Source of the DNA: a virus | Strand: one strand, 5' to 3' | DNA: 64,000 bases | IMG/VR virus record: IMGVR_UViG_3300045988_169928 | Coordinates: 45,391-109,390 of that record | Part shown: positions 1-64,000 of the stretch, in pieces | Layout of the letters: each line of letters opens with the position of its first letter | How positions within the stretch are numbered: the first letter of the stretch is position 1 | Made by a program: the position numbers and the translations under genes | The notes under the pieces: generated by a model | Seen by the model: only the letters and a program-made list of their open reading frames with translations | The model's database searches: none | What the model was told of the DNA's origin: nothing

Positions 1-453
1 TCCTCGTACAATCATGGTAATAGAATAACGTACTAAAATTGGTTCTGAAACATCTTGGGTAAAAGAATAACCATTTGGACTAATTGCCACATCATACCAA
101 TAATCATCAGTATAGTTCCAAAATTCAAGATAGTGTAAACTAGACGTTGCGGGAGGTGCCATACGAGAATCTGTATATGCGGTAAGGAAAAGCCGTAACT
201 TTTTATAGTCCTCAAACCCTAAACCTTGACGCCAACCTGTTGTCCCAGAGATGGTAATTGTACGTTCCCCAGTACCTAGTTCCTGAACACTACCCCATTG
301 AGCAGTATTGATATAACTTGTTCGGGTTGCTACCTGTTCTTGGATATTTTGGGGATTGATAGCAAAATTAAAGGTATCAATTACATTCCCATTTACGTCA
401 ACTTGTTTAAACGCTACCCGACTTAATCTGTGGTAGCCATCTGCAATTGCCAT
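1..453 (-). CDS. phage tail/baseplate-region structural protein, 3' end truncated by window edge (start ATG at 453, strong RBS AAGGGGGG)
   Basis: Open minus-strand frame from 453 to the window edge: MAIADGYHRLSRVAFKQVDVNG... It is absent from the ORF track because no stop lies inside the window. It sits immediately downstream of the 1,493-aa tail protein in the same transcription unit. Confidence 0.55.
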   Translation of the reverse strand, partial: MAIADGYHRLSRVAFKQVDVNGNVIDTFNFAINPQNIQEQVATRTSYINTAQWGSVQELGTGERTITISGTTGWRQGLGFEDYKKLRLFLTAYTDSRMAPPATSSLHYLEFWNYTDDYWYDVAISPNGYSFTQDVSEPILVRYSITMIVRG

Positions 454-524
454 TTATTTTATCCCCCCTTATTCAAATTTAATATACGAAAAAGGGAACC
501 TATCAAGGCTCCCTTTATTAGTTA

Positions 525-3500
525 TTATGATACTTTCTTGCTTGGGTCGTATTGCAAGTAACAACTTAATTTACGCACTCTAGGCGTCCTGAAATTGTTA
601 GGACTTTGCAAGTATAACCTTACCTTGAATTGTGTTGCTAAGTGGTTTTGATCAGTTGCAGTCGGTACTACCGCCTCATATACATAACGGGTAAAGTAGT
701 TTGTCTGTGCCTTGGTACTGGTTGGTGTAGAACTGGTAGCATTAGTCTTAGTTGTAGTGCTTGAAGCTCCACCACCACTAGGAAAGTTATACCAAGTTGT
801 CCCACCATCAACTGAATACATTGGGTTGACTTGTGGTAAGGCAGTACCAACTTCTGGAATGTAGGCGTCATACTGGAGCTTTACATAATTGAAGGCGGCG
901 TCACCGCTTTCATCGACATTGATACTTTCATAACTAGCGGCCTTTCCAGTTAATACAGCCACTAATGATAAATCTTCTGTGGTTAAAACAGGTGCAATAT
1001 AGTCATCAGAATTAAAGTCGGCCTTTAGTTGCATTGCAAAGGTATTCTTAAAGGAGATTACCTCGCCATCTACCGTTTGAATGCTATCATCGCTAGTAAC
1101 CGCTGGAACCCCATCTGTACTTGTAGCCGAAGGCATAGCCTGATTATTGTTATTTACAGGCAACGCTAACCATGGACAGTTAGCTAAAGCAGTCGATACA
1201 CTAGCCCCTGTGTAAGTTGAAGAATCACCTTGCAATACCCGAATATACCAATTCATAGACGTGTTTTGGTAGGTTAAGTAAGAGGTTAGAGCGGCCAACC
1301 GATCTAAGGCAGTTAGCCGGTTCTTATTAGTAGAACTCTTACCATCAAGATTATCCCCTAAGTCCTTTATCCATGTTTCACTAGACTTAACCCAGTCAGC
1401 AATCACAATCGGGTCAAAGAGAATCTCGCCATTCTGTTGGTACTTACATACGTTAACCGCAAACTTAATTGAGCTTGTTCCATCAGCAGTCCAAGTTTGG
1501 GCGTTGTTAGAAATAAACATTACCCCATTTGAGTTTGGTGCCGAGGTTAAAGTATCACCAACAGATACGGTAACTGTATTGGAAATCTGGACATTCTTAC
1601 CAGTAGCATTCGGGTCTTTGTTACTGATTGCATTCGGGTTAGTGTTGTAAACCGTAGCACTGGTTCCGGCGCTAACAACCTTTTGACCCTTGGTTGCCGA
1701 GAACACTTCATAAGCATTACTATCAGAAATCAAGACGATCGCATAACCCCGATTACCAGTCAAAGTAACTGAATCGGTAAATGTTACTCGAGTACCTAAA
1801 CTCCCATCATCGGAAACTTGAATCTGATCTGGCGTTAATGTAACACTAGTCCGAACCACGTTGTTAGGATAACCATCATCTGACAATTCCCGAATTTGAA
1901 CAATTAAATCAGAAGTGTGAGCAGTGTCACTCTTATCAGCCTTCTTATAGAAGTAGAGGTCAACAGAGGATAATTGCCGAGTTTCACCAATGGTAAATGA
2001 TTGGGCCAACGGGTCAACAATATCAACTGAATATACCCGCTTTTCAATGATATTTTCAGTTGTCTTTAAAGTACCTTGGGCAATGTAGTTGGTGCTTGCC
2101 TGATCGTTGGCATTATCAATAATCTTAACCGTCCGAGTACCACAACGAATTACCCCACCCGGAATCGTAAAGGTACCACGGATTTCACCATTAGCATTAG
2201 TCTTAAAGGCTCCATTAGTACCTTTATAATCATCACTAGCAGGCGTTGGGTCAAGAACCGCTACCCCATCAATGGTGATCTTATATCCATCGGAAAAGGC
2301 CGGTAAGTTTTGAGCCACAAATGAAATGGTTCGTTGCCGAATATACTCAATGGCACTTTCAGTAGTGGTAGACCCACCATCGGTTAGCATATACCCGGTC
2401 TGTTGACCTTCGTTTATCCAATTAATACCTTGTAAGTTAGAGTATTGGTACTGTTGGCTAATAGCGTCAGCATAAGATTGTGTTTTACCCGTCCGTCCGA
2501 CAGCTAAATCCCCATTAGTATGGTACCACCACTTATTAAGGCTAACCTTACCAGCATCAGTTTCCCGAGTAACAGTAGTAGAATCTGTATCAATCCAATT
2601 ATCACTAGCTGGGTCAATTGTTAAAGTCCCATTAGCACTAAAGATATTAAATTCGTTAACATTGGTTGTCCCAGTTGAAATTGGCTGATTAATTGCCACT
2701 TCTTCATGATATGGTGGGGTAACTAATGACCCCTTAATTGCTACTTGTGAACTGTCAAAGTTAACATTAGGAGTTAAGTCAGCCATTGCTTGGCTAGGTA
2801 ATAGGATTTCACCATTTTCAAAGTCATAAGCAACCGTAGAATTTTCATCGTCCCGGTTATTAATCGTGTTAAAGCTATCAGAAAGAACATCTTTCATCAA
2901 GCTAGGATCTTCCGACCGAGCAACCGTTTGGTTCATGTTAGCAATTGCTAAATTGTATTCGGTGTTAGTTAGCCGGCGTCCCCATTGTTGTAGTGTTTCA
3001 AAGGTTTGTCGAGTTACAGTCTGCATAGTAAAGACTGCATTGTGGGAGTTAGGATAGATTAATACATAACCTAATTCCAAGGTATACGGGTCATTAACCA
3101 CAGGTGGAGTAACTGACGCAAGTGGGGCCGGTTGCCCTTCGATAACCTTGAATGGATTTGAGTTATCCATTGTAATCCTAATCATATCAATTCGTGCTTC
3201 AAAGTACACATAAGATACAATGATAGTCGAACCAGCTACCGGCTTAGCCCCATTTGAATCATCAATATCAATATACGTAGTTCCACCATCTGAAACCACA
3301 GTATAATCAGTACCTTGAACTGCATTAGTTGAATAGTCATAAACTACTGTATAGGACTGACCTTGATTAGGAACATTAGCACCAGCCAAAGGCTTACCAG
3401 AAAGATCTTGACCCCAGTGAATAACGTTGTTAACGTAGGTAAAATCTACACCTGCTGTATATTGGTTGGTGTTATCATAAACCTGACGAATATAGGTAAC

Positions 3501-5006
3501 ATTATCCGGGGTAAACGTATCTAGATTGCCACCACCAACAGGGCGAGTATAGGTTACTGTTTTACGTGAAGTAAAGCTAACCCCATTAACCACCTTAACA
3601 GGTTGGTTAATCAGCTCATACTTACTACCGTCACCCTTATAGTAGTGACCTTCATTGGTAGTAGTTCCTGTATCGTTAGCAATTCGTACCCTTAAATTAG
3701 TTGTCGAATCAGTGGCAATCGAATAACCTTGAACATATGCTTGACCCTTATCTACATCTAACAAAATCTTGTTAGCGTCCATTGGGTCTTGAGCACCCTT
3801 AGTTGAATCAGAGTTTAAGTGAGGGTGAACCTCAAAGCCTTCTGTTCGGAAAGACCCTGACTGGTCATAAGTCCGCTTAGCTAAAATCTTGGTGATATTA
3901 GTGTAGTCTGGACGAACCTCACTTTGGTTAATAACGTTATCTTGGAATACAACGAAGTCAACGGCTGAATTATCATTATAGGTTAATACCACTTGATAAT
4001 TCAAACGGTCAGCCCCAGCTAAACCATTAGTAACCGTACCCGGGGTATCATCTAATAAATCCTTATCATCGGCACTAGTAACAATCGTTTCATTTAATGC
4101 TAAACCAATTGTTTCCTTACCAGTCCCGGTAATGGAAAATGTTTGTTCATCAAATTCACGAACTAGCCCACCTAACCATACTCGACCAGCGGTAACTTTG
4201 TAATTCTTAACCTTCTCTGTGCTAGAAGCAGTGGTTGTGTCCTTACTAGAAATTACATAAGGCTTTTCGGTTGTTCCTTCCACAACCATTGGGTTATTAA
4301 TTACAACCCCTACAATGGAATTTGAGTTGTCATACCCCGCATTAATATATAATGCTAAGTCTGTATTACCAGAAATCAGGGTATCGAACACAACAACCAC
4401 TTTGTGTGCAGTAGTAGTATTAATGTTTACCTGATTATTATTTGAATCAATGTTGTAGTTCGCACTCGCCATATCTGTTAATGACGAATTAAGCATTGCT
4501 ACTCCATCAAGTGTCCACTTCTTTAAAGTAAGTTGAGAACTATCAAAGTCCAGATTTAACTTATCTAGAATACCCGTAGTCTTGGTAACGTTAAGGGCAA
4601 TAGTTAGACCTAAGCCCTTAGTAACATTAACACTGAAACCCATTGCTGATTGGTCTGTGCTAACGTTAGCCGCACTGGTAAAGTTAATGTTACCCTTAGC
4701 TACATAATCAGTCGTAGAAAGGGTTGCATTAGTAGCACTAAGAGTGGCGACACTAAATAGGTTTTGACTATTACTGGTAGAAGAAGCCGTAGTAGCTACC
4801 GGTACCACCTGCATACCAGAAACTACCGCACCCTCGGCAAACACGGTTGATCCTAGCATATTTAACTGGTCATTTTTAATTGATTGTTCTTCTAATAACT
4901 CTTGGGAAAGGGCGGGGCGTCCCGGACGAAATAGCACCTCGCTAAAACGCTTTGCCCGATTAAATTTATTATTGTAAGGCAAAACGCTTGTATCAATTGT
5001 TGCCAT
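525..5006 (-). CDS. large tail structural protein (1,493 aa), candidate tail fibre / host-specificity or baseplate protein
   Basis: Long uninterrupted ORF directly downstream of the tape measure gene. S/T/N/G-rich beta-rich composition typical of fibre or adhesin proteins. No catalytic motif recognised. Confidence 0.55.
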   Translation of the reverse strand: MATIDTSVLPYNNKFNRAKRFSEVLFRPGRPALSQELLEEQSIKNDQLNMLGSTVFAEGAVVSGMQVVPVATTASSTSNSQNLFSVATLSATNATLSTTDYVAKGNINFTSAANVSTDQSAMGFSVNVTKGLGLTIALNVTKTTGILDKLNLDFDSSQLTLKKWTLDGVAMLNSSLTDMASANYNIDSNNNQVNINTTTAHKVVVVFDTLISGNTDLALYINAGYDNSNSIVGVVINNPMVVEGTTEKPYVISSKDTTTASSTEKVKNYKVTAGRVWLGGLVREFDEQTFSITGTGKETIGLALNETIVTSADDKDLLDDTPGTVTNGLAGADRLNYQVVLTYNDNSAVDFVVFQDNVINQSEVRPDYTNITKILAKRTYDQSGSFRTEGFEVHPHLNSDSTKGAQDPMDANKILLDVDKGQAYVQGYSIATDSTTNLRVRIANDTGTTTNEGHYYKGDGSKYELINQPVKVVNGVSFTSRKTVTYTRPVGGGNLDTFTPDNVTYIRQVYDNTNQYTAGVDFTYVNNVIHWGQDLSGKPLAGANVPNQGQSYTVVYDYSTNAVQGTDYTVVSDGGTTYIDIDDSNGAKPVAGSTIIVSYVYFEARIDMIRITMDNSNPFKVIEGQPAPLASVTPPVVNDPYTLELGYVLIYPNSHNAVFTMQTVTRQTFETLQQWGRRLTNTEYNLAIANMNQTVARSEDPSLMKDVLSDSFNTINNRDDENSTVAYDFENGEILLPSQAMADLTPNVNFDSSQVAIKGSLVTPPYHEEVAINQPISTGTTNVNEFNIFSANGTLTIDPASDNWIDTDSTTVTRETDAGKVSLNKWWYHTNGDLAVGRTGKTQSYADAISQQYQYSNLQGINWINEGQQTGYMLTDGGSTTTESAIEYIRQRTISFVAQNLPAFSDGYKITIDGVAVLDPTPASDDYKGTNGAFKTNANGEIRGTFTIPGGVIRCGTRTVKIIDNANDQASTNYIAQGTLKTTENIIEKRVYSVDIVDPLAQSFTIGETRQLSSVDLYFYKKADKSDTAHTSDLIVQIRELSDDGYPNNVVRTSVTLTPDQIQVSDDGSLGTRVTFTDSVTLTGNRGYAIVLISDSNAYEVFSATKGQKVVSAGTSATVYNTNPNAISNKDPNATGKNVQISNTVTVSVGDTLTSAPNSNGVMFISNNAQTWTADGTSSIKFAVNVCKYQQNGEILFDPIVIADWVKSSETWIKDLGDNLDGKSSTNKNRLTALDRLAALTSYLTYQNTSMNWYIRVLQGDSSTYTGASVSTALANCPWLALPVNNNNQAMPSATSTDGVPAVTSDDSIQTVDGEVISFKNTFAMQLKADFNSDDYIAPVLTTEDLSLVAVLTGKAASYESINVDESGDAAFNYVKLQYDAYIPEVGTALPQVNPMYSVDGGTTWYNFPSGGGASSTTTKTNATSSTPTSTKAQTNYFTRYVYEAVVPTATDQNHLATQFKVRLYLQSPNNFRTPRVRKLSCYLQYDPSKKVS

Positions 5007-5050
5007 TAATTTTAGTCCTTTCTATAAGGTTTGTTCTACTTTAATATAGT

Positions 5051-5395
5051 CTAGTGTTCCTCATTGACTACTTGTAGTTCTTCTTGATCGGTCTTTTTTC
5101 CATACTCAAAAATCTTCTTGGGGTTAAAGCCGTCCCAATAATCAATAGGGTTGTTATCCTTGTCCACAACCTTAACTACCGGGAATGACATTGCATTATA
5201 ACGGGTCTTTAACTTATCTACCAAGTGTTCCCGATAAGCAACCTTGTCCGGGTCATCAGTCGTGAAATCAGCTAGATTAGGCTTTGATTCATCACCATAG
5301 TAGTTAGTAGCAACAGCGGACTTCATGCCCCGCAACAGGGCCATCGTACGCATACAATTAGAACAGTCTGTCTTTTCATAGATTACAAAGTGCAT
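5051..5395 (-). CDS. glutaredoxin/NrdH-like thioredoxin-fold protein
   Basis: N-terminal FVIYEKTDCSNCMRTMALLRG (CxxC in the canonical position after beta1). A later FPVVKVVD resembles the cis-Pro loop region. Confidence 0.5.
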   Translation of the reverse strand: MHFVIYEKTDCSNCMRTMALLRGMKSAVATNYYGDESKPNLADFTTDDPDKVAYREHLVDKLKTRYNAMSFPVVKVVDKDNNPIDYWDGFNPKKIFEYGKKTDQEELQVVNEEH

Positions 5396-5407
5396 TCTAG
5401 TTCCTCC

Positions 5408-8400
5408 TTAATGTGAGTAGTAGTCTAACATTATCTGTTGTTGGCTATTATTAACCCACGCATTAAATGTATCGTTAATGATACTATCTATAATATCATT
5501 TTTATTCCGGCTTTGAACGGCTTGTGACGTATCTATTTTAACTTTTATTTTCGGAGCATTTCTCTTTACCCTATGAACAACGCTATTAGCTTGGTTAAGG
5601 GTTGTGTAACGAGTCTGCAAAGCCCTCAAGTCAAGCACAGATACTGGGGCACTTTCTCGGCTAGTACACATACCTTGAATAGGGCCTGTCATACTCCCCC
5701 CGGTAGCATGAGTTACTAAGCCCCCATTAGCATAACCTCGGGTAGGGCCAGAAGGCGACCAACCAGCGTGACCATAGAGATAGCTGGCCCAGTTAGCAAT
5801 GTTAAAGAAAGCATAAAGTTGATCAACCCCGGAAAGGATATTATCGTGACCCTTAACTTTATACTTGTTAAAGGTTCCTTGAATCATCTGTAATAGCCCT
5901 TTAGCCGGGTCACCATTAGCTGAATTAACATCTTGAATTTGTTGAGTAATTGTTTGATCATAGTTTGATTCACCAGCAATTAACTTCATTAAGTTTTCTA
6001 GCTGTGAATCACTAATGTCAACCCCCATTGCCTTAGCAACTTCCTTGGCCTTCTTTAACCAGTATTCCTTTGACTTAGTTGCCCCATCATTGGAAACGTC
6101 ACCAGCAGTCTTAGAATCACTTGAACCATTCTTGGCCGCATTCTTAACTTTCTTATATATCTCGTTGAACCACATTCTCAAATGTTTAATTAATTGCTTT
6201 TGAGAAGCATTAACATCTTTGTGTTTAACACGATATACGCCTAGCTCGGACAGAAAATGTAAAATCCCGTCCTTAATACTAGTAAGAATACTTTTATGCT
6301 TAGCTGACTTTTTACGTGGTGTATATGCTTGACTATTTTGTGTACGTGATTGTGTACGTGATTGTGTACTGGTCATCTTGGCTTTGTTATCCTTGTCTTT
6401 GGTACTTGCCTTAGCATTGCCTGACATTAATAACAAACCAGTTCCAATCCCAACCCCTATACCAACAATGGTACCAACTTTACCTGTCTTAGGCATTTTA
6501 GACAGAACCGAAAGCCCAGATTTAGCAACACTCTTTATACCAGCCCCCATTGTCGCCATTGTACCACCTTCAATAGCGGCATTGATAATACCATCACCAG
6601 CTCCCATCAAGGCACTTCCACCAATAATTCCCATTGCACCTATCTTTGGGTGAGAATTGACAAAAGAACTTAGATTACGTCTTAAACCATCTAGTGATTG
6701 GGACGCTTTAATTTGTGATGATTGAATTGCTTGCTGTTGGGAGCGAATGGAGCTAGTACCAGTCTTATGATACTTCTTACTATTTACCCCTTTACCTTTA
6801 GTCTGTTTCTTAACGTTAGCACGGGTAAACTTGCCATCAGCATACAACTTGACTAATGAATTAGCCTGTTCATATGATAGTGAGTTTCCAGACAAAGTTA
6901 CCAAGTTTTGAGTAGTAACTGCAATTGCCCCGGACTTGCTACTGGTTTGCTGTCTAGCAGTCCGATATAAGTTACCAATAGGTGTCTTGTATAGATAAGG
7001 GTCTGACTTAGCCCGTTGTGCAGTCTTTAAGGCTACCATATTACCGGATTGATTATACCCAGTAAAGTTCTTGTTATCTAACCATAATGATAACTGTTGG
7101 TTTTGGTTATTAGCATTATTAGATACATTAGCTAAACCAGAATAGGCTTGGGCACCCGCACTACCTTGCCAAGAAGAACCAGTCTTACTCATCATTGACT
7201 GGAAACCAGCAATATTAATCTGATCATTAGTGGTCAACTTACCACTAGTTGCCGCTGTCTGATACATACTAGATAAGGCTTTTAATTGGGAATCAGCCTT
7301 CGCACTAGTATGAGAATTGGTTAAGCTATTCTGAATTGCGTCTGCTAAACGTTCACTATCACTTGCTGACAAGCCTTGCGTATTAGTAAGCCCAGCCACA
7401 CCTAATAAATTAACAACTGTATCGTTACTTGCCCCGTTTGTAAGAGCCAAAGCTCCCCAAGTGTTAGTAAGACGAGAAATAGACTTGTTTGATAAATTAC
7501 CTTTACCAGTATTGCGAGTATACGCCCCTAAATAAGCTGAACTTTCTGATAAGTCCATTCCTAACTTATTATTACCCAAGGTGTTGACAATGCTGTTATC
7601 ACCACCGCCCCGTGCATACATAGCACCGGCAATATTGTTAAAGTTAGTAAGACGGGCATTACTACCTTGTGATACATAATAAGGGCCAGCAATTAAAGCG
7701 GTTCTAACTGCTTGACGAATTAAGAAAGAATGGTGATTGTGGATATACCCAGCAATAGAATCATTGCTAGGTAATACCTTAATGGTATCTTTGGTATCAG
7801 TATTATTAGTAACATTATCAATACTGGTCTTAGCGTGAATTGCTTCACCAGTCCTAGTAACCGCTTCTTGAGCTTGAGTTAGCCGATTAGACAACTCATC
7901 TAGATACTTACCACTCTTTGATAAGTTATTTAATTGCTCCCTAATTCCTGCTAGGGTGTTTACATCATCGACACTTAAACTATCTTGGCCCTTAATTTGA
8001 TCTTGTCGAGAACTTAATTCGTCAATCTGGGATTGAATGTTATTCCGTTGATCAGTTACTTGGCTATCTAAATCAGTTATTTTTTCTCGGGTATACTGAT
8101 TATTTGATACATACTCCTGATACTTTTGGTAAGTAACAACCCCAGAATCGACACTCTGATTCCAACGATTAGATTGAGTTGTTGATCTTAAAACGATATT
8201 CTTAACTTCTTTACCTAATTCAGAATTAACAAAATCGTTGGCTTGTTGTTGATCAGCATACTCTGAACTCTGATATACCTTTGATGAAGATAGATTAAAT
8301 GACTGAATATCTTGATATTTATCACTGTTGGCTAAGGAATTAATTTGACCAATTCCTTGGGTAGCTTTATCTAAGGCGTCAACCAATTGTTGATAAGCCT

Positions 8401-8644
8401 GTCGGTTATAAAGGGTGGTACTATTTAATTCACCCTCAAGGTTATCTTGTTGTTCCTTGAGTTGGTTAAGTGCGTCTACTAGATCACGTTGTAAATTCGT
8501 AGACCGCTTATTAGAGATTGTATTATTGTTGTTAACCCCGGATTTATAAACCCGGTCAATTTCTTTCTCAAGCTGTTTAACTCGTTTTTGTAAAGGAACA
8601 GCAGTCCCACTTGCCAGCTTTAATGTTAAATCATATTCAGTCAT
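5408..8644 (-). CDS. tail tape measure protein with C-terminal lytic-transglycosylase-like segment
   Basis: 1,079 aa (the track ORF extends to 8662; ATG at 8644 has RBS AGGTGGTGA). Low-complexity Q/N/S/T-rich coiled regions. Glycine-rich TM stretch GIGVGIGTGLLLMSG. AGESNYDQ...GLLQMIQGTF resembles the SLT catalytic region. Preceded by a chaperone pair. Confidence 0.8.
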   Translation of the reverse strand: MTEYDLTLKLASGTAVPLQKRVKQLEKEIDRVYKSGVNNNNTISNKRSTNLQRDLVDALNQLKEQQDNLEGELNSTTLYNRQAYQQLVDALDKATQGIGQINSLANSDKYQDIQSFNLSSSKVYQSSEYADQQQANDFVNSELGKEVKNIVLRSTTQSNRWNQSVDSGVVTYQKYQEYVSNNQYTREKITDLDSQVTDQRNNIQSQIDELSSRQDQIKGQDSLSVDDVNTLAGIREQLNNLSKSGKYLDELSNRLTQAQEAVTRTGEAIHAKTSIDNVTNNTDTKDTIKVLPSNDSIAGYIHNHHSFLIRQAVRTALIAGPYYVSQGSNARLTNFNNIAGAMYARGGGDNSIVNTLGNNKLGMDLSESSAYLGAYTRNTGKGNLSNKSISRLTNTWGALALTNGASNDTVVNLLGVAGLTNTQGLSASDSERLADAIQNSLTNSHTSAKADSQLKALSSMYQTAATSGKLTTNDQINIAGFQSMMSKTGSSWQGSAGAQAYSGLANVSNNANNQNQQLSLWLDNKNFTGYNQSGNMVALKTAQRAKSDPYLYKTPIGNLYRTARQQTSSKSGAIAVTTQNLVTLSGNSLSYEQANSLVKLYADGKFTRANVKKQTKGKGVNSKKYHKTGTSSIRSQQQAIQSSQIKASQSLDGLRRNLSSFVNSHPKIGAMGIIGGSALMGAGDGIINAAIEGGTMATMGAGIKSVAKSGLSVLSKMPKTGKVGTIVGIGVGIGTGLLLMSGNAKASTKDKDNKAKMTSTQSRTQSRTQNSQAYTPRKKSAKHKSILTSIKDGILHFLSELGVYRVKHKDVNASQKQLIKHLRMWFNEIYKKVKNAAKNGSSDSKTAGDVSNDGATKSKEYWLKKAKEVAKAMGVDISDSQLENLMKLIAGESNYDQTITQQIQDVNSANGDPAKGLLQMIQGTFNKYKVKGHDNILSGVDQLYAFFNIANWASYLYGHAGWSPSGPTRGYANGGLVTHATGGSMTGPIQGMCTSRESAPVSVLDLRALQTRYTTLNQANSVVHRVKRNAPKIKVKIDTSQAVQSRNKNDIIDSIINDTFNAWVNNSQQQIMLDYYSH

Positions 8645-8700
8645 TATTTCACCACCTATCAATCGTAATATACAAGAAAAGACCTACTTTTCGGTAGGTC

Positions 8701-9315
8701 TTAATCATTATCTTGATACTGTTTAGAATCTTTAAGAATGTCGTCCCAATTCTGTTGAATCTGTTGGTGGGCACTTTCTTGTTTCTTTTGATGTTCATAC
8801 AGGGCAGTATTGATCTTTTCAGTAATTTCTTTATCATACTGTGATAAGTCCTTAGCTTGCATACCAGCATTAATATCTGTCTTTTGCTTTAATTGTAAGG
8901 ACTGTTGATAAAGTTTATCTAGATCTTCATCACCCTCAAGAAGATCTTCTTCCTTGTTAGAATAGAACTTCTTTTCAAAACTATCATCAGAGTACGAAGC
9001 CGTTTCTTCCATACCCTTAGCGGCCAATTCTTGTTCATGAACGTCCTCATTCATAGACTGAATGATAAATTCACGCTGTGCATAGGTTAATGACCTAAGT
9101 TTAGGGTCATTAGGAAGAACCCTAAAAAATTTCATGATTGCCCACAAGTTACGACCAGAAACTGACTTAACTAGTGGTTCAATCCCACCAACCTTATTGA
9201 TTGCGGGACTAACTAATGGGTTGTAATTCTCAACTTCATCATCTTTATTGTGCTTGGGTGTCCAGAAAGGAGTATAACCATTCTTGATAGTCCCCCCATA
9301 CTTGGAATAACACAT
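8701..9315 (-). CDS. tail assembly chaperone, downstream (T-like) frame
   Basis: 204-aa acidic ORF overlapping the upstream chaperone-like ORF by 71 nt in another frame, immediately before the tape measure gene. This is the classical G/GT arrangement. Confidence 0.45.
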   Translation of the reverse strand: MCYSKYGGTIKNGYTPFWTPKHNKDDEVENYNPLVSPAINKVGGIEPLVKSVSGRNLWAIMKFFRVLPNDPKLRSLTYAQREFIIQSMNEDVHEQELAAKGMEETASYSDDSFEKKFYSNKEEDLLEGDEDLDKLYQQSLQLKQKTDINAGMQAKDLSQYDKEITEKINTALYEHQKKQESAHQQIQQNWDDILKDSKQYQDND

Positions 9316-9889
9316 CTGTCCGATAAGTGTTATCTAAATTAGTAAACCATACAGGGACATTATCACCAACTACTTGGAAGTAGGCAATAGCTAGGAATAA
9401 ATCCTTTGCATTAGCTAGGAAGCCATCACCTAAACCATTAGTCAACTCAACGTAATTTCCTTGAATCTTGGCCTGTTCTGCTACGCTCGGTGCGTGCATT
9501 TTAACCACAATCTTCTTTTGCTTAGTTCCATTGGTAGGGGAACTAACATCATAAGTATATTCCTTGACAAAATGATAAGCGTCATTCGAGCTAGTAATAT
9601 CAGCTAATGCTTCTTGTTCCTTGGAATAACGCTTAGAACTATTCTTAGCGTCAAGCTGATCAGTTAAATCAGCATTTTCTTCCTTGGCCTTCTTTAACTG
9701 TTCCTCTAATTGCTTAACTCGTAAATCCGTGTCTACCGGAGTATCTTTCTTCTCAACCTTCTTTTCTTCCTCTTTAGGAGCCGTTCCACCTACTGGTGCC
9801 CGACCCGTCCGCTTAGCAATTTCAGCTTGCTGACGTTCCTTCTCCCGCATTTCCTTTAGAATCTGTTCTCGTTGTTGACTTGTTGCCAT
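9245..9889 (-). CDS. tail assembly chaperone (G-like), N-terminal coiled-coil
   Basis: Position immediately upstream of the tape measure gene. Its 3' end overlaps the next ORF. A G6 run lies in the overlap (plus-strand C6 at 9291-9296). Confidence 0.45.
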   Translation of the reverse strand: MATSQQREQILKEMREKERQQAEIAKRTGRAPVGGTAPKEEEKKVEKKDTPVDTDLRVKQLEEQLKKAKEENADLTDQLDAKNSSKRYSKEQEALADITSSNDAYHFVKEYTYDVSSPTNGTKQKKIVVKMHAPSVAEQAKIQGNYVELTNGLGDGFLANAKDLFLAIAYFQVVGDNVPVWFTNLDNTYRTDVLFQVWGDYQEWLYSFLDTQAQ

Positions 9890-10147
9890 CTAATCTTCAC
9901 CTCGTTGTTTCCTGATACTTGTATCAAGTTTTCTGATTTCCTTAATTATATCATCTAAAGGTAAACCAGAAACCTTAGCCAAAGCATAATAGAACCTTAC
10001 AGACTTATTATAAATATTTCCTTGATAAGCAAGGTCAGAATTTAAAACATTAAGAGGTACTTTAAGAATCTTTGCAAACTGTTCTTTGTCAATATCATGA
10101 TTCTTAACATACATACCAATTGCGTTTAATCGATCTGGACTAACCAT
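9890..10147 (-). CDS. small helix-turn-helix DNA-binding protein
   Basis: 85 aa. DIDKEQFAKILKVPLNVLNSDLAYQ resembles an XRE-type HTH. Start abuts the stop of the upstream XRE gene. Confidence 0.4.
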   Translation of the reverse strand: MVSPDRLNAIGMYVKNHDIDKEQFAKILKVPLNVLNSDLAYQGNIYNKSVRFYYALAKVSGLPLDDIIKEIRKLDTSIRKQRGED

Positions 10148-10154
10148 AGTATCA

Positions 10155-10379
10155 TTACTTCCCTTCTTCTAACTTTAAGCATTCTTTCATTACTTCGCCT
10201 GTCGTTTTGTTGACAAACTTAGCAAGGCTTTCCATATGGCAAAAACGGATATTACCAAACTTAGAATGAGCACGGTAATTAACTGACTGCTTGAACACAC
10301 CCTCAAATTCAGCTAGTTTCACCTGACTAATTCCGTGCTTCTTGAGATACTTTCCATAACCGTTTAACAATTTAATCAC
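10155..10379 (-). CDS. XRE-family HTH transcriptional regulator
   Basis: GISQVKLAEFEGVFKQSVNYRAHSKFGNI matches the Cro/C1-type HTH pattern. Divergent from the plus-strand cassette starting at 10485. Confidence 0.6.
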   Translation of the reverse strand: MIKLLNGYGKYLKKHGISQVKLAEFEGVFKQSVNYRAHSKFGNIRFCHMESLAKFVNKTTGEVMKECLKLEEGK

Positions 10380-10484
10380 TCCTTTGTTCCTTTATGACAT
10401 CTTTATTATGCAACAATCATAGCTAATTGTCAACACTTTTTTTAGATTAACAGGTTATATTAAGTAAGAAATGGTGGTGATTAA

Positions 10485-11459
10485 ATGGAAAATGAAACAG
10501 TCGAACGTCTGAACCCACTCTATGTTCAGTCACAAATGAAACCAATCGAGATTAAAGGAGTTGTCCAATTAATCGAACAACACTCGATTGAAAGTATCTA
10601 TGAACAGTCCTACAAGTGTCCCTGTGTCGATCCACAAACCTTACAACCAAGACCAGATTGCCCAATCTGTCATGGGCAGGGCTTTATCTTCATGCACCCT
10701 AAATCTTTGGATATTGCTTTTGTATCTGACCAAAAACAGTTCAGTCTAAATACCCAAGGAATAGATCAAAATGGGGCAACTTTGGCAACTCCTCAAATTA
10801 CTATTAACCAAGTTGAGCAAGGAATTAAACCCGGAGATCGTATTACAGTCCCCGGTTGGACTACTACTGAAAACTATATCTTCAACGTAGACCAGCAACG
10901 ATTGAATAATGGTATCTATTTACCATATAAAGTACAATCCATTAATGAAGCCTATGCCATTTCAGGTGGTAGTTTATCCCGGTTAAAAGAGGGTGATCTA
11001 ACCCTTGATGGTGACTTCTTAAAAGTAACCAACGATCAACTATTGAATAGCACTATCTCCCTAAGCCTAGAGGTAGTTAAACGTTTCTATGTAGTTAGCC
11101 TTGATAAGGAATTACGTTACCAGAAATACTTAAACCTAGCTCAAAAGTTGTGGGCGCTTGGTAATGGTACTGGCGAAATCAGCAGTGATGAAACTGATGA
11201 TTATACGACCCTTAATAGTTACCTTAGTAACCAACAGGCTATGCAAATGGATAAGGTTAAATTTCCACAAGTTCAAAAACGAGATGGGAAGCTAATTGAT
11301 ACTGGCAAGAAACAAATCTACCGTTTGCCACCCCAGTTAAGATTAAAGCGGGAAAACTTATATTTCTCAAATATTAATCTTACTAATAAGGAAAGCAATG
11401 GTAATACAGCTATTACTGACCCACGGGTTACTGAAATGAATGACTTCTTAGGTGATTAA
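10485..11459 (+). CDS. hypothetical protein with CPC...CPIC zinc-binding-like motif
   Basis: RBS GGTGGTGA upstream. KCPCVDPQTLQPRPDCPICHGQG. First gene of a tightly packed 4-gene plus-strand cassette embedded in the minus-strand morphogenesis module. Confidence 0.6.
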   Translation: MENETVERLNPLYVQSQMKPIEIKGVVQLIEQHSIESIYEQSYKCPCVDPQTLQPRPDCPICHGQGFIFMHPKSLDIAFVSDQKQFSLNTQGIDQNGATLATPQITINQVEQGIKPGDRITVPGWTTTENYIFNVDQQRLNNGIYLPYKVQSINEAYAISGGSLSRLKEGDLTLDGDFLKVTNDQLLNSTISLSLEVVKRFYVVSLDKELRYQKYLNLAQKLWALGNGTGEISSDETDDYTTLNSYLSNQQAMQMDKVKFPQVQKRDGKLIDTGKKQIYRLPPQLRLKRENLYFSNINLTNKESNGNTAITDPRVTEMNDFLGD

Positions 11460-11461
11460 TC

Positions 11462-12175
11462 ATGGCTAGTATTGGTAACTTAATCGGGCGTGAAGGTATT
11501 AACGCTTTAAAGAAATACCTTGAAGATGATATTAGTAAAGAAAAATATGTTAATTCATATGCTAAAGGGTTACAAAAGCAACTAGAACAAACTTTTGGTA
11601 AACAAGCAATTAAACTTAGCACTAATGGTTTGAAGGTTGCCTATAAAATAATTGAAGATACTAGTACCAATGAACAAATTAGGTTCATTGATCTAAAGCC
11701 ATACTTCATGCAGTCACCCAAAGCTAAGCCAACCAAAGATGGTGGCTGGTATCTAAAGATTCCAGTTGGTGGTTTCCAATCCACTACCAAAATGCGAATG
11801 GCCTATGGACGGTCACTGTGGGACGATATTAGCCACTTAAACTTTGGGGAAACTGGTGGCCAGAATGCTAATATTGAACGCTTTAAGAAAGTCCTTAATA
11901 GTTCTGGTGAAGGCGAGGGGGTACTAGCTTACCAATGGAAGTCCACCAACATTACCCGTATTCAATCAGGTGGTGGTAAGTATGGACACTACATTACTTT
12001 CAGAACCGTGTCCAATAAGTCCGACCCTATGAGTTGGGTTGTGGGGCGTAATGCTATGCAACAACAAGTCAACGCCCGGTCTTTTGACCCTCAAAAGGCT
12101 AAAATAATATCTAATATCATTCGTGAAGCCATTATTAGAAACATTGAACAGTACAACCAAAAGGAGGATATGTAA
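11462..12175 (+). CDS. hypothetical protein (cassette gene 2)
   Basis: Starts 3 nt after the previous stop. 237 aa. No recognisable motif. Confidence 0.55.
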   Translation: MASIGNLIGREGINALKKYLEDDISKEKYVNSYAKGLQKQLEQTFGKQAIKLSTNGLKVAYKIIEDTSTNEQIRFIDLKPYFMQSPKAKPTKDGGWYLKIPVGGFQSTTKMRMAYGRSLWDDISHLNFGETGGQNANIERFKKVLNSSGEGEGVLAYQWKSTNITRIQSGGGKYGHYITFRTVSNKSDPMSWVVGRNAMQQQVNARSFDPQKAKIISNIIREAIIRNIEQYNQKEDM

Positions 12176-13011
12176 TGGCCATTGTAAACGTAGATCAGTT
12201 ACTATTAGATGAAACCAATTCAATCTTAACTGGTGTCCTTGCTAATAGTAACTATCTAAAAAACAATATTCTTAATTCTCTCCCCAGTGATATGGTAGAT
12301 TCATTTATTAATGAGTATTGTACTGATAGCAATCACCTTGGAAAGAAGATTAACACCTACTTTGCCTTCCCAACTACTGCCCCAACGACCGCATTCCTCT
12401 TATTTCAATTTAAAGGGTCAGAAGAAGATGATGAATCTAGTGCCCTCGGGAGTGTTGAAGGACAAACCATCTCTAATAGTGTTGGCCAAGCTATTCATGA
12501 AAAGTTAGTTGTTAAAACCAAAAATGCAACAGCTTGGGTTGAACCTACTCAACAAATTCATAGTGTTATCTCAATCCCCCAAACCACTAATTATAACTTG
12601 CAAGATAATAAAGTTTATCTAACATATATTCCACCTTATGGTGATGGACAACACAAAATTGACCTGTATTACAATACAAAGGTTGAAAAAGATGGTTATA
12701 GCAGTCCAATTGGTATCAATACTAATGAAGGGGTAACAATTGACTTTGTATGTAGCAACATTAGTACCATTCGTTGTTTGTCTGCTATCTTTACTTATAT
12801 TCGTATATACTTAAAACAAACCTTGGAAGAAAACTATAATGTTTACCTTCCAACAATTGAGATGAATGGTATGGACGTAATTGAAGATACTAAAAGTAAT
12901 GGTTTAGATAGCCAACCACTATTCTACCGGCGCTTAACAGTTACCTACAAAGTTACCCAAACCATTGATCAGAATACTAGTCTCATTGAAAATATTAAAA
13001 CAGGGTGGTAA
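12175..13011 (+). CDS. hypothetical protein (cassette gene 3)
   Basis: ATG overlaps the previous stop (ATGGCC at 12175). 278 aa. Confidence 0.55.
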   Translation: MAIVNVDQLLLDETNSILTGVLANSNYLKNNILNSLPSDMVDSFINEYCTDSNHLGKKINTYFAFPTTAPTTAFLLFQFKGSEEDDESSALGSVEGQTISNSVGQAIHEKLVVKTKNATAWVEPTQQIHSVISIPQTTNYNLQDNKVYLTYIPPYGDGQHKIDLYYNTKVEKDGYSSPIGINTNEGVTIDFVCSNISTIRCLSAIFTYIRIYLKQTLEENYNVYLPTIEMNGMDVIEDTKSNGLDSQPLFYRRLTVTYKVTQTIDQNTSLIENIKTGW

Positions 13012-13014
13012 AAC

Positions 13015-13221
13015 ATGGTCGAAAAGAAAACAGAAAGCAAAGTTAAAGTATTTAGCCTAGACAAGTTTATTCAAACAGCTAAGTCACTTCCTAAGTACAA
13101 AGGAGTAACTGATATTCAATATGCGGGTTTTATCCGTTTAATGGAAACCCAAGATCGGCAGTTCAGCCTTGAAGGCGGAGCCGATTATGTAAAAGACCTA
13201 GACGCTTATCTAGGTTTGTAA
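13015..13221 (+). CDS. hypothetical small protein (cassette gene 4)
   Basis: 68 aa, 3 nt after the previous stop, followed by a bidirectional terminator. Confidence 0.45.
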   Translation: MVEKKTESKVKVFSLDKFIQTAKSLPKYKGVTDIQYAGFIRLMETQDRQFSLEGGADYVKDLDAYLGL

Positions 13222-13228
13222 ATAAATA

Positions 13229-13262
13229 AGCACCTACCAAACTTAATGGTGGGTGCTTTTAT
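13229..13262. terminator. bidirectional rho-independent terminator between convergent units
   Basis: AAGCACCTACC-AAACTTAAT-GGTGGGTGCTTTT hairpin with A-run before and T-run after. Sits between the plus cassette and the minus-strand head genes. Confidence 0.6.
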
Positions 13263-13327
13263 TATGCCTGTATTTGGCCTTGAGAAGCTCATACAGCCAT
13301 CTTAGATATATGTGTGGTTAATTATAC

Positions 13328-14254
13328 CTAGATCTCGTTATAACGGTTAATCAGCTCCTCTGGAGCTACTTCGTCATCATCAAAGCCTTCAACATCATGG
13401 TAAAGACTTTGCAAGTTCTTGAGAATCTTTTGGTCATGGAAGTTAGCCTTACCATAGTAGTTGTTAATAGACTTGGTGATAACGTCCTTTAATTCACTCG
13501 CCTTAACTACATCTTCATCTACGGACTTAGCAACTTCATCAGAAGCAGGGTCAACCGACTTACCTTCTGGGAAGCTCTTAGATACTTCTTCCTTTTCATC
13601 TTCTTCATAGATAGACTTAGCTACCTTGTCAATCGACTTAGCTACTTCGGCCTTCTTGCTTTCTCCGTCCGTAGACTTAGCTACTTCTTCTTCGGACTTT
13701 TCAACGCTGTCCTCTGGTTCTTCAACCGACTTTTCAACTTCCTTATCTGGATCTGGTTCCTTAACAGACTTTTCAACCATACCAAGCAAAGATTGGTTCT
13801 GAACAACGACAGACTTAACCAAACCAATTAATTCGTTAGTAGCACCAATCAAAGACTTAACCATTTCATCGTCCTTTGGTTCATCTACTGACTTTTCAAC
13901 GTCTGGGTCTACATCTTCGGACTTCTTAGCCTTGTGACAAGATTCTTCTACTTCGTCATCTTTACTCTTGATAGCGTCCTCATCATCTGCACCATCTTCA
14001 TCATCTGCACCATCTTCATCGCCCGAATCATCAGACTTATTGGACTTCTTAGCCATCTTTTCCTTTTCCGGCTTGTCGTCTTCGTCACCGTCACCATCAG
14101 GAATTTGGCCATCATGAATTTGAACAGATTCCTCTACTTCATCATCTTCGGCGTCATCTTTCTTGAGTTCCTTATGTTCAAGGGACTTGGCTTCGTTTTC
14201 TTCGAGGGACTTCTTAATTTCATCAATGTGTTCAAAAACGTCTTTTAATTCCAT
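13328..14254 (-). CDS. acidic scaffold-like protein
   Basis: Extremely D/E/K-rich with DDEDGADDEDGADDED repeats. Likely start ATG at 14254 with RBS AAGGAG (the track ORF 13328..14356 overlaps the protease gene). Located next to the prohead protease. Confidence 0.55.
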   Translation of the reverse strand: MELKDVFEHIDEIKKSLEENEAKSLEHKELKKDDAEDDEVEESVQIHDGQIPDGDGDEDDKPEKEKMAKKSNKSDDSGDEDGADDEDGADDEDAIKSKDDEVEESCHKAKKSEDVDPDVEKSVDEPKDDEMVKSLIGATNELIGLVKSVVVQNQSLLGMVEKSVKEPDPDKEVEKSVEEPEDSVEKSEEEVAKSTDGESKKAEVAKSIDKVAKSIYEEDEKEEVSKSFPEGKSVDPASDEVAKSVDEDVVKASELKDVITKSINNYYGKANFHDQKILKNLQSLYHDVEGFDDDEVAPEELINRYNEI

Positions 14255-14273
14255 ATCTTTATAAATCTCCTTA

Positions 14274-15128
14274 TTAATCATTACCTGGATTGATTGAATT
14301 TTCAAGTTGTCTAAGACGATTATCTGTATCTGCTTGTTGATCAACTGTTCGCACAATTAACCGGGCGTCTGCTTCGGATAACCCACTAAATAACTGAACA
14401 AAGATAACCCTTGCGTCCTCGTCAGCGTCATTCTTATCTAATTCTTCGGCTAAACTAGTTGCCACCGTTTCCAATCCAAGTTTCTTGGCCTGCTTTAAGT
14501 TAAATACTAGATTGTTAAAGGTGCCTAAAAAAGATTCCTTACGAAAGGCGGCCCCACCTTGAACTGTTGCACTATTTACGTCATACCCAGCAGTCATAGT
14601 TTCCATGTCTTTGATTACTTGGTCGCTACTCTTGTTTTTAGAGTTAAACAAAGACTTGTTTAGTACCTGCCAACTACAAGCGGGGTTAGCCGGGTGTGTA
14701 GTTACTGCTACCCCAGTAATCTGAACCTGACGAATAATTGAATCATCTTCATCGTCCCGTTCAATAACTTTACCTTCAACTGAAAAACCTAAATGACGAT
14801 CAATATCATTTTCCTCAATGTTTTTGTACAGCTTAATAATATTCTGTACCTGTTCCATATTAGAAAATAGCTTAGCCTCTAGAAATAAACCCTTGTTATC
14901 TAAATGTGTATTCTCCGTTGGTACCCCGATAATCTGATCAGTATCATGTTCATAGTCGATATAACCATGATCTAACAAATATTCATAGTGAATACCATTA
15001 GGGTCAATTGTTTCTCCCTGATAATCTCTGTCCCCTGTCGATGAGTAGCCACTAATCGTAATGACTTTATCATCATCAGACTTGGCAACTTTATCAAATG
15101 GGAGAAACACATCAAATTTTGCCACCAA
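14274..15128 (-). CDS. prohead maturation protease (HK97-like, peptidase S78/U35 family)
   Basis: ISGYSSTGDRDYQGETIDPNG...YIDYEHD matches the S78 N-terminal GYAS...D...G..I.PGAF pattern and the His-containing motif, from memory of family PF04586. Confidence 0.7.
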   Translation of the reverse strand: MVAKFDVFLPFDKVAKSDDDKVITISGYSSTGDRDYQGETIDPNGIHYEYLLDHGYIDYEHDTDQIIGVPTENTHLDNKGLFLEAKLFSNMEQVQNIIKLYKNIEENDIDRHLGFSVEGKVIERDDEDDSIIRQVQITGVAVTTHPANPACSWQVLNKSLFNSKNKSSDQVIKDMETMTAGYDVNSATVQGGAAFRKESFLGTFNNLVFNLKQAKKLGLETVATSLAEELDKNDADEDARVIFVQLFSGLSEADARLIVRTVDQQADTDNRLRQLENSINPGND

Positions 15129-15232
15129 ATCACCACCAATACATACTATATACTACTAATAATATAAACACGATTAAATTATTAGCCAATAAAAAAACCT
15201 AGGTAAGATACCTAGGCTCTTATTAGTTATAC

Positions 15233-16723
15233 CTACGACAATTCAAACAGGGATTCAGCGTCACTAGCATATAATACGTTGTGGAGCTTCACAATTCGCT
15301 TAGGGTAAATTACCTGTAATGCGCCGTACCAGAGCATTGCAAAGTTCGTAGCAGTGGTCGTTACAGCCAGTGGGAACTTCATAATTGGTGCAAACTCAAG
15401 GTAACGAATGTTTTCTGGACGCCGGTCAAGAATGAATACGTCAGCCGTACCCGGAATAGTTTCGTTAACATCGGTGTAAGTCAAAGTCCCGTTTTGGAAC
15501 TTGGACATCGGTACCCGGTCAATCAGACGGAAATCTTCATCGCCCGGTACATCAGACTTCCGGTAGATGGCTACATAGTGCGGAAGGTCAGTTACCAATG
15601 GAGAAAGAGTAATCGTAAGAGTTACCCCGTCAGTTGCGGCAGTCGGAGTAGCCGTAGCAATATCAGATGGAAGGCTGTCGTGAGCGCCAACAGCAACTAC
15701 CCGATATTGAAGTTCAGTCCCTACTTCCTTGCTAAGGATTGTCCGACCCTTTGCGTCCTTCTTATCGTCAGTTAAGAAGGCACCACCTTGACCAGCAACT
15801 TGCTTAGCTTGAACCGTAGGAGCGGCCCCAGCATTAACATCTGGAGTGGATTCAGTATCAAGTACCAAGTCAAGATCCATGATAGTAGAACCATGCAGGT
15901 TAATATCCCCATTAGCGGAGATGAACCGGGTAATATCAAACCCAACTTGCATTCCGTGGTCAGCCGGGTTCGGTTGAAGAATCCGTTGGGAACCAAGGTG
16001 TTGGTTAATGAAGTCAGCCTTGACACCAATCGGCATATAAGCGTCAGTTGCCTTCCCGTAACCACGCTTACCAATCATCGTAGCGGCTTCGTTCAGCTTA
16101 CCCGGATTTAAAGCGCCACCATGAAGGTCAATGACGTTATCTTGATCCATCAGCTTGGAGATACCGTCAAATTCGTAACCTTCACCATCTTGGGTAGCAA
16201 GGTCAGAATCTCCATAGAAGGTAGCATATTCAATTGCCTTAGCAATCGTATTTACCCCACTAATTTCCAGCAGGGTTTGGGTGTCAACCGTAGTGTTAGC
16301 CCATTGCATAGCAAAGGAAGCACCCTTAGTGTCAACTACGAACTTAACGTTAACGGTCTTTTGACGTGCGTTAGGCGTGTTAACACTTAACTTAGCAATT
16401 TCTGGTTGGAACAGTTGGTGTCCCGTCCGCCCATGGTTGTAGTATACGGTGTACTTTTGAACGGTTTGGTTAACCGGAACCCGTTCCAAGTCCTTGTAAA
16501 TGGTGAAGTCATTTTCACCAAAAGTAGTAATGTTCAGAGTTGGGTCAAGACTTTCCAACCGGTAAGCCGCCCCATCAACTTGTGTGTCGGGGGTAATACC
16601 ATAACCGGCCTCTAAAGCCTTACTAATTTCTGAAACCATACCATCGTTCTTGGCAATTTCTTCGGAACGATTCGTGGACTTAAATACAGTATCCGCGTGA
16701 CTCTTTGTTTCTAGCTTAGGCAT
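15233..16723 (-). CDS. putative major capsid protein (alternatively a large minor head protein)
   Basis: 496 aa between portal and protease with its own upstream promoter. Size and position fit a major head protein. No diagnostic motif. Confidence 0.4.
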   Translation of the reverse strand: MPKLETKSHADTVFKSTNRSEEIAKNDGMVSEISKALEAGYGITPDTQVDGAAYRLESLDPTLNITTFGENDFTIYKDLERVPVNQTVQKYTVYYNHGRTGHQLFQPEIAKLSVNTPNARQKTVNVKFVVDTKGASFAMQWANTTVDTQTLLEISGVNTIAKAIEYATFYGDSDLATQDGEGYEFDGISKLMDQDNVIDLHGGALNPGKLNEAATMIGKRGYGKATDAYMPIGVKADFINQHLGSQRILQPNPADHGMQVGFDITRFISANGDINLHGSTIMDLDLVLDTESTPDVNAGAAPTVQAKQVAGQGGAFLTDDKKDAKGRTILSKEVGTELQYRVVAVGAHDSLPSDIATATPTAATDGVTLTITLSPLVTDLPHYVAIYRKSDVPGDEDFRLIDRVPMSKFQNGTLTYTDVNETIPGTADVFILDRRPENIRYLEFAPIMKFPLAVTTTATNFAMLWYGALQVIYPKRIVKLHNVLYASDAESLFELS

Positions 16724-16974
16724 ATGTTCTAATAACTTCCTTTCATCTAGATGAATATCTATTTATTAATTCTAAGTACAATATAGATAAACCCTTGTTC
16801 TAAAATTAATATAAGAAATTATAACAAAAACAAAAAGACCATGAACGTTAATTCATGGCCTCTTTGCATTGTAGAAAGACAAATCAAAGAAAAGAAAGAA
16901 GTTTTATCACTCGGCTTGACTAAAGCCTTGACTATATATTAACACACTCTATCAAATTGTCAACACTTTATCGA

Positions 16975-18525
16975 TTATTTTTCTTTAGTTTCTTGCTTTT
17001 GCTTTTCTTCGGCCATTTCAGCACCAGATACTCCCTTGTCAGGGTTACTCTTATCCTTTTGCTGTAATTCCTTATTGGAATCTGGGTCATTTTTAGCAAT
17101 GGTATTAAGGTACTGAATATAAGCAGGACTACCCGGAACATCACCATTCTCTACTGGCTTCAATCCCATCATGGCCCGACCTTCATTAATAGTTAAGCCA
17201 ACTTCTTCCTTAGACTTAATTAAAGCAACTTCTTTTTCAGCCTTTTCTTCGTCACTCGGTGTGAAAATAAATTGATATTCATTATCAACATAAGCAAGAA
17301 TACTGTCAGTCATTAACCGTTCAATATTCTTGAGCAAGGGAATTAAACCTGATTCCTTAGAAGCGGTTAACTTAGCTTGAGCCGTCTTACCTTCATTTAA
17401 AACAGAAGATCCTTTACCACTACCATTTACCCCACCACGGTTATTAACATTAATTTCTTCGGGTTGAATATTAAAAACAGCACAAATCTCATTTGTTAAA
17501 TACCCTAAGAATTGGGTAAACTCCATGTCTTTAGAGTTCTGTTGCATATTAACATACTTGGCGTCATGACCAAACATGATCGGAATCTTCCAACTACCAT
17601 TAACCGACTGGGCCGGGGTTAAATTACGCCGTAAGGCGTCTAGACTGGCCCGACTTCCCGTTGTTCCATCACCGGGGTCAATCAACAGCATACCCCGAGT
17701 TAAACCACCTTGGGAGAAGAAACGGGCGTTAAACTGTTCAGCATTGGTTCGGTAATTCAATTGGGGAATGGTTGCTTCCACCGGACTTTTACCATAACCA
17801 CCAGAACGAACGTTTGGTTGAGACCAGAAAGTCTTAAAGACTAAATCCTTGCTAGTATACGTGCTTTGCTTTTTGTGGTCAACATACTGGACATACGTCT
17901 TTGGGCGGTCAACAGATTTAGGGAACCGCTCAATTAAAATGTTACCAGCACTAACATGGTTAAAGTGGTTCAGTTGATTGCTAGACTTAGATTCAAAGAT
18001 ACGCTCAATATTAACCTGATCAAAGACGTAGTAGTCATAGATAACCTTAGCAAGAAACTCACTAAAATTGTCACGCCAATCAAATTGATCTTTACCCGTA
18101 TAATAGATAAACCGTTCAAGTTCCTTAGAACGTTCCTGTTCCTTTTTGGTCATAGAAGAATAGGTTTTACCCTTCTTAACTACCCTAAACCCATCACCAG
18201 TTGGACTTAAATGTGCGGGAGTAGCATAACGAACAACTTGGTTAGTTCGAGTACGGATAATTGATTGAACCAGAATATCTTCTGCATACTGGGTCAATTG
18301 GGCCTTCTTACGCAAGAAATAGTCTTGGTCAATCTGTGTACGCTGACCACTCCTTTGGTTTTCCCGGTCATTACCAATCGTAATAGATAAATCATCTAGT
18401 CGTTGGTCAGCTTTCCCCGGAGTAAACTTCTTGGCTAAGTCATTCTGATAGGACTTAGTTAGTTCCTCTGGACTAAAGTAATTCTTTTGTTCTCTAAACA
18501 TATCAAATAATCCCATGATTATCAC
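16975..18525 (-). CDS. portal protein
   Basis: 516 aa directly downstream of, and overlapping by 4 nt, the large terminase gene. Acidic C-terminus. Size and position typical of a portal. Confidence 0.6.
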   Translation of the reverse strand: MIIMGLFDMFREQKNYFSPEELTKSYQNDLAKKFTPGKADQRLDDLSITIGNDRENQRSGQRTQIDQDYFLRKKAQLTQYAEDILVQSIIRTRTNQVVRYATPAHLSPTGDGFRVVKKGKTYSSMTKKEQERSKELERFIYYTGKDQFDWRDNFSEFLAKVIYDYYVFDQVNIERIFESKSSNQLNHFNHVSAGNILIERFPKSVDRPKTYVQYVDHKKQSTYTSKDLVFKTFWSQPNVRSGGYGKSPVEATIPQLNYRTNAEQFNARFFSQGGLTRGMLLIDPGDGTTGSRASLDALRRNLTPAQSVNGSWKIPIMFGHDAKYVNMQQNSKDMEFTQFLGYLTNEICAVFNIQPEEINVNNRGGVNGSGKGSSVLNEGKTAQAKLTASKESGLIPLLKNIERLMTDSILAYVDNEYQFIFTPSDEEKAEKEVALIKSKEEVGLTINEGRAMMGLKPVENGDVPGSPAYIQYLNTIAKNDPDSNKELQQKDKSNPDKGVSGAEMAEEKQKQETKEK

Positions 18526-20363
18526 TCACCAAATTCCTTTACATCTGTCACCCCATACTCACGTTGTAAGTCGGTCTGTTCTCCATTAAATAATTCCGGT
18601 GATAAAAACTGCATTTCAATAGCGTTCCGATGTGCTAACGCATACTCTTTCATCAACTTATCTAGACCCACAAAGGAGTAGACTAATGTTTGCATTGCAT
18701 GATCAGGCCCTTTACGTAAAATAACCTTGTCATATACAATCGTATGTGTAGCCGGATCTTCCTTTTCATCAGTTCTAAAGACAACATTTTGGACGTGCTT
18801 AATAAAAGTTTGAATAATTGGGTCTAACCGTGAACCCCGCCAAAACTTAATATCGCCACGCTTAATGTTAGCAATCATCATCATATTCTGTGTGTACTTA
18901 TCAATAGTAACTGTATTATCAGCGTCACTGAAATGTGAATTGTAGTCACCATTGGTTTTAGCTGATCTAACCTTAACAGAGTATACCCTTTCAGAGCCAT
19001 AGTAAGCTAACAACTTTTGATCATATGACCCAGAAAAACCTAAGTCTGGACAAATAATATCAGGGTTGTACTGATTAATCTTTCTAACCACTTGGTTTAA
19101 ATCTTGTTCAATATGTTCAGCACCAGTTGACCGAGGAATAAAAGTAATATCCATAAGTCTAATTTGACCGGTGGTAGTCATTCCAATAGTCACAACAGTA
19201 TGGTTATGTTCTCCCCAATCAATCCCGGTTGCTACGAACCGATATTCGTCTGTTCTCTGTTCGGGCTTTTCATAATCAATTTCATTAGAGTATACATCAT
19301 AATCGTGAAAGGCCACGGACTTATCTTCATAAGGCATACCTAAAGAATAGTTATAGAAAAACTGTTTTGATGGTGCCCGTAACTCATCTTGCTTGAGCTG
19401 ATCGGCACTCACCCACACGGCGTCCATTTGAGAAATAGAATACCCATGTGTCCGTCCGGCTAGTGGTCGTTCAGTTACCCAATGACCACTATACCAACGA
19501 TCTAAAGGACGCCCACACTTAGCACAGACAAACTGGAAGGTACCGGGTTGTACTGTTAAACCAATATCATCAACCCCATCTGGGTTAATTTGTTGAATAT
19601 TCTTTTCATAGTCCAATACTTGTTCATACCCACAATGTGAACATTTGTGGTACCAGCGCCGTTGATCAGATTGTTCAAATAGTTTGTGGATCCCGTATGA
19701 TGGGACGGTCGGGGTACTCCATCGGCGCAACATTTTATACTTTGAAGAAGTCATACCTTGCAAAGCTGATTGTTCCGCTAATGGGTTTAGCCTGTCATAC
19801 TCATCAAGAGAAACGAAATCCAAGTCCATACCTTCCATAGTAGCCCCGCTAGAACTGGAGCGGAAAACTAAATTTGAATCTCTAATCTTCATCTTCTTTA
19901 AAGTCATCGATTTAGGATCATAAATCAATGAACGATAATAACCATGATTAAATTCAGGTTGTAAACGTTGGGCTACAAAGTCCTCCAACTGTCGATTAGT
20001 TGGGAAAGTATACAAAGCATTGACCCGATCAAATGAATGTGTATCTAACCACCAGATTAATTGTTCAATCCCTAATTCAGATAACCCTAACTGCCGGGAC
20101 TTAATAATAATCACATCTTGATAGGTGTCATTTAAAATACCAACTTGAAATGTACGGTGAGCCAAAGCCCGATTAATATTATGGTCAGGAATATTAAAGG
20201 TAATCGGATTTCCCCGAATTGTATGGTTAGCAACAATATAGTTACTAGGCTTACTCATCATCAATACATAATTTAATTGATCCATCGTTACCCGATCATC
20301 TGGGGAAAGTTTAAACATCTTTCTGGTAGCTTTAACCAGTTGAGTACCATTCAATAATAACAC
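18522..20363 (-). CDS. terL: terminase large subunit
   Basis: 613 aa. Deviant Walker A IIIKSRQLGLSE (compare T4 gp17 SRQLGKT). Acidic Walker-B-like LDFVSLDEYD. C-terminal nuclease-sized domain. Confidence 0.8.
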   Translation of the reverse strand: MLLLNGTQLVKATRKMFKLSPDDRVTMDQLNYVLMMSKPSNYIVANHTIRGNPITFNIPDHNINRALAHRTFQVGILNDTYQDVIIIKSRQLGLSELGIEQLIWWLDTHSFDRVNALYTFPTNRQLEDFVAQRLQPEFNHGYYRSLIYDPKSMTLKKMKIRDSNLVFRSSSSGATMEGMDLDFVSLDEYDRLNPLAEQSALQGMTSSKYKMLRRWSTPTVPSYGIHKLFEQSDQRRWYHKCSHCGYEQVLDYEKNIQQINPDGVDDIGLTVQPGTFQFVCAKCGRPLDRWYSGHWVTERPLAGRTHGYSISQMDAVWVSADQLKQDELRAPSKQFFYNYSLGMPYEDKSVAFHDYDVYSNEIDYEKPEQRTDEYRFVATGIDWGEHNHTVVTIGMTTTGQIRLMDITFIPRSTGAEHIEQDLNQVVRKINQYNPDIICPDLGFSGSYDQKLLAYYGSERVYSVKVRSAKTNGDYNSHFSDADNTVTIDKYTQNMMMIANIKRGDIKFWRGSRLDPIIQTFIKHVQNVVFRTDEKEDPATHTIVYDKVILRKGPDHAMQTLVYSFVGLDKLMKEYALAHRNAIEMQFLSPELFNGEQTDLQREYGVTDVKEFGE

Positions 20364-20777
20364 CTACCCTTCGTTTGCTTTTAAATTATCATCATTCTGT
20401 GCCTTAAACTGTTGATCTAACATCTTATCAACTTCTTCGCTAGATAAGTTCAATAAATCCTCTTGGTCAACAACCTTAGAACCATCACTAGGATCTTCTT
20501 TAACATCTAAATCTTTACTTAGAATATTAACGACTTCGGGACTAGCTTGTGGTGTTCCTAGGGTACTATCTTGTTCCCCAGACTGTGTTAGTAACATATA
20601 AACACTAGCCAGATCTTTAATATCCTTAACATCTAAGTCTAGTTCGTTATTCTTAATCTTACCTAGTAATTTTTCAGACGCCAAGTCTAAGGACTGCTTA
20701 ACATTATCAAGGGATTGGTCTTTATCCCCGGTTCCATTATCTGCTAAAGAATTACGTAATGAATCGATTAGTCCCAT
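20364..20777 (-). CDS. hypothetical acidic protein (possible small terminase, unproven)
   Basis: 137 aa immediately upstream of terL with abutting stop and start. No HTH seen. Confidence 0.3.
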   Translation of the reverse strand: MGLIDSLRNSLADNGTGDKDQSLDNVKQSLDLASEKLLGKIKNNELDLDVKDIKDLASVYMLLTQSGEQDSTLGTPQASPEVVNILSKDLDVKEDPSDGSKVVDQEDLLNLSSEEVDKMLDQQFKAQNDDNLKANEG

Positions 20778-21073
20778 TAGCTATTGCCAACCCCCTTCCT
20801 TTTATTATAAAACAAATAACAAGTCTTAGAATCAAAGCATAAATTGGTTTCAAAGCCGGGTACTATCTGTAAATGCTTATGTTTAACCGTCACAATATAC
20901 TTCTGGTTAGTCAACATATATTCTGTTAAATGACGACCACACAATGCACAAACCCTTAGAGTGTGAATAGAACGATTACATTTTTTAACTATTTTAGTAT
21001 TAATGGCTTCATTAGTGATTAGCTTTCGTTTCTTCTTATAATCTTCATACAGAATAATAAAACCCCCAATCAT
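20777..21073 (-). CDS. hypothetical Cys-containing small protein
   Basis: 98 aa. RVCALCGRH motif. Confidence 0.4.
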   Translation of the reverse strand: MIGGFIILYEDYKKKRKLITNEAINTKIVKKCNRSIHTLRVCALCGRHLTEYMLTNQKYIVTVKHKHLQIVPGFETNLCFDSKTCYLFYNKRKGVGNS

Positions 21074-21108
21074 ATATAATATATAAGATCGAGGGTATTT
21101 ATATTAGA

Positions 21109-21720
21109 TTATTTATCTGCTGAACTAGCTGGTTCGCTGGCACTCGTGGAAGCGGAAGCTGATTCTGGTTCACTTGCAACTGTTGAAGCCGAAGCGGGTT
21201 CACTTTGGCTATCGCTAGTTGAGGCTGATTCTGGTTCGCTTGCAACCGTTGAAGCTGATTCAGGTTCACTAGCACTTGTAGAAGCGGGGGCTGATTCACT
21301 TTGAGTAGCTCTTGCACTAGCCGATTCGCTTTGGCTATCAGCCGTTGGAGCGGAAGCCGGTGCAGAATCACTGGCACTTGTTGAAGTAGAAGATGGTGCG
21401 GGATCACTTTGACTTGCGCTTTGCGGTTGGCTTGCACTCGCACTTTGCGGATAGGTTACACCGTCAACTGTTTCTCCAACAAAATCTTTGCCCGTAATCT
21501 TACTATAATCATCTACTGATACATAACCGGGCGACCAGGTACTCCTAACAAAGTTATCAATGTTACCAGTCATGCTATACAACAACTGCTTGGAATCATA
21601 GTCAAGTTTGTGTCGTGCCTCTGAAAACATGGAATCTTGCAGTTCTTGGAGTTGTTGCTTAGACTTTGATAACAGTCCCATTAACTCATTAATCTTTTCT
21701 GAACGTTCCTCTGGCGTCAA
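21109..21720 (-). CDS. protein with C-terminal S/A/E/P-rich tandem repeats (SEPESAS units)
   Basis: The N-terminal ~95 aa look globular. The rest is ASEPESAST-type repeats, encoded by ~48-nt tandem DNA repeats at about 21130-21450. Confidence 0.5.
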   Translation of the reverse strand: MTPEERSEKINELMGLLSKSKQQLQELQDSMFSEARHKLDYDSKQLLYSMTGNIDNFVRSTWSPGYVSVDDYSKITGKDFVGETVDGVTYPQSASASQPQSASQSDPAPSSTSTSASDSAPASAPTADSQSESASARATQSESAPASTSASEPESASTVASEPESASTSDSQSEPASASTVASEPESASASTSASEPASSADK

Positions 21721-21722
21721 AA

Positions 21723-22085
21723 TTATTCACCTTCCTGTGGGTCTGTACTACCACCTAGCAATAACCTTGTCAATAATGAAACACTGTTTTGTAAATCAAC
21801 AAAGTTATTCTTTAAGGCAATAACATCATCAGCAATACTTGCGGATTGATTTTGTAATAGATTACTACTGTTAGCCGCCACTAATTCTTGGTTTGATCCT
21901 GTCCAACTATTTGTATCAGGGTGCCAAACAGCGTCATCAAGAATAATCTCCTTGCCATTAACCATAGCAATCGGCGGAATTAACGTCCCATTACTCGGAA
22001 CATCTGTCATATCAACCACAGTTAAATATTGGTAAGTAGTTGGGTCAAAGATAAATACTTGCTGTTTTTCCTGCTTTTCTGCCAA
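21723..22085 (-). CDS. hypothetical protein
   Basis: 120 aa, 3 nt downstream of the previous gene's start region. No motif. Confidence 0.45.
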   Translation of the reverse strand: MAEKQEKQQVFIFDPTTYQYLTVVDMTDVPSNGTLIPPIAMVNGKEIILDDAVWHPDTNSWTGSNQELVAANSSNLLQNQSASIADDVIALKNNFVDLQNSVSLLTRLLLGGSTDPQEGE

Positions 22086-22105
22086 AGTTTTACCCCCTTA
22101 CTTAT

Positions 22106-22705
22106 TTAGTGAGCGGAACTTGCGGGTTCAGATGAACTGCTTGCTGGTTGACTGGCGCTTGTAGGGCTTGAGGCACTCGTAGCCGGTTGACTGGACGTAC
22201 TTGCGCTTGCAGGTGCTTGACTAGCGGAACTGTTAGCCTTAACGTCAGCATTAAGTTCAGGAACACTCGTAAGGTATGCGTCATAAGTATGAATGTTGTA
22301 AGTCCCTAAAATGTGAGCCTTGAGGGCTTGAAGAAGCGCTTGCCCATCGTCGCCAAAATAACTTACTTGACGAAGCGTGTTAAACCGTTCGTACGGTTGA
22401 TCTTCCTTGTGTTCAACCTTGTAAGAAACTTGCTTCTTATCACTATCTAAAGTAATAACTAACTTACCCTTTGTAGGGTCAGAGAATTGTTGTTCAGTTA
22501 CATGATATACATTACTCCCAACAATTGCAAAGAACTGCGGATAATCGCCCCCATCAACGTAAACGTTACCACTATCAGTAATGTTCTTAATTACCACAAA
22601 CTTGTTGTTAAGATCAGCTAACTTAACGCCACCTACTGCCTTAATTAAATTAGTAAGGTTAATCTTCATTTCTTGTTCTGCCTGTTCGGCGGTCTTTAAA
22701 GCCAT
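22106..22705 (-). CDS. protein with S/A/P-rich low-complexity C-terminus
   Basis: 199 aa. The C-terminal ~50 aa are SASQAPASASTSSQPATSASSPTSASQPASSSSEPASSAH. Confidence 0.5.
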   Translation of the reverse strand: MALKTAEQAEQEMKINLTNLIKAVGGVKLADLNNKFVVIKNITDSGNVYVDGGDYPQFFAIVGSNVYHVTEQQFSDPTKGKLVITLDSDKKQVSYKVEHKEDQPYERFNTLRQVSYFGDDGQALLQALKAHILGTYNIHTYDAYLTSVPELNADVKANSSASQAPASASTSSQPATSASSPTSASQPASSSSEPASSAH

Positions 22706-22856
22706 TTATAAACCCCTTTTCTGTACTTGTTCTAATAATAATATATCAAAAACAAAAGCCTAGGCTGTTACACCTAGACTTTAACATGGAAAACTATTTG
22801 AAGGAGGATAGTATTAACTGTCTTTAGTATAACATACTATTACCATCTGTCAACCA

Positions 22857-24326
22857 TTAATAAGATAAAACTTGGCCCGGGTAAATCAAGTTAGCATTGG
22901 AAAGACCATTCTTAGCCTTTAATGAATACCAAGATACCCCTAACCGACTAGCAATACCAGATAGTGTGTCACCAGACCGGACTGTATAAGTACGTGAACT
23001 AGATTGACTACCACTAATCTTTAAAACTTGACCCGGATAGATCCAGTTTGGGTTAGAAATACCATTTAGGTTAGCAATGGCACTAGCGGTTGTCCCATAA
23101 CGACTAGCAATACTAGAAAGGTTGTCACCACTCTTAACCGTATAAGTAGTAGCCGATGAACCATTAGAACTACCACTAACCTTAATTACTTGACCCGGAT
23201 AAATCAAGTTAGCATTACTAATTCCGTTTAAACTAGCCAAGGCACTGGTTGACATTCCATAACGACTAGCAATCCCCGATAAGGTGTCACCACTCTTAAC
23301 AACGTAAGAATTAGTGGAAACATTATTAGCAATTGGGGCCGTGGCCTTATTTGAAACACTACCACCCTTATCACTATCAGCAACTCGGAGTGTTTGTCCC
23401 GGGTAGATCAAGTTCGGGTTAGAAATACCATTCAAGGTAGCTAAGGCGTTTACAGTCATGTTGTACTTGCTTGCAATGGCTGATAAGGTATCACCACTCT
23501 TAACAGTATAACTGTGTGTATCTTGGTGCAGTTGTTGACCAGTTACAGTTGCCGGTGTCTTAGTTGCTGGGTGTTGAGCATTCCCGTTCTTATAACCATT
23601 CTCGGTAATACCAGTAAAGTCTACATTTCCATCAAGACCACCAGCAATATAGGTTGATGTAAATTGTAACATCTGGACATTATCAAAGGACGGGAAATAG
23701 TTATAATTTGGTTCGGTGGTCACTTGATAATTTGGATATTCGGCCAACCATAACGGGTACTGATTAGCAATCTCTTGCAAGCCATCTGTCCCCAAGTGGT
23801 TAATCAAGAATCCCTTATAACCGTAAAGAACAGCCGTGTAACCAGCGTCTTGCACCCGCTTTAACGCATACTCAACACTTGCCGTGTCTGGATTACCAGA
23901 TTCCACGTCAAGGGCCACAATCGATCCTTTAGGTGTTTGAATCCTAGGAAGGTAGTAGTTAAGCATTTGGTCGGCTTGCCATGTACCACTAAACTGGGCA
24001 AAAATGTACGTATGGGCACGCTTGTTTTGGGCGATGGTATTAGCAACTTGAGAAGAATAAGTGCTTTGAGGTATAAAGGTACCATTGTAATACCCACCAA
24101 TTTGGGAGATTGAAAAGTCGTCTCGTGAATATCCCCAGATACCAGAATTACCTTGATACTTTGACCAGTCCACACCATAGTGCTTAATTGTTGCGGCATG
24201 GGCAACTAACGTAGTAGATACCTTATTTTCAGCTAAAGGTACAGCACCAGTAGCAACCGGAGTTGATAGAGCAAGAGTAGCCATCGCTAATACAATTGGC
24301 ACTGTGTATCGTTTTTTAAATGTCAT
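22857..24326 (-). CDS. endolysin: signal peptide + GH25 muramidase + four LysM domains
   Basis: N-terminal hydrophobic signal-like segment. GVDWSKYQG (GH25 GIDVS..QG motif). Four repeats of [17 protein letters not shown]...LNGISNxNLIYPGQ (LysM). Confidence 0.85.
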
Positions 24327-24414
24327 GAAAATTAAGTCCCCTTTCTTCTTTTAATTTAGCTAAAAAGCCCAAGTGATTAAACTTAGGCTTTAATGTTAGC
24401 TTATAAATTAATAT

Positions 24415-24939
24415 TTACTTGGCTGGGGAATCTACCTTTGGTTCTGCTTCCGCTTCCGGCTTTGGTTGTGCTTCTACCTCCGGTTGTGCTTCAACTTCTT
24501 GCTTTGGTTCAGCTGGCTTGTTATCTACTACCAAATCCCCTGCACTCATGTATTGTGCGTGAGCCTGTTCAAGCGTATCTACCTTTGGTTCAACCGGCTT
24601 CTTGTATACTGCCAAAGTCCCGGCACTCTTGAGTTGTGAATAAGCCTGTTCAAGTGCATTCCCTAACACTTGTTCATCAACCTTATCATAACCTAACTTA
24701 GCTAATTCTTCCTTAGCGATTGCAAGGGCCTTAGCAAACTGTTCATTACCAGTTAAGCTATCCAAAACCCCGGTCTTTTCAGCTACTACCACAGCGTCCT
24801 TAGCGACCATTGGTAACACACCAATCAAACCTGATAAAGCAGAACTCTTACCCATCGCCTTAGCAATATAACCAGTAATAACTGGCAAAGCCAACACAGC
24901 TAAAGCTACAATTACATCGGCGAAATTACGTACTACCAT
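24415..24939 (-). CDS. holin-like membrane protein with Pro/Glu-rich tail
   Basis: N-terminal TM segments (VIVALAVLALPVITGYI, LIGVLPMV). Immediately upstream of the endolysin. Confidence 0.45.
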   Translation of the reverse strand: MVVRNFADVIVALAVLALPVITGYIAKAMGKSSALSGLIGVLPMVAKDAVVVAEKTGVLDSLTGNEQFAKALAIAKEELAKLGYDKVDEQVLGNALEQAYSQLKSAGTLAVYKKPVEPKVDTLEQAHAQYMSAGDLVVDNKPAEPKQEVEAQPEVEAQPKPEAEAEPKVDSPAK

Positions 24940-25315
24940 TTTGATTAATCTCCTTTGCCTGATCCAAGTTAGTATTTAGACGGCTCACCTTTTTGGTTAA
25001 ATCATCTATCTGCTTATTTAATATATCAATTTTATCTTTAAGTTGTTGGTTTTCAAACTCTTTTTCTTCTCTTAATCGGCGTTCATTAATCAGATTGTTA
25101 TTTGCGTCTGTCAACTTACTATTAAGTTCATCAACAGTCTTGTTTAATTTATCCACCCGGTTAAATAGTTCCCGTAAGGTTGAATTAAACTGTTCAATTA
25201 ACTGATTATTGCTGTTAACTGTCACTTCCTTACGTTTAGCCACATAGGATAGAATGGCGGACAAACTAGAACCACCTAGAAACGAAACTAATAAGGTTAC
25301 AATAGCATTATTCAT
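24926..25315 (-). CDS. membrane-anchored coiled-coil protein (lysis cassette)
   Basis: Likely start ATG at 25315 (RBS GGAGGT). The track ORF 24926..25363 overlaps the upstream gene. One TM segment then heptad-like coiled coil. Confidence 0.45.
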   Translation of the reverse strand: MNNAIVTLLVSFLGGSSLSAILSYVAKRKEVTVNSNNQLIEQFNSTLRELFNRVDKLNKTVDELNSKLTDANNNLINERRLREEKEFENQQLKDKIDILNKQIDDLTKKVSRLNTNLDQAKEINQNGST

Positions 25316-25766
25316 TATTACCTCCATTATCATCAGAACTAATGGAAGATAAACTAGATTCAATTAACAGGCGAACCACTACAAAGCCAATTAGAACCGT
25401 GCCGGCTGAAAACGGCGGGAGAAATGGTTTAACCATATCCTGAACAAGATAGGCCATGAATAACGCTAACCATACCCCCGTTCCTAAGGCCAAGACAATC
25501 TGATCTAGATGATAACGATGGGTTCGGAGTAAACCAACCACCAATAACAAAAAACCAGTTAAAATTAATATCATGGATCCCCAAGGGCCACCAAAGAATG
25601 AAAAAGCGTGCAAAACCGGCTTAGTAGCGTCATCTTTAAAATATGGGTGGACTAAGAAAGACAAACCTACTAAGATTGATTCGACACCTGTGACAATCAG
25701 AAAGGTGTATCGTCTAAAAAACATTTTTAATTTTACACCACCTACATTATAATTGAACTGAACCAC
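25308..25766 (-). CDS. four-TM membrane protein (holin-like candidate)
   Basis: Four hydrophobic segments. Position at the head of the lysis cassette. Confidence 0.45.
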   Translation of the reverse strand: MVQFNYNVGGVKLKMFFRRYTFLIVTGVESILVGLSFLVHPYFKDDATKPVLHAFSFFGGPWGSMILILTGFLLLVVGLLRTHRYHLDQIVLALGTGVWLALFMAYLVQDMVKPFLPPFSAGTVLIGFVVVRLLIESSLSSISSDDNGGNNE

Positions 25767-25797
25767 TATATAATATAGCTAGACAGGAGGTGCGAAC

Positions 25798-26007
25798 ATG
25801 AAGTGTGTAACCGGTAAAATCTGTTATAAAGATCGGCTTGACGCTATTATTGCGCTTAGTCGGATTCAAGAGAAAACTAAAAAACTATATAAAAAAGAGT
25901 GGCACTACCCAATCAGGGCATACCACTGTAATTTGTGTCAATATTGGCATTTAACTTCCAAACCATATTTTAGAAAGGAAGATGATCAATCTCGCCATCA
26001 CCCATAA
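25798..26007 (+). CDS. small Cys/His-rich protein (zinc-ribbon-like)
   Basis: RBS AGGAGG 7 nt upstream. CYKD...CNLCQYWH. A lone plus-strand gene among minus-strand genes. Confidence 0.45.
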   Translation: MKCVTGKICYKDRLDAIIALSRIQEKTKKLYKKEWHYPIRAYHCNLCQYWHLTSKPYFRKEDDQSRHHP

Positions 26008-26419
26008 GAGGCATATTATCTTCCTTGGGAACCCGGTGCTTAACTGGTTGATCTTGATCAGCGTTCTTCAATGATCTAATAATCTGACTAGCTTTTTGCT
26101 TAGTCAGATTACTCAATTCATCTTCATCTTGAACGTGTAAGCCCGCTCGTTTCTGTAAGCTACGAATATAGCTGACTTGCTTCATTGTTACCAGGTTATT
26201 ATGTGGTTGTGCTTCCTCTTGTTGTTCATAGGAAGATCCACTAGACGTCTTAGGGCTAATCTTTAGAGTAACCACTAGCTGTTTAGCTTGACCTAGTTGT
26301 TTCATACTTAGGATTGTAATATCATTATCCTGATTATCTTCCCACAAGTAGTTTAACTGTTTCTCTAAGTCAGGGGCAGTTTTCCAAGTAATCACTTTGC
26401 TAAGTAACATACGTATCAT
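25970..26419 (-). CDS. hypothetical protein
   Basis: 149 aa ORF. No motif. Confidence 0.4.
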   Translation of the reverse strand: MIRMLLSKVITWKTAPDLEKQLNYLWEDNQDNDITILSMKQLGQAKQLVVTLKISPKTSSGSSYEQQEEAQPHNNLVTMKQVSYIRSLQKRAGLHVQDEDELSNLTKQKASQIIRSLKNADQDQPVKHRVPKEDNMPLMGDGEIDHLPF

Positions 26420-26630
26420 TCCTTTCTTGATTCTAAACTAATGATAGCTTTTGCAGGGTTTTTAATAATTTAGGGTTTCCCAATAATTCATTCATAGCTG
26501 ATTTAAAGTCAATCTCAACAGTCTTGTTTACAACACTGCTTATCTCTTTACTGGGGACTTTAACGAATTGTCCTCTTAACTTTTGATTCATTATTTCAAC
26601 TCCTTTCTTTACCATCTATTATATCAGTAA

Positions 26631-27443
26631 CTAACTATTTAATGAAAAACCAATTAACTTATTATATTTATCACGTTGTTTAACAGCTTCTTCCAATGTT
26701 TTGAACTCACCTAAATACTTATCTTTGCGTCCACCATATGAAACCCATTTACTACGGCGCTTATCATAATAAATATAAGAGTGTCCACTCAAACCAGGGC
26801 GTACATCACGATTACGCTGTTGTGTCTTATGTGAAGCCCATCTAATATTACCAGGAACATACCCCTTATGATTATCAATTCGATCAACAGTATAATCTGG
26901 ACTAGGCTTTGGCCCTAACTCCTTAAAAAATCCAACTGGAGAATTAATCCAATCAGGATATACTTTAGGGCCGTCAACAATCAATTCATCATAATGCTTA
27001 AATGCCTTATGCCGAGGATTAGTAGTTCGTGCAATCATAGCAATCCAACTCTGGTATCTAGGATCATTAGACAGTCCATTTTGAGACCGGGAAATATGAC
27101 CACAGCTACTAGTATGTCCACTTTTAACATCACCAATTGTAGATATAAACAATTTACCACAGGTACACTGAATTTGATAATACCAATTAAAATACTTGTC
27201 ATGATACATTGGTTTAATAACCTGAAGGCCATTAATAATTTGTCCAGAATAATCAACTTTAGGACACCAATGGCACTTAACTGTATCACCATTACGTAAA
27301 TGATCAGCTCGTACATCAATGTGATGTCCACAATCACACTTACAGTGATAATAACGAGGACGATCCTTCAAACTTTCTATGACAACTAATTTACCGAACC
27401 GTTTACCAACTGAAATTGGCGGATATTTATGGATATTAGCCAT
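26631..27443 (-). CDS. HNH homing endonuclease with C-terminal AP2 domain
   Basis: N-terminal Cys/His clusters. DRIDNHKGYVPGNIRWASHKTQQRN (HNH_3-type motif). C-terminal SKWVSYGGRKDKYLGEFKTLEEAVKQRDKY (AP2-like). Confidence 0.8.
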   Translation of the reverse strand: MANIHKYPPISVGKRFGKLVVIESLKDRPRYYHCKCDCGHHIDVRADHLRNGDTVKCHWCPKVDYSGQIINGLQVIKPMYHDKYFNWYYQIQCTCGKLFISTIGDVKSGHTSSCGHISRSQNGLSNDPRYQSWIAMIARTTNPRHKAFKHYDELIVDGPKVYPDWINSPVGFFKELGPKPSPDYTVDRIDNHKGYVPGNIRWASHKTQQRNRDVRPGLSGHSYIYYDKRRSKWVSYGGRKDKYLGEFKTLEEAVKQRDKYNKLIGFSLNS

Positions 27444-27566
27444 ATTAAATCAACCCCCTATAAAATAAAAATAGATATGCAAACTACTTATCGTCTGCAT
27501 ATCTATTATAAAACATACCTATTTAAATATCAATCAAAATAGTATTAATCATTGGGGTAGTAGAGA

Positions 27567-28184
27567 TTACCACCAGCCATTGGCTACCCAATGATCCTTA
27601 GCATTTTGCCAGCTACCGTATCGTTCTAAGCAGTAATTATCAGCTACTTGTTCTTGGTTTGCTGGCGAATAGTCACCATTTAGGTAAGAGCTGGAAAGTT
27701 GGTAGCGACCAGTATATTGACCGTTCTGGGCGGTGTAGGAGCCACCGGATTCACGCTGGGCAATCCATTCCTTAGCTTCCTGTTCACTGCTAGATTGGTT
27801 ATTGCTAGTGGTGTTATCAACTGGTTGCTGGTTAGTTTGTGGTTGACTAACACTGGCAGTTTGGTTAGCCGGTTGATGACTAACCGGTTGTTGGTTTACT
27901 GACCCAGTTAAATTTAATTGTTGACCAACCTGAATAAAATCCTTATTAGCAAGGTTGTTATCCTTAACTAATTGATCAACACTGGTATTGTAGGTAGTGG
28001 CAATTTCACTTAAAGTATCACCAGATTGAACCGTGATAATGTTTCCATTGCGAGTGCTGGCGTCAGCTTCGTCACTGTTTGATGTTACGCCAATAGCAGT
28101 CACACCTAACATTAATCCAACACCTAATACTAACTTTAACTTATTATGATTAGACTTATTAGTTTCTTTTAAAATAAAAACCAC
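27567..28184 (-). CDS. secreted LysM-domain protein with C-terminal APF/transglycosylase-like domain
   Basis: Signal-peptide-like N-terminus. LysM (ITVQSGDTLSEIATTYNTSVDQLVKDNNL). The C-terminal GRYQLSSSYLNGDYSPANQEQVADNYCLERYGSW...ANGWW resembles the conserved C-terminal domain of Lactobacillus aggregation-promoting-factor / LysM-transglycosylase proteins (from memory). Confidence 0.55.
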   Translation of the reverse strand: MVFILKETNKSNHNKLKLVLGVGLMLGVTAIGVTSNSDEADASTRNGNIITVQSGDTLSEIATTYNTSVDQLVKDNNLANKDFIQVGQQLNLTGSVNQQPVSHQPANQTASVSQPQTNQQPVDNTTSNNQSSSEQEAKEWIAQRESGGSYTAQNGQYTGRYQLSSSYLNGDYSPANQEQVADNYCLERYGSWQNAKDHWVANGWW

Positions 28185-28269
28185 CCTTTCTATTATGTTA
28201 ATAATATAACCTTATAGGTTTAATTGCAATAACACAGTTATATCATTTACTTTACAAGTATTACATTTA

Positions 28270-28716
28270 TTACTTGTTCTGTAACACAAACTGAACGAGG
28301 AACTCATCATTAAATTCTTGGAACTTTGGCGTACCATCGTCATTACTACCAACACATACCGCTTCCCGCTTAATAACCTTTAATGATGGTGAGGTTACTG
28401 GGGTTAGAATCTTACTTAGTTTTAGATACAGCCAGTTAAACTCCTTTGGCAAGTAACCAATGTGTAATGGCTGATTAATGGCCTTAAACACCACCTTAAC
28501 GGCGTTGTGGTCGTACTGGTTATCTGGTTCGGTAATCAGATCAATGGAATAGTTGTAAACCCTTTCTTGTTGACCGTTTTCATCATAACTAAAATCTGGC
28601 ATTGCCTTCATTAACAGTTCATCGACTTCATTCTGGTGAAAGGTAGTACCAACCACCTTAAAAGTGACTAAGATCTGATTATCGTCTAAATCATAGATTA
28701 CAAAGTGACCCTTCAT
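28270..28716 (-). CDS. hypothetical protein
   Basis: 148 aa. No motif. Confidence 0.45.
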   Translation of the reverse strand: MKGHFVIYDLDDNQILVTFKVVGTTFHQNEVDELLMKAMPDFSYDENGQQERVYNYSIDLITEPDNQYDHNAVKVVFKAINQPLHIGYLPKEFNWLYLKLSKILTPVTSPSLKVIKREAVCVGSNDDGTPKFQEFNDEFLVQFVLQNK

Positions 28717-28731
28717 GTTGAAACAACCTCC

Positions 28732-28962
28732 TTAATTCTCATGGTGATAGACAATGGTTAATACAGTTGCATACTGTGCAATATCAACTAATTCAGTGTC
28801 AATCTTAAAAGCGTCAACCTTGACGTCTTGCTGGTCATACTTAGCTAACCATTTATTTAACTTATTAACACATTTTTTTACATCTTCATCACTATAGTAT
28901 GGTTCAATATATGCTGATTTATTAACCTTATTACCATAGAAACTATTAGTTAGATACTCCAT
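28732..28962 (-). CDS. hypothetical protein
   Basis: 76 aa. First ORF-track gene of the minus-strand unit leaving the control region. Small upstream minus-strand ORFs of 35 aa (29137-29241, one TM) and 54 aa (about 28953-29117) are also open. Confidence 0.4.
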   Translation of the reverse strand: MEYLTNSFYGNKVNKSAYIEPYYSDEDVKKCVNKLNKWLAKYDQQDVKVDAFKIDTELVDIAQYATVLTIVYHHEN

Positions 28963-30737
28963 AGTTCTTCTACCCCCACTTCATGTACCTTACGTCCGTC
29001 TGGGAATACCACTGTGAACTCCTCTTTTAATAAGTTCACGCCAAGTAACCTAACTGGCTTACCTTGGTACATTACTGCTTGTCCAGTCTGAAAACAATGT
29101 TCTGCTTGATTCATTTCCATCTTAACTACTGACCTTCTTATCCGAGAAACAGTGCTACTAACAGTAAACTAACCAGACTACCTACGATCACACTGGTGGT
29201 TAGGTTAATTAAATCATAGTTAAACTGATCTTCTTCTTTCATCTAGTCCATCTTACTTTCTATTTGATTGTCTTTATTATCTACCACTACGTCCTAATTG
29301 TCAATACTTTTTTCTAATCAATGGTAAAAATAAAGTTCTGACTATTTCTATCTTAATAATATTAACCTAGTTAGTTGTTCTAATCTTTATCCCTAATTAA
29401 TGAATGTTTATTCCAGTTTTTCAGTTATATTCATTTCTATTAATTCTTACAGTAAATACTGGTGTTATATCCTTGTTGTAAGAATATTCATTTCTAACTG
29501 TTATATGTATACTAGCTAACTCCGTCCTAGCTATTCTAACCTAACCTAAGAGTTAAACCAAGAATGTTAACCAAGAAGATAAAACTTTAAGGGTTAAACC
29601 TTTAAGAGTTATCTCTTTCTGGATAACAGTTTACAAGGAAGTAACCTGTTATCCAAAGTTTAACCTTGACAATATGTGAACACCCGAGTTTGGGTTGAGG
29701 GAGTGAAGGGGAAGGTTAAACTTTTACCTCCTACTCCGGACAGAAAATACAGATTAATACATAGGAATTAACTGATGGAATAGGGGGTAAGAGTTGTAAG
29801 TGATTAATATTGGGAAACACCGAGTTTGGTATATCGGTCGTTCGGGTATAGTACATCACAGGGGAACCTTTACTATGAAACGTATTTCAACTGGATCAAT
29901 CTAACAGCTTTTTAAAACCTCCGGAAGTCCCGGTTTCTGATCATTGGTATTATCACTAATACCTTTAACCATAATTAGTTAAGCAGTGTTCACCATTCCT
30001 GATTACTTTTTAGCTTACCTAGTTCCAACAAGTGTCGGTCTGTTAGCTCCTCCCCTTGGTTACTTGTAACTTAATGTTTAGCATATCAAGACCAAACATC
30101 ACCAGTTACAAGACCGTTAGGGAACTTCCCTACCAGCCGTGCCTTATAGTAGCACTCACTAATACTAAAGCTACGGCCCTAGGTTTTAATTGGTTCCCCC
30201 ATGAATCAGGCTAATTTGTAGCTTCGCATGAATTTTATAGTTAGGCTCATGACACCATCTCAATCGGTTTTAAGACCCTTATTCCTCTCTGGCAACCTAG
30301 TAGCAAGTCATATGCTATTCAGTTGTGATAGTCCAGTCTTGGATATAGAACCCGGAACTTGCTTGATTTATAGTTCCCAAACCTGTAATTGTAACGCGCC
30401 TCATGAGACCTTGCCTTGTGGGGGGCGTTCACCTCGTTATCCCATTGCCTAATCAAGTAGGCTTAACTCAAACGGTGAAGTTGATATTTAACTGTAAGAT
30501 ACTAGGACACACGGTTTTGCCCTTATCCTAGTAGGGTACTCGTAGCTATTTCAACGGGTATTGAACGTTCTACTCATACTCACCAATCTCTTGGTTTTAA
30601 TTTAACCCTAGTATATCACAACCAACAATAGAGGCAAGGGATTTGCCTAAATTTATCAAAAAAAATTTGAAATTCTCTTGACGTTGATAAAAAGTGGGTA
30701 TAAACTAGAACCATGAAATAGAAAAGGAGACACAATT
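28963..30737. promoter_or_regulatory. 1.8-kb ORF-poor divergent control region: AT-rich block with direct repeats, GTTAAAC-type iterons, GC-richer structured segment, and outward promoters
   Basis: No ORF >60 aa on either strand except a weak 74-aa frame. ATATTCATTTCTA x2 (29426, 29484). TGTTAA(A)CCAAGAA x2 plus three more GTTAAAC/GTTTAAC copies (29551-29725). Minus-strand promoter with AAAGTATTGACAATT motif at about 29296. Plus-strand promoter TTGACG-N-TATAAA at about 30679-30707. Confidence 0.5.
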
Positions 30738-31061
30738 ATGCACTGGTACCGAATGAATTTAGGAACTAATTTCCCAGTTTTAAGCGAGAGAACCACCAGT
30801 GCCTTTGTCAACGTATTACGGGATAATAACTCCCCAGAACATAAGGCTGTTGAAAACTACGACCACTTTGGCTTAGTTCACATTGGATTAGATGTTCACG
30901 GGGTATATTTACAGACACAATCAAATAGCATTGAATGTGCCCACGAACGATTCACAGAGATTATCTTGCAAGTAATTAAATCTCTTAATATCAGCGAAGT
31001 TAACGATGAAACTATTGAACACGCCGTAGTAGAACAAGGAATCATTAGACAAGGGCTATAA
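30738..31061 (+). CDS. hypothetical early protein
   Basis: RBS AAAAGGAGA. 107 aa. First plus-strand gene after the control region. Confidence 0.5.
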   Translation: MHWYRMNLGTNFPVLSERTTSAFVNVLRDNNSPEHKAVENYDHFGLVHIGLDVHGVYLQTQSNSIECAHERFTEIILQVIKSLNISEVNDETIEHAVVEQGIIRQGL

Positions 31062-31077
31062 AGCAGGTGAGGAACAT

Positions 31078-31599
31078 ATGAGTAAGAACAAACGATTAGA
31101 ACAAATGCAACAAAATCTAACTGAACCTGTTTATGGTATTGATCTTGATTTTGGGGTAGCAATTAACGGGTTGGTAGTTATCTACCAATACCGGACAGAT
31201 AGCCATGCTTTAGAAATTCTAAAGGAAAACAACCTGTTGTATGGAATTGAAGATACCAGCGGGTTCCCTTTTGGCAGGACTATGACTGGTTTTCGTATGC
31301 AATGTCAAACTACTGACTATAATGCCATTGCTGATTTAGTAGCTAAGATGGTTGTCAAGGGAGTTGAATCCACAAGCAAGCTCAAGGGTGCGGTTGAATA
31401 TCAAAAGAGTATCGATCGTTCTCTGTTGATTGTTTCTCCAGACTTCGTGATTCCTAGTGAAGTGTTGAAGATGTATCAAAACGTTAATTCAGTATCACGA
31501 ATTAGTTTTGATCATGCAAAGAGCGGTGTGGGTCGTTTAGCTGATATTGTGGAAGCTCACTGGACTAATCTTCAATTCCCTCAAAATTATCTTAGATAA
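31078..31599 (+). CDS. hypothetical early protein
   Basis: RBS GGTGAGGAAC. 173 aa. Confidence 0.5.
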   Translation: MSKNKRLEQMQQNLTEPVYGIDLDFGVAINGLVVIYQYRTDSHALEILKENNLLYGIEDTSGFPFGRTMTGFRMQCQTTDYNAIADLVAKMVVKGVESTSKLKGAVEYQKSIDRSLLIVSPDFVIPSEVLKMYQNVNSVSRISFDHAKSGVGRLADIVEAHWTNLQFPQNYLR

Positions 31600-31604
31600 A
31601 GTGT

Positions 31605-31640
31605 TGACATTGTAATTAATCTTTGATAATATATAAACCA
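31605..31640 (+). promoter_or_regulatory. sigma-70-like promoter upstream of tRNA genes
   Basis: TTGACA-ttgtaattaatctttga-TAATAT. Confidence 0.45.
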
Positions 31641-31789
31641 TCAGGCGGGAGAACCATCGGGTACAGGTGTTAAAATCTCCCTAAACTATCCAACTACCAT
31701 CAGCTAAGGCGTACCCCCTGACAAGAGTATTGCTGGTGGTTAAGTGACAATGCTAACAAGTTCCAGAAGCCTTATAGTTAGCATAATAA

Positions 31790-31862
31790 GCTAATTTAGC
31801 TCAATTGGCAGAGCGCCTGCCTTGTAAGCAGGAGGCTACAAGTTCGATTCTTGTAATTAGCA
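31790..31862 (+). tRNA. tRNA-Thr (anticodon UGU)
   Basis: Cloverleaf: acceptor GCTAATT/AATTAGC+A. Anticodon stem CCTGC/GCAGG with loop CTTGTAA. T-arm GTTCGATTC. Confidence 0.8.
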
Positions 31863-31926
31863 TTGTTGGCCATTTCTAACTTTCTCTTTTTTATCAATTC
31901 CCACTAGATCTTGTGGCCAACATTTT

Positions 31927-32015
31927 GGAGAATTACCCAAGTTGGTTGAAGGGGCACCCCTGCTAAGGGTGTAGGCCGGGAAACTGGTGCGAGAGTTCGA
32001 ATCTCTCATTCTCCG
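31927..32015 (+). tRNA. tRNA-Ser (anticodon GCU), long variable arm
   Basis: Acceptor GGAGAAT/ATTCTCC+G. Anticodon stem CACCC/GGGTG with loop CTGCTAA. Long extra arm. T-loop GTTCGAATC. Confidence 0.75.
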
Positions 32016-32120
32016 TTGCAACATCAACATATTGTTGAACCGTTGCAAACCTGACCGATATTTGATAATTTTTAGCCCGTAAAAATTTTGCAGTCGCTAT
32101 TAGTTCAGGTTGTTTAAGTG

Positions 32121-32155
32121 GGATAGTTATTAACTATCCTGCTTTTATTTATTAT
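32121..32155 (+). terminator. rho-independent terminator after tRNA cluster
   Basis: GGATAGTTATTAACTATCC hairpin plus TGCTTTTATTTATT. Followed by promoter TTGACA-N16-TACTAT at 32173-32204. Confidence 0.55.
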
Positions 32156-32223
32156 AATTTAAAAAAATGTATTGACAAAATGCTTGACCATGTTACTATT
32201 AAGTTTAAGGGGGTGGTCAAAAC

Positions 32224-32361
32224 ATGATAGCTGTAAGAGTTCTTTTCATAATTATGTTGATGTGGTTAGTAATGGACGCAATCATTAGTTCCCGTTGGTT
32301 CTTAAACTTTTGTATGAAACTAAGGCACCAATTCTATAAGAAAAGCAAGAAAAGAAAGTAG
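32224..32361 (+). CDS. small hydrophobic protein (46 aa)
   Basis: Strong RBS AAGGGGGTGG. MIAVRVLFIIMLMWLVMDAIISSRWF... Not in the ORF track (<60 aa). Confidence 0.4.
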   Translation: MIAVRVLFIIMLMWLVMDAIISSRWFLNFCMKLRHQFYKKSKKRK

Positions 32362-32373
32362 GAAGATAACAAG

Positions 32374-35349
32374 ATGAAGATCAAGATTATTATTGATTCA
32401 TATCAGGAAGATATGTTCAAAGTGGTAAATAATCAAGTTACCCAACAGGTTGCTAGTTCTAAGCTAGGTCGTATCTTGATGAACGAAGTGATTAATCACC
32501 CCCAAAAGGGGTTAGATACGAAAGATCATGATTTAAGCGTTGGCTTCTTTATTCAGGAAGTTCCTCGCATGATTAACGAAGATACCTATGCTAAGCCTAA
32601 AGCTGATACCATTAACAAGTATTTAACTAAACTTATCTTTAACATCAAACAGGATAAGCCCGATATTGTAGTTGTGTTTGGGTCTTGGTGTGCTAACGCT
32701 TTATGTAAGCGTACAGAAGTGAAGAAGAAACTATATGAGCTGACTAAGATTGACTTAGATGGGTTCACCACTTACTTTGCCTTTAGCCCTTCTCTCCGGC
32801 GGTTAAACCAATTGTCACCAATGGAGCATGACCAATACCTAATTCAGAATCGGACTATTAATCGTTTCTTAAAGGGTGGGTTTGTCAACACCCTCCCCCA
32901 GTTTGGTAAGTATGAATTACTAGATGATTTTGATAAGGTAAAACAAACTTTCGATTATGTTTCATCGTTACCAGATAAGCACGTTATTGCGATGGACTTT
33001 GAAACTAATACCCTAGAAACCTATCGTTCAGGGGCCAAGGCAATCATGCTAAGTATGTCGTGGGAAGAACACCAAGGGGTTTCAATCCCCCTCGAACACA
33101 AGTTGTATTCTAACCTTTGGACAAAAGAACAGTTCGACTATATCATTAATTGGATTTTATCCTTCTTTGATTCCCCACATTGGAAAGTCATGCACAACGC
33201 TAACTATGACCTTCAAATGTTAATGGATATTTATGGACTAAAACACGCCCAAAGAGTTTTAGATACCATGCTAATGTATTATGAAATGTACACCGAAGAA
33301 AAGGGTGCGCAACGTGGTCTAAAGCACCTTGCCTATCTTTTTACGGACATGGGAGGCTATGAAGATGAACGTGATCTGGCTATGGAAGATTACCTACAAA
33401 AGCACCATGATCGTTGGGAAAAGGAACAAAAAGAAAAGTTAGCTCGGGGTGAGATTAAACGGATTGTTAAATCACAGTATGAACCCCCTAAAAATGAAGT
33501 TGACGGCGGTAAATTTAACTTTGAATGGTTACCTTTAGATTTACTATATAAGTATGCTAGTGCTGATACAGACGTTACCTTACAGCTGTATCACAAGTTC
33601 TTGCCAAAGATTAGAGAACACCAAAAATGGTTTGATATGGTCTTTAACTACTACCCTAAGTTAGTAGAAACTCTATCCTTTATGCAAAGCACTGGGTTCA
33701 AGGTTGATCGGGATAAGTTAAATAATTATCACGACCACTTCCTAAAAGAACAAGAAGATATTACTAAGAAGATTTATGATACAGTCCCCGAAGTCAAGGA
33801 ACTAGAACATATACGTCAGGGTTATGTTCAGGAGAGGGAAAAGATTAAGCAGATTAAGCCTGCTGATCGAACCCCAGAACAGAAACAGAAATTTAAGGAC
33901 TACTTCAAATACTCTAAAAAAACTAATGGCCTATATGGTTATCAATTTAACCCGGGTAGTCGTGATGATGTAAATTATGTATTATATAAGATGATGGGGT
34001 ATGAACTACCACCAGAAAAAGAATATCTGTCGGACAAGTATTCCCGATATGCTGGGAAGGAAGATCAGATTACTTGGAAGATGTATAAGTCTGATCGTAA
34101 GGTTGCTTTACCATATATAAAGAATAAGTATCATGAACCATTGGCTGACTTATTACTTACTTACTCTAAGGATAAGAAGATGGTGAGTGGGGTTACTGAT
34201 TCTTATGGTAGTTTGTTAGATGACAATAGTATTATCCACACTAAATTCCAGATTACAGGAACCTCGACTGGCCGTCTTGCTAGTCAAAACCCGAACATTC
34301 AGAATATCCTCAAGCCAACTTCTAACGTTTATGACCCTAATTATAATTATCCCGTTAAAGCATTATTCGTGTCTAGGTTTGATAATGGATATATTTTCAA
34401 CATTGACTACAAGTCCCTAGAATACTTTGTGGCTGGATTGATTACCAAGGATTTAGGGCTTATGCAGACGTTAATGGACGGAGCCGATATTCATAAGTCT
34501 AATGCTAGTAAGGCGTTCCATGTTCCTTTTGATGAGGTTACTGCTGACCAACGTTTTAAGGCTAAATCAGTAGGTTTCGGGCTTATGTATGGCGAGACAG
34601 AGCAAGGGTTAGCTGAAACATTGCATTCCAGCCTAGAAGAAGCTAAGGACACAATGCAAAAGGTGTTAGGGGCCATGCCGACCCTATCTAAGGTCATTGA
34701 CGCCGTACACAATTTTGTTGAACAACGCGGATATGTTGAAACTATTCGGGGGCACGTTCGCCGTCTCCCTGACGCAAAGTATGGTAGCTATGGTAGTAAG
34801 GCAAGGGCGCTTCGACAGTCCTTCAATGCGCTTGTCCAAGGTAGTGGGGCTAACGTTACTAACACAGCCTTGATTAAGGTTAGAGAAGTGCTACGGGGCT
34901 ATAAGTCAGAACTGGTTGCAACGGTTCACGATAGTATTGTGCTAGATGTCCACCCTGACGAAGTAATGATAGTTCCTAGATTAGTTAAGGAAATCATGGA
35001 ACAGGTAGAAATTCCTGCCTTCATTCTTAACATTGCTGATTTTCCTGATTTACGAATTGATGATAAGTACAAGATCAATGATAAACAGTTCCGTTTCCCA
35101 CTCTTTGCGGAAATTGAATTTGGCCACGTATATGGAGAAGAACTCGACTATGATGTTGATCTAATAGGCCAAGTTGGTATGGACAGGTATTATGATTATG
35201 CGAAGAAGGTTAAGTATTCTAAGGATAAACTTAATACTGACTTAGGCAAAGAAGATGATGAAGATAAGAAGGAACAATTAGTTAAGGAACATGATGAATA
35301 TCTTAACCAACTAAAAACTGGTTTGGTAGGTGATAATAATGACTGTTAA
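32374..35349 (+). CDS. DNA polymerase, family A (Pol I-like) with N-terminal 3'-5' exonuclease
   Basis: Exo I IAMDFETNTL. Pol motif A FNIDYKSLEYFVAG (DYSQIELR-like). Motif B RFKAKSVGFGLMYG. Motif C VHDSIVLDV. Confidence 0.9.
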   Translation: MKIKIIIDSYQEDMFKVVNNQVTQQVASSKLGRILMNEVINHPQKGLDTKDHDLSVGFFIQEVPRMINEDTYAKPKADTINKYLTKLIFNIKQDKPDIVVVFGSWCANALCKRTEVKKKLYELTKIDLDGFTTYFAFSPSLRRLNQLSPMEHDQYLIQNRTINRFLKGGFVNTLPQFGKYELLDDFDKVKQTFDYVSSLPDKHVIAMDFETNTLETYRSGAKAIMLSMSWEEHQGVSIPLEHKLYSNLWTKEQFDYIINWILSFFDSPHWKVMHNANYDLQMLMDIYGLKHAQRVLDTMLMYYEMYTEEKGAQRGLKHLAYLFTDMGGYEDERDLAMEDYLQKHHDRWEKEQKEKLARGEIKRIVKSQYEPPKNEVDGGKFNFEWLPLDLLYKYASADTDVTLQLYHKFLPKIREHQKWFDMVFNYYPKLVETLSFMQSTGFKVDRDKLNNYHDHFLKEQEDITKKIYDTVPEVKELEHIRQGYVQEREKIKQIKPADRTPEQKQKFKDYFKYSKKTNGLYGYQFNPGSRDDVNYVLYKMMGYELPPEKEYLSDKYSRYAGKEDQITWKMYKSDRKVALPYIKNKYHEPLADLLLTYSKDKKMVSGVTDSYGSLLDDNSIIHTKFQITGTSTGRLASQNPNIQNILKPTSNVYDPNYNYPVKALFVSRFDNGYIFNIDYKSLEYFVAGLITKDLGLMQTLMDGADIHKSNASKAFHVPFDEVTADQRFKAKSVGFGLMYGETEQGLAETLHSSLEEAKDTMQKVLGAMPTLSKVIDAVHNFVEQRGYVETIRGHVRRLPDAKYGSYGSKARALRQSFNALVQGSGANVTNTALIKVREVLRGYKSELVATVHDSIVLDVHPDEVMIVPRLVKEIMEQVEIPAFILNIADFPDLRIDDKYKINDKQFRFPLFAEIEFGHVYGEELDYDVDLIGQVGMDRYYDYAKKVKYSKDKLNTDLGKEDDEDKKEQLVKEHDEYLNQLKTGLVGDNNDC

Positions 35350-35563
35350 GATCAAGCTGTTCAAGCCCGAAGATCACTATACCGATACGGACGTGGATAA
35401 CTTCATTAAATCCCACTTCGTTTACCGGATTGAAACTTTCCCTCATGCTAATAAAGCTGGTGCTGGTCACTACGTAGCATTAACCTATAAAGAGAACGAG
35501 TATACCCCTAATAGCTCACAGGGGGACAATACAGACACTTTAGCCAAGCATATGTACAATTAA
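35330..35563 (+). CDS. hypothetical protein
   Basis: 77 aa. Overlaps the pol stop. Followed by terminator 35582-35618 (AAGCCCTTAGAAACGATTCTAGGGGCTTTCTTTTTT). Confidence 0.4.
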   Translation: MIIMTVKIKLFKPEDHYTDTDVDNFIKSHFVYRIETFPHANKAGAGHYVALTYKENEYTPNSSQGDNTDTLAKHMYN

Positions 35564-35709
35564 TCGAATAATCACTAAAAGCCCTTAGAAACGATTCTAG
35601 GGGCTTTCTTTTTTATAAAATAAAATGTATCTTTTTTTGTATTTGGTGTTTCAAAAAAATATAAATGTGATATAATAAAGTCATCAACAAATGAAAGAAG
35701 GGATTAAAA

Positions 35710-35904
35710 TTGAAGCAAGAAGATATGACAGAGTTAGATAAGGCTAAGGCTGTTATCGTTGACAAGAATAATAGCTTTGCCAAATTAAGAGAAGTGGCCG
35801 GTGGTTCTATTTCACGTCTTAATGTCTACCGTCATAACCCTGAAAAGTTAAGAACAGCAAGGTGGATTGTTGTTCACAATCTAGCTAGTCTGTATCATGA
35901 ATAG
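35710..35904 (+). CDS. small protein, possible HTH
   Basis: Track start is TTG; an ATG lies 5 codons downstream (MTELDKAK). SFAKLREVAGGSISRLNVY is weakly HTH-like. Confidence 0.35.
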   Translation: MKQEDMTELDKAKAVIVDKNNSFAKLREVAGGSISRLNVYRHNPEKLRTARWIVVHNLASLYHE

Positions 35905-35915
35905 AAGGAATAAAC

Positions 35916-36728
35916 ATGGAAAACAAATTACAACTATTTGATTTCAAAGGGCAACAAGTCCGCACAGTGATCATTGACAATGAGCCTTACTTCGTTGGTA
36001 AGGACGTTGCAATGATTCTTGGATATAAAGATTTAAGCCGTGCTCTTAATCAGCACGTAGAAAAAGAAAGCCGCAAGTCCTTGTCCCTCAAGGCTTCGGG
36101 CGATTCGTACCCTAGCCTATGGGAAGGCAAAAACGATTTTTCAAATAAGATAGTAATTAATGAGTCGGGAGTTTATGATTTGATTTTTAATTCCCAATTA
36201 CCGAAAGCTCATGAGTTCAAACACTGGGTCACTAGCGAAGTCCTCCCATCAATTCGCAAGCACGGTGCCTATTTAACGCCAGACAAGATTGAGGAAGTCT
36301 TGTTGAACCCAGATACTTTGATTAAACTTGCAACAGAACTCAAGAAAGAACGTGAAGGGCGTGTGTTGGCTGAACAAAAAATCCAACAGGATCGTCCAAA
36401 AGTCTTATTCGCTGACGCAGTATCAGCAAGTGACACGCCTATTCTAATTGGTGAGTTAACAAAGATCTTAAAGCAAAATGGGATTGAGATTGGACAGAAC
36501 CGATTGTTTGTTTGGTTAAGGAGTAAAGGCTACCTAATCTCACGGAATGGTACAGACTACAATACACCAACACAGAAAAGCATGGAATTAGGTCTATTTA
36601 AGATTAAAGAACGCACCCGTGTTTCTAGTGACGGTAGTGTTAAGATCACTAAGACGTCAATGGTAACGGGTAAAGGTCAGCAATACTTTGTTAATAAGTT
36701 TTTAGGCGAGAAATATAGTATCAAGTAA
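35916..36728 (+). CDS. antirepressor (Bro-N domain + KilA-C/ANT C-terminal domain)
   Basis: FDFKGQQVRTVIIDNEPYFVGKDVAMILGY (Bro-N). C-terminal RPKVLFADAVSASDTPILIGELTKIL...FVWLRSKGYLISRNG (KilAC). Confidence 0.8.
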   Translation: MENKLQLFDFKGQQVRTVIIDNEPYFVGKDVAMILGYKDLSRALNQHVEKESRKSLSLKASGDSYPSLWEGKNDFSNKIVINESGVYDLIFNSQLPKAHEFKHWVTSEVLPSIRKHGAYLTPDKIEEVLLNPDTLIKLATELKKEREGRVLAEQKIQQDRPKVLFADAVSASDTPILIGELTKILKQNGIEIGQNRLFVWLRSKGYLISRNGTDYNTPTQKSMELGLFKIKERTRVSSDGSVKITKTSMVTGKGQQYFVNKFLGEKYSIK

Positions 36729-36740
36729 AGGAGTTTTACA

Positions 36741-37490
36741 ATGAAATATAAAGAATTTATTCAAGCAGTTGATTCATTAACTAATGAGGCTTTAGTAGCA
36801 AACAAGGAGGCTATTCCTTGGAAGGTCGATATTGATGATCAAGATGTTAAAGTAGTTAATCAAAAGACGGGTCAGCCATTGCTTAAAATCAGTAAACATA
36901 CTTATGGTACTATGCTAGTATATCAACTAACTGATTCAACAGCAGTTAGTATCTTTGAGGAGGCGGTTTTGCTTAATGAAACTCCTCTAGATGAACGTGA
37001 TGAAGTTGTTAATTACAATCCCTTACATGATTCCATTAACTTTTTGAAGGAAGTATCTAGCCAACTTACTCGAGGGTTGACCCAACAAAACTGGAACTCA
37101 AATGGGGAAGAATATCGGACGTTTTACTTTGTATGTTTCAAGTTGTGGGCAACCAAAGAATTTGTAACAGTTAATGGCCCACACTTACAAGGGTCTTTAT
37201 CATTAAAATGTAAGTCTACGGACACTTTTGAGGATAAGATTAAGAGTTTGATTCATATGGCTAACATATTCAAAGACGCCTTATCTTTGCGTGAAGAAAC
37301 CATTAATTCGGCTTTGGAAGTTCTAGATGACCATAAAGATGATCCATCACTCCAGTTTAGCATGGGTAGGATTATCATTAATAACAAGCATATTATTATC
37401 TCTACTGATTCTGGTGCCTACTTCATGTGGACAAATAAGCCAACCTATTTTGGATCACAAAAAAAGTTCCACGAAATCCTTGACGACTAA
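36741..37490 (+). CDS. hypothetical protein
   Basis: RBS AAGGAG. 249 aa. Confidence 0.5.
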   Translation: MKYKEFIQAVDSLTNEALVANKEAIPWKVDIDDQDVKVVNQKTGQPLLKISKHTYGTMLVYQLTDSTAVSIFEEAVLLNETPLDERDEVVNYNPLHDSINFLKEVSSQLTRGLTQQNWNSNGEEYRTFYFVCFKLWATKEFVTVNGPHLQGSLSLKCKSTDTFEDKIKSLIHMANIFKDALSLREETINSALEVLDDHKDDPSLQFSMGRIIINNKHIIISTDSGAYFMWTNKPTYFGSQKKFHEILDD

Positions 37491-38105
37491 ACTTTAGTAT
37501 GCTATTATAATAAATGTAAACTTGAAGTGGGTGAATAAGGGTCTTGCAAACCCGCCCCTCATGATTACCTGTAAAGCACCTAAGACGTGGTTAAATGGTA
37601 GCTTAACTATTTCAATTGGTAACAGGTAATAGTGTTACCAACTAGAGAAAAAAATCTAGGGTGGTGGTAATCATGGAAATTAGCTTGAGGATTTAGGGTA
37701 GCCACGGACTGGCTAACCACAATACTATACCCGTAGTTAAATCGCCTTGAACAAGCGAATGACCCAAAGCGGGAGGTCTCATTAAGGTAGTTACCGATGA
37801 AGCGTGGTAACACGTGTATAACAGTCCAGTGGTGTATGAGTAGCTAACGGTACATAAACAGCAAATTTATGTATATTACAATCTATGCTTACGCTTAGTG
37901 AAAGTTGGTGGGTACCGATCCCAGCCCAGCCTTGGCCATTTGCTATCAGAGCTGTTTGTTGACGAATAAATAGTAAGCCTGATAGGTGCTGTCACCTAAT
38001 AAAGTCTGTTTGCTGATATTCCACGTAAACCAATACGCAAGTTTATAAAAGAAGCTCACTACCCAATATGGGTGGTGGGCTTTTATTGTATATTACAATT
38101 GATAG
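37491..38105 (+). other. 615-bp GC-richer intergenic segment with multiple stable hairpins ending in a terminator-like hairpin (38056-38090); candidate structured ncRNA
   Basis: No credible ORF. 8-bp hairpin TGGTAACA-ggtaatag-TGTTACCA. TTACC-gatgaagcgt-GGTAA. Terminal GCTCACTACCCAATATGGGTGGTGGGCTTTTATT. Confidence 0.3.
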
Positions 38106-38117
38106 GTGGTGAAAAGA

Positions 38118-39038
38118 ATGTCTTTAAAAGATATACAAGATTATTTTACAATTGTAGATGACGCAGGTAGCTTACAGAATTATACAGGCAACCCAGATTA
38201 TGCGTTAGATGATAAATGGAAGAATATCAGCCTAGATGATTTAGGGTTAAATAAAGATATTATTCAACAGGAATTACTTGGTTTAGGGAGGGATTTAGTA
38301 GACCCAGTAACTGGTGAATCCTATTCAGATGAGTTCTATCAGAATATGTTAATTCGGGCAGTCTCACAAACAGAGAAGAAGTTTGACTTGGCAATTCTTC
38401 CTCGGTTACAAGTTGATCGGCTAGACTATCACCGGAATGATTTTAATGCGTTTGCTTATATGAATACAACTTTACGGCCAATTTTGACGGTAAAAGATTT
38501 AACATTGTACTATAACAATCAAACGATTATGCGAGTTCCTATGGAATGGGTCAAGGTTAATAATCGTTCGGGTCAGATTCAGGTTTCTCCTAGTATCTTA
38601 ATGCAAGGGTTAAATACAACCATTAACCCGACTATCTACCCAATCCTTTCTAACCCGTATGGTATGGCTCCAACACCATTCCAACAGATTGAAGTAAGTC
38701 CTCAAATGCTAGGGGTAACATCTGTTGTGGGTATGATGCCGGCTAGTGATCGAATTGGTGAGTTCCATGACTATCAGATTCAGCCAGACGTCCAATCCTA
38801 TGTGGCTAAACTAGCCGCAATTGAAATTCTAGAAAAGTGGGGTCGTAACATTATCGGGGCTGGGATTGCTTCCTATAATGTTTCGATGGACGGAATTTCA
38901 ACGGGAATGAACACCACAGCAAGTGCCGAAAATACGGCTACCACGGCTGATATTAAGTTACTACAATCAGATATGAAATCTTTAGCAGACGGTATCAAAG
39001 CATACTATGGTAACCCAGAAATTGGTTTTTACAATTAA
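38118..39038 (+). CDS. hypothetical (possibly virion-associated) protein whose C-terminal 16 aa are duplicated at the end of the next gene
   Basis: ATG at 38118 with RBS AGGTGGTGA (the track starts at GTG 38106). C-terminus ...LADGIKAYYGNPEIGFYN. Confidence 0.6.
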   Translation: MSLKDIQDYFTIVDDAGSLQNYTGNPDYALDDKWKNISLDDLGLNKDIIQQELLGLGRDLVDPVTGESYSDEFYQNMLIRAVSQTEKKFDLAILPRLQVDRLDYHRNDFNAFAYMNTTLRPILTVKDLTLYYNNQTIMRVPMEWVKVNNRSGQIQVSPSILMQGLNTTINPTIYPILSNPYGMAPTPFQQIEVSPQMLGVTSVVGMMPASDRIGEFHDYQIQPDVQSYVAKLAAIEILEKWGRNIIGAGIASYNVSMDGISTGMNTTASAENTATTADIKLLQSDMKSLADGIKAYYGNPEIGFYN

Positions 39039-39099
39039 AGCTATTGATAAATAAAACAAACTTCTGTATTATTGATGATGTAGATACGGGGGGTTTATT

Positions 39100-40038
39100 A
39101 TGGTAAAACGTAAAACAGATAAACAATTTAAACAAGAGGTCTTTGACCTAGTAGGTAATGAATATACATTCTTAGATACTTATGTTAATACTATGACTAA
39201 GATAAGAGTTAAACATAATAAATGTGGGAATACCTACGAGGTAACACCTGATAATTTTCTACATGGCAATCGTTGTTCATATTGTGCAGGTAATGCTAGG
39301 AAAACAGATAAACAATTTAAACAAGAAGTATTTGACCTAGTAGGTAGTGAATACACATTTTTAGATAAATATGTTAATAGTCAAACCAAGTTAAGGGTTA
39401 AGCATAATAATTGTGGAAATGTTTACAGGGTTATCCCCAATAATTTTCTTAGGGGTAAGCGTTGTTCATATTGTTATGGTAATACTAAGAAAACAGATAA
39501 ACAATTTAAACAAGAAGTCTTTGACCTAGTAGGTAATGAGTATACATTCTTAGATCCTTATGTTAGTAACGAGACTAAGATAAGAGTTAAACATAATAAA
39601 TGTGGAAATGTATATAAGGTAATACCCACTAATTTTCTTAGGGGTAAGCGTTGTCCTTTTTGCACCGACACCCCTAAAGGTGAACTTATTATCATTAAAA
39701 TTTTAGATAAGCTAGGTATTAATTATGATTACCAGAAAACGTTTGATGATCTGAAAGATGATAGGCTTTTATCCTATGATTTCTATCTTCCAGATCAGAA
39801 TATCCTAATTGAGTACCAAGGACTACAACATTACCAACCAATTGATTACTTTGGTGGAGAAACTAAGTTTAAAATCCAACAGAAACATGACCAGATGAAG
39901 TTGAATTATGCTAAAAAACATGGATACAATTTAATCTTAGTTCCATACACAGTAGATACTTTACCTAAGATTATGAAGGATCTGGCCAATGGTATTAAGG
40001 CTTACTATGGAAATCCAGAGGTTGGTTTCTACAACTAA
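39100..40038 (+). CDS. freestanding endonuclease (putative homing endonuclease): 3 tandem zinc-ribbon repeats + C-terminal Vsr/DUF559-like PD-(D/E)xK nuclease domain
   Basis: Three ~63-aa repeats KTDKQFKQEVFDLVG.EYTFLD.YVN..TK.RVKHNKCGN.Y.V.P.NFL.G.RC.YC. C-terminal YDFYLPDQNILIEYQGLQHYQP (Vsr-like D...E.QG.QH pattern). Ends with NGIKAYYGNPEVGFYN copied from the upstream gene. Confidence 0.65.
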   Translation: MVKRKTDKQFKQEVFDLVGNEYTFLDTYVNTMTKIRVKHNKCGNTYEVTPDNFLHGNRCSYCAGNARKTDKQFKQEVFDLVGSEYTFLDKYVNSQTKLRVKHNNCGNVYRVIPNNFLRGKRCSYCYGNTKKTDKQFKQEVFDLVGNEYTFLDPYVSNETKIRVKHNKCGNVYKVIPTNFLRGKRCPFCTDTPKGELIIIKILDKLGINYDYQKTFDDLKDDRLLSYDFYLPDQNILIEYQGLQHYQPIDYFGGETKFKIQQKHDQMKLNYAKKHGYNLILVPYTVDTLPKIMKDLANGIKAYYGNPEVGFYN

Positions 40039-40118
40039 ACGTCTATTTAAGATAAAGTTTGCTAATATAGCTATATTGAAAGTAGTAAATTAAATCACTT
40101 AACAGAAAAGGGGATTAT

Positions 40119-41984
40119 ATGGCAACACTAACTAAATCATCTGAAACGATGAAGTTAATTTATCCTAAGGAAACTAATACACGTCCACACGTTGCAACAC
40201 AATACAATGATAACGCATTAAATAATGTTGCAGGTTCTTCGTCCAAGAATATCTTCCTATTAGGATCAGCAACAGAAGGCAACCCAGATAATATCTATGA
40301 AGTTAAATCATCTTCCCAAGCTCGGGCCATTTTTGGGTCTGGTGATCTGGTTGAAGCAATGGAATTAATCTGGAACCCAACAGGTAGCTACTACCAAAAT
40401 GGTGGGACAATCTATGCACAACGGGTTGAAAATGCAACCCAAGCTCAATTGGTCAAGGGGCCTTTAACTTTTACTTCTACTGTTTATGGGGCAAGTGCTA
40501 ATAAGGTATCTGTTTCATTTAACAAGAACCCTGTATCTGGGGCTTATGATTTCCATGTTGATTATGAACCCAAGATGTATTCCCAAACGTACATGAGTAT
40601 TGGTAATCTCTTTACGATTGGTTATGACCCGACTTCTTCCAATGTAACGGGGGCTGGGTATAAGATTACAGGTGATCTTTCTGGTGCCCAAACCTTTGAG
40701 ATTGTACTGAATACGTCTGGTGCGTCACAACCAGTCCTAACGATGGATTTAACCAGTACCGCTTACAATAACATTGGTAAGGTTATTACAGCAATTAGTG
40801 CATTACCTGGTTTTACCGTTACCACATTAAAGAGCTGTGCTAACATTGATTCAACCACTTTGGACTTGACCAGTGGTAGTGGTTATCTTACTTTGGGGAC
40901 TGGTTCCGCACCAACCACGATTACCGACTTCTATGGTGACTTACTTTACACCACTCGCTATGATGATTATGTAGGTATTAGTGTTAATCGTTTAGGGGCA
41001 CCAACAGGTGTAAGTGCCGAGGCTAGTGGTAGTGACACGGTAGTTACTGCTAATGCACAAGAGATCACTTTTGTACCATTTGACGCTACTAATCTTTCTG
41101 GCGGTAGCGATGGTAATGTACCAGTTTCATGGGCTGATAAGTTCCAGAACGTTCATGAGGTCAATGCTTACTACATTGTTCCATTGACGAGTGAAGAAAA
41201 CATTCACGCCGAACTGAAAGAGTTCTTAAATGAAGAAGAAATTCTTGGCTACAACTACTTTGGTTGGGTTGGTGGTGGATTTAATGAAAGTATGAGCGCC
41301 GCCATCAACCGGCAAACGGCTTTAAAGTCTGATCGTATTGCCTTAGTAGCTAACTCTGGGTATTACAATAGTCTCAGTGGGAAAGTCGTTCACGCACCTG
41401 CTTATCTAATGGCCGCCTATGTAGCGGGGGTTGCTAGTTCCTTGGGTGTTGGCGATTCTGTTACCCACAAATATCTGGAATTAACTAGTCTTGACCAAAA
41501 TTTCAATGGTGATGAATTGAACGCCCTTGATGATAATGGGGTTATCGCAATTGAGAAGGTAGTTAACCGCAACCAATCTGGTGGCTACCGGATTGTCGAA
41601 GATGTTACTACTTACAACTCCACGAATGAACCAGTTAAGAACCTAGTTTCACTTCGGGAAATCACCGACTACTTATTTGATGATCTTCGTATCTATCTTG
41701 AAGATACCTTTATCGGTTCCAGCGTAGTAAATACGACAGGGAGTTTAATCGCTAGTTTTATTGAAGCATTCTTGAAGCAAAAGGTTAGTGAAGGTCTGTT
41801 AGCAAGTTATGATCAGCAAAGCATTACTTGTACCATTGATGGTAATAGCGCCTACGTTGCCTTTAGTGCCGCACCTGCACGTGAAGTACGGACAATTCTC
41901 GTAAGTGGTACTTACACTAACTTCACTAGCACAACTTCTCAAGACAATTCTAATTATACTACCAATAATGGTGTAACTGGTTAA
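40119..41984 (+). CDS. tail sheath-like protein
   Basis: 621 aa. N-terminal NIFLLGSATEGNPDNIYEVKSSSQARAIFGSGDLVEAMELIW fits the sheath N-terminal pattern (VG.A..G....P..V.S...F..FG). C-terminal region conserved-looking. From memory of the P2 FI / XkdK-type sheath family. Confidence 0.55.
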   Translation: MATLTKSSETMKLIYPKETNTRPHVATQYNDNALNNVAGSSSKNIFLLGSATEGNPDNIYEVKSSSQARAIFGSGDLVEAMELIWNPTGSYYQNGGTIYAQRVENATQAQLVKGPLTFTSTVYGASANKVSVSFNKNPVSGAYDFHVDYEPKMYSQTYMSIGNLFTIGYDPTSSNVTGAGYKITGDLSGAQTFEIVLNTSGASQPVLTMDLTSTAYNNIGKVITAISALPGFTVTTLKSCANIDSTTLDLTSGSGYLTLGTGSAPTTITDFYGDLLYTTRYDDYVGISVNRLGAPTGVSAEASGSDTVVTANAQEITFVPFDATNLSGGSDGNVPVSWADKFQNVHEVNAYYIVPLTSEENIHAELKEFLNEEEILGYNYFGWVGGGFNESMSAAINRQTALKSDRIALVANSGYYNSLSGKVVHAPAYLMAAYVAGVASSLGVGDSVTHKYLELTSLDQNFNGDELNALDDNGVIAIEKVVNRNQSGGYRIVEDVTTYNSTNEPVKNLVSLREITDYLFDDLRIYLEDTFIGSSVVNTTGSLIASFIEAFLKQKVSEGLLASYDQQSITCTIDGNSAYVAFSAAPAREVRTILVSGTYTNFTSTTSQDNSNYTTNNGVTG

Positions 41985-41992
41985 TTTTAGGG

Positions 41993-42020
41993 TTGACATA
42001 TTGTAATAGTATGTTATGAT
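41993..42020 (+). promoter_or_regulatory. sigma-70-like promoter (TTGACA-N16-TATGAT)
   Basis: GGTTGACATATTGTAATAGTATGTTATGAT. Confidence 0.5.
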
Positions 42021-42078
42021 TAAGTTAATACTCCATATATAGTTTTGATGTCAGTCAAAGGACATTCCTAGTGGAAAG

Positions 42079-42117
42079 GCTGTCTTGTATTAGTTTACAA
42101 GGTGGTCTTTTTATTTT
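42079..42117 (+). terminator. rho-independent terminator (copy 1 of GGCTGTCTTGTATT...TTTTTATTTT module)
   Basis: CTTGTA-ttagtt-TACAAG hairpin then GTGGTCTTTTTATTTT. Confidence 0.45.
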
Positions 42118-42128
42118 AGAACAATCTA

Positions 42129-42157
42129 TTGACATTACCATATCAAAATGATACTAT
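42129..42157 (+). promoter_or_regulatory. sigma-70-like promoter (TTGACA-N17-TACTAT)
   Basis: TTGACATTACCATATCAAAATGATACTAT. Confidence 0.5.
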
Positions 42158-42274
42158 ATAGTTACATTAATTTAGTCGTTAAGTTAATGTTGGTTAAGTT
42201 TACTAACCCCTTGGTAGCAAAGTATTGTGACGAGACTTGTGCGGTAGGTAGCTTGACATTATTCAGTGCAAAGG

Positions 42275-42310
42275 CTGTCTTGTATTGGTTTACAGGACAG
42301 TTTTTATTTT
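42275..42310 (+). terminator. rho-independent terminator (copy 2, 10-bp stem)
   Basis: CTGTCTTGTA-ttggtt-TACAGGACAG plus TTTTTATTTT. Confidence 0.65.
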
Positions 42311-42330
42311 AGATTTTTTAACAAAAAGTA

Positions 42331-42360
42331 TTGACACTATCTCTACTTGTGGTATTATAT
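42331..42360 (+). promoter_or_regulatory. early promoter, family A copy 1 (TTGACA-N16-TATTATAT) with conserved leader GTTGTCGAAAGGATAAG
   Basis: About 90% identical to copies at 61136 and 61496. The ORF-track ORF 42331.. begins inside this promoter (TTG of TTGACA) and is spurious at its 5' end. Confidence 0.6.
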
Positions 42361-42405
42361 AGTTGTCGAAAGGATAAGGACAAAAAGAAAAGGAGAATCA
42401 TAATT

Positions 42406-42561
42406 ATGGATAAGAAGTACGAAGATTACAGTTTTGAAAACGACTTAGGTTATGACGAATACCTTTGGTATCGTGATCACCCAGAAGAAGCTAAGAAGGA
42501 AAAGGGATACGAGTTTGACCAATGGCAAAAGCAAGCCATCATGGACGACAAGGCAGAGTAG
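42406..42561 (+). CDS. small acidic early protein (51 aa)
   Basis: ATG at 42406 with RBS AAAAGGAGA. MDKKYEDYSFENDLGYDEY... Confidence 0.5.
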   Translation: MDKKYEDYSFENDLGYDEYLWYRDHPEEAKKEKGYEFDQWQKQAIMDDKAE

Positions 42562-42573
42562 GAGGTTTACCCA

Positions 42574-42798
42574 ATGGCAAAAGGATCAAGACGGTATTGG
42601 CATAAGTACATCGTTATGAGAGAGATGGCTCATAAAAATTTGTATCGAGGCATTGACACAGATTTGTCACTTCATGTCAACTTCGTTCGCGAGTTGAATC
42701 ACCTACCCAAGTATCACGGTACCAAGTACCGCGGACTAAAAAGGTGGTTGGCAAAAGAAAATTCAACAGCAAAATTAACTAAGGAGGACAAAAGATGA
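42574..42798 (+). CDS. small basic protein, paralogue of 43220..43441
   Basis: RRYWHKYIVMREMAHKN...LPKYHGTKYRGLKRWLAK versus RRSWHKYIVMNEKANKS...LPKYQGTKYRGQRRWLAK. Confidence 0.55.
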   Translation: MAKGSRRYWHKYIVMREMAHKNLYRGIDTDLSLHVNFVRELNHLPKYHGTKYRGLKRWLAKENSTAKLTKEDKR

Positions 42799-42992
42799 AA
42801 ATTTATGAGGTGTTCACAGAAGTTTTACAAGGGCCAAGCCATGTAGTAGTCGCTAACAATAAAAGCGAAGCTATTGAGATGACGATTAATTATCTCAACC
42901 AATCCCCAACACACCATGTATATAAGCCTTCTGATTTCTATGCTGGTGTTATTAATGTTGACAAGTTGTCAGAGCCAACAATTATTTGTTAG
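42795..42992 (+). CDS. hypothetical small protein
   Basis: 65 aa. Start overlaps the previous stop. Confidence 0.45.
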   Translation: MKIYEVFTEVLQGPSHVVVANNKSEAIEMTINYLNQSPTHHVYKPSDFYAGVINVDKLSEPTIIC

Positions 42993-43004
42993 GAGTGATG
43001 ATAG

Positions 43005-43223
43005 ATGGAGATAGATAAGCATTTCATAGAACAAGAGAAATTAGATGAAGAAACAATTAACCAAGTTATTAAAGGATTTCAAAATGCAGGGGAACAATAT
43101 AATGGCCTTCAATGTGCAATTGCAATGGAAATCCTATTAAGAACTCTATGCCCAGAAGAAGAACAAAGAACCTTGGTTAAGGAACTTGTAGATAACTTCT
43201 ATAATGTTGAGGTGGATAAATGA
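43005..43223 (+). CDS. hypothetical small protein
   Basis: 72 aa. No motif. Confidence 0.45.
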   Translation: MEIDKHFIEQEKLDEETINQVIKGFQNAGEQYNGLQCAIAMEILLRTLCPEEEQRTLVKELVDNFYNVEVDK

Positions 43224-43441
43224 CAAAAATAAATCCTAGATCTAGACGTTCTTGGCACAAATACATTGTCATGAACGAGAAGGCTAACAAAAGCGTAGAT
43301 CGATGTGTTGACACGGATTGGCCAATGTTTATCAATTGGCAAGCGAAGCATATGCACCTACCAAAGTACCAAGGCACCAAGTACCGTGGACAAAGAAGAT
43401 GGTTGGCAAAAGGAAAGGTAACTAAAGGAGATAAAAAATGA
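43220..43441 (+). CDS. small basic protein, paralogue of 42574..42798
   Basis: See the paralogue at 42574..42798. Start overlaps the previous stop. Confidence 0.55.
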   Translation: MTKINPRSRRSWHKYIVMNEKANKSVDRCVDTDWPMFINWQAKHMHLPKYQGTKYRGQRRWLAKGKVTKGDKK

Positions 43442-43845
43442 CTGGTCAAAGGTTTATTAGTTTTGCAAAGTATAAAGTTCTACAATGGCTATGGCACAAT
43501 GTTGAAGATATGGACGGTATCAGTTACAATGACATTTTCGTTGTTTGGTACTCTAAGACCTTACAGAACCGTAAGGTACTCCTAGGAACTTGCTTTACCA
43601 ATCATTATTTTGAATGCACGTTCAATGGAGATAAGGGTGAAATGTATGTTGACGTATACGACAAGGTTCAAAATGAATGTTTCAAGGTTACACAATTAAA
43701 TAATGCAGAGACGTCTAACGGTAATAAAGAAGAAATGGACGTGTACAAGAAAGTACAAAACGTATGCGTTAAGGTTGGCAAAAAGAAATTTAGTATCAGA
43801 GATTTAATCTCAAAGTTAACTAAAGGTGGTAAAAATGGGAAATAA
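43438..43845 (+). CDS. hypothetical protein with internal duplication
   Basis: GDKGEMYVDVYDKVQNECFKVT / GNKEEMDVYKKVQNVCVKVG internal repeat. Confidence 0.5.
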   Translation: MTGQRFISFAKYKVLQWLWHNVEDMDGISYNDIFVVWYSKTLQNRKVLLGTCFTNHYFECTFNGDKGEMYVDVYDKVQNECFKVTQLNNAETSNGNKEEMDVYKKVQNVCVKVGKKKFSIRDLISKLTKGGKNGK

Positions 43846-44134
43846 TAAAACCTGTCCGTACTGTCACGAACAAAAGGACATAATTAACACACTGGATCAT
43901 AGTCGGATTTATGTTGCCGGTATGGAACAACCCGGTCAAGTTGTTCATATCTATGATAATCGACTGATCTGTGAGGAGCAGACAATCGAATCACGAAAAA
44001 TTAATTTTTGTCCAATGTGTGGACGAAAACTTGACAATGGTAAAGAGAAACATAAAACAAAACCTAAGGCCGATAGTAAGAAACCAAAAACAAATTATAT
44101 TGATGAAGTATTAACGCAGTTTGAAAGAAAATAA
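43826..44134 (+). CDS. zinc-ribbon protein (CPYC...CPMC)
   Basis: CPYCHEQ ... CPMCGRKL four-Cys ribbon. Lys-rich tail. Confidence 0.5.
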   Translation: MVKMGNNKTCPYCHEQKDIINTLDHSRIYVAGMEQPGQVVHIYDNRLICEEQTIESRKINFCPMCGRKLDNGKEKHKTKPKADSKKPKTNYIDEVLTQFERK

Positions 44135-44546
44135 ATCTAGGAGTGAAAGACTAATGACAATGGATAATCAAGCAGAATTAGTAAACAAGTTGAGTGACCA
44201 AGTTCCCCAGATGTTAGAGGATATTAATAAGCTAACTAAGAAGTTAGATGATTTAGAACGAAAGGCTAAGGAAACTCAAGCGTTGTGCAATGAGTTGAAG
44301 CAAGGTCAACCTAAGCGACAAAAGGGTGGAGTTAAGATTAGTTTTGCCCCGCTAGATTCCGGTCTTAAATTCCAAGAATTGGTCTTTAGCAATGTTAGTG
44401 AAGCTGAATCAGCCTTGGGTTCTTCTCGTGGTTCCATTGGTAAGCGGTTGGCAGGTAAGATTAAGTCACTTTCTTTCAATGCGACTTATAAGGGTAAGGA
44501 AGGAATTGCAGTTGTTAAGGTAACACCACACATTGAATTACCATAG
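44121..44546 (+). CDS. hypothetical protein
   Basis: 141 aa. N-terminal coiled coil. Confidence 0.45.
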   Translation: MKENKSRSERLMTMDNQAELVNKLSDQVPQMLEDINKLTKKLDDLERKAKETQALCNELKQGQPKRQKGGVKISFAPLDSGLKFQELVFSNVSEAESALGSSRGSIGKRLAGKIKSLSFNATYKGKEGIAVVKVTPHIELP

Positions 44547-44548
44547 TT

Positions 44549-45676
44549 TTGGAGGCGAAACCAATGAAGTTACTGGTTGCTAGTGATATTCACTTAACTA
44601 ATTACAACGCTTTTAACGAAGAAATTTCAGGCCAACCCCAAACTGGTTCCCGGCTTAACTATCTGTTAAGTGCTTTATCTTATTTTTTCTGTTATGGTCG
44701 AGATCGTGGTATTATGCACTATGTAATTAATGGTGACTTATTTGATAAGCGCCAACGGGATAACCCAGCTACCCTAGCTTATATCCGGGCTTGGCTTGCT
44801 GGCTGTGCGATTAATTTACCTAAGGAAGCGAAGGTATATTTTAATGTTGGTAATCATGACGAGTTAGGACGTGACGTATACCCAAATTCGTTAGTTGATT
44901 TTCCTTACTTAGATAGCCGATTTGTTGTTGTTAATAAAGTTCAGTTGTTTAGTCTGAATGATGATTCTAAATTATTCTTTGTTCCCTACACCGAGAATGT
45001 AGAGCAGAGTAAGAAGGATATTAAAGAATCAATTAAGTACATGAAAGGGCCAACTACTGTCTTTGCACACACTGGTGTTGAAGGCGGTGTCCAAGGACGT
45101 TGGCAACATAGACTAGAGGGTGCTTATAGTTTATCTGATCTAGGATATGACCAACCTAATGTTAAAGCCGTTATCTTGGGACATTATCACAACCGTTACT
45201 TTATTAAGAAACAACCCAAGCCAGCTTGGTATGTTGGAGATTTACTGGGTTTATCTTTTAATGATTTAAATAAAGATGGTAGTGGGGCTGACCGGGGCTT
45301 TGATGAGATTGATACATTAACTGGTAAGCATACCTTTGTTAATCTGTCTAAGCTATACCCTACCTTTAATCAATTTGATTATGATGAAAGCAAGGTATCA
45401 GCATATCAGGAATTAGCTAAGGATAATTACCTCAAGTTAGTGTTTAGTGACAATAATACCCTGTCAGAGTTCATGAGTGGCCCATACAAGGACTTTAACC
45501 AAGCTCATGTACAATTATCTATTAGCCCTGCTAAAACGTCTGAAAAAGCCTTAGACGAGGAATTAGAACACAATGCAAGTGACTATGAATTAGTTAAGTC
45601 CTATTGTGAGGATAAATATCCCGAGGTTACAAAGTCCGCACTCAACTACCTAATGAAAGCAAGGGAAAGTGATTGA
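44549..45676 (+). CDS. SbcD/Mre11-like metallophosphoesterase nuclease
   Basis: LVASDIHL, INGDLFD, NVGNHD, GHYH: calcineurin-like phosphoesterase motifs I-V in order. Confidence 0.75.
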   Translation: MEAKPMKLLVASDIHLTNYNAFNEEISGQPQTGSRLNYLLSALSYFFCYGRDRGIMHYVINGDLFDKRQRDNPATLAYIRAWLAGCAINLPKEAKVYFNVGNHDELGRDVYPNSLVDFPYLDSRFVVVNKVQLFSLNDDSKLFFVPYTENVEQSKKDIKESIKYMKGPTTVFAHTGVEGGVQGRWQHRLEGAYSLSDLGYDQPNVKAVILGHYHNRYFIKKQPKPAWYVGDLLGLSFNDLNKDGSGADRGFDEIDTLTGKHTFVNLSKLYPTFNQFDYDESKVSAYQELAKDNYLKLVFSDNNTLSEFMSGPYKDFNQAHVQLSISPAKTSEKALDEELEHNASDYELVKSYCEDKYPEVTKSALNYLMKARESD

Positions 45677-47502
45677 TTAAGTTATTAATTGGCAACATTA
45701 ACATTAAATTAGTGTTTGAAGATCTACCTGATAAAGAGGTTAAGTGGGTTAAGAAACAAATTCATAATACTTTAGACCCGCTTGACCCACAGCGGTACCA
45801 TAAGAAAGCCTACAACCAACGAGATAAGTTCGGGAGTCGTTTCTGGGACGGCCGCATAAAGGTCTGTGACTTAGATAATAATTTAGTTCCCACTGGTTTA
45901 TATGATGAGTTAATTAAACTATTGGACACTGCCATTGTTCCCCAAGGCTTTCAGTATTCCTATGAAGATCAACGTAAGCCCCAACTATTAGTTAAAGTTC
46001 CTGATCAAATTGATTTAAAGGACTTAATGGGTGATGGCAAGGATATAACCTTGCGTGACTACCAATATTCGTCTGTAAGAAGTGCTTTTGATAATCAAGT
46101 AGGGATTGTCTTGTTAGCCACTAACGCAGGTAAGACGAGTGTAGCTGTTAGTATATTCAAGTTTTTATTAGAGCAACGCCTCAAGGATAACGAAAAGCTG
46201 TTGTTCATTGCACCTAACACCAGTGTAATGAACCAGCTTTTTCATGATTATCAACGATATATTGGTGCAGATAAGGTTGGTATTTGGGGTGATAGTAAGA
46301 AGGATTTAACTAAGCCAATTATTGTTGCTACTTACCAAACCCTTAACTCAACCCTCAAAAAACCAGAGGTTAAGTTAACCAAGAAGAAAGATAAGCATTT
46401 AGAGCGGTTTGCAGTTACTTATCACAATATGATTTTCGATCATGGAGATCCTTATACCAACTTGAAATTGTTAGCACTAAACTTGAAGCCCAAGTACAAG
46501 TATCAAGCTGACGATCCCCAAGATCTAAAAGACATTTATTCAGTAGTTTCTAATTCAAAACAAACCAAAGAATACTTTGATGGTTTATATAAAAAGTATA
46601 AAAAGTTAGTATATAAGAACCATAAAGATGAGTTTGAACGATATGACGAGTGTAGGGACTTATTAAATAGTGTGGTTGCTACAATTGTTGATGAGTGTCA
46701 AGGGGCTGGGGCACCATCATATTGGAACATTTTCCAAGAACTGAATAATTCCCGTATGCGGATTGGTTTAACTGGTACCATGCCTAAACAGGATAAGTTA
46801 AAGATGGTTCGTATTAAAGCCTTGCTAGGGATGCCCATTGCTAATATTTCTAATGACGAGATGATTAAACGGGGTTTCTCGGCTAAGCCTCATATTAAGA
46901 TGGTTAAAGTTGATCAGCCGGTTGACCTTGAGCAAAGAGTAGGGGCGGAACTACAACGCCGGGCTAATCGAGGAATGATTACTGGTGACCTAGTTAATTA
47001 CCAACTAGCCTATCGTTTAGGGGTTATTGATAATGAATACTACAATCAAGTAGTTTCTAACATTGCTTTTAAGGCCAGTGAACGGGTTAAGAAGCATGGT
47101 AAAGCAGTTATGGTGATGGTTAATTCTCTGGAACACGGGGAGAACATTGCCAAGAAACTGGATAAACTCGGTGCTAAGTATGACTATGTAAAAGGTGAAG
47201 ATGATACCGAAACTAGAGAGAAAGTCTTAGATCGGGTACGGAGTGGTGAATTACCAATTGTAATTGCCACTAAGATTTTTGAAGTAGGTATTAACTGTCC
47301 TAACATTCAGGTATTTGTTCAATGTAGTGGTGGTAAGTCTTATGTATCATTAATGCAACGGATTGGTCGGATTCTTCGTATTCAAGAAGATAAACATGAC
47401 GTTTATGTATTTGATCTAGTTAATACCAATTCCGATATATTGTACCGTCAGGCTCAAGAACGGTATCGTCAGTACCAACAGGAAGGATTTGACATTTCAT
47501 GA
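45673..47502 (+). CDS. SF2 DNA helicase (DEAD/DEAH-like)
   Basis: TTG start overlapping the previous stop (TTGA). Motif I ATNAGKTSVA, motif II VDECQ, motif III TGTMP, motif VI QRIGRILR. Confidence 0.75.
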   Translation: MIKLLIGNINIKLVFEDLPDKEVKWVKKQIHNTLDPLDPQRYHKKAYNQRDKFGSRFWDGRIKVCDLDNNLVPTGLYDELIKLLDTAIVPQGFQYSYEDQRKPQLLVKVPDQIDLKDLMGDGKDITLRDYQYSSVRSAFDNQVGIVLLATNAGKTSVAVSIFKFLLEQRLKDNEKLLFIAPNTSVMNQLFHDYQRYIGADKVGIWGDSKKDLTKPIIVATYQTLNSTLKKPEVKLTKKKDKHLERFAVTYHNMIFDHGDPYTNLKLLALNLKPKYKYQADDPQDLKDIYSVVSNSKQTKEYFDGLYKKYKKLVYKNHKDEFERYDECRDLLNSVVATIVDECQGAGAPSYWNIFQELNNSRMRIGLTGTMPKQDKLKMVRIKALLGMPIANISNDEMIKRGFSAKPHIKMVKVDQPVDLEQRVGAELQRRANRGMITGDLVNYQLAYRLGVIDNEYYNQVVSNIAFKASERVKKHGKAVMVMVNSLEHGENIAKKLDKLGAKYDYVKGEDDTETREKVLDRVRSGELPIVIATKIFEVGINCPNIQVFVQCSGGKSYVSLMQRIGRILRIQEDKHDVYVFDLVNTNSDILYRQAQERYRQYQQEGFDIS

Positions 47503-47747
47503 AAAAGAGAGCTACTATTTTATATAATATTCATACCAACAAGGGGTATCGATACGGTTCCCGTGCGGACGCCGCTATTGCGTGTAATGTAACTGGGGCC
47601 AAAGTGGGTAACGTATGTAATTTAAAGGACAAGCATTTACTCGTTGACGATACCTACACTGCCTTTTATGCCGATGATTATACAGTTGATAATGTTCAAG
47701 AACGCATGGCCAAGATCAAAGAATCATACCCCGACTTGCTAGATTAA
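47499..47747 (+). CDS. hypothetical protein
   Basis: 82 aa. Overlaps the helicase stop. Confidence 0.45.
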   Translation: MKKRATILYNIHTNKGYRYGSRADAAIACNVTGAKVGNVCNLKDKHLLVDDTYTAFYADDYTVDNVQERMAKIKESYPDLLD

Positions 47748-47766
47748 GTAAGAAGGTGGTGATTAA

Positions 47767-48768
47767 ATGGCTGATAGTAATAAGAGCAGTTCTAACTCAA
47801 ATAATAGTAGTAATGCTCAAGCAGAATCAAGTAAGTTAATGCTTGTACCGGAGGAGATTACCCCGGTTGCACACGCAACAGACAAAGAAACTTTAAGGTA
47901 TGCTCACAGTGTATCTTATGTGCCATCAGTAGTTATCTCGACCATTGAAGGGACATATCCTTTGGTTCCACGCAACTACTCACATTACTTGCCTAATGGC
48001 GCCAGAGAAGATTTTATCGATGACATTATCAGTCTACAAACACAGAACTTGATGAGTAATGATATTCCAACTTGTACTATCACTCTTGGAGATCAATACG
48101 ATTGGAGTTCTGTTTTGTCAGTTAATGATTTAATTCGTATCGATTTAGTTTTACCGGTTGGTAGTAGTGGTAATAATGATTCTCTTAAACCAAATGTTTC
48201 CCTTGCTAACAAGCGGTGGCAGTTAAAGACTAGCGGTAGTGGAGATAATACTACTTATTCGACTGAATTTGAAGATACAATTTCTTACTTTCAAGGGGAC
48301 GCTAATACCCAAGTTGACGCCATTAAGTACAACATTTACTATGGTCTGGTTTCGTCTTTGTCTAGAAACACTTCTTATAGTTCTAGCCAAACCACCTACA
48401 CCATTGTTGGTCAAGGTATGGCAAAGATTCTTTCTAGTATTCAGTTAGCAAGTTTTAGTGAATTATCAGCTAACCTAAGTGGTTATCAAATGTTACCCGA
48501 TGATGAAAAGACCGGGATTGCTTTTGGTAATCATACCAGTGCCAATATCATAAAACAGATTATCAATCGGTTTATTCTTCAAAACCAAAGTGGAAGTAAC
48601 ACTTATGATTTTGAAAGTGTTAATGATAATTCATATGGGATTGGTATTACAACTCGTTCTACCGCAGTTCAGGTTGATTGGTGGGGCGATCTAATGGGAA
48701 ATGCGATTAGCGAGGACACCTATTCAGCATATATGGATAGCATTGCCAATAATGGTGGCAATAGTTAG
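47767..48768 (+). CDS. hypothetical (possibly virion) protein with S/N-rich N-terminus
   Basis: MADSNKSSSNSNNSSNAQ, a leader similar to that of the next gene. Confidence 0.5.
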   Translation: MADSNKSSSNSNNSSNAQAESSKLMLVPEEITPVAHATDKETLRYAHSVSYVPSVVISTIEGTYPLVPRNYSHYLPNGAREDFIDDIISLQTQNLMSNDIPTCTITLGDQYDWSSVLSVNDLIRIDLVLPVGSSGNNDSLKPNVSLANKRWQLKTSGSGDNTTYSTEFEDTISYFQGDANTQVDAIKYNIYYGLVSSLSRNTSYSSSQTTYTIVGQGMAKILSSIQLASFSELSANLSGYQMLPDDEKTGIAFGNHTSANIIKQIINRFILQNQSGSNTYDFESVNDNSYGIGITTRSTAVQVDWWGDLMGNAISEDTYSAYMDSIANNGGNS

Positions 48769-48779
48769 GGGGTATAGTT

Positions 48780-50813
48780 ATGGCAGATAAAGATAAAGAT
48801 AGTAAATCAAGTTCTAGTTCTAATAACGCTAGTCTTTACGCTAACATGATGAATATCCCACTTGCGGTTGCCGATGGTGATGATATTCCAATGCAAAATC
48901 TGGTTGAGTTTGATATATGGGAAAACTTAGATGAAAGTTACCCTCCTGATACTGGGACTTCTAATCCATATACAAACTACAATGGTTCCATCTTACAAAT
49001 GATTAAAGATGTATCATCGCAACCATTTAACGAAATGTTCTGGACAAATGTACGTGGGATTCCAACTTTTGTATATCGACCAACCCCTTTTGACCCCGAG
49101 AATTGGAAGGGTCTAACTACTAACACCATTCCAACTGAATTAATTACAGATATTAGCATTGAAAATAGTGATAGTGAGCAATCAGCAGTCTTTAAGATTA
49201 CCCCTACCCAAAACCTTGGGGACACCACTTATTCAGGAGGAATCAATGCTAATCTTTATCCTTTGACTAACTTAGATCTAGTTCGCCGTTATGGCTATAA
49301 GCTCATGGAAGCTAATACAGATTATTTTAATGGTCAAACACTAGAATTAGATAGTCAGTCACATACGCCCGGAACCACCTATGCAGATAGTGAAGCGATG
49401 AAGGGTTACACGGATAAGACGGCTCAACTACACTATCCCCCATATACTAGCATTGTGGACGCTTTCTATCTTACTAGTGGGCGTAAAGGTTCTAATGCTA
49501 ACTTGTCAATTCCAAAAGAGTATGGTGGTAGTACCGCTTATAATGCGGTAATGAATGCGTTAAAGGCAACCAATTCTAATGTGGCGTTCTTTAATTCAAT
49601 TAGTAGTTATGGTATTACTAAGGAGCAGGCTAATTCATTGTGGCTAAGTAAAAACTCAATGAGTACCACTAAGTATCTTAGTATCATTGCCCCGAATTAT
49701 GTACCAACGACTACTAATTTAGCTAAAGACACTACTTACTTGAAGTCATATAAAGCCATGAAACAAAACCCTAAAAAGGCGGCCAGTGAATTAATTGGCT
49801 TATTGGGGTATTCGATTGGTAGTAAACAGGCTTATGAAATGGTTGAGTATGCAATTAATAATGGGGGAACCATTTCAGAAAGTGCCTACAACCAGATTAG
49901 AAGCCAATATAAGATCACTGATACCGAAGATGGGGTTAGTGGATCTCCAATGAATGGTAATGATTCCGTTAATTTCTTCTTTGCTAGGTATAGTGAGAAG
50001 CTGTTTAATTGGTATGCGGATAACGCTAAGTTTTATTCAGGAACCATAACCTTTGCTGGGCTTGAAAGTGAGCAAACCACTTTTAAAGAGAATAACTTTA
50101 TTGGTACTCGGATCTACTTTTATGATCGAGCAAATGGAACTTACTGGGAATTTTATTGTGAGGGTGAACAGTACAGCTTTGACTTTTCTAATGGTTTAAT
50201 GGTTACTCTTACCATTACTCGAGGGGTTCCTTTAGGTGATGATATTACCAATACTAATAAGCGTTTCTCGAATGAATGGTCTTTTTGGGGCACCTTTACC
50301 AACTTTGTTGGTGGGTACTTTGGGGAGCAGACCTTAGCGGCGGCGATTGAGAATGCCACACCAGATTCAGGTAGTTCTAGTTCATCTTCTGGTAGTGATG
50401 GTGATATTGTTTCCTTTGCTAAGAAGGTGGAGGGTAAGAATTGGTCTTACTCCCAAGCTAATCGAACTAATTTTGGGGATATTGGTAAACCAAAGGATAG
50501 TGGGTCAGCAGACTGTTCAAGTTTTGTATGGTATGTTTTAAAATCGTGTGGTTATCAAACAAGTGATAGTCCGTGGACAACTTTTTCAATGGAACCATAT
50601 CTCGACCAAATTAATAATGACAATTCTAAAGCTGGTGATGTGGTCATCAATAATGCTAATCCACACACTGGGATTCTTTTAGAAAAATGGAAAGGGCCTG
50701 ATACCAAAGTAATTAATTGTATCGATAGACACCCATCTGTGTGCGAGGGCGGATACCAAAGTATGTTTGGCAATAGCTCCCCATCAACAGGAATCTTCCG
50801 TGCTAAGAAGTAA
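48780..50813 (+). CDS. large protein with C-terminal NlpC/P60-type cysteine peptidase domain (candidate virion-associated peptidoglycan hydrolase)
   Basis: MADKDKDSKSSSSSNNAS leader. C-terminal GSADCSSFVWYVLKSCGY (NlpC/P60 catalytic Cys context) and later H (PHTGIL). Confidence 0.6.
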   Translation: MADKDKDSKSSSSSNNASLYANMMNIPLAVADGDDIPMQNLVEFDIWENLDESYPPDTGTSNPYTNYNGSILQMIKDVSSQPFNEMFWTNVRGIPTFVYRPTPFDPENWKGLTTNTIPTELITDISIENSDSEQSAVFKITPTQNLGDTTYSGGINANLYPLTNLDLVRRYGYKLMEANTDYFNGQTLELDSQSHTPGTTYADSEAMKGYTDKTAQLHYPPYTSIVDAFYLTSGRKGSNANLSIPKEYGGSTAYNAVMNALKATNSNVAFFNSISSYGITKEQANSLWLSKNSMSTTKYLSIIAPNYVPTTTNLAKDTTYLKSYKAMKQNPKKAASELIGLLGYSIGSKQAYEMVEYAINNGGTISESAYNQIRSQYKITDTEDGVSGSPMNGNDSVNFFFARYSEKLFNWYADNAKFYSGTITFAGLESEQTTFKENNFIGTRIYFYDRANGTYWEFYCEGEQYSFDFSNGLMVTLTITRGVPLGDDITNTNKRFSNEWSFWGTFTNFVGGYFGEQTLAAAIENATPDSGSSSSSSGSDGDIVSFAKKVEGKNWSYSQANRTNFGDIGKPKDSGSADCSSFVWYVLKSCGYQTSDSPWTTFSMEPYLDQINNDNSKAGDVVINNANPHTGILLEKWKGPDTKVINCIDRHPSVCEGGYQSMFGNSSPSTGIFRAKK

Positions 50814-50815
50814 TT

Positions 50816-50848
50816 AAAAAAGACTGGTATTAACCAGTCTTTTTTGTT
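50816..50848 (+). terminator. terminator, family C copy 1 (GACTGGT-ATTA-ACCAGTC + T-run)
   Basis: AAAAAGACTGGTATTAACCAGTCTTTTTTGTT. Followed by promoter TTGGAT-N16-TATAAT at 50857-50884. Confidence 0.6.
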
Positions 50849-50870
50849 ATATGGTATTGGATTTTAGACT

Positions 50871-51107
50871 ATGTATGATATAATTAAACCATCAATTAGG
50901 AAAGTTAGAGGTGAAATCATAATGGATTCTAAAGACAAAATCATAATGAACTCTAAAGGAGAAATTATAATGGATTCTAAATGGAGTGCCTTAGGAAAAG
51001 GCTTAGCGATCTGTGGGATTTGTGGTCTTATTGTAGCAGAACTATATTTTAAGGCTCCGGGCTGGGTATTTGGTTGGTCACTCTTTGCACTAATTATTTC
51101 GTTATAA
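50871..51107 (+). CDS. small membrane protein preceded by triplicated RBS-ATG repeat
   Basis: 24-nt unit GAAATCATAATGGATTCTAAAGAC x3 (50913-50984). The hydrophobic C-terminal 45 aa (MDSKWSALGKGLAICGICGLIVAELYF...) is the likely product. Confidence 0.45.
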   Translation: MYDIIKPSIRKVRGEIIMDSKDKIIMNSKGEIIMDSKWSALGKGLAICGICGLIVAELYFKAPGWVFGWSLFALIISL

Positions 51108-51165
51108 TAAAAGAAGTAATTAAAAAGGACTGGTTAATACCAGCCCTTTTATCTTATAAAAGCTA

Positions 51166-51193
51166 TTGACTTTTAGGTTATGTATGCTATACT
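51166..51193 (+). promoter_or_regulatory. promoter, family C copy 2 (TTGACT-TTTAGGTTATGTATGC-TATACT), after terminator 51122-51155
   Basis: Conserved with copy 3 at 52239-52267. The ORF-track ORF starting at 51166 begins in this promoter. Confidence 0.55.
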
Positions 51194-51225
51194 TGAACCA
51201 TCAATTATGGAAAGAGGTAGCTAAT

Positions 51226-51555
51226 ATGAAATACATTAATCAATTAACTGATGATGAATTGAAAAAGATTTTTGTATGTTTAGTCAAAGACTTTTACAAG
51301 GTGGATAAAATTGATGATGATTGCCAAATTATCCGAGATCAACCTTTGATTACCATTAGGGGGAACTTTGATAGGGGTATTATCAAAGATGTAGAATGTC
51401 CTGCTCCCCTTACTCTGGAACTTGATGATTTTAATGTATATTCTGATTATAACCCAAATTGGGTGATGGCACAGCATTATCGTAGTCACATGGTTTGGAA
51501 GTTTGGGAAACAATATGCTATCGATTGTTTTTGGGACGGTTTAGGGGGTTATTAA
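51226..51555 (+). CDS. hypothetical protein, paralogue of 51558..51893
   Basis: ATG 51226 with RBS AAAGAGG. MKYINQLTDDELKKIF... ends ...DCFWDGLGGY versus paralogue MKLKYVNQLNSYELGELY... ends ...DCFWNDCRG. Confidence 0.55.
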   Translation: MKYINQLTDDELKKIFVCLVKDFYKVDKIDDDCQIIRDQPLITIRGNFDRGIIKDVECPAPLTLELDDFNVYSDYNPNWVMAQHYRSHMVWKFGKQYAIDCFWDGLGGY

Positions 51556-51557
51556 AT

Positions 51558-51893
51558 ATGAAACTTAAATATGTTAATCAGTTAAATAGTTATGAGTTGG
51601 GTGAGTTATATTCAGTGTTCATTGCACAGTATTGTGGCTTTAAAGTTGAACATCTTGATGTTATTAAGAGTATATATACAATCACTTTCAAGGGTAGCTA
51701 CTACGCTTTAGACGATGATGATAATGAAATACGACTTGAGGATAGCTTTGAAGTTAACGACTATGGTGTGCTTAGCAATGCTGTTGGGTTTGGTTACGTT
51801 TTTGACTTAACTAAGTTTATGCGTAAGTTTATGTTCAACAAGTTTGGCAAACCCTATATGGAAGATTGTTTTTGGAATGATTGTAGGGGGTAA
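51558..51893 (+). CDS. hypothetical protein, paralogue of 51226..51555
   Basis: ATG 51558 with RBS GGGGG. Confidence 0.55.
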   Translation: MKLKYVNQLNSYELGELYSVFIAQYCGFKVEHLDVIKSIYTITFKGSYYALDDDDNEIRLEDSFEVNDYGVLSNAVGFGYVFDLTKFMRKFMFNKFGKPYMEDCFWNDCRG

Positions 51894-51898
51894 AGATA

Positions 51899-52183
51899 AT
51901 GACTAAGACAGATGAATTTATTAAAAAAGTAGAACAGCTTAACCCACACCTAACCGTAGACAAGTATCATAACTTGTATGGTCGTGACCATAGCAAAGTA
52001 GATATGATTATTTGGTATCGAAAAGACATTAACACCGTAATGTCTTTTGCCTCCATCACTTATCTTCATGGTACGCCCGTAGTTGAGACAAGTCACAACT
52101 CTTTAGATAAAGATTATTTAGCTTTGTATAGTGATGTTATTAATCTATGTGTAGAATACTTTCCCTACTTTTTTAGGGAATAA
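51899..52183 (+). CDS. hypothetical protein
   Basis: 94 aa. Followed by terminator 52191-52220 (family C copy 3) and tandem promoters TTGACA 52225 and TTGACT-N17-TATGAT 52239-52267. Confidence 0.45.
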   Translation: MTKTDEFIKKVEQLNPHLTVDKYHNLYGRDHSKVDMIIWYRKDINTVMSFASITYLHGTPVVETSHNSLDKDYLALYSDVINLCVEYFPYFFRE

Positions 52184-52300
52184 GTATAAGAGGCTGGTTA
52201 ACACCAGTCTTTTTTGTTTAGGCTTTGACATAAATATATTGACTTTTAGGGTTTGATATGCTATGATTGGGCTATCAAGTAAAGAAAGAGGCAATCAATT

Positions 52301-53065
52301 ATGAAGTTTGAACTTAAAGGATATGTTTTTGAATTTAAGCCCGTTAAACGTAGTGAGATTATTGATTTAATGATTAATTACCATTATCTACACCGGAAGG
52401 TTGCTACTAAGTATGCTTATGGTTTGTTTGCAGATAATGAGTTAAAGGGAATGATTACCTACACAGCTCCACGATTAAGTCTTGCTCGTTCTATTAGTGA
52501 AGAGGCAAATCAAGATAACACCTTAGAACTTTCCCGATTGTATATCAAGGACGAGATTTCTCAAAATGTTCCTAACATTACTTCCCGCTTTGTGTCTTGG
52601 ACTTTACGTGAACTCAAGAAGCAAGGTAATTGGTTTATTATTTCGTTTGCTGATTCTAGTATGGGCCATGTTGGGAGTATCTACCAAGCAACCAACTTTC
52701 TTTATTGTGGGACTACTAAAAGTGGTATGTTATGCTATAATGGGCCTTTCAAACAAGGTGGCACATGGGTTAAGGGGGTTCATTATCGGTTTTTACTTAT
52801 TCGGAGTATCAAGCATAGGTATATCAAATTTGTTGGTGATCGTCGCTTTCAAAAGGGGGCTAAAAAAGACCTCAAGCTGGATATTGTCCCTCACCCTCAT
52901 GGACTTGGCGCCCATTATGAAGTTGGAGATGTTGAAACTCGCTTCATTAAGGATCGAAAAACAGGCCGTATCTATACCGAAGCACAGTTACTTAGATCTT
53001 TCCCGGATTACGACTGGGATAATCAAGACTGGGGAATAGAGGATATTAATACACCTAATAAGTAG
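52301..53065 (+). CDS. hypothetical protein (weak GNAT/Mom-like resemblance, speculative)
   Basis: 254 aa. ...FADSSMGHVGSIYQATNFLYCG is faintly reminiscent of acyl-CoA-binding motif A of GNAT-fold proteins. Confidence 0.5.
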   Translation: MKFELKGYVFEFKPVKRSEIIDLMINYHYLHRKVATKYAYGLFADNELKGMITYTAPRLSLARSISEEANQDNTLELSRLYIKDEISQNVPNITSRFVSWTLRELKKQGNWFIISFADSSMGHVGSIYQATNFLYCGTTKSGMLCYNGPFKQGGTWVKGVHYRFLLIRSIKHRYIKFVGDRRFQKGAKKDLKLDIVPHPHGLGAHYEVGDVETRFIKDRKTGRIYTEAQLLRSFPDYDWDNQDWGIEDINTPNK

Positions 53066-53076
53066 GGGGTGATATA

Positions 53077-54363
53077 ATGACAAAACGTAAAACAGATGAG
53101 GAGTTCCAGCAAGAAATTTACAGTCTAGTAGGCGATGAATACACATTTCTAGATAAATATGTTAATGCAAGGACAAAACTAAGGGTAAAACATAACGAGT
53201 GTAATTTTGTATATTCCGTTTCTCCCCACAACTTTTTAACAGGCAAACGTTGTCCCAATTGTTTTAAGACACCCAAGAAAAGTGATATTCAGTTTCAGCA
53301 TGAAGTTCATACTTTAGTGGGTGATGAATACACATTTTTAGATCCTTATGTTAACAATAAAACAAAGCTAAGGGTAAAGCATAATGTATGTGGAAATGTC
53401 TATAAAGTTAGGGCTTCATCTTTTTTAGATGGTAGTCGTTGTCCATATTGCGCAGGACTGGTTAAGAAAACAGATAAACAGTTCAAACAAGAAATTTACA
53501 ATTTAGTAAATGATGAGTACACATTCCTAGATTCTTATGTTAATACTAATACCAAGTTAAGGGTTAAACACAATAAATGTGGGAATGCCTATGAGGTTAC
53601 ACCCTCTAAGTTTTTATCTGGTGAGCGCTGTCCTTACTGTGCAGGACTTGTTAAGAAAACAGATACCCAGTTCAAACATGAAGTTAACATTTTGGTGGGC
53701 GATGAGTACACATTCCTAGATAGATATGTTAATGCTTATACAAAAATTAGGGTTAAACACAACAAATGTAATTTTATATATTCTGTTGCTCCTACTAATT
53801 TCCTTAGGGGTAGTCGCTGTCCTCATTGCTATCTAGTTAATAAATCAAAGTCGGATAATCTCTTTAAACAGGAGGTTTCTAGCCTTGTTGGCGATGAATA
53901 CACAATATTAGATACTTATACTAATGCGGAATCCAAGATTAGGTTAAGACATAATAAATGTGGAAATGTTTATAAAACTCGACCTCGTACTTTTCTTGAA
54001 GGGTATCGTTGCCCATATTGTAATAGTCCTAAGGGGGAAACTGTTATTACTAAGCTGTTAGATACTTTTAGTATTGATTATGAGTATCAAAAAACCTTTG
54101 AGGATCTAAAAGATAAGTCATATTTGTCTTATGATTTCTATATTCCAGACCAGAACATCTTAATTGAATATCAAGGGATTCAACATTATCAACCTGTAGA
54201 CCTTTTTGGTGGAGATGATAGATTTATTAATCAACAAAAGCATGACCAGATGAAGTTAGACTATGCTAAAGATCATGGTTATAATTTAATTGCTGTTCCC
54301 TACACAGAAGATACTTTCTCTAAGATTAAAAAGTATCTGACTAAGCATGGACTAAAGAAGTAG
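53077..54363 (+). CDS. freestanding endonuclease paralogue: 5 zinc-ribbon repeats + Vsr/DUF559-like nuclease domain
   Basis: Five repeats of K.D.QF..E...LVGDEYTFLD.YVN..TK.RVKHN.C...Y.V....FL.G.RCP.C. C-terminal YDFYIPDQNILIEYQGIQHYQP. Confidence 0.65.
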   Translation: MTKRKTDEEFQQEIYSLVGDEYTFLDKYVNARTKLRVKHNECNFVYSVSPHNFLTGKRCPNCFKTPKKSDIQFQHEVHTLVGDEYTFLDPYVNNKTKLRVKHNVCGNVYKVRASSFLDGSRCPYCAGLVKKTDKQFKQEIYNLVNDEYTFLDSYVNTNTKLRVKHNKCGNAYEVTPSKFLSGERCPYCAGLVKKTDTQFKHEVNILVGDEYTFLDRYVNAYTKIRVKHNKCNFIYSVAPTNFLRGSRCPHCYLVNKSKSDNLFKQEVSSLVGDEYTILDTYTNAESKIRLRHNKCGNVYKTRPRTFLEGYRCPYCNSPKGETVITKLLDTFSIDYEYQKTFEDLKDKSYLSYDFYIPDQNILIEYQGIQHYQPVDLFGGDDRFINQQKHDQMKLDYAKDHGYNLIAVPYTEDTFSKIKKYLTKHGLKK

Positions 54364-54430
54364 CTTATCAACCTCCTATATTAAGTCTAGAAAAACATAG
54401 TTTATCTAAACTTTATAGGGGGTTTTAATA

Positions 54431-54868
54431 TTGGCGACAGTAAGCAATCAATCTGTGAACAGTGCAAACAGAATTTACATTATGGCACAGAACCATCTTG
54501 TGGCAAGGGCACAATCATTAAGTGCACAACGTTCTTTTGGTACAGAGGGTGTGTATGAAATCGGTTCCATCATGCCACAAGAACACGTTTATCTCAAGTA
54601 CACGGGTAGTGTTACGCTTGAACGGTTCCGCATGGTTTCAAGTAACTTGGCAAGTGCCCAAATGGGGGCGATCGCCGCATTAGGTGAAGATATTTTAAAC
54701 AAGGATATTATCACCATTAACGTTATGGATAGTGTAACTAAGAACCTAGTTGAGAGCTTCTATGGTTGTTCGGCTTCCAGTTACTCCACTGCGTACCGTA
54801 GCAATCAAATCGTGACTGAATCAATAGAATTTTTGTACCTTAGCTCCGGGACAACTGCTGTAAGCTAG
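54431..54868 (+). CDS. tail tube-like (major tail) protein
   Basis: 145 aa. The pattern ...SLSAQRSFGTEGVYEIGS...YLKYTGSVTLERFRMVSS resembles XkdM-type tube proteins (from memory). Followed by terminator AGAGATAGTGTAATAGCTATCTCTTTTTTT. Confidence 0.4.
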   Translation: MATVSNQSVNSANRIYIMAQNHLVARAQSLSAQRSFGTEGVYEIGSIMPQEHVYLKYTGSVTLERFRMVSSNLASAQMGAIAALGEDILNKDIITINVMDSVTKNLVESFYGCSASSYSTAYRSNQIVTESIEFLYLSSGTTAVS

Positions 54869-54958
54869 GTTAACAGTTACTTTATATAAAGAGATAGTGT
54901 AATAGCTATCTCTTTTTTTGTTATACAAAAAGGCCACCCGGTTTAGGGGTGGTCATTT

Positions 54959-57900
54959 TTAATGAGCAAAGTAATTTAACTGGCTTTGCCTAGTTTGTTG
55001 TTGTTCAAACTGATTAAGCATTTCCTTAACCTTGTTTGCTACGGTTTGGGCTAAGTTGTCTGGGTCGTCTGTCCCTCCTTGAATAGTAAGATTAATGTTG
55101 TAGGTAGGGTTAATGGTTGTGTTTTGGTTGCCCCCAACTTCGCTTGGGCTAACCAACTTACGTCCAAAGACCCCCGCTAAATCGTTTAGTGCTGTTAGAC
55201 CCGCACCAGCGTGACTTGTGTTTAGTGGGATAAATGCTTCTGTACCAGCTTCACCAAAGAGATCAGAGTTATTAACTAAGGTCGGTTGGCTACTAATGAA
55301 CCCATTACCACTGGCAAAGGAACGAATCCCACCATTAGCGTATTGACCTTTGAACGAGTTCATACCGGCCTCGTACGCACTTAGCCCAGCAGTAAAGTAG
55401 CTATGATTTTTAAGGGCGGTTGCATATTGGTCAACTGACTTAATGCTTGAATCAATGCCATCATTCTTTAGAATACTAGCAAAATTCTTAGCATAGTCAT
55501 CTAAACTGTTAAACTTAGCATAGTAATCGCCCTCGGGAGAAGCAGAACCCCTAGTAGCTCCAGATTGTCCTACATATTTGATACCAGACAGGTTATTAGA
55601 CCCATCATTGGCTAATTTAGAGGTCATGCCACCCGTTTCATGCATAATTTGGGCAAAGACAAGGCTAGGATCGACCCCTAATTCTTTACCAACCTTCTTA
55701 GCAACGGATTTAGCGGCTTCAACCCCTTTACCACTAGCTTTTTCTGAATCATCTGAGGTATTACCCTTAGTATCACCATTAAGGGAAATACTTTTAGCGG
55801 TTTCAACAAGGGTTTTGGCCTTGTCTAACATCTTGTTGTAGGAGCGAAGGATCTTCCAGTCGTCTTTATCATGAAGTTTTGACTTTTTACTGGTGGATTT
55901 CTTGTGATTTCCACTGAATTCGTCTTTGATCCAGTGAGCACCATCACCAATAAGACCACCAATTTTACCACCGGCCCAGCCACCAATAATGCTTCCACCA
56001 ATTGTCCCTGCTGGACCTATGAATGGGTCTAGTAAACTACCGAGAACGGCGCCCCCAGCACTCCCAGCAGTGGTACCCGCCGCTTTTCCAAGTCCTTCAA
56101 ATTGGGCTTTAGACCCTTTTTTGGTGTGCGTAAGAGTATTAATAGTGTCATAAGCCCCGAAGGCAAGGTTAGCAATCCCAGCTTTCCTTACTAGGCCACC
56201 TGCGCTCCTTAGTAAACCAGTACGTTCACCAGATCTTAGAAGGGTAGACCCAGTGGATTTAGCTAGACTAGTCCCTTTGCGGAGTAGACCAGTAAACTTA
56301 CCACCCTTACGAATGTTTCGAGCGGCGTTAACAATGGATCGTCCACCATTTTTAAGAGATCGACCACCATTAGCCCATGTTTCCTTGGTGAACAGGTCCT
56401 TAGTCGCCCCACGGAACCCTCCGTGTCTAAGGACAAAGCCTGAAACTAGACCAGAACCAACCCCTTGAACAAGGCTTCCTCCCACGGCAGAGGCGACACT
56501 CATACCAACCCCACCAAAACCGCCAAAACTACCCCCAACGGTCTTATAAATTTTGGCTAAAGCGCTTCGGAAGGAATCTAGGCTTTCACTAGCCTTAGTA
56601 GCCGAGTTAGCAAGGGCCGCATTTGACTTTTGAATCGATGAAGTACCTGATTCTGAATAGGATTTATCGTTCTTTTTGGCTTGTGAGCCGTCATTTAGGT
56701 ACTTTTTAAGGGTAGATTTATCTAATTTACCCTTAGAATTGGCGTCTAATAGCTTCTCCGCGGCGTCCATCGAGATATTAGGGTTTTGACTGCTTATCCG
56801 CCAAGCGGCTACTTTGGTATTCCCTTGGGCCATGTCCATATAATTGTTTAAAACCCGGCGCATGGACGCAGGATTCTTGTTCATGTCCTGCATATCTTGC
56901 ATTAATTGGGCTTGACCCTGTAAACCAGAGTATTTAGTCCCAGTTCCTCGGGCAAACATGGTTCGGGCTTGCAAACTATTATAGTCAGAAAGGGTGTGAG
57001 TAATCTGGAGAATGTTATTAGCCCCAGTAGTACCTTGGAATTGGCTTCCTAAAGAGGAAAGTGAACCTTGTAAGCCGGCAATCTGTTGTAAATCTTTATA
57101 ACTAGCTCCATATTGGGTAGCATTGTTATATAGTTCTGTTAAACCTTGCTGTTGTTGACTAGACTTGGCCGTCATACCGCTAGAGGTAATCTCATTAGTG
57201 ATCTGATTACCTAACCTAGACATTTGGCTACCAGAAAGCCCACTGGCGTTCCCAGCCGATTGTTCAAGGGATTGGGTGGTTTCGCTGTCAGAACCGGTTA
57301 TACGGGCTTGACGTGCCCATGAGGTAGCCGCCTTATTGTAGTTACCTGTATTTCCCGTGCTACCTGAATAAGCGCTAACGAATCCAGACATCTCTGCACC
57401 AGAATAACCATATTTATACCCTGAATTAGAGATCGTGTCCATAACGTGGTTATCAGCATGATAACCACCAATACCATAGGCGACACCTTTAATGTTATCA
57501 AAGGCCGTTAGACGGGCGTTACTCCCTTGGCTAACTAAGGAACCAGACGAACTCATCGCCGCAGTAAGACCAGAACGAGCAAGGTAACGAGATTGGTCGG
57601 CTAGGCTACCCTTTTTAGGCCCAACGGTGTAGCTATTATCTGGTTTATTAACCTCTGTGCTAGTCTGTTTAATTGCTTGTTCATTTCGTCCAAGGGTAGA
57701 ACTAAGTTGATTTAACTTTTGGCTAACCTTTTCGAGTTGCTTAACGTATTCGTCAGCTTCTCTAGCGGCATTGACGGCTTCTCGGCTAGCTCCCGGAACA
57801 CTAGCTACCTTTTTGGCGTTAGCATAATCTTCCCTAGCACTTGTTAATTTACCTGCTAAGTCAGTTCGTTGCTTTTTTAAAATATCAGAGTAATTAGAAA

Positions 57901-58474
57901 AACGTTCTTGGTTGTAGCTGGCGCTTTGTTTATATTCCTGATAACGGTTGTGTGAAATATATCCTGAACGTTTACCAACCTCAAAGTTATTATAAGTTTT
58001 CCGGTTGCTACTAATTAAGTTATTAATATCAGATCGGAGTTTATTGTAACTTGCGTTAGCTTTATTAACATCATCTGTTTGACTGTCGTTAAAACGGCGG
58101 AAAGCCGAACTACTGGTAGTATTAGTAGTCTGGTTACTAATAATGTTTTTATAACCATCACTATCACTAATTCTATTGATAGCATTGGTTAATTCGGTTA
58201 GCTTACTACTTAAATCACTTTCGGTTTCGGTGTCCCCAGTTTTTTGGACACTCGCTAACATTTGTTGAAGTTTGGTTTTGTCTGAATAAAGGTCACTAAG
58301 TCCACCTTGGGCAGTGGCAACCTGTTTATTACTTAGTGTGTTGTTATTGTTTACTCGGGCGTTAGAGATACGTTCAATGCGTTTTTCTAGATCATCAATA
58401 TCTTTAGTGACGTCTTGAATAGCGTTCTTTGCCGCCTGATTATCAACCTTGAGGTTAATGTTTTCCTCAACCAT
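54959..58474 (-). CDS. second, orphan tape-measure-like protein with internal lytic transglycosylase (SLT-like) domain
   Basis: ATG at 58474 with RBS AAGGTGGTG (the track ORF extends spuriously to 58687). Shares with the first tape measure protein the segments VNNNNT.SNK and VSQGSNARLT.F.NI.G. Gly-rich TM region. VFAQIMHETGGMTS (SLT catalytic Glu context). Own terminator AAAAATGACCACCCCTAAACCGGGTGGCCTTTTTG on the minus strand at 54925-54958. Confidence 0.7.
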   Translation of the reverse strand: MVEENINLKVDNQAAKNAIQDVTKDIDDLEKRIERISNARVNNNNTLSNKQVATAQGGLSDLYSDKTKLQQMLASVQKTGDTETESDLSSKLTELTNAINRISDSDGYKNIISNQTTNTTSSSAFRRFNDSQTDDVNKANASYNKLRSDINNLISSNRKTYNNFEVGKRSGYISHNRYQEYKQSASYNQERFSNYSDILKKQRTDLAGKLTSAREDYANAKKVASVPGASREAVNAAREADEYVKQLEKVSQKLNQLSSTLGRNEQAIKQTSTEVNKPDNSYTVGPKKGSLADQSRYLARSGLTAAMSSSGSLVSQGSNARLTAFDNIKGVAYGIGGYHADNHVMDTISNSGYKYGYSGAEMSGFVSAYSGSTGNTGNYNKAATSWARQARITGSDSETTQSLEQSAGNASGLSGSQMSRLGNQITNEITSSGMTAKSSQQQQGLTELYNNATQYGASYKDLQQIAGLQGSLSSLGSQFQGTTGANNILQITHTLSDYNSLQARTMFARGTGTKYSGLQGQAQLMQDMQDMNKNPASMRRVLNNYMDMAQGNTKVAAWRISSQNPNISMDAAEKLLDANSKGKLDKSTLKKYLNDGSQAKKNDKSYSESGTSSIQKSNAALANSATKASESLDSFRSALAKIYKTVGGSFGGFGGVGMSVASAVGGSLVQGVGSGLVSGFVLRHGGFRGATKDLFTKETWANGGRSLKNGGRSIVNAARNIRKGGKFTGLLRKGTSLAKSTGSTLLRSGERTGLLRSAGGLVRKAGIANLAFGAYDTINTLTHTKKGSKAQFEGLGKAAGTTAGSAGGAVLGSLLDPFIGPAGTIGGSIIGGWAGGKIGGLIGDGAHWIKDEFSGNHKKSTSKKSKLHDKDDWKILRSYNKMLDKAKTLVETAKSISLNGDTKGNTSDDSEKASGKGVEAAKSVAKKVGKELGVDPSLVFAQIMHETGGMTSKLANDGSNNLSGIKYVGQSGATRGSASPEGDYYAKFNSLDDYAKNFASILKNDGIDSSIKSVDQYATALKNHSYFTAGLSAYEAGMNSFKGQYANGGIRSFASGNGFISSQPTLVNNSDLFGEAGTEAFIPLNTSHAGAGLTALNDLAGVFGRKLVSPSEVGGNQNTTINPTYNINLTIQGGTDDPDNLAQTVANKVKEMLNQFEQQQTRQSQLNYFAH

Positions 58475-58595
58475 AGTTCCACCACCTTGATTATAATTAT
58501 CTTCTTGCTTAATATAATAGTGATTAGGGGTTGCAATAACATATTTGAGATGGTAGTATAATAAACATAGAAAAGGAAAGGGGGGGGGCAAAAAC

Positions 58596-58745
58596 ATGAG
58601 TAGTGCTGGAATCAAGGCAGATGTTAAGGCTTTTCTTAAATCTAAGCAAGTCAAGACCATCGTGCTTCCTAGTGGTAAGGAAGTCAAGTTGCAAAACGCA
58701 AAGACAAGTGATCTAATTTCATACGCAAGTAAGTTGGGATATTAA
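58596..58745 (+). CDS. small basic protein (50 aa) behind a G9 tract / RBS
   Basis: AAAGGGGGGGGGCAAAAACATG. MSSAGIKADVKAFLKSKQVKTIVLPSGKEVKLQNAKTSDLISYASKLGY. Not in the ORF track. Confidence 0.35.
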   Translation: MSSAGIKADVKAFLKSKQVKTIVLPSGKEVKLQNAKTSDLISYASKLGY

Positions 58746-58785
58746 GGAGTTGTAAAATTGAATAATAAAAAGGTGGTATTTTATT

Positions 58786-59526
58786 TTGGATAAAGCTACA
58801 AAGCAAAACTATTTCATTTGGTTGTTCAATCAATTGAAAGGTTGGCCTATGCAGAATTATATGTTGTTTTTCTTTGCTTTTGGATTTCAGTTAGCATTAT
58901 TGATTGGTAGTCCAATTAATTCAGTAACATTGATTACGTTTATTGGTACCTTGTTGGGTACCCTATGTGTATTGGCAATTAATGCTACTAAAGCAATTAA
59001 TGGTTGGTTAGGGTTAATTTCAGCCACCTGTTTTGTTTATGCTGGGTGGTCAGCGAAGAACTATCTGTCAATTTTTGAACAAATTGCCTATGTCGTGACA
59101 TTGGACTTGCCTGTTATCTTTGCAATTCGTAGTTGGAATGACGATACCAAGAATCACTTGCGCCGTTTCGGCTCAAAACAATGGTTAGTCGCTGTTATTG
59201 GTACATTGATTGTATATGTAGTAAGTGGTTATCTGATTGGTCAGTTTACTAATGACCCACGTCCATGGATTGACGCTATTAGTTTTGCAATTAGTTTGAC
59301 TGCCGGAATTATGTGCTTTATGCGTTACAATAACCAATACTACTGGTGGTTAGCTTCTGGTATCTTCCAGTTAATTCTATGGGCTGTTACATTTGCACAA
59401 GGTGACGCAACCTTGGCGATGGCAGTTAATAGCTTAATCTATGTTATTAATGACATTCTGGCTTTCGCAGTTTCTCCATGGTTTAACCACGGTCGGCGTC
59501 AAGCCGGTTTATCTGAAATGAAGTAA
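58786..59526 (+). CDS. PnuC-like nicotinamide riboside transporter (multi-TM membrane protein)
   Basis: TTG start with RBS AAAAGGTGG. 246 aa with ~7 hydrophobic segments. Trp/Asn-rich loops. Size and topology fit PnuC. From memory; no signature verified. Confidence 0.45.
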   Translation: MDKATKQNYFIWLFNQLKGWPMQNYMLFFFAFGFQLALLIGSPINSVTLITFIGTLLGTLCVLAINATKAINGWLGLISATCFVYAGWSAKNYLSIFEQIAYVVTLDLPVIFAIRSWNDDTKNHLRRFGSKQWLVAVIGTLIVYVVSGYLIGQFTNDPRPWIDAISFAISLTAGIMCFMRYNNQYYWWLASGIFQLILWAVTFAQGDATLAMAVNSLIYVINDILAFAVSPWFNHGRRQAGLSEMK

Positions 59527-59636
59527 ATAGTGTTGAAGCTTGTCTATATGACGGGCTTTTTATTTTGTAGAAACTTATTGATTTATTGTTGTCATAGGTT
59601 TATAATAAAAAATATAAATTAGTAAGGTGAAATATC

Positions 59637-60809
59637 TTGAGAAGAAAAACAAATGATCAGTTTCAACAGGAAGTTTACGATCTTGTGAGAGATGAATATA
59701 TATTCTTAGATACTTATGTTAATAAACGTACAAAAATTAAAGTTAAACATAACAAATGCGGTCATATCTATAAGGTAACTCCTGGTGACTTTCTTTGTGG
59801 TAGGCGCTGTCCTTATTGTTTTGGTAATTTAAAAAAGACAGACGCTCAATTCAAACATGAAGTTTACACTTTGGTAGGTGATGAATATGCTTTCTTAGAA
59901 CCATATGTTAATAATAAGACTAAAATTAAGGTTAGGCATAATAAATGTGGCAATATCTATGAAGTAAAGCCTGATGGTTTCTTGCGTGGTAATCGTTGCC
60001 CATACTGTGCAAGTACAGCTATAAAAACAAATGAGCAGTTTCAACAGGAGGTTTATGATCTCGTTGGAGATGAGTATTTATTTTTAGAATCCTATCAAAA
60101 AGCACTTACAAAAATTAAGGTAAAGCATAATAAATGCGGTAGTATCTATAAAGTCAAGCCTAGTGATTTTCTACATGGCGAACGTTGCCCATATTGTAAT
60201 GGTAATGCTAAGAAAACAGACGTCCAGTTTAAAAAGGAAGTTTATAATCTAGTTGGTGATGATTATAAATTCCTAGATGTCTATGTTAATAATGTTGCTA
60301 AACTTAGGGTAAAACACAATAAATGTGGAAACATTTACGAAGTTAGACCTAGTGATTTTCTCCGTGGCACCCGTTGTCCTTACTGTAATACCCCTAAAGG
60401 TGAGGTTATCATTAATAAAATTCTAAAGTCATTAGGGACCAAGTATGAGTATCAGAAAACGTTTGATGATCTTGTAGATAAGTCCTATCTTTCTTATGAT
60501 TTCTATATCCCCAGTCAATCCATCTTAATTGAATATCAAGGGATTCAACATTACCAGCCTACTGATTATTTTGGTGGAGAAGCTACCTTTAAGAGACAGC
60601 AAAAACATGATAAGATGAAGCTAGACTATGCTAAGTCTCATGGTTATAAATTAATTACTGTACCATATACGGAAGATACTTTCTCTAAGATTAAGGGGTA
60701 TTTGATTAAGCATGGGTTAGCTGATGAAAATACTTCGGTAGATACAGATACACTCCATCGACTGTTTGACGAGAATAAAGAAGTGATGGATTGGCTAAAG
60801 GACAAGTGA
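59637..60809 (+). CDS. freestanding endonuclease paralogue: 4 zinc-ribbon repeats + Vsr/DUF559-like nuclease domain
   Basis: TTG start with RBS AAGGTGA. Four repeats. C-terminal YDFYIPSQSILIEYQGIQHYQP. Extra acidic tail. Confidence 0.65.
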   Translation: MRRKTNDQFQQEVYDLVRDEYIFLDTYVNKRTKIKVKHNKCGHIYKVTPGDFLCGRRCPYCFGNLKKTDAQFKHEVYTLVGDEYAFLEPYVNNKTKIKVRHNKCGNIYEVKPDGFLRGNRCPYCASTAIKTNEQFQQEVYDLVGDEYLFLESYQKALTKIKVKHNKCGSIYKVKPSDFLHGERCPYCNGNAKKTDVQFKKEVYNLVGDDYKFLDVYVNNVAKLRVKHNKCGNIYEVRPSDFLRGTRCPYCNTPKGEVIINKILKSLGTKYEYQKTFDDLVDKSYLSYDFYIPSQSILIEYQGIQHYQPTDYFGGEATFKRQQKHDKMKLDYAKSHGYKLITVPYTEDTFSKIKGYLIKHGLADENTSVDTDTLHRLFDENKEVMDWLKDK

Positions 60810-60825
60810 AGGAGGTGCATAGCCA

Positions 60826-61074
60826 ATGGCAAAACCATTTATTTTTGACTATGAACGATATCCTGATTGGTTATCTGAACTAATTGAGAAGGGTTCTGTG
60901 ATTGAAGGGGAAGAAGCTCCTGATCAATGGGAGGACGCTTACATGGATCCGGTCTTATATTGTTGGCAACCCGATGGTGAGATCGTAACTGTTTACTCTG
61001 GTCATGAGATTCAGTTAGCCCAACATAGGAATCCAGACGGTTCAGTGTTCAAGTATGCAGAACTAATTGATTAA
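60826..61074 (+). CDS. hypothetical acidic protein
   Basis: RBS GGAGGTG. 82 aa. Confidence 0.45.
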   Translation: MAKPFIFDYERYPDWLSELIEKGSVIEGEEAPDQWEDAYMDPVLYCWQPDGEIVTVYSGHEIQLAQHRNPDGSVFKYAELID

Positions 61075-61084
61075 TAGATAGAAG

Positions 61085-61114
61085 GGCCTAGTAATTACTA
61101 GGTCTTTTTATTTT
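61085..61114 (+). terminator. terminator family B copy 1 (GGCCTAGTAATTACTAGGTC + TTTTTATTTT)
   Basis: Near-identical copy at 61446-61475. Each is followed by a family A promoter (61136-61165 and 61496-61525). Confidence 0.65.
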
Positions 61115-61135
61115 AGGTTTTTTCTATAAAAACTG

Positions 61136-61165
61136 TTGACATCATCTCTACTTGTGTTATTATAT
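61136..61165 (+). promoter_or_regulatory. early promoter family A copy 2 (TTGACA-N16-TATTATAT + GTTGTCGAAAGGATAAG leader)
   Basis: Near-identical to 42331-42395. Confidence 0.6.
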
Positions 61166-61209
61166 AGTTGTCGAAAGGATAAGAACAAAAGAAAAGGAGG
61201 AATATAATT

Positions 61210-61428
61210 ATGTGGTTATTCTTTTTTCTGTTTGGATTCGGTGTAGTAGAAATCTGTTACATTAATAAAGATGTAAAAACGATTCGTGATGACTTATCAT
61301 ACCTAGTTGATCTACTTGAACAGAACCCTGACTTGGTTAAGAAAGCGACAGATCAGGCACAATCTAATCAGGAACAATCTAGGAGTAATGAAGATTTAAT
61401 GGGTTCACGTAGGGAACTATATAAGTAA
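61210..61428 (+). CDS. small membrane protein
   Basis: RBS AAAAGGAGG. MWLFFFLFGFGVVEICY TM segment then polar tail. Confidence 0.5.
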   Translation: MWLFFFLFGFGVVEICYINKDVKTIRDDLSYLVDLLEQNPDLVKKATDQAQSNQEQSRSNEDLMGSRRELYK

Positions 61429-61495
61429 TGGAATCATAATGAGAAGGTCTAGTAATTACTAGGTCTTTTTATTTTAGTTATTTTTATAAAAACTA

Positions 61496-61525
61496 TTGAC
61501 ATTATCTCTGCCTGTGTTATTATAT
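61496..61525 (+). promoter_or_regulatory. early promoter family A copy 3
   Basis: TTGACATTATCTCTGCCTGTGTTATTATAT. Confidence 0.55.
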
Positions 61526-61559
61526 AGATGTTAAAGGAATAGAATAAAAGGAGATTATT

Positions 61560-62084
61560 ATGACTAAGAAATACAAGCTAACTCATCACACTAAGGAAGT
61601 AGATGGTCATACCCTTCACCGAATTAAGGCTCTAAAGTCCTTTGGTGATGTAACGAAAGGAGATCTAGGCGGTTGGGTTGAAAGTTACCGTAATCTATCT
61701 CAATCAGATTATGCTTGGGTCTATGACAAAGCTAAAGTTTATGGTGACGCCCGAGTTTTTGATAATGCAAAAGTTAATGATCATGCCCGAGTTTACGGTG
61801 ACGCTTGGGTTTACAAAAACGCTTGGGTCTATGGTCACGCTCGAGTTAGTGGTGCCGCAGGTGTGTCAGGAAATGCTTGGGTTCATGGTCATGCTAAAGT
61901 TTATGATAATGCTAAAGTTTGGGGTAATGTCCTAGTTTATGACCATGCTCATGTTTGCGGGAACGCTATGATTTACGATAATGATATGGTTTATGGTCGT
62001 ACTAAGGTTTATAATCATACTCAAGTATATGGTAAAGATTGGGTTTGTTCTCATATCCAACCTTGGGATATTGATAATAAATAA
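61560..62084 (+). CDS. hexapeptide-repeat (beta-helix-like) protein, short paralogue
   Basis: Conserved ~55-aa N-domain MTKKYKLTHHTKEVDGHTLHRIKALKSFGDVTKGDLGGW, then ~18 hexapeptides [NHD]A.V.[GDN]. Confidence 0.6.
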   Translation: MTKKYKLTHHTKEVDGHTLHRIKALKSFGDVTKGDLGGWVESYRNLSQSDYAWVYDKAKVYGDARVFDNAKVNDHARVYGDAWVYKNAWVYGHARVSGAAGVSGNAWVHGHAKVYDNAKVWGNVLVYDHAHVCGNAMIYDNDMVYGRTKVYNHTQVYGKDWVCSHIQPWDIDNK

Positions 62085-62096
62085 AGGAGGTTTCTT

Positions 62097-63095
62097 ATGA
62101 CTAAGAAGTATGAATTAACAGATAATACTAAGGAAATATTGGGTCACACCCTCCATCAAATTAAGGCTTTAAAAGCGTTTGGTGATGTAAAGAAGGGTGA
62201 TCTAGGGGGTTGGATTGAAGATTACTCTAACCTCTCCCAATCCGGTAATGCTTGGGTCTATGACAATGCTAAAGTTTATAAGAATGCTGTAGTTTATGGT
62301 CAGGCCCAGATCCGTGGTAATGCATGGGTCTATAATCACACTAAGGTTTTAGATAATGCTAAAGTTTGTGGTGAGGCTTGTATCTATGATCATGCTAGAG
62401 TATTAGATAATGCCCAAGTTGGTGGTAATGCTTGGGTTTATAATAATGCTTATGTTGTAGGCAACGCCAAAGTTGCAGGTAAGGCCCAGATTTATGGTAA
62501 TGCTTGTGTCTATGATAATGCGATAGTACGTGGCCATGCCGAGATTTATGACCATGCTTCGGTTTATGGCAACGCTTGGGTTTTTGATGATACCAAAGTT
62601 TGGGGTTGTGCGTCTATTACAGGTAAGACTAAAGTATATGGGGACGCTCGAATCTATGGCAGTGCTAAGGTTCATGGTAACGCCATCGTATGTGGCTATG
62701 CTCACGTTTGTGGTAATACCCATGTCTATGATAATGCTAAAGTCTATGGTGATAGTATCTTGCAAGGACGAATTAACATTCGGGAAGATGATGATATTAA
62801 GGACAAGTATTCTTATCTAATCTTTAATAACACTTGGTCATCAGGGCGGCAGTTTGTTTACGTCCTATCTAATCAGCGATGGCACGTTGGTTGCTTTAAT
62901 GGAACAGGGGAAGAACTAATTAAGAAAGCATACAAGGATTCGGAATTATCGGGAAAGATGTACGAGATGTATGTTCATTTTGCTGAACAAGCGGTTAAGA
63001 CCCAAGCTAAGATCCAACAGCAACAACAATCACACAAGAAATTCCCTCTTTGGTTAGATTCATATCCAAGTTGGCGAGACTGGTTAGGACTATAG
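62097..63095 (+). CDS. hexapeptide-repeat (beta-helix-like) protein, long paralogue with C-terminal globular domain
   Basis: Same N-domain, ~29 hexapeptides (NAWVYD NAKVYK NAVVYG ...), then a ~100-aa C-terminal domain. Confidence 0.6.
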   Translation: MTKKYELTDNTKEILGHTLHQIKALKAFGDVKKGDLGGWIEDYSNLSQSGNAWVYDNAKVYKNAVVYGQAQIRGNAWVYNHTKVLDNAKVCGEACIYDHARVLDNAQVGGNAWVYNNAYVVGNAKVAGKAQIYGNACVYDNAIVRGHAEIYDHASVYGNAWVFDDTKVWGCASITGKTKVYGDARIYGSAKVHGNAIVCGYAHVCGNTHVYDNAKVYGDSILQGRINIREDDDIKDKYSYLIFNNTWSSGRQFVYVLSNQRWHVGCFNGTGEELIKKAYKDSELSGKMYEMYVHFAEQAVKTQAKIQQQQQSHKKFPLWLDSYPSWRDWLGL

Positions 63096-63348
63096 CTATG
63101 TTAAACGCCATCTTTCGGCTTAAAAATTTTGGGGAAATATTTTTGGAATATTGCTTTCTTATCCCTGTCAGATAATAGTCTTATAAAAATGACTGGGGGG
63201 TGGGTGTATACAGAGTGGTCTTTAATGGGCCACTTTTATTATAAGAACGAGACAAATTAAACAGCTCCAGAAAATTCCTAGATTTTTGGGAAAATATTTT
63301 AAAGTGACCTAGGGTAGAGCAGGTAGGGGGTCAGGTACCGGATTGGTA

Positions 63349-63383
63349 CTTGACAAGCGGGGGGGAGGGGTGTATATAACACA
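63349..63383 (+). promoter_or_regulatory. promoter-like element with G-rich spacer (TTGACA-AGCGGGGGGGAGGGGTG-TATATA)
   Basis: A similar GGGGGTGGGTGTATACA element lies at about 63204-63220. Direct repeats TTTTGGGGAAATATTTT at 63126 and 63283. Confidence 0.35.
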
Positions 63384-63430
63384 TTCCCTATAAAAAGTCA
63401 AGTGATAGGCGATAAAAAAAAAAGACTGGG

Positions 63431-63448
63431 TTTAACCAGTCCATTAAT
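63431..63448. terminator. bidirectional hairpin terminator (GACTGGGTTTAACCAGTC) with flanking A-run and T-rich sequence
   Basis: AAAAAAAAAGACTGGGTTTAACCAGTCCATTAATTT. Same hairpin family as the family C terminators. Confidence 0.45.
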
Positions 63449-63790
63449 TTAGTTGATCGTGACCCCCCGCCGTTCACAGTTTTGTTTCACCTCCATTTGA
63501 CGTTGGCCGTTGTAACCACAGTAATAGAACAGTAGACCATAGTTGTTTTCGTCTGTTGCTTGATCATGAATCTCAATTGACCAGTCAAGGACGACCAAGT
63601 AAATCTGCTTAGCGCTATCACACCATAGCGTTGGGTAAGCAACTACGCCATCATTGTATGTTACCTTAGCGGTGTAGCCTTGCTTATCCTTAAATACGTC
63701 CACGGTGTCAATGGTCATAGTTGGGAACATATCAGCAAGTTTATCGGTTGGCATAGCTTCAATCATTTCATCAAATTCTTCTTCGTTCAT
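63449..63790 (-). CDS. hypothetical acidic protein
   Basis: 113 aa. Lone minus-strand gene at the window end. Confidence 0.45.
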   Translation of the reverse strand: MNEEEFDEMIEAMPTDKLADMFPTMTIDTVDVFKDKQGYTAKVTYNDGVVAYPTLWCDSAKQIYLVVLDWSIEIHDQATDENNYGLLFYYCGYNGQRQMEVKQNCERRGVTIN

Positions 63791-64000
63791 AATAAATACC
63801 TCGTTTCTTTTTTTCTTATCTTTCTATGGTTATATAATACCATGTAAGGATAGAAAAGTAAATACTTTTATTGGATTTAATTCAACTATTTTTTAGCTGA
63901 TCAAGCATAGCAAGCGGAAACATAGCAGGATCAATATAAATGACCTATGATAGTCCTACGTGATCACCACAAGCCCGTACACGCCGTTTAACACGATCAA

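What the first reader, a model, noticed from the sequence alone, without database searches (positions are those of the whole stretch)
28963..30737. 1.8-kb ORF-free control region: AT-rich repeats, GTTAAAC iterons and a ~1-kb GC-richer structured block (origin and/or large ncRNA?)
This is the longest non-coding stretch in the window and separates the two divergent super-modules. It contains (i) an extremely AT-rich segment with the direct repeat ATATTCATTTCTA (29426, 29484); (ii) five copies of GTTAAAC/GTTTAAC-centred motifs within 180 bp, including the tandem TGTTAA(A)CCAAGAA x2 (29551-29580); and (iii) from about 29700 to 30700 a markedly GC-richer sequence full of short inverted repeats, with no credible ORF on either strand. 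Features (i) and (ii) look like replication-origin iterons next to a DNA-unwinding element, with the polymerase, helicase and nuclease genes downstream. Feature (iii) could be a long structured RNA, or an intron/ribozyme remnant.
Basis: seen in the sequence. Interest (0 to 1): 0.6.

Follow-up and report, generated by a model that had tools for sequence, protein, structure and literature searches.

The report
Large structured phage RNA gene candidate
The "GC-richer block" is most likely the gene for a roughly 1,000-nucleotide, highly folded non-coding RNA on the minus strand of a Lactobacillus fermentum phage; it matches no described RNA family, and the same genome also carries a ROOL RNA.

Summary
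The window is a relative of Lactobacillus phage LfeInf (Herelleviridae), about 92% identical. The ORF-free gap is 29243-30737, not 28963-30737, because two small minus-strand genes (56 and 34 aa) occupy 28950-29242 and evolve like coding sequence.

The core block 29683-30605 is 92-95% identical across 15 distinct relatives. The flanking genes are only 76-85% identical. Substitutions in the block show no codon periodicity. No Rfam 15 family matches at E<=10, although the same library finds a ROOL RNA 7 kb away.

Several results point to the minus strand:
- An extended -10 sigma-70 promoter (TTGCCY-16-TGnTAnnnT) is conserved at the block's right edge.
- Three tetraloops vary between lineages yet always read GNRA on that strand.
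- It gives a better consensus fold (-210.6 vs -182.2 kcal/mol).
- Fewer of its variable base pairs are broken (31 kept, 10 broken, against 20 and 19).

Six base pairs show compensatory double changes.

I conclude it is a stand-alone structured RNA of about 0.92-1.03 kb and a candidate new family, so far confined to LfeInf-like phages. Its function is unknown.

The AT-rich segment and the short repeats are real. However, the GTTAAAC motif is absent from one sister lineage, and an origin role remains untested.

The parts
30632..30648 (-). Hairpin AGGCAA-AUCCC-UUGCCU followed by a U-rich tail. It looks like a terminator and sits just upstream of the RNA promoter. Its 3' arm is also the -35 hexamer.
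   Evidence: Flagged as terminator-like on the minus strand in the window, on both strands in LfeInf and on the plus strand in L004. Its outermost pair varies as G-U (6), A-U (4) and G-C (3) on the minus strand (cols 13/29). The G-U cells would be A.C mismatches on the plus strand.
30610..30637 (-). Sigma-70-type extended -10 promoter of the RNA: -35 TTGCCT (30637-30632), 16-nt spacer, TG (30618-30617), -10 TATACT (30615-30610). The predicted start is about 30603.
   Evidence: Found by the promoter scan in the window, L004 and LfeInf. Across 15 sequences the -10 reads TATACT, TACACT or TAGAAT, so TAnnnT is always kept. The -35 reads TTGCCY in all 15 and the TG is present in 13 of 15 (two read TA), while neighbouring bases vary (cols 24-51). 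The conserved block begins right at the predicted start.
29683..30603 (-). Conserved core of the candidate structured non-coding RNA, about 920 nt.
   Evidence: 92-95% identical in relatives whose flanking genes are 76-85% identical. No codon periodicity. No Rfam match. Consensus fold -210.6 kcal/mol on the minus strand against -182.2 on the plus strand. 99.6% of cells are paired, and 24 cells show double changes against 8.9+-2.6 in shuffles.
30582..30595 (-). 5' hairpin ACCAA-GNRA-UUGGU. The loop at 30590-30587 reads GAGA, GUGA or GCAA in different lineages.
30536..30579 (-). Hairpin with an inner stem (30565-30550) carrying two covarying pairs. One varies A-U, C-G and G-C; the other G-C and A-U.
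   Evidence: pairs 102/109 (AU:9 CG:5 GC:1) and 93/118 (GC:11 AU:4). Coordinates.
30239..30493 (-). Domain II: a multi-branched domain closed by helices 30493-30465 with 30265-30239. It is almost invariant.
29856..30204 (-). Domain III: closed by a 13-bp long-range helix, UCAUGGGGGAACC (30204-30192) with GGUUCCCCUGUGA (29868-29856).
   Evidence: Predicted in both the 7-sequence and the 15-sequence consensus folds. The helix is invariant, so covariation neither supports nor contradicts it (helix 20).
29939..30124 (-). Variable arm of domain III (84-88% identity). It holds most of the compensatory and wobble changes and two GNRA loops: 29999-29996 (GGAA, GUAA, GUGA) and 29956-29953 (GUGA, GCAA, GUAA, GAAA).
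   Evidence: and (helices 24-31).
29700..29843 (-). 3' region with hairpins 29843-29815, 29772-29753 and 29737-29700 (GGAGUAGGAGG with CCUUCACUCC).
   Evidence: One double change occurs in 29772-29753 (pair 905/914).
29573..29606 (-). Candidate intrinsic terminator of the RNA: a near-palindromic hairpin (29606-29585) followed by UUUUAUCUUCUU (29584-29573). If it is used, the RNA is about 1,025 nt long.
   Evidence: The sequence itself. The LfeInf equivalent is flagged as terminator-like on the minus strand. It is absent from L004/5/6 and L069, so the 3' end is uncertain.
29552..29655 (.). Short-repeat zone: tandem 13-mers GTTAAACCAAGAAT and GTTAACCAAGAAG (29552-29578), an inverted repeat at 29620-29634 / 29641-29655, and three GTTATCY sites (29608, 29621, 29648).
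   Evidence: The repeat content differs between lineages, so it evolves faster than the RNA core.
29243..29540 (.). AT-rich spacer (GC about 0.23-0.29). It holds ATATTCATTTCTA x2 (29427, 29484) and the strong minus-strand promoter TTGACA-17-GATAAT (29304-29276) for the leftward genes.
   Evidence: The promoter is conserved in L004 and LfeInf.
30678..30706 (+). Divergent plus-strand promoter TTGACG-17-TAAACT for the 107-aa gene at 30738.

Best explanation
Window positions 29683-30603 encode, on the minus strand, a stand-alone, highly structured non-coding RNA of about 920 nt. It may reach about 1,025 nt if it runs to the hairpin and U tract at 29606-29573.

Host sigma-70 RNA polymerase would transcribe it leftward from a conserved extended -10 promoter at 30637-30610 (inferred). 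This promoter lies back-to-back with the rightward promoter of the replication-side genes.

The RNA is predicted to fold into a 5' hairpin domain, two multi-branched domains closed by long-range helices, and a 3' hairpin region. It carries at least three GNRA tetraloops. In other large RNAs such loops make tertiary or intermolecular contacts (established knowledge of GNRA loops, not tested here).

By analogy, it would act in trans as an abundant early RNA, like ROOL and GOLLD RNAs and the unclassified long non-coding RNAs of staphylococcal Kayvirus phages. It would not be a leader for the downstream genes, because those have their own strong promoter.

The biochemical function is not shown. 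My working guess is an RNA scaffold or self-assembling particle.

Shown here: nucleotide-level selection, non-coding character, strand, promoter conservation, and some base-pair covariation. Inferred: transcription, exact ends, tertiary fold, and function.
For: 1. The block is 92-95% identical in five or more lineages whose flanking genes are 76-85% identical and whose flanking intergenic DNA is 75-84% identical.
2. Substitutions fall 33/32/29 by position modulo 3, and 7/5/7 within the longest ORF. The two small genes next door show clear third-position bias.
3. The promoter is kept as TTGCCY-16-TGnTAnnnT. The -35 and the TAnnnT of the -10 (TATACT, TACACT, TAGAAT) hold in all 15 sequences, and the TG holds in 13 of 15, within an otherwise variable stretch. 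The conserved block starts at the predicted transcription start.
4. Three tetraloops change between lineages but only at positions 2 and 3, and they always read GNRA on the minus strand: GAGA/GUGA/GCAA, GGAA/GUAA/GUGA and GUGA/GCAA/GUAA/GAAA. On the plus strand they would read UCUC, UCAC, UUGC and so on.
5. The consensus fold is -210.6 kcal/mol (minus) against -182.2 (plus). Variable pairs are kept or broken 31/10 on the minus strand against 20/19 on the plus strand. Single-sequence z-scores are -3.8 against -2.1.
6. Six pairs and 24 cells show changes on both sides, against 8.9+-2.6 cells in shuffles (0 of 500 reach the observed value) and 0-2 cells in slid controls.
7. Staphylococcal Herelleviridae phages express unclassified long non-coding RNAs at very high levels from an early promoter near the lysis genes and tRNAs (PMC9241854, PMC7698491).
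Against: - There are no expression data for this phage, so transcription, the ends and abundance are all inferred.
- All 15 sequences are at least 91% identical. 215 of the 256 predicted pairs never vary and only 6 show double changes. 'Pairs with a change on both sides' does not exceed the shuffles (97 of 500), so the detailed fold is weakly tested.
- The structure was predicted from the same sequences, which inflates agreement.
- Helices shared by both strands do not discriminate the strand (G-U 6 cells against A.C 4 cells).
- The candidate terminator is missing from two lineages.
- No relative was found outside LfeInf-like phages, so deep conservation is unknown.
- High identity could partly reflect recombination between co-circulating phages.
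Confidence: 0.72

Rival explanations
1. The locus is a replication origin. The AT-rich spacer (29243-29540) would be the DNA-unwinding element and the short repeats (29552-29655) would bind an initiator. The conserved block could then serve as a structured pre-primer or R-loop-forming transcript. In that case it would resemble ColE1 RNA II or the transcript-primed T4 origins (recalled from knowledge of those systems, not tested), reading leftward from the 30637 promoter into the AT-rich DNA.
For: - The cumulative GC-skew minimum lies at about 30 kb.
- The AT-rich window is the second lowest in GC of the 64 kb.
- Short repeats whose content differs between lineages resemble iterons, and GTTATCY sites resemble DnaA boxes (TTATCCAAA, TTATCCAGA).
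- The RNA is transcribed toward the AT-rich DNA.
- A family A DNA polymerase and a helicase are encoded within 6 kb.
Against: - The skew switch coincides exactly with the switch in gene orientation, which alone could produce it.
- Several other windows are equally AT-rich.
- GTTAAAC is absent from L004/5/6, and the repeats are far less conserved than the RNA.
- The tandem 13-mers are spaced 13-14 nt apart, not a helical-turn multiple.
- No initiator gene was identified next to the locus.
- A primer role does not by itself explain GNRA loops maintained in a variable arm, or conservation over 920 nt.
- A terminator-like hairpin and a strong promoter lie between the RNA and the AT-rich part.
Confidence: 0.15
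2. The block is a long 5' leader or cis-regulatory RNA for the leftward operon (34-aa, 56-aa, 76-aa and HIRAN genes, and onward to the lysis genes). It would control read-through at the 29606-29573 hairpin.
For: It has the same orientation as the downstream genes and lies directly upstream of them. A terminator-like hairpin sits between them.
Against: - A near-consensus promoter (TTGACA-17-GATAAT, 11 of 12 matches) lies between the RNA and the genes and is conserved in all lineages checked.
- The 440 nt between the RNA core and the first gene are poorly conserved and vary in length.
- The hairpin is missing from two lineages.
- About 920 nt is far larger than the cis-regulatory leaders I know of (from my own knowledge, not tested here).
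Confidence: 0.07
3. The block has no RNA function. It would be a recently exchanged mosaic segment, or a DNA-level element (protein-binding array, packaging or recombination site), that looks conserved only because it spread recently among these phages.
For: Phage genomes are mosaic. All known copies are at least 91% identical and come from one phage group.
Against: - The excess conservation over both flanks is seen consistently in at least four lineages that differ from each other.
- Variation inside the block is structured. It is concentrated in one arm, keeps GNRA loops, and gives double changes and wobble changes in predicted stems, with a strand asymmetry.
- A promoter is kept at its edge.
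Confidence: 0.06

Closest known systems
ROOL RNA (Rfam RF03087)
   Same: A large, multi-domain structured RNA of unknown function carried by phages and prophages of Lactobacillales. A ROOL copy lies in the same genome at 37503-38048. ROOL is abundant and forms RNA-only nanocages (PMC12286853).
   Different: The ROOL covariance model does not match at E<=10, and the block shows no sequence similarity to the window's own ROOL. The candidate is about 920-1,025 nt against an average of about 581 nt for ROOL (PMC5737381). It is on the opposite strand, at the head of the leftward module, and is not co-transcribed with tRNAs.
GOLLD RNA
   Same: Similar size class (many members exceed 800 nt). Phage- and prophage-borne, first seen in Lactobacillales. 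It combines a conserved region with a less conserved one, and its function is unknown (PMC12286853).
   Different: No hit to any Rfam model, which I take to include GOLLD, even when halves of the block are searched with lax filters. The nearest tRNAs are 1.2 kb away on the other strand. In GOLLD the variable part is the 5' region; here it is an internal arm.
Kayvirus (Staphylococcus phage K / vB_SauM-515A1) lncRNA2
   Same: The host phage is also a member of Herelleviridae. This RNA is an unclassified long non-coding RNA on the minus strand with its own typical early promoter, near the lysis module and tRNA genes. It is highly expressed, at 8.4% of phage counts (PMC7698491, PMC9241854). It too has no Rfam match.
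   Different: No detectable sequence similarity by blastn or nhmmer. The phage K RNA lies directly upstream of three co-oriented tRNAs, whereas this one does not. Homology is therefore unproven, and the resemblance is positional.
ColE1 RNA II and transcript-primed phage origins (T4 oriF/oriG type)
   Same: A sigma-70 promoter drives a structured transcript of several hundred nucleotides toward an easily melted region. A Pol I-type polymerase is encoded nearby. The comparison rests on my own knowledge of those systems.
   Different: No antisense RNA I partner or matching Rfam family was found. No origin activity is known here. A terminator-like hairpin and another promoter intervene.

Membership tests
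ROOL RNA (RF03087) | Match to the family covariance model at or above its gathering score | tested here: not met
   No ROOL hit in 28900-31000 on either strand at E<=10. As a positive control, the same library finds ROOL at 37503-38048 with 124.6 bits.
GOLLD RNA | Match to the Rfam covariance model (conserved 3' domain) | tested here: not met
   No hit at E<=10 for the whole region or for the halves 29660-30215 and 30185-30625. This assumes GOLLD is among the 4,227 Rfam 15 models.
GOLLD / ROOL | Frequent position next to, or co-transcription with, tRNA genes | tested here: not met
   tRNA-Thr and tRNA-Ser lie at 31790-32016 on the plus strand, 1.2 kb away and divergent from the RNA.
Large structured ('ornate') phage/bacterial non-coding RNAs, as a kind | Long non-coding stretch conserved more strongly than its neighbours | tested here: met
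   92-95% against 76-85% identity. No codon periodicity.
Large structured ('ornate') phage/bacterial non-coding RNAs, as a kind | Multi-stem secondary structure supported by covariation | tested here: inconclusive
   6 pairs and 24 cells show double changes, 25 pairs show wobble-compatible single changes, and GNRA loops are maintained. However, 215 of 256 pairs are invariant, and the number of covarying pairs does not exceed the shuffles (97 of 500).
Large structured ('ornate') phage/bacterial non-coding RNAs, as a kind | Expressed as a discrete, abundant RNA | not testable with these tools
   Only a conserved promoter and a candidate terminator are available.
Group I / group II introns, RNase P, tmRNA, 6S, OLE, HEARO and other large Rfam families | Match to the covariance model | tested here: not met
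   ARAGORN finds no tRNA or tmRNA in the block.
Iteron-type replication origin | Repeated initiator-binding motif conserved among relatives | tested here: inconclusive
   GTTAAAC is absent from L004/5/6. ATATTCAT and GTTATC recur in every lineage checked. The 13-mer and CTAACCTAAGAGTTA repeats differ in content between lineages.
Iteron-type replication origin | Adjacent AT-rich unwinding element | tested here: met
   GC is 0.23 at 29307-29506, the second lowest window in the 64 kb, though other windows are similar.
Iteron-type replication origin | Origin activity, or a strand-composition switch not explained by transcription | not testable with these tools
   The skew minimum at about 30 kb coincides with the gene-orientation switch.
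Kayvirus lncRNA2 | Sequence homology | tested here: not met
   blastn gives only chance hits (E>=0.58) and nhmmer gives none.

The most novel reading that the evidence does not exclude
This would be a third, previously undescribed class of giant phage RNA (about 1 kb), alongside ROOL and GOLLD. It would use its maintained GNRA loops and long-range helices to build an RNA-only higher-order particle. Alternatively, it would be a structured pre-primer that couples early transcription to initiation of phage DNA replication at the adjacent AT-rich repeat region. Because it occurs in the same genome as ROOL, the two RNAs could be studied together in one tractable Lactobacillus phage.
Probability: 0.2. 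Interest if true: 0.85.

Novelty: new variant of a known kind. Interest (0 to 1): 0.62.

Why it matters
As far as I know, structured non-coding RNAs approaching 1 kb are very rare in bacteria and phages outside rRNA, group II introns and GOLLD. The functions of ROOL and GOLLD are still unknown even though their cryo-EM structures have been solved.

A further large RNA with no detectable relation to them would add an independent example. This one has its own early-type promoter, sits at the divergence point of a lytic phage's two gene modules, and shares a genome with ROOL. That gives a genetically tractable system (LfeInf on L. fermentum) for asking what such RNAs do.

It also suggests that the abundant, unclassified long non-coding RNAs seen in staphylococcal Herelleviridae transcriptomes may be one case of a wider habit in this phage family.

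On the practical side, LfeInf and the metagenome assemblies place 50-67-aa 'hypothetical proteins' inside the block, and these are probably spurious.

Tried and rejected
- **Rfam.** A gathering-threshold scan of the whole window, and E<=10 scans of the region and of its two halves, found no family for the block. The only hits were chance-level hairpin matches (TD-2 at E 0.65, XIST_intron at E 0.64-2.4).
- **Protein-coding reading.** Rejected. Substitutions show no periodicity, the longest stop-free stretch (76 codons) shrinks to 50 in L010, and the 74-aa ORF has only near-identical 'homologues' that are the same DNA.
- **Search for distant relatives.**
  - blastn and megablast against 50,697 phage records found only LfeInf.
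  - Four exact patterns in IMG/VR found only LfeInf plus chance hits.
  - An 18-mer in JGI metagenomes gave one true hit among 17.
  - A 17-mer in GTDB genomes gave only chance hits.
  - tblastn with flanking proteins found only LfeInf.
  - The DNA polymerase's next relatives are only about 33% identical.
- **More copies.** These came only through neighbouring-gene and spurious-ORF look-ups, and all are at least 91% identical.
- **Paralogy with the window's ROOL or anything else in the 64 kb.** None found.
- **Homology with phage K lncRNA2.** None detectable.
- **Whether phage K lncRNA1 is a ROOL.** It is not. The only result was a near-threshold DUF3800-I hit.
- **Strand call from helices shared by both strands.** Uninformative.
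- **Partner protein next to the RNA.** Pfam and PHROGs searches of the neighbours found nothing suggestive: HIRAN, LysM/transglycosylase, and unknowns.
- **Covariance model.** I did not build one.
Full report
**Identity of the window and boundaries of the gap**

The region 28900-30800 matches Lactobacillus phage LfeInf (Herelleviridae, Hopescreekvirus; host L. fermentum) at about 92% identity. It matches nothing else among 50,697 phage records. In LfeInf the locus lies between a leftward block (small genes, HIRAN, LysM, holin, lysin) and a rightward block (two small genes, tRNA-Thr, tRNA-Ser, DNA polymerase, helicase).

Positions 28950-29120 and 29138-29242 hold two small minus-strand genes, of 56 aa and 34 aa (the latter hydrophobic). 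Both are annotated in LfeInf and called in metagenome contigs. Their substitutions between lineages are biased to the third codon position: 7/7/16, 5/0/11 and 0/0/6. The real gap is therefore 29243-30737.

**The observation**

The AT-rich segment is real. GC is 0.23 at 29307-29506, the second lowest 200-bp window of the 64 kb, though several others are close. The exact repeat ATATTCATTTCTA lies at 29427 and 29484.

GTTWAAC occurs four times in 29552-29721, against 33 in 64 kb. The tandem 13-mers at 29552-29578 are there. The block from about 29700 to 30600 is GC-richer, at 0.38-0.44.

**The block is under selection at the nucleotide level and is not coding**

I reached relatives through homologues of the adjacent 107-aa protein, and through a spurious 67-aa ORF that gene callers place inside the block. 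One more came from a metagenome pattern scan. This gave 15 distinct copies. The window's copy is identical to two human-gut metagenome contigs.

Identity to the window for the block 29683-30605 is 92-95%. For the flanking genes in the more distant lineages it is 76-85%, and for the flanking intergenic DNA it is 75-84%.

The 94 variable positions in the block fall 33/32/29 by position modulo 3. Those in the longest ORF (30228-30452) fall 7/5/7. I conclude there is no protein here.

**No known RNA family**

Rfam 15 at gathering thresholds finds a ROOL RNA at 37503-38048 (124.6 bits) and the two tRNAs, but nothing in the block. At E<=10 with lax filters, on the whole region and on each half, only chance-level hairpin matches appear. 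ARAGORN finds nothing in the block. The block has no paralogue in the window, including the ROOL.

**Strand**

Four independent lines of evidence favour the minus strand.

- *Promoter.* An extended -10 promoter sits exactly at the right edge of the conserved block, with a predicted start near 30603: -35 TTGCCT at 30637-30632, a 16-nt spacer, TG, then -10 TATACT at 30615-30610. The promoter scan finds it in the window, in L004 and in LfeInf. Across 15 sequences the -10 reads TATACT, TACACT or TAGAAT, so TAnnnT is always preserved. The -35 reads TTGCCY in all 15, and the TG is kept in 13 of 15, while the surrounding bases drift. No comparable plus-strand promoter precedes the left edge.
- *GNRA loops.* Three predicted tetraloops differ between lineages yet always satisfy GNRA on the minus strand. 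They are 30590-30587 (GAGA, GUGA, GCAA), 29999-29996 (GGAA, GUAA, GUGA) and 29956-29953 (GUGA, GCAA, GUAA, GAAA). All changes fall on loop positions 2 and 3, and position 3 stays a purine. On the plus strand these loops have no recognisable form.
- *Folding energy.* The consensus fold is better on the minus strand: -210.6 against -182.2 kcal/mol for 15 sequences. Single-sequence z-scores are -3.8 against -2.1.
- *Base-pair changes.* Among predicted pairs that vary, 31 stay paired and 10 have a broken cell on the minus strand, against 20 and 19 on the plus strand.

Helices common to both predictions do not discriminate the strand.

**Structure**

The minus-strand consensus has 256 pairs, and 99.6% of cells are paired. 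Six pairs (24 cells) changed on both sides. Shuffles give 8.9+-2.6 such cells, with 0 of 500 reaching the observed value, and slid controls give 0-2 cells.

The clearest covarying case is the hairpin at 30565-30550, where one pair is A-U, C-G or G-C in different lineages.

The power of this test is limited. 215 pairs never vary, and the count of covarying pairs does not beat the shuffles (97 of 500). One predicted helix (30620-30612 with 29855-29847) includes promoter DNA and is surely spurious.

In window coordinates the model consists of:

- three 5' hairpins (30595-30502);
- a multi-branched domain closed by 30493-30465 with 30265-30239;
- a second domain closed by an invariant 13-bp helix (30204-30192 with 29868-29856), which contains the variable arm 30124-29939 with two of the GNRA loops;
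- 3' hairpins down to 29700, followed by a conserved tail to 29683.

**Ends and surroundings**

Just upstream of the promoter lies a hairpin (30648-30632) whose 3' arm is the -35. Its outer pair covaries, and it reads better on the minus strand. It looks like a terminator that insulates the promoter.

Downstream of the core, most lineages have a near-palindromic hairpin (29606-29585) followed by UUUUAUCUUCUU. The scan flags the equivalent as terminator-like in LfeInf. If it is used, the RNA is about 1,025 nt long. It is missing from L004/5/6 and L069, so the 3' end remains open.

Further left come the variable repeat zone, the AT-rich spacer, and a near-consensus promoter (TTGACA-17-GATAAT, 29304-29276) for the leftward genes, which is conserved in the relatives checked. 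For this reason I favour a stand-alone RNA over a leader.

**The repeats and the origin idea**

GTTAAAC and the 29620-29655 inverted repeat are present in LfeInf-type lineages but absent from L004/5/6. ATATTCAT (2-3 copies) and GTTATC (3-4 copies) recur in every lineage checked. The lineages examined also carry 13-mers of the form GTTWWCCAAGAAG and a CTAACCTAAGAGTTA repeat, with different repeat content from one lineage to the next. Such repeats could be protein-binding sites.

The cumulative GC skew has its minimum at about 30 kb, but that is also where gene orientation flips.

An origin remains possible, perhaps one primed by the leftward transcript. Nothing tested here requires it, and the neighbouring proteins offer no initiator candidate.

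**Comparison with what is known**

The closest kinds are ROOL and GOLLD: large phage-borne RNAs of unknown function that form RNA-only cages (PMC12286853, PMC5737381). Membership in either family fails the covariance-model test.

The closest biological analogue is Kayvirus lncRNA2. It is an unclassified minus-strand RNA with its own early promoter near the lysis genes and tRNAs, and it makes up 8.4% of phage counts (PMC7698491, PMC9241854). I found no sequence similarity to it and no Rfam family for it either.

I found no paper mentioning a non-coding RNA in LfeInf.

**Verdict**

Part (iii) of the finding is a credible new large structured RNA gene on the minus strand. I put about 0.7 confidence on the gene itself and much less on any specific function.

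Parts (i) and (ii) are real sequence features of a fast-evolving spacer that contains a terminator candidate, a strong promoter and short repeats. Their role as an origin is untested.

Noticed in passing
window 37503-38048 (+): A ROOL RNA (RF03087; 124.6 bits against a gathering score of 99.1; full-length model match). It sits between a 249-aa gene and a 310-aa gene that matches a tail-fibre PHROG, just downstream of a Bro-N/KilAC anti-repressor gene (35916-36728).
   Followed up: partly
window 31790-31862 and 31926-32016 (+): tRNA-Thr(TGT) and tRNA-Ser(GCT) lie between the 173-aa gene and the DNA polymerase. They are 1.2 kb from the candidate RNA and on the other strand.
   Followed up: yes
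window 29675-29693 and 29811-29829: A direct repeat inside the RNA, with core AACACCGAGTTTGG and 136 nt between starts. On the minus strand the 3'-terminal conserved tail (CCAAACUCGGUGUU) duplicates the 3' arm of hairpin 29843-29815. The two copies could therefore compete for the same 5' arm, which would allow an alternative fold or a pairing in trans.
   Followed up: no
L060:300-660, L069:620-945, L001:6560-6800 (spacer equivalent to window 29500-29660): The repeat content of the spacer (13-mers of the form GTTWWCCAAGAAG, and CTAACCTAAGAGTTA) differs between otherwise 97-98% identical lineages. LfeInf has a 50-nt insertion here that the window lacks.
   Followed up: partly
L065:2680-3724: One relative (Logan ERR8610001) carries an IS605 OrfB/TnpB (Cas12f-like) gene about 120 nt downstream of the 173-aa gene, where the other lineages have the tRNAs and the polymerase.
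   Followed up: no
L071:833-969 (Staphylococcus phage K 13632-13768, minus strand): The 3' part of the phage K lncRNA1 region gives a near-threshold hit to the DUF3800-I RNA (43.4 bits against a gathering score of 44.2; E 9.5e-05). lncRNA1 is not a ROOL by Rfam.
   Followed up: no
window 29800-29904 and 30228-30452; L001:6948-7100 (LfeInf_040); L004:9512-9715: The 'hypothetical proteins' annotated or called inside the block (34-74 aa) are probably spurious ORFs within a non-coding RNA gene. Different lineages have different ORFs called.
   Followed up: yes
window 29669-30660 compared with L061 and L063: The window's copy of the block and its promoter is identical to contigs from two human gut metagenome runs (SRR2193934, SRR2194524). 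The phage group therefore circulates in the human gut, in addition to the waste-water source recorded for LfeInf.
   Followed up: no

Follow-up and report, generated by a model that had tools for sequence, protein, structure and literature searches.

A homing endonuclease gene of a Hopescreekvirus-like Limosilactobacillus phage lies in the 3′ end of the gene for the head-to-tail adaptor (neck) protein. We read this arrangement, with a probability of roughly 0.85, as a 1000-bp mobile cassette that supplied its target gene with an imported replacement tail and whose endonuclease reads into the displaced resident end. Three parts would compose the cassette: an adaptor-gene end with its stop codon, derived from a diverged phage lineage and specifying the same peptide in other codons; a 61-nt spacer that holds a promoter-like site and a ribosome-binding site of its own; and an endonuclease gene that encodes three zinc-finger repeats followed by a Vsr-like nuclease and would have lost its own stop together with the ~11 codons before it. 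The resident adaptor end would have been shifted downstream; there it is read in phase as the 21 C-terminal residues of the endonuclease, whose stop codon it provides. Since the replacement end completes the gene and the resident end is moved downstream, the adaptor gene stays intact without an intron or intein. Features are listed in Table 1; 'the window' denotes the whole 64,000-nt stretch of DNA that was analysed.

Table 1. Features of the adaptor locus and of two paralogous endonuclease genes, in window positions
Feature	Position	Strand	Basis or remark
Target gene, head-to-tail adaptor (neck) protein, 306 aa	38118..39038	+	phmmer, phrog_772, orthologue
1000-bp insertion, absent from endonuclease-free alleles (replacement tail with stop, spacer, and endonuclease ORF minus its own last ~11 codons and stop)	38973..39972	+	LfeInf alignment, repeat spacing
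Upstream tail copy (U): ATG, five-codon polymorphic patch 38976-38990 (KSLAD), cassette-linked segment B 38991-39038 (GIKAYYGNPEIGFYN, stop)	38973..39038	+	present functional end of the adaptor gene
Cassette spacer, 61 nt	39039..39099	+	sequence, comparison of alleles
Homing endonuclease ORF, 312 aa	39100..40038	+	ORF list; phrog_559, phrog_9084 and phrog_7140 endonuclease families
Three tandem 189-nt repeats, CapR / treble-clef zinc-finger modules	39112..39678	+	repeat search; Pfam PF21817 CapR, PF14311
Putative Vsr-like (EDxHD-type) nuclease domain	39670..39972	+	
Downstream tail copy (D): ATG, patch 39976-39990 (KDLAN), resident-type segment B 39991-40038, then resident intergenic region	39973..40038	+	displaced resident adaptor-gene end, now endonuclease C-terminus
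Tail sheath gene, right flank of the insertion site	40119..41984	+	phrog_279; PF04984 sub-threshold
Paralogous endonuclease, five zinc-finger repeats	53077..54363	+	native family C-terminus, ending in KIKKYLTKHGLKK
Paralogous endonuclease	59637..60809	+	also in LfeInf as gp005

The target gene and its duplicated end

The target gene is named 'tail fiber protein' in PHROGs and RefSeq, an annotation that we correct to adaptor. Its product matched PDB 8q01 chain b ('Adaptor protein / neck protein') with a phmmer E-value of 4.7e-47, in an alignment reaching within 3 residues of the C-terminus, and its orthologue in Lactobacillus phage LfeInf is gp032 (98.4% aa). The adaptor tail is functionally constrained: it aligns almost as far as the C-terminal end of the phi812 adaptor, whose structure is solved. 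Among adaptor homologues at most 3% apart in the body, the per-site frequency of differences is 8.4 times higher in the final 21 residues. The sheath gene on the right flank scored 29.3 bits against Pfam PF04984, below the gathering score of 31.4.

A repeat search of the window returned a 68-nt direct repeat (38972-39039 and 39972-40039, 75% identical) with a spacing of exactly 1000 nt. This repeat codes for the final 21 residues of both the adaptor gene and the endonuclease ORF, which are in different frames and end in DMKSLADGIKAYYGNPEIGFYN and IMKDLANGIKAYYGNPEVGFYN, respectively, each followed by a stop codon. Both copies begin at an ATG placed 21 codons ahead of the stop (38973 and 39973). 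The first-pass annotation had described an in-frame repeat of 16 codons in the two genes; it is present and is longer than claimed. The two copies share 18 of 21 residues and agree at 46 of 63 nt, with a longest in-register identical run of 8 nt. Differences fall mostly on third codon positions, as had been noticed (12 of the 17, with four at position 1 and one at position 2), and 11 of 17 conserved degenerate codons are spelled differently. The dN/dS comparison suggested at that stage gave, over the 63 nt and by Nei-Gojobori counting, Sd = 13 per 12.5 synonymous sites and Nd = 4 per 50.5 non-synonymous sites.

The short length of the segment leaves some room for the idea that two 21-codon ends came to look alike by coincidence or by convergence of low-complexity sequence. 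We hold the chance of this to be negligible. The tail match gave a tblastn E-value of 1e-7 within the window, with nothing comparable elsewhere in it. The downstream copy, together with its flank, lines up collinearly with the one tail present in each of five endonuclease-free alleles and is almost identical to it. Chance similarity can be set aside because these relatives have exactly one copy at the same place.

Carrier alleles and endonuclease-free alleles

Four alleles that carry the endonuclease (the window, L005, L006 and L025) were compared with five that lack it (phage LfeInf and the metagenomic contigs L007, L009, L026 and L027). As had been predicted for relatives without the endonuclease, all five have one tail that runs straight into the tail-sheath gene, and both copies together were seen in none of them (0/5). 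In LfeInf, which is 99% identical to the window over the target-gene body, the sheath gene lies 80 nt downstream of the single tail. At this fixed locus, phage genomes that are otherwise nearly the same thus either have the endonuclease gene or lack it.

This comparison reverses the polarity first proposed, in which the endonuclease was said to carry the foreign copy. Between the window and LfeInf, 3 mismatches were found in 38400-38976 (577 nt) and 16 in 38979-39035; the body has a pS of 0.037, while 12 of 12.2 synonymous sites differ in the tail. In segment B, the downstream copies of the window, L005 and L025 and the single tails of LfeInf, L026 and L027 show mutual differences of 0-2/48 nt. 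The upstream copies stand at 7-10/48 nt from this resident group, the window's own at 9-10/48. Measured against LfeInf, L026 and L027 only, the window's D copy differs at 1-2/48 nt and its U copy at 10/48 nt, and the downstream flank of D is collinear with LfeInf. The diverged copy is therefore the upstream one, on the target gene, and the endonuclease carries the resident tail, with 0-2 mismatches/48 nt to the close endonuclease-free alleles LfeInf, L026 and L027.

Segment B of the window's upstream copy groups with the upstream copies of L005, L006 and L025, and the same spacer and endonuclease follow it in all four carriers. The spacer is near-identical in 4/4 carriers and missing from the endonuclease-free alleles. 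A donor-type tract adjoins the insertion, as in co-conversion, with a step in mismatches at 38979 and segment B in 4/4 carriers. Since the divergence is sharply local and the diverged tail, spacer and endonuclease occur together in four independent alleles, the earlier reading of gene 38118-39038 as the homing target, and of its replacement end as imported with a mobile endonuclease, is borne out.

The same data bear on a history without import, in which the gene end was duplicated locally in tandem, the copies diverged in place and the endonuclease landed later between them. Such a duplication would leave direct repeats with a common orientation, as the copies are; we nevertheless judge it very unlikely. 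The contrast between a body 99% identical to LfeInf and a tail in which nearly all synonymous sites differ rules out divergence in place. Moreover, the diverged segment B and the spacer are common to four carriers whose backgrounds are up to 4.7% apart, and no endonuclease-free allele with two copies was seen.

Import of the tail also bears on its spelling. 'More than saturated' synonymous divergence was considered as a sign of selected recoding and rejected, a pS of ~1 being an artefact of fractional site counting over 21 codons; we estimate that 11 of 17 differing codons is close to random synonymous codon choice. The term 'synonymously recoded', used in the first-pass annotation, is right as to the different spelling. 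Selected recoding is not needed, because the imported tail (7-10/48 nt) lies at about the same distance from the resident tail as those of the naturally diverged L007 and L009 (7-12/48 nt).

The five-codon patch follows a different pattern from segment B. The KSLAD version occupies the upstream copy of the window and of L006 and the downstream copy of L025, and it is found also in the endonuclease-free L026 and L027. Because the patch is not cassette-specific, the left end of the imported DNA in the window is ambiguous (38973 or 38991). The patch of the window's D copy, AAG GAT CTG GCC AAT, has 5 synonymous differences from LfeInf, and no endonuclease-free allele carrying it was found, LfeInf and a junction search of IMG/VR included; in that search the predicted pre-insertion junction GATATGAAGGATCTGGCCAATGG had no exact match. 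Exact-pattern searches with the cassette spacer gave no match in IMG/VR and just two unrelated chance matches in JGI metagenomes (L021 and L022). Among the alleles compared, no endonuclease-free genome with a cassette-type segment B was found.

L006 differs from the other carriers: it has the cassette-type tail, the spacer and an orthologous endonuclease (89% aa) with native C-terminus and stop, and no downstream copy. As the cassette-type tail is its sole tail, the imported tail is sufficient for the adaptor. This clean free-standing form, in which ordinary co-conversion would have replaced the resident tail, could also be ancestral, the duplication in the other carriers then being a one-off faulty repair at the microhomology TATGAA without any role in mobility or immunity. 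The insertion junctions do have TATGAA in common, the native endonuclease end AAGATTAAGAAG is similar to the target CAGATATGAAAG, and the native C-terminus is found in nearly all family members. We consider this history possible but rather unlikely. The fused form occurs in three backgrounds with three patch combinations (window, L005 and L025), makes up most of the carrier alleles seen and, for the window allele, was found on 11 metagenomic contigs, which argues that it has spread and recombined and is no dead end. Read-through into displaced target sequence is seen in two further family members as well.

A distant endonuclease of the same architecture was found in L019, directly 3′ of an orthologous adaptor gene. 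The last ~14 codons of that gene show 13 mismatches in 40 nt to the endonuclease-free L012, and the body about 1 per 25 nt, which we take as a recurrence at the same gene end.

The endonuclease and its proposed insertion

The spacer holds a sigma-70-like TTGATA-17-TATTAT (39044-39072) and a G-run Shine-Dalgarno sequence (39088-39093), 6 nt ahead of the endonuclease ATG. The ORF has no stop codon of its own and ends at the displaced stop of the adaptor gene. Its zinc-finger array is presumed to be the DNA-binding part of the enzyme; phage homing endonucleases use CapR repeats as DNA-binding domains (PMC10448857). In the structure model, the C-terminal domain adopts a Vsr-type nuclease fold, and the last ~12 residues, in the D copy, are of low confidence. 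All 30 homologues compared keep D (SYDFY), E (IEYQG), H (QHY) and H-D (KHD); judged by their order along the sequence, which is the expected one, these residues are candidate equivalents of Vsr Asp51, His69 and Asp97 plus the invariant Glu of the family. Neither phmmer nor a profile of the 30 sequences matched the domain to any PDB sequence, I-Bth0305I included; Pfam gave no match and NCBIfam noise alone. The proposed relation to the EDxHD / Vsr-like family is thus one of modelled fold.

The C-termini of ~100 of 120 endonuclease homologues read KIKKYL.KHGL plus 0-3 residues, and the adaptor tail on the present enzyme is for this reason a secondary fusion. C-terminal extensions without explanation occur in ~12% of the 120. 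Both paralogues in the window had been said to end in KHGLKK. This holds for 53077..54363, which marks where the native endonuclease end falls. The other, 59637..60809, has KHGL followed by a 29-residue extension. The 3′ end of a SocA/Panacea antitoxin-like gene, intact in phage JNU_P1, makes up its last 26 residues, and this paralogue is a second read-through fusion. The paralogue at 53077..54363 is itself flanked by a repeat (52946 and 54380; 72% over 32 nt), too weak for interpretation.

I-Bth0305I, the prototype of the EDxHD / Vsr-like homing endonuclease family, is intron-encoded (PMC3239194, PMC2677866), and for relatives of the present endonuclease in Staphylococcus and Enterococcus phages the annotation gives an association with group I introns. 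One could therefore suppose that the 1000 bp are a group I intron, or an endonuclease within an intein, and that splicing joins the adaptor body to the downstream tail, the upstream tail then being no more than read-through into the intervening sequence. This we regard as highly improbable. An Rfam scan of 38000-40600 with E up to 1 returned two chance matches only and no intron family. The upstream tail retains 18 of 21 residues of the conserved adaptor C-terminus; reading on into an intron would not keep them. L006 has no downstream copy, hence its upstream tail must be the functional end. A stop codon and the spacer, followed by the endonuclease's own ribosome-binding site and ATG, speak against intron and intein alike. 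The present gene accordingly departs from the I-Bth0305I family in lying outside any intron or split intein, as well as in having no detectable sequence-profile match and in carrying three CapR / treble-clef zinc-finger repeats instead of NUMOD/helix-turn-helix.

Under the cassette model, endonuclease-free alleles would be cut in or beside the five-codon patch, 21 to 16 codons ahead of the stop, and the break would be repaired from a cassette-carrying genome during co-infection, with crossovers in and around the patch. The patch, situated at the junction and shuffled among alleles, likely marks the homing site. The upstream copy would depart from the target only in its last 15 codons and beyond, and the downstream copy only in the sequence ahead of its ATG; as neither copy of a carrier rebuilds the full target, the recognition site should span both sides, over ~30 bp or more. 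With 8 nt as the longest identical run between the copies, the cassette should resist deletion by repeat recombination. Cleavage, cleavage resistance, the extent of the site, a cut near 38985 and the order of events are all deduced from alleles, and the endonuclease could be inactive. The I-Bth0305I core motif TTxG-N6-CxAA was not found by eye in the LfeInf target. A palindrome, TTAGCTAA, lies in the LfeInf patch; it is left uninterpreted because the other empty alleles are without it.

Known systems and implications

Endonucleases of mitochondrial mORFs are of the LAGLIDADG or GIY-YIG type. The mORFs of fungal mitochondria form 'gene hybrids' with a C-terminal duplication, in Allomyces macrogynus atp6 and in Glomus sp. 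atp6, atp9, cox2 and nad3 (PMC3630166). Several traits recur in the phage locus: the order of parts (core, in-phase foreign C-terminus, endonuclease ORF, displaced native C-terminus), a native copy near-identical to that of the closest element-free relative, an inserted copy far more diverged in DNA with the protein conserved and, in some cases, an endonuclease ORF in phase with the displaced end (PMC3630166). The present case differs in residing in a phage and not an organelle genome, and in a duplicated piece of only 21 codons. Its endonuclease starts anew after stop and spacer, depends on the displaced end for its stop, and is Vsr-like with zinc-finger repeats, where PMC3630166 says only 'endonucleases'. 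We treat the resemblance as convergent architecture, not as homology or membership.

The free-standing Seg, Mob and Hef endonucleases of T4-like phages perform 'intronless homing' with co-conversion of flanking markers (PMC2988022). They share with the present gene a stand-alone position between or beside essential phage genes, a patchy presence among close relatives and the inheritance of flanking donor sequence (PMC2988022). That review covers intergenic insertions, ORF overlaps and gene-splitting insertions (nrdA, gene 60, gene 43); it gives no case of a replacement gene end together with an endonuclease reading into the displaced end ('duplicat' is absent). The CapR endonucleases of ICP1-like vibriophages likewise have repetitive, recombining CapR DNA-binding modules in variable number and are encoded at genetic-exchange boundaries beside essential genes, but with T5orf172 (GIY-YIG-like) nuclease domains and no reported duplication of target ends (PMC10448857). 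The layout of replacement end plus read-through is thus known in fungal mitochondria, and we found no description of it for phages.

Three independent cases lead us to propose, tentatively, that to 'bring your own gene end' is a general insertion strategy of the zinc-finger/Vsr-like endonuclease family: the adaptor tail, the SocA-like antitoxin gene end on 59637-60809, and L024, in which a terminator-proximal intergenic segment is duplicated around the endonuclease. If so, a diverged copy of the sequence that follows the cut, with read-out through the displaced resident copy, would allow a cassette to sit inside coding sequence without intron or intein; its homology arms would abut the break on both sides and its own recognition site would be split. 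A function of the adaptor tail on the enzyme, for example in recruiting the endonuclease to the virion neck, is more remote.

Self-splicing introns or inteins and gene splitting are the routes already known by which a homing endonuclease enters an essential phage coding sequence without destroying the gene; the cassette would represent a third, a phage solution matching one evolved independently in fungal mitochondria. Its homing would account for the C-terminal tail of the Herelleviridae adaptor being a mosaic hot spot. The allele series (four carriers, five empty), in which the five-codon patch is shuffled and a 15-codon segment stays strictly linked to the cassette, provides a natural map of the putative homing site and of immunity determinants. 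More widely, C-terminal extensions on phage endonuclease ORFs may serve as footprints of former target genes.

The gene end shared by the adaptor and endonuclease genes

The adaptor gene and the endonuclease ORF that follows it end in the same stretch, which starts at an ATG 21 codons ahead of each stop (38973 and 39973). Using a repeat search, we delimited a direct repeat of 68 nt (38972-39039 and 39972-40039) with 75% identity and a spacing of exactly 1000 nt. The two tail copies share 18 of their 21 residues and 46 of their 63 nt. Their 17 nucleotide differences fall 4, 1 and 12 times at codon positions 1, 2 and 3 (Sd = 13, Nd = 4). A different codon is used for 11 of the 17 conserved residues with degenerate codons, and in register the copies are never identical over more than 8 nt. 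The match obtained E = 1e-7 by tblastn within the window, with no other match approaching that. The similarity described in the first-pass annotation is therefore real, although the 16 codons reported there fell five short of the 21-codon stretch.

Features of the adaptor-endonuclease locus (window, + strand) and of the JNU_P1 gene discussed in the text
Feature	Coordinates	Length	Remarks
Adaptor gene	38118..39038		terminal residues ...LLQSDMKSLADGIKAYYGNPEIGFYN, stop
Spacer between adaptor gene and endonuclease ORF		61 nt	
Endonuclease ORF	39100..40038	312 codons	terminal residues ...LPKIMKDLANGIKAYYGNPEVGFYN, stop
Tail sheath gene	40119..41984		next gene after endonuclease ORF
SocA/Panacea antitoxin-like gene, L. 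fermentum phage JNU_P1	MN830252 49550-50104 (L023:1027-1581)	185 aa	upstream of Doc toxin gene

The upstream gene encodes a head-to-tail adaptor (neck) protein, its product matching the Staphylococcus phage phi812 adaptor (PDB 8q01) with E = 4.7e-47. Since this alignment extends to within 3 residues of the C-terminus, the tail is a conserved part of the protein. The label 'tail fiber protein' (PHROG 772, RefSeq) is widespread on this gene and on 750+ Herelleviridae homologues; the solved phi812 structure identifies the PHROG 772 family as head-tail adaptor or neck protein, not 'tail fiber'.

Empty alleles and the resident copy

Lactobacillus phage LfeInf (Herelleviridae, Hopescreekvirus) matches most of the window at ~91-97% identity. 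The LfeInf locus carries no endonuclease and a single adaptor tail, with the sheath gene 80 nt downstream, as had been predicted for endonuclease-free relatives, in which the target gene was to run with one tail into the next gene. The metagenomic alleles L007, L009, L026 and L027 are likewise empty.

Mismatches of the window to LfeInf number 3 in 38400-38976 and rise to 16 in 38979-39035; to the right, 39978-39987 contains 5 and the remainder of the tail to its stop 2. The adaptor body has a pS of 0.037, and 12 of 12.2 synonymous sites differ in the upstream tail. We then compared segment B (the last 15 codons and the stop, 48 nt). Only 0-2 nt separate the members of a group made up of the downstream copies in the window and in two other endonuclease carriers, L005 and L025, and of the empty LfeInf, L026 and L027. 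In each of the four carriers (these three and L006), the upstream copy has the same spacer and endonuclease on its 3′ side and lies 7-10 nt from this resident group. Mismatch pattern and segment B distances thus indicate that the endonuclease now ends in the displaced resident tail, and the adaptor gene in an imported one. By these distances, the title of the first-pass annotation, which placed the recoded copy on the endonuclease gene, had the polarity reversed, whereas its text, in which the endonuclease brings a replacement end, is in line with them. As imported and resident segments B are about as distant as those of the diverged relatives L007 and L009 (7-12 of 48 nt), the 'recoding' is explicable by ordinary divergence of the donor lineage under purifying selection.

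Duplication in place followed by divergence cannot account for the two copies: it leaves unexplained a near-complete synonymous divergence beside a 99%-identical adaptor body, and no empty allele carries two tails. Chance similarity is excluded by synteny.

The window and LfeInf also differ at other places. A ~2.2-kb module (window 52301-54363) made of a Mom-family DNA-modification gene (52301-53065, Pfam PF25680, E = 4e-31) and, 11 nt further, a five-repeat endonuclease paralogue (53077-54363) is missing from LfeInf, which has the small ORF gp010 there. Window 35769-36741 has no BLAST match to LfeInf at that place and holds a Bro-N/ANT antirepressor-like gene (35916-36728), where LfeInf has gp034 ('DNA helicase'); Bro-N/ANT or AntA/ANT variants occupy this position in L020, L025, L026 and L027.

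Fusion, target patch and endonuclease

L005 and L025 have the fused architecture of the window with an identical junction (...CCT AAG ATT followed by ATG ...). L006 shares the cassette-type tail and the spacer, and its endonuclease (89% identical) keeps the family's native end, ...SKIKKYLTRHGLNL, with its own stop; ~50 nt of unrelated sequence follow, and no second tail. As L006 has no other tail, the imported one is sufficient for the adaptor. This layout, an Rfam scan and the conserved protein sequence kept by the upstream tail together exclude that the insertion is an intron. About 100 of 120 endonuclease homologues terminate in ...KIKKYL.KHGL plus 0-3 residues, so that the adaptor tail on the window ORF is a secondary fusion replacing its last ~11 codons. 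TATGAA is common to both junctions, where the target also looks similar to the native end of the endonuclease, consistent with a fusion through microhomology. In the predicted structure, the fused tail would extend the last helix and then be disordered. The fused form is present in three backgrounds, the window allele on 11 contigs. The most serious rival explanation, that the duplication is a mere by-product of faulty repair and contributes to neither mobility nor immunity, appears rather unlikely to us, the fused form having clearly spread.

The five codons after the repeat ATG (the patch) are not tied to an upstream, downstream or empty position. AAA TCT TTA GCA GA(C/T) (KSLAD) is the upstream patch of the window and L006 and the downstream one of L025, and it also occurs in the empty L026 and L027. 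L025 has GTG GAG CTT GCC AAT (VELAN) upstream, and L005 has it downstream. KDLAN has two different spellings, in LfeInf and in the window downstream copy, and near-identical adaptors show further protein variants. The patch would be the zone where homing crossovers occur and target variants build up. In LfeInf it contains a perfect palindrome, TTAGCTAA (L001:4083-4090), broken in the window both upstream (TTAGCAGA, 38982-38989) and downstream (CTGGCCAA, 39982-39989). As the required core of the site this palindrome was ruled out, the empty L026 and L027 having TTAGCAGA.

What would set the upstream copy apart from cleavable-type alleles is confined to segment B and the sequence past it; for the downstream copy, it is confined to the 9 nt or more that precede the ATG. 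Should both copies be immune, the recognition site would have to span both stretches and measure ~30 bp or more. Such a length would suit an enzyme with three DNA-binding modules, and also the footprint of ~60 bp described for I-Bth0305I (PMC3239194).

Three tandem 189-nt repeats of the ORF correspond to CapR / treble-clef zinc-finger modules, like the CapR-type repeats of vibriophage endonucleases (PMC10448857). Pfam has no match for the C-terminal domain; across 30 homologues, D, E, H and H-D never vary. Because sequence profiles of this nuclease domain reached no solved structure, the EDxHD/Vsr-like assignment rests on fold. The enzyme, whose function is predicted, resembles a free-standing member of that family (PMC3239194, PMC2677866), and its relatives in GenBank bear homing endonuclease annotations, in some cases 'group I intron-associated VSR homing endonuclease'.

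Between the window and L005, the zinc-finger repeat region (39200-39600) is mosaic (68-90% identity per 50 nt), and the spacer and first 100 nt are 96-100% identical. The mosaic suggests exchange of DNA-binding modules between carriers, possibly tracking the variable patch. The cassette may also bring its own promoter: the spacer holds a sigma-70-like TTGATA-17-TATTAT (39044-39072), kept in L005 and L025 (TACTAT in L006), a consensus match only, in AT-rich DNA where 22 sites were found in the region against 13 expected.

Related layouts and recurrence in the endonuclease family

The order of parts in the window is that of fungal mitochondrial mobile ORFs (Allomyces atp6; Glomus atp6, atp9, cox2, nad3), where a gene core is followed by an inserted foreign C-terminus, an endonuclease and the displaced native C-terminus, nearly identical to that of a relative (PMC3630166). 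For phages, a T4 review covers insertions between genes, overlapping ORFs and split genes, with no mention of duplication (PMC2988022). A phage case of this layout was not found in the full-text literature, as far as our incomplete coverage extends.

Insertion at this gene recurs among large Herelleviridae-like phages of a distant clade (~62% aa). In L019, an IMG/VR contig, an endonuclease of the same zinc-finger and Vsr-like architecture (L019:4480-5634, 29-34% identical) directly follows the orthologous adaptor gene, with its own stop and no duplication. When this adaptor gene is set against that of L012, the empty allele of the locus and likewise an IMG/VR contig, its body has a mismatch about every 25 nt and its last ~14 codons have 13 within 40 nt. 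We also compared 128 pairs of adaptor homologues that differ by at most 3% over residues 30-285; differences per site were 8.4 times more frequent in their last 21 residues.

Other members of the family carry ends of a different origin. The paralogue at 59637..60809 (LfeInf gp005) terminates in KHGL, ADE and NTSVDTDTLHRLFDENKEVMDWLKDK before its stop; its last 26 residues (last 78 nt, ~60729-60809) are those of the JNU_P1 SocA-like protein, with 100% protein identity and few nucleotide differences, all at third codon positions. No upstream copy of this end was present within the window; judged from sequence, it looks like the footprint of an earlier target. In L024 (ENA ERZ28646928 scaffold_57), a 515-aa endonuclease homologue is located downstream of a GH25+LysM endolysin gene, and a ~48-nt direct repeat with 84% identity (~2420-2467 and ~4010-4059) flanks it. 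The layout is like that of the window, but the duplicated target is non-coding, terminator-proximal intergenic sequence, and the last ~13 endonuclease codons come from its downstream copy. C-terminal extensions occur on ~12% of the 120 endonuclease homologues. Given the paralogue, L024 and these extensions, reading out through a displaced target copy may be common in this zinc-finger/Vsr-like endonuclease family.

Follow-up and report, generated by a model that had tools for sequence, protein, structure and literature searches.

Three paralogous genes for probable free-standing homing endonucleases with CapR-like repeat arrays and a predicted Vsr-like nuclease domain in a Lactobacillus phage

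The stretch of DNA analyzed here (64,000 nucleotides of the IMG/VR record IMGVR_UViG_3300045988_169928, in the following referred to as the window) stems from a Lactobacillus phage of the Herelleviridae type and is collinear with Lactobacillus phage LfeInf (Herelleviridae) at approximately 95% identity. Its plus strand carries three paralogous genes, termed A (39100-40038, 312 aa, ATG start), B (53077-54363, 428 aa, ATG start), and C (59637-60809, 390 aa, TTG start). The first-pass annotation had assigned to these open reading frames a common architecture with 3, 5, and 4 copies, respectively, of a repeat of about 63 aa, and the coordinates, the architecture, and the copy numbers were all confirmed. 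Repeat units were delimited by cutting after each R-C-x-x-C, which resulted in units of 61-64 aa on the plus strand, namely three in A (r1 39100-39285, r2 39286-39474, r3 39475-39663), five in B (r1 53077-53262, r2 53263-53451, r3 53452-53640, r4 53641-53829, r5 53830-54021), and four in C (r1 59637-59819, r2 59820-60008, r3 60009-60197, r4 60198-60386). When aligned, the units are internally gap-free and share pairwise identities of 50-77%. The nuclease domain follows on the same strand from 39664 in A, at 54022-54360 in B, and from 60387 in C. On the DNA level, Tandem Repeats Finder detected a period of 189 bp both in A, with 2.9 copies and 82% matches, and in B, with 75-78% matches; no period was reported for C, as its repeats are too diverged as DNA.

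Just upstream of each of the three units lies a promoter-like site, in front of A and C by consensus match only. The site in front of A reads TTGATA-17-TATTAT (39044-39072, +), and the one in front of C reads TTGATT-17-TATAAT (59578-59606, +) and is accompanied by a terminator-like hairpin (59535-59559, +), likewise a consensus match only. An Rfam search over the whole window found neither a group I nor a group II intron. All three genes are therefore free-standing, and an intron-encoded origin was rejected. A protein identical to A (P0211) was found on 11 metagenome contigs.

The repeats had initially been likened to zinc ribbons. The assignment to a zinc-finger-type module was upheld by Pfam, while the name had to be corrected to CapR/DUF4379. 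CapR (PF21817) matched A, B, and C with E = 1.6e-09 to 8e-16, and DUF4379, which is described in Pfam as a 'probable treble clef zinc finger', with E = 1e-06 to 4e-09. Both matches were above the gathering cut-offs and covered 3-4 stretches each per search, so that the Pfam check proposed for the repeats returned a domain known for DNA binding. With PHROG 559, E-values of 1e-95 to 1e-126 were obtained for the three proteins. On the basis of the Pfam and PHROG values, the repeat architecture is therefore not a chance finding. For many homologues, DUF723 is listed in addition, and a search against NCBIfam yielded zinc-finger noise below threshold and nothing else.

The one histidine and three cysteines noticed earlier in each repeat correspond to H40, C43, C60, and C63 in repeat numbering (H-x2-C...C-x2-C), and all four are invariant in an alignment of 36 repeats. 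The same residues occur in 410 distinct 63-aa repeats of homologues; since this set was pre-filtered for them, it is no independent test of their invariance. Within the 410 repeats, the scaffold is nearly fixed, and positions 9, 28, 33, 50, 52, 56, and 58 as well as the linker are hypervariable (at least 3 bits), which makes these positions candidates for determining specificity. CapR is a zinc-finger DNA-binding domain initially investigated in the capsid repressor of the Vibrio PLE satellites (10.1101/2023.03.23.533998), and the CasPR anti-CRISPR repressors also depend on it for binding DNA. Judging from their sequence, the repeats of A, B, and C would likewise bind zinc and DNA.

All three proteins share a C-terminal domain of approximately 110 aa (...SYDFY[IL]P..[NS]ILIEYQG[IL]QHYQP...QQKHD.MK...), and the Y-D-F-Y...IEYQG.QHY segment described for them at first reading is present in A, B, and C. 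This domain had been likened to Vsr-type nucleases rather than to the GIY-YIG or LAGLIDADG families, and structural prediction agrees with that view. The AF2 model of the domain, built from 24 homologues, reached a pLDDT of 95.2, and its best two matches in Foldseek were 3r3p (I-Bth0305I) and 1vsr, which points to a Vsr-like alpha/beta nuclease fold. The domain residues E6/D38/Q51/H55/D75 are invariant or near-invariant, and the same holds for D, E, Q, H, and H/D-K across the 24 homologues. The predicted catalytic sets, which fit the E-D-x-H-D pattern of the EDxHD family, are E195/D227/Q240/H244/D264 in A, E321/D353/Q366/H370/D390 in B, and E256/D288/Q301/H305/D325 in C. With sequence positions compared, the E-D-Q-H-D order and spacing resemble those of Vsr (E25/D51/H64/H69/D97) and of I-Bth0305I (E170/D196/N208/H213/D222).

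Searches on the sequence level gave less. Neither Pfam nor NCBIfam matched the C-terminal domain; in Pfam, no Vsr or DUF559 family was detected on A, B, or C (E <= 1), nor any HNH, GIY-YIG, LAGLIDADG, or T5orf172 signal, and the N-terminus showed no NUMOD or HTH match, being occupied by the CapR array. A PD-DExK model in PADLOC matched the nuclease core weakly (E 1e-5). When A was compared with all PDB chains by phmmer, no relevant match was obtained, and neither this search nor the 24-sequence nuclease profile run against all PDB sequences reached 3R3P or Vsr (E <= 10). An hhalign comparison of the nuclease alignment with E. coli Vsr placed the Asp of the YDF motif on D51, with a non-significant probability of 0.1. 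The family link therefore rests on the predicted structure, according to which the nuclease domain is a distant outgroup of the EDxHD/Vsr-like homing endonucleases. As these form the sixth recognized family, the earlier proposal that the genes stand outside the classical homing-endonuclease families had to be given up. The label 'HNH endonuclease', which is carried by LfeInf gp005 and several homologues, was rejected as well, because no HNH domain is found by Pfam or NCBIfam and the predicted fold is Vsr-like; on gp005 and the phage homologues, this label looks like a mis-annotation.

The first-pass annotation had further considered the proteins an under-described class. This is a fair description, but the architecture was already reported in 2025 by Merk et al., who noted in passing a "large unrecognized outgroup of EDxHD/Vsr HEGs" (NAR 2025, PMC12350094). 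Staphylococcus phages S6 and MarsHill are represented by their intron ORFs in the supplementary table of that paper (PMC12350094), and the intron HEGs of Merk et al. consist of 3-5 domains of about 60 aa related to CapR/DUF4379/DUF723, followed by a Vsr-like nuclease of about 100 aa (PMC12350094). In BLASTP, B aligned with the group II intron HEG of phage S6 (29% identity over 406 aa, E 1e-47) and with that of MarsHill (27% identity, E 2e-26) across both the repeats and the nuclease. A, B, and C thus belong to a known, recently noted class of phage homing endonucleases. While the HEGs of Merk et al. reside in group I and II introns (PMC12350094), the genes of the window are free-standing and found in a Lactobacillus phage of the Herelleviridae. 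For this subclass, we found no published bench test or DNA cleavage for any member.

The class is of considerable extent. A domain profile comprising the nuclease core and half of the last repeat matched 45,401 clusters (50% identity level), of which 5,009 reached E <= 1e-30, and the fetched homologues contain 1 to 9 repeats, with 3-5 being the commonest counts. The nuclease domain was found in 474 cultured phage genomes, mostly of phages of Staphylococcus, Enterococcus, Bacillus, Streptococcus, Lactobacillus, and Lactococcus, and the matched region is labeled in public phage records as, among others, 'HNH endonuclease' or 'hypothetical protein'. The sheer size of the family and its multiple copies in contigs of Herelleviridae size would also suit nucleases of conflict, which attack the DNA of competing phages (marker exclusion) or of the host and for which their own mobility is incidental. 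Phage free-standing nucleases at the boundaries of genetic exchange fit this idea, as do weak PADLOC matches to a PD-DExK defence-associated model. However, these matches cover the nuclease core only (E 1e-5 to 1e-4), and PADLOC assigned A, B, and C to no defence system, nor is there a defence-system gene context. We regard a role primarily in conflict as unlikely; since the cutting of a competitor is the same event as being copied into it, such a role is not separable from homing with the present data.

At the first of the three loci, gene A is not present in LfeInf. It follows a gene at 38106-39038, which in turn precedes the tail sheath gene, and is separated from it by a spacer brought by the insertion (39040..39099, +) that contains a G-rich ribosome-binding site before the ATG. 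The comparison of alleles revealed two forms of the insertion. In a metagenomic allele (L007), A is located right after the stop codon of the upstream gene, where it replaces a spacer of about 20 bp, and it ends in its native C-terminus ...KIKKYLTRHGLNL. The window and a further allele (L006, protein 85% identical to A) contain a derived form, in which the last ~11 nuclease codons, encoding the native tail, are replaced in-frame by a second, LfeInf-like copy of the terminal 71 bp of the upstream gene (39968..40038, +). The join lies at a short similarity (GATTATGAAGGA vs GATATGAAAGA). As a consequence, which had been overlooked at first reading, the ~17 aa at the end of A (ANGIKAYYGNPEVGFYN) represent the duplicated C-terminus of the upstream gene product and not part of the nuclease.

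Every occupied allele shows sharp recoding at the functional 3' end of the upstream gene. Compared with the nuclease-free LfeInf, the final 70 bp of this gene contain 16 mismatches in the window versus 0-1 per 70 bp further upstream, and only 3 amino acids are changed; the tract (38969..39039, +) is a candidate for a co-conversion tract or an altered target. Its start coincides with the edge of the 71-bp duplication, and from this shared point we infer that the break in the empty allele would have occurred close by. Based on the sequence comparison, A would cut in the gene that precedes the tail sheath gene, at approximately 60-70 bp before the stop codon and near CAGATATGAAAGACTTAGC, so that the duplication junction provides a specific prediction of the cut position. 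In the fused alleles, the last ~50 bp of the gene and the intergenic region persist downstream of the nuclease in an almost intact, LfeInf-like form. Either the target is therefore not wholly inside this stretch, or A is inactive; the copy would be tolerated because it would not contain more than one side of the target. The divergence of the flank could also be explained by ordinary recombination with a diverged phage instead of a nuclease-driven co-conversion. A similar arrangement is reportedly known from the mitochondrial atp6 gene of Allomyces (Paquin et al. 1994), where a mobile endonuclease element with a GIY-YIG-type ORF at the 3' end is said to supply a replacement 3' end and to leave the resident one as a downstream duplicate. 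That element belongs to a eukaryotic organelle; in the window, by contrast, the nuclease reading frame continues into the leftover 3' end.

Gene B is not present in LfeInf either. It is part of a two-gene cassette (52179..54357, +) that is missing from LfeInf and replaces 290 bp of that genome holding gp010. Within the cassette, a terminator-like element (52188-52213, +) and a promoter-like site (52239-52267, +) are followed by a gene for a Mom-family protein of 254 aa (PF25680, E 3.8e-31; 52301..53065, +), which is located directly upstream of B and arrived together with it in the window. The order of Mom gene and nuclease is the same in a second locus, L009 (4001-5178), while in L010 (2868-5218) the nuclease precedes a Mom-NUMOD gene and overlaps with it. 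In two further cases (P0061 and P0088), Mom and the CapR/Vsr-fold nuclease are fused as single ORFs. The Mom proteins of L010 and P0061 possess a C-terminal region resembling the NUMOD of I-HmuI.

Adjacent in two loci, overlapping in a third, and fused in two ORFs, the partners could be read as a pair akin to restriction-modification, in which the Mom modification protects or marks the carrier and B cuts unmodified rivals. However, the linkage occurs in a single Mom subfamily only (at least 60% identical), and no nuclease of this class adjoins the distant Mom genes checked in Listeria phage A511 and Staphylococcus phage Alsa_1; the association is therefore lineage-specific. Furthermore, A and C have no Mom partner, the fusions could be due to gene-calling read-through, and hitch-hiking of useful anti-restriction cargo explains the linkage equally well and more simply. 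We thus consider a functional pair very improbable, and the recurrent linkage rather suggests that these nucleases help to spread anti-restriction cargo. A related-locus search with the Mom-like protein among viral contigs gave no match. In L009, the cassette directly adjoins a CorA gene, and its left junction therefore differs between phages. Slightly upstream of the cassette, at approximately 50850-51225 of the window versus 10558-12411 of LfeInf, gp014-gp016 are missing from the window, including the gene of a CorA-type Mg2+ transporter.

Gene C is common to the window and LfeInf (gp005). Between the two phages, identity amounts to 93-100% in the flanks and over the initial ~110 bp of the gene, drops to 57-80% from repeat 1 through repeat 4 and into the beginning of the nuclease domain, and then recovers. 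Among four alleles of this locus, identity varies from 63% to 98% repeat by repeat. According to these profiles, the putative DNA-binding array of C has been exchanged within a fixed locus, which, along with the variable repeat number among homologues, supports the modular evolution proposed in the first-pass annotation. The last 30 aa of C (60717-60806, LADENTSVDTDTLHRLFDENKEVMDWLKDK) are 100% conserved in gp005, whereas the rest of the gene is about 69% identical. This tail runs past the end point of B and may represent what is left of a resident ORF after fusion with the nuclease, in analogy to the locus of A; no second copy of it was found in the window or in LfeInf.

Regarding selection, dN/dS values of 0.14-0.38 were obtained across the repeats and the nuclease, with the lowest values (0.14-0.18) in the nuclease domain, and the nuclease genes are hence under purifying selection. 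Their dS ranged from 0.25 to 1.0 and was far above that of the flanking gene (0.11). Purifying selection of this kind bears on the idea that the proteins are domesticated, their CapR arrays serving as repressors or silencers (like PLE CapR and the CasPR anti-CRISPRs) and their nuclease being vestigial. In favor of this idea, there are documented proteins in which the CapR domain serves regulation alone; moreover, C occupies one fixed locus in both phages, and in A, part of the last helix is replaced by the foreign tail. However, the whole E-D-Q-H-D set is invariant in A, B, C, and their homologues, and the presence/absence polymorphism of A and B and their flank signatures are typical of mobile nuclease genes. 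With the catalytic set intact and the nuclease the most strongly constrained part, domestication is very unlikely.

Taken together, we assign a probability of roughly 0.8 to A, B, and C being active free-standing homing endonucleases, in which the CapR array recognizes the target, the Vsr-fold domain cuts it, and repair copies the gene. The comparison with LfeInf, which lacks A and B and carries a different array in C, indicates mobility. In the proposed mechanism, the N-terminal array of 3-5 zinc-binding CapR-like modules would read a long DNA site, with each module combining a conserved scaffold and a few hypervariable positions. The C-terminal domain would perform a Mg2+-dependent cleavage with its E-D-Q-H-D set and would probably act as a dimer, as does I-Bth0305I. 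During co-infection, the nuclease-free allele of a related phage would be cut, and recombinational repair from the nuclease-bearing genome would copy the gene and adjacent DNA into the break.

In comparison with known systems, the EDxHD prototype I-Bth0305I (PDB 3R3P; PMC3239194) is without detectable sequence-profile similarity to A, B, and C. It is intron-encoded and contains NUMOD/HTH motifs where the three proteins, encoded by free-standing genes, have an array of CapR zinc modules; the x position of the EDxHD signature is Q instead of N, and the spacing from H to D is longer in A, B, and C. E. coli Vsr nicks T:G mismatches, has no repeat array, and differs in its role, and A, B, and C give no Pfam match of the Vsr or DUF559 type. 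With regard to the DNA-binding part, the T5orf172 endonucleases of the GIY-YIG superfamily with CapR/DUF723/DUF4397, for example ICP1 gp174, utilize a repeated zinc-finger module as in A, B, and C (10.1101/2023.03.23.533998), while their nuclease domain is different and unrelated. Barth et al. found CapR in 41.5% of the T5orf172 homing endonucleases they surveyed, often in multiple copies (10.1101/2023.03.23.533998), and in those of phages the repeat number shifts by recombination between CapR repeats (10.1101/2023.03.23.533998). They resemble the genes described here also in being free-standing and located at boundaries of genetic exchange (10.1101/2023.03.23.533998).

What this comparison adds to the class are the empty and occupied sites, the in-frame tail fusion, the array swap, and the Mom linkage; empty-site alleles, a fusion to the tail of the target gene, and a Mom-linked cassette were not found in Merk et al. 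(PMC12350094). The window phage and LfeInf provide an occupied/empty allele pair at two sites and one site with a swapped array. A more far-reaching reading is that of a modular DNA-reading array, in which each 63-aa zinc module covers a fixed stretch of base pairs with its specificity set by the hypervariable positions, and shuffling of 1-9 modules retargets the enzyme in analogy to a zinc-finger nuclease, coupled in one lineage with Mom to a mobile cut-and-protect unit. This combination is speculative and in our judgment doubtful; if the rule of one module per site stretch were true, it would offer a new compact scaffold for targeted nucleases.

Several other features of the window were recorded. 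On the minus strand, a 270-aa ORF (26631-27443) that is not in LfeInf is situated inside a LfeInf-absent stretch (~26611-27640). By eye, it shows an HNH-like motif (DRIDNHKGYVPGNIRWASHKTQQRN), an AP2-like C-terminus, and two N-terminal Cys/His clusters, and Pfam reported a weak zinc-ribbon match only; it is probably the homing endonuclease called 'HNH-AP2' at first reading. Two tRNA genes (31790-32016, +), Thr-TGT and Ser-GCT, are conserved with LfeInf. An antirepressor-like ORF of the Bro-N/KilAC (ANT) type is found at 35916-36728 (+), within a region (35620-36741) without a megablast match to LfeInf, which has gp034 ('DNA helicase') there. A full-length match to ROOL RNA (Rfam RF03087; 37503-38048, +; 124.6 bits, gathering 99.1) is situated immediately before the structural gene of whose 3' end A bears a duplicate. 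Finally, two adjoining ORFs with YdcK beta-solenoid/hexapeptide repeats (61560-63095, +) match four places in LfeInf on the DNA level with 74-82% identity, pointing to a small family of paralogues.

Follow-up and report, generated by a model that had tools for sequence, protein, structure and literature searches.

Dispersed genes for a predicted phi812/K-type contractile tail in a Hopescreekvirus-like phage

The window analysed here, a stretch of 64,000 nucleotides from an IMG/VR virus record, carries its tail genes in at least six tail-related units on both strands, with the sheath and tube genes far apart. As judged by homology, the window encodes one ordinary phi812/K-type contractile tail. 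We consider it very probable, for the explanation as a whole, that the window belongs to Hopescreekvirus as a virulent Herelleviridae myophage that resembles LfeInf and infects Limosilactobacillus fermentum, and that the scattering of its tail genes is a rearrangement specific to this lineage. The genus is already known and the proteins are ordinary; it is the gene order that is unusual, and it appears to be undiscussed in the literature so far.

Tail components and the genes between them

LfeInf (vB_LfeM_EcoInf; NC_029058 / KP054477), a Herelleviridae phage of Lactobacillus fermentum with a genome of 106 kb (Liu et al. 2015, PMC4558781), aligns with the window as one collinear chain with few indels. 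Nucleotide identity is 91-97% across long aligned segments and 94-95% overall, which, together with the collinearity, places the window in Hopescreekvirus. Virions of this phage, 95% identical to the window, have contractile tails of 202 x 20 nm by TEM (PMC4558781).

The 621-aa ORF at 40119-41984 is assigned as a Herelleviridae (phi812/K-type) tail sheath protein. Its residues 15-601 align with residues 6-582 of the 587-residue chain of the phi812 sheath (PDB 5li2_A, E 9.8e-109), i.e. with a structurally solved sheath over the full length, and it matches PHROG 279 'tail sheath' (E 3.9e-105); the Pfam Phage_sheath_1 match (29.3 bits, E 9.3e-7) lies below the gathering cut-off of 31.4. The 145-aa ORF at 54431-54868 is likewise assigned as a phi812-type tail tube protein, given full-length homology to the solved 'Tail tube protein' 8q01_A (residues 1-141 to 1-138 of 142, E 1.2e-42) and a match to PHROG 985 (E 2.8e-59). 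A precomputed Pfam match to PF26461 (Phi812_tail_tube) is on record for the tube protein, and our Pfam scan of the ORF returned no family, PF26461 included. The first-pass annotation had called these two ORFs sheath-like and tube-like, a reading that would have fallen had neither shown such a fold; the profile and PDB matches bear out both. The tube gene starts 12.4 kb past the sheath stop, and no sheath gene lies immediately upstream of it in the window; such adjacency is typical of the tail system and does not define the tube protein. In LfeInf the sheath occurs in one place only. The predicted tail genes and the features around them are, by coordinates and strand:

525-5006, minus: baseplate protein, phi812 ORF65 (DUF4815) homologue (PDB 9euf_0, E 1.2e-145; PHROG 877)
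5408-8662, minus: TMP1, tape-measure-like, with a C-terminal lytic transglycosylase-like region (PHROG 1047, E 3.5e-159; PHROG 167); likely start ATG 8644
8701-9889, minus: tail assembly chaperone pair, two overlapping ORFs (PHROG 15939/1038/4988)
10485-11459, plus: neck/stopper-like protein (PDB 8q01_S, E 1.1e-22)
11462-12175, plus: p1127 (PHROGs), within the stopper/terminator block
12175-13011, plus: tail terminator (PDB 8q01_M, E 5.7e-9)
13015-13221, plus: small ORF at the end of the stopper/terminator block
38050-38084, plus: intrinsic terminator with a 16-bp stem, closing the ROOL RNA gene
38106-39038, plus: head-to-tail (neck) adaptor (PDB 8q01_b 'Adaptor protein', E 4.7e-47; PHROG 772); likely start ATG 38118
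39100-40038, plus: free-standing HNH/CapR-type homing endonuclease between adaptor and sheath (PHROG 559, E 4.6e-95)
40119-41984, plus: tail sheath
41993-44546, plus: strong sigma-70-type promoters (41993, 42129, 42331, 42958) and small ORFs
44549-45676, plus: SbcD/Mre11-like nuclease (Metallophos; PHROG 100)
45673-47502, plus: superfamily-2 DNA helicase, 609 aa (ResIII and Helicase_C)
47767-48768 and 48780-50813, plus: split TAME/hub (tail-associated muralytic enzyme, phi812 ORF56 homologue; PHROG 1015 for both halves)
50816-50845, both strands: bidirectional terminator directly behind TAME
52301-53065, plus: Mom-like gene, part of a cassette missing from LfeInf here
53077-54363, plus: second HNH homing endonuclease (PHROG 559 family), in the same cassette
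54431-54868, plus: tail tube, TTG start
54888-54954: a pair of terminator hairpins where the tube and TMP2 genes converge, the second predicted on both strands
54959-58687, minus: TMP2, tape-measure-like paralogue with a glucosaminidase domain (PHROG 1047, E 3.6e-185; Pfam Glucosaminidase); likely start ATG 58474, giving 58474-54959 and 1171 aa, the length also called in metagenome contigs

The replication and repair genes said earlier to separate sheath and tube, SbcD-like and helicase, were both found between them. Ahead of these, 9 nt past the sheath stop codon, begins what is probably an early gene cluster (41993-44546), with a gene for a DUF6275 protein inside it (43438-43845). The second TAME gene (48780-50813, plus strand, 677 aa), which has a ribosome-binding site ahead of it, matches phi812 ORF56/TAME (PDB 9euf_E, E 2e-29). 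It had been proposed earlier as a candidate NlpC/P60 virion hydrolase; the NlpC/P60 match is weak (E 1.6e-4) and below cut-off. TAME is undivided in LpeD (Elpedvirus) and in a metagenomic sister clade (IMG/VR UViG 3300043812_000021 and others; contigs of up to 152 kb) that is the closest outgroup. The minus-strand operon at 0.5-9.9 kb, read at first as chaperone, tape measure and fibre genes, does hold chaperones and TMP1 and has no tube gene alongside, whereas the supposed fibre gene (525-5006) is the ORF65/DUF4815 baseplate homologue; in LfeInf, the chaperone pair (gp093/gp094) is annotated as a joined CDS (frameshift product). To this operon are added four plus-strand units, namely stopper, p1127 and terminator (10485-13011), adaptor, HNH gene and sheath (38106-41984), split TAME (47767-50813) and tube (54431-54868), as well as TMP2 on the minus strand, so that the first-pass estimate of at least three transcription units on both strands was an understatement.

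That annotation also offered the alternative that two different tail systems have contributed to the window. It could then be a chimera, or a second myovirus tail module could have been acquired horizontally next to a chaperone/TMP/fibre operon of siphovirus-like type. The wide separation of the tail genes on both strands would fit this, as would the presence of two tape-measure-like genes whose products are just 27% identical over 777 aa, but both belong to PHROG 1047, the same Herelleviridae family, and they stand in tandem in the sister clade. All other parts are single-copy and match the corresponding phi812 virion proteins, and the best relatives of every part are found in the same Lactobacillus Herelleviridae lineage, with identities to the sister clade (mostly 42-79%, and 32-38% for the TMP paralogues) as expected for one lineage. 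Among the window ORFs scanned, PHROG and Pfam revealed neither a major tail protein of siphovirus type nor another sheath or tube. With orthologues of one Herelleviridae tail throughout and the TMP tandem in the sister clade, the idea of two joined systems is effectively refuted, and we regard it as very improbable. An assembly artefact in the window or the LfeInf record has a still smaller chance of being correct. An assembler could be led astray by repeated promoter/terminator cassettes and by the three HNH paralogues, but the isolate genome LfeInf has the same order, and the identical tube protein is present in 16 metagenome contigs that were assembled independently and come from several studies, one of them 109 kb long. 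The six contig places shown share the tube context, with two spanning helicase, TAME, tube and TMP2, and the junction sequences are unique and conserved between window and LfeInf. Since the isolate and the independent contigs agree in gene order, an artefact can be ruled out.

A late-type promoter motif ahead of the dispersed units

Nearly every dispersed tail unit is preceded by the heptamer TATATTA, at a distance of 27-90 nt from its start. It is present at 5042-5048, 42 nt upstream of the baseplate gene; at 8666-8672, together with a terminator hairpin (inverted repeat), upstream of TMP1; at 10456-10462, ahead of the stopper/terminator block; at 38089-38095, directly behind the ROOL terminator and ahead of the adaptor/sheath unit (element 38050-38095, plus strand); at 54377-54383 upstream of the tube gene, where it is conserved in LfeInf; and at 58510-58516 for TMP2. 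The motif upstream of the sheath itself reads TATATTG (40072-40078, 47 nt before the start). TATATTA is short and the DNA is AT-rich, but 11 of its 20 copies are correctly oriented and 15-110 nt ahead of a gene start, vs. 11% for 34 other 7-mers of the same composition (Fisher p = 4e-6). Both the sister clade (p = 0.009) and LpeD (p = 8e-6) show this enrichment as well, so the core motif is found upstream of late and structural genes above chance.

TATATTA is the core of the RNA-seq-defined late promoter of Kayvirus, an extended -10 box TGTTATATTA with no -35 box (PMC7698491). From promoters of this type, late transcripts would begin some 6 nt downstream and depend on the phage sigma factor. 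Compared with the full 10-nt consensus, the window sites have 1-3 mismatches, located in the upstream TGT. The unit boundaries are marked by terminators and by promoters of sigma-70 type, and several units end in terminators. TAME lacks such a motif and looks co-transcribed with the helicase gene, from which just a small ORF separates it. Genes for a sigma factor and an anti-sigma factor are annotated in LfeInf, and that for the sigma factor lies outside the window. These data suggest that autonomous late promoters keep the scattered tail genes co-expressed: the phage sigma factor would switch on all units together late in infection, each via its own TATATTA, and with a late promoter per unit gene adjacency would not be needed.

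How the tail genes may have come apart

The question of how this arrangement arose can be approached from its relatives. In LpeD, adaptor, stopper, terminator, sheath, tube, chaperones, TMP and TAME follow each other on one strand, and a reciprocal-best-hit map of the window against LpeD gives a collinear backbone with single genes relocated; by orientation, the block at 10485-13221 runs opposite to the head and tail genes. Among 80 tube loci from IMG/VR, 79 of them informative, 76 have the sheath directly upstream, within 331 nt, and one has an HNH gene between sheath and tube; only LfeInf and the sister clade have no sheath within 10 kb of the tube. In the sister clade, as read over 40 kb in metagenomic contigs only, TMP1 and TMP2 form a tandem, and a distance of 8.3 kb separates TAME from the tube gene beyond it, which may contain a group I intron. 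The tube alone has changed place in this clade, which makes the latter an intermediate state.

From this we infer a canonical single-strand order, as in LpeD and continuing into the baseplate genes, as the starting state. In a first step, the tube would have moved and the TMP been duplicated in a common ancestor with the sister clade; the remainder would have been scrambled later, along with genome reduction to 106 kb. The units moved into the leftward-transcribed arm would comprise adaptor and sheath, the neighbourhood from TAME to tube with its second TMP copy, and the genes for DNA polymerase and SbcD, with the stopper/terminator block inverted in place. The 609-aa helicase is found next to SbcD in that arm. 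The order of events depends on one sister clade of metagenomic contigs, read over 40 kb, and it is possible that the tube was relocated independently in the Hopescreekvirus lineage and in that clade.

Two other explanations bear on what the dispersal means and what drove it. It might not be neutral, having rewired timing or dosage such that TAME and sheath are made earlier or at other levels than in canonical Herelleviridae, with two TMPs leading to alternative tails. The position of TAME behind the helicase would agree with this, as would the strong sigma-70-type promoters on the flanks of the sheath and the ROOL RNA, the transglycosylase-like region in TMP1 vs. the glucosaminidase domain in TMP2, and the divergence of the TMP2 protein, whose 88.7% identity to that of LfeInf is below the genome average. 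Adaptor and tube, however, are insulated by late-type motifs and terminators, even if the sheath has only the TATATTG variant, and some Kayvirus units are also under both early and late promoters (PMC7698491), so that mixed control is not special here. We therefore think such rewiring unlikely. Somewhat less likely again is that breaks made by homing endonucleases beside sheath and tube were repaired ectopically and thereby moved genes. HNH genes of one family, PHROG 559, do adjoin sheath or tube in the window (39100 and 53077) and also lie between sheath and tube in locus L015, after the sheath in L008 and after the tube in the sister clade. The gene at 39100, whose site is empty in LfeInf according to the indel map, bears a homing signature in its duplicated, recoded target: alignment reveals that its insertion duplicated about 70 nt of the adaptor 3' end. 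Yet LfeInf is scattered identically without the two HNH genes at these sites, which means that the present copies arrived after the rearrangement; L015 and L008 retain canonical surrounding order despite HNH genes beside sheath or tube, and the link is one of correlation only.

Beyond the favoured lineage-specific rearrangement, a bolder view would be that Hopescreekvirus and the sister clade represent a rare natural uncoupling of the near-invariant sheath-tube pair, with the tape measure duplicated into diverged paralogues carrying different cell-wall hydrolase domains; we put this forward as a doubtful proposition. If it were true, a one-element late promoter (TATATTA) would suffice to unite a morphogenetic regulon whose genes are fully scattered, and if both TMPs were used, the phage could build tails of two kinds, or a tail core equipped with two lysins.

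Comparison with known systems

LfeInf has adaptor, sheath, TAME, tube, TMP2, DNA polymerase and SbcD at the same scattered positions as the window, and the ROOL RNA at the same place. The window differs in its additional HNH genes (39100 and 53077) and Mom-like gene (52301), in a different, Ant-like gene at 35916, and in lacking a 1.8-kb segment of LfeInf with a Mg2+ transporter gene. LfeInf records name the tube 'virion structural protein' or hypothetical, and the RefSeq record misnames the neck adaptor 'tail fiber protein'.

The sister clade (sheath 59% and tube 79% identical) shares with the window the TMP1/TMP2 duplication and a tube downstream of TAME rather than beside the sheath, but is otherwise canonical on one strand in the 40 kb read. 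LpeD and the plantarum-group Herelleviridae have a core gene set in common with the window (sheath 49%, tube 57% and MCP 56% identical). Unlike the scattered window, LpeD runs from terminase to baseplate on one strand, followed by a replication module in which the SbcD orthologue lies beside SbcC-like exonuclease and primase genes.

In Kayvirus, the tail genes all belong to a single rightward module that has one TMP, and the depositors' numbers (ORF49 for the sheath, ORF50 for the tube) indicate that sheath and tube are neighbouring genes. The sheath, tube, adaptor, tail terminator, ORF56/TAME hub and ORF65 baseplate protein of phi812/K (PDB 5li2, 8q01, 9euf) all have homologues in the window, with sheath and tube homologous over their full length. 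In contrast to phi812/K, the window has a 12.4-kb gap between sheath and tube, tail genes on both strands, two TMP paralogues and a split TAME.

Identity of the tail parts

The question of whether the dispersed ORFs really encode tail proteins could be addressed by profile searches. All ORFs named by the first-pass annotation are present at the coordinates given there, and the two that it had described as sheath-like and tube-like are a full-length tail sheath (40119-41984; PHROG 279, E 3.9e-105; phi812 sheath 5li2, E 9.8e-109, end to end) and a phi812-type tail tube (54431-54868; 8q01_A, E 1.2e-42, residues 1-141 of 145; PHROG 985, E 2.8e-59). The sheath scores slightly under threshold for Pfam Phage_sheath_1 and is 49% identical to that of LpeD (Elpedvirus), a Lactobacillus Herelleviridae outgroup, and the tube has a precomputed PF26461 (Phi812_tail_tube) match on record. 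That an SbcD-like nuclease and a helicase of the SF2 type separate the two genes is confirmed. The candidate virion hydrolase at 48780-50813 is the second half of a split tail-associated muralytic enzyme (TAME), a homologue of phi812 ORF56. The halves are in different frames and cleanly split, with a ribosome-binding site ahead of the second, and the split is kept (gp019/gp018) in LfeInf, the Hopescreekvirus isolate that is the nearest known relative of the window; in LpeD and in a sister clade of metagenome contigs TAME is unsplit, with 1026-1038 aa.

Tail genes and interspersed features of the window
10485-11459, stopper-like protein
11462-12175, p1127
12175-13011, tail terminator
37503-38048 (+), full-length ROOL RNA (Rfam RF03087, 124.6 bits, gathering score 99.1)
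38106-39038, neck adaptor
39100-40038 (+), HNH/CapR-type homing endonuclease
Between sheath and tube, small-ORF cluster behind strong sigma-70-type promoters
Between sheath and tube, SbcD-like nuclease and SF2 helicase
47767-48768 and 48780-50813 (+), TAME, split into two genes
52301-53065 (+), Mom-like DNA modification gene (Pfam Mom, E 3.8e-31), downstream of TAME
53077-54363 (+), HNH/CapR-type homing endonuclease
54959-58687 (-), TMP2, a second tape-measure-like gene, with a glucosaminidase domain
59637-60809 (+), HNH/CapR-type homing endonuclease

Adaptor, stopper and terminator each match a solved virion protein of phi812, as do sheath, tube, TAME and the ORF65 homologue; for p1127 a PDB relative was sought and none was found. 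The minus-strand operon at 0.5-9.9 kb (chaperone pair, tape measure and a 1493-aa protein) has no adjoining tube gene, as had been noted, but its supposed fibre, the 1493-aa protein, is a homologue of the phi812 baseplate protein ORF65 (DUF4815). We regard these matches to phi812 virion proteins of solved structure as decisive for the identities of the tail parts. The proteins are ordinary members of a phi812/K-type tail, and the tail biology itself is not new.

Gene order and rearrangement history

The first-pass annotation had left two readings, tail genes distributed over at least three transcription units on both strands, or pieces of two different tail systems. Only one system is present: PHROG scans of the remaining window ORFs yielded no second sheath, tube or major tail protein, the parts match one phi812-type virion, and LfeInf has a sheath in one place only. 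The distributed reading holds, with at least six units among replication genes. An assembly artefact is also rejected, because independent metagenome contigs have the same order: an identical tube protein occurs in 16 independently assembled contigs, one of 109 kb, and its neighbours are the same in all six places shown among them, two of which span helicase, TAME, tube and TMP2.

The synteny comparison that had been proposed was run on LpeD, IMG/VR loci and the sister clade, and it marks the dispersed order as derived. In LpeD, one strand carries TerS, TerL, portal, protease, major capsid protein (MCP), adaptor, stopper, p1127, terminator, a small ORF, sheath, tube, chaperones, tape measure, TAME and baseplate, and then a replication module of helicase, SbcD, SbcC-like exonuclease, anti-sigma factor, primase, DNA polymerase and recombinase. 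A map of LpeD against LfeInf built from reciprocal best hits shows a collinear backbone from which individual genes have been lifted out into the LfeInf left arm, namely adaptor, sheath, tube, TAME, SbcD, DNA polymerase, a DUF6275 gene and TMP2, the best match of LpeD's single tape measure. Relative to LpeD, the stopper/p1127/terminator block is inverted in place and ORF65 has been moved to a position before the baseplate genes; protease and MCP have exchanged places (14274-16723, minus strand), reading portal, MCP, protease vs. portal, protease, MCP in LpeD and in a metagenome relative of canonical order. Among 80 IMG/VR loci encoding a relative of the window tube, the sheath lies at most 331 nt upstream of the tube in 76, an HNH gene intervenes in one and upstream sequence is lacking in another; the sheath is missing within 10 kb only in LfeInf and one sister-clade contig.

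The closest outgroup is that sister clade, represented by IMG/VR contigs of 30-152 kb; identities are 59% for sheath, 79% for tube and 63% for MCP. On one strand it carries adaptor, stopper, p1127, terminator, a small ORF, sheath, chaperones, the two tape measures and TAME; the tube follows 8.3 kb beyond TAME, past 14 ORFs without LfeInf homologues, and then comes an HNH gene. Since TAME and tube are neighbours in the window too (3.6 kb apart), we infer a two-step history, drawn from 40 kb of one sister-clade contig, in which the tube would have moved and the tape measure duplicated in the common ancestor of Hopescreekvirus and the sister clade, followed by further scrambling and genome reduction in the Hopescreekvirus lineage. 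Alternatively, the tube may have relocated independently in the two lineages. The two-step history also involves TMP2, the sole duplicated tail part, probably starting at ATG 58474 (1171 aa). It is 27% identical across 777 residues to TMP1, the tape-measure-like gene at 5408-8662 (-), which has a transglycosylase-like region. Among 33 isolate records with a TMP2 relative, only LfeInf has two copies. In the sister clade TMP1 and TMP2 are arranged in tandem, which marks the pair as an old duplication within the lineage rather than a foreign module.

The HNH genes now present do not account for the relocation. The three HNH/CapR-type genes are paralogous, with internal 189-nt repeats, and those at 39100-40038 and 53077-54363 are missing from LfeInf at these sites, where the order is the same without them. 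At the insertion 39040-39971, about 70 nt of the adaptor 3' end are duplicated, a recoded copy completing the adaptor ORF while the original copy is now joined to the HNH ORF at its end, a pattern typical of homing. The Mom-like gene behaves as a mobile cassette, as it is missing from LfeInf at this site and its sister-clade homologue, together with an HNH gene, adjoins the major capsid gene. The sister-clade tube gene (9714-10001 of contig L014, IMGVR_UViG_3300043812_000021) seems to be interrupted: a short exon, MATVAGQTV, with a ribosome-binding site precedes the main tube ORF by about 290 nt. A group I intron was considered for the interval between them but not supported: Rfam gives none at the gathering threshold, the match there is sub-threshold (25.3 bits, where 50 would be required; E 2.5e-4), and the putative fold does not exceed shuffled sequence in stability (z = -0.21).

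A putative late promoter on the dispersed units

Inspection of upstream regions revealed the motif TATATTA 27-90 nt ahead of the starts of the genes below, with a one-letter variant at the sheath.

Positions of TATATTA and the gene that follows
486, gene leaving the window
5048, ORF65-like gene
8672, TMP1
10456, stopper
15166, protease
16813, MCP
22745, 25777 and 28208, several ORFs within or close to the lysis region
38089, adaptor
40072, sheath (variant TATATTG)
54377, tube
58516, TMP2

Of the 20 occurrences of the motif in the window, 11 fall in oriented upstream windows, compared with 11% for the 34 other seven-mers with identical composition (Fisher p = 4e-6). The sister clade and LpeD show the enrichment as well (p = 0.009 and p = 8e-6, respectively); in LpeD, sheath and tube sit inside the adaptor operon and have no motif of their own. 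For Kayvirus, RNA-seq defined a late promoter with a long -10 box, TGTTATATTA, whose core is TATATTA; it has no -35 element and was ascribed to a phage sigma factor (PMC7698491). LfeInf has genes for a sigma and an anti-sigma factor in the part of its genome beyond the window. The position of the motif and the analogy to Kayvirus suggest that TATATTA is a late promoter, which on nearly every dispersed unit would let the scattered tail genes still work together. TAME is the exception, having no TATATTA of its own, and may be transcribed by read-through from the helicase. Unit boundaries are marked by a terminator before the adaptor (38050-38084) and by sigma-70-type promoters that begin 9 nt past the stop codon of the sheath gene. 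TAME is followed by a bidirectional terminator, and tube and TMP2, which converge, are separated by two terminator hairpins.

The best inverted repeat of the window (8647-8684/38077-38114; 38 nt, 92% complementary) spans the terminator tail, TATATTA and ribosome-binding site upstream of TMP1 and adaptor. As a scar of a single inversion it fails, since flipping the 29-kb segment between its arms would put the chaperones before the adaptor, which is not the canonical order. More probably the repeat is a promoter/RBS cassette common to both genes, or possibly a recombination substrate. Directly upstream of the adaptor/sheath unit, the ROOL RNA lies in a 615-nt gap that had appeared empty, between a TG-extended sigma-70-type promoter (37480-37508) and the terminator at 38050-38084, which has a 16-bp stem. 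LfeInf has the same RNA (24752-25297, minus strand, 129.4 bits), with no feature annotated there in its record.

Comparison with LfeInf and other phages

The window is collinear, in reverse orientation, with LfeInf (Herelleviridae, genus Hopescreekvirus; 106,071 bp; host Limosilactobacillus fermentum; NC_029058/KP054477), spanning it from ~61.7 kb to its left terminal repeat at 91-97% nucleotide identity in long aligned segments, a handful of indels apart. The phage represents a new relative, at the strain or species level, of a published, annotated genome. Both share tRNA-Thr(TGT) and tRNA-Ser(GCT) (31790-32016, plus strand). At 61560-63095 (+), two adjoining ORFs of 174 and 332 aa (PHROG 5070/7964, function unknown) are built on an 18-nt (6-aa) periodic repeat, with paralogous copies at LfeInf 89.7-94.4 kb. 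The LfeInf record already annotates the sheath correctly, but gives the tube no more specific name than "virion structural protein" and miscalls the neck adaptor "tail fiber protein", so that the public annotation can be corrected for both. The 2015 isolation paper (PMC4558781) nowhere mentions sheath, tail tube, synteny or rearrangement, and the searchable literature on LfeInf, Hopescreekvirus and EcoInf yielded no discussion of an uncoupled sheath and tube, a scattered tail order or a duplicated tape measure.

LpeD, the sister clade and Hopescreekvirus form a graded series and so a small natural experiment, in which a morphogenetic operon is broken up with a putative late promoter for each piece. 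Tail annotation and the detection of contractile injection systems make wide use of gene-order rules, such as a tube gene after the sheath and a tape measure after the chaperones; the Hopescreekvirus lineage breaks them yet keeps an ordinary tail, which calls for caution in synteny-based annotation. Tail genes in scattered clusters are, as such, well known from T4-like phages. The organisation here is unusual in that the sheath-tube pair is uncoupled, the tail genes, interspersed with replication genes, are divided among at least six units on the two strands, and the tape measure is duplicated.
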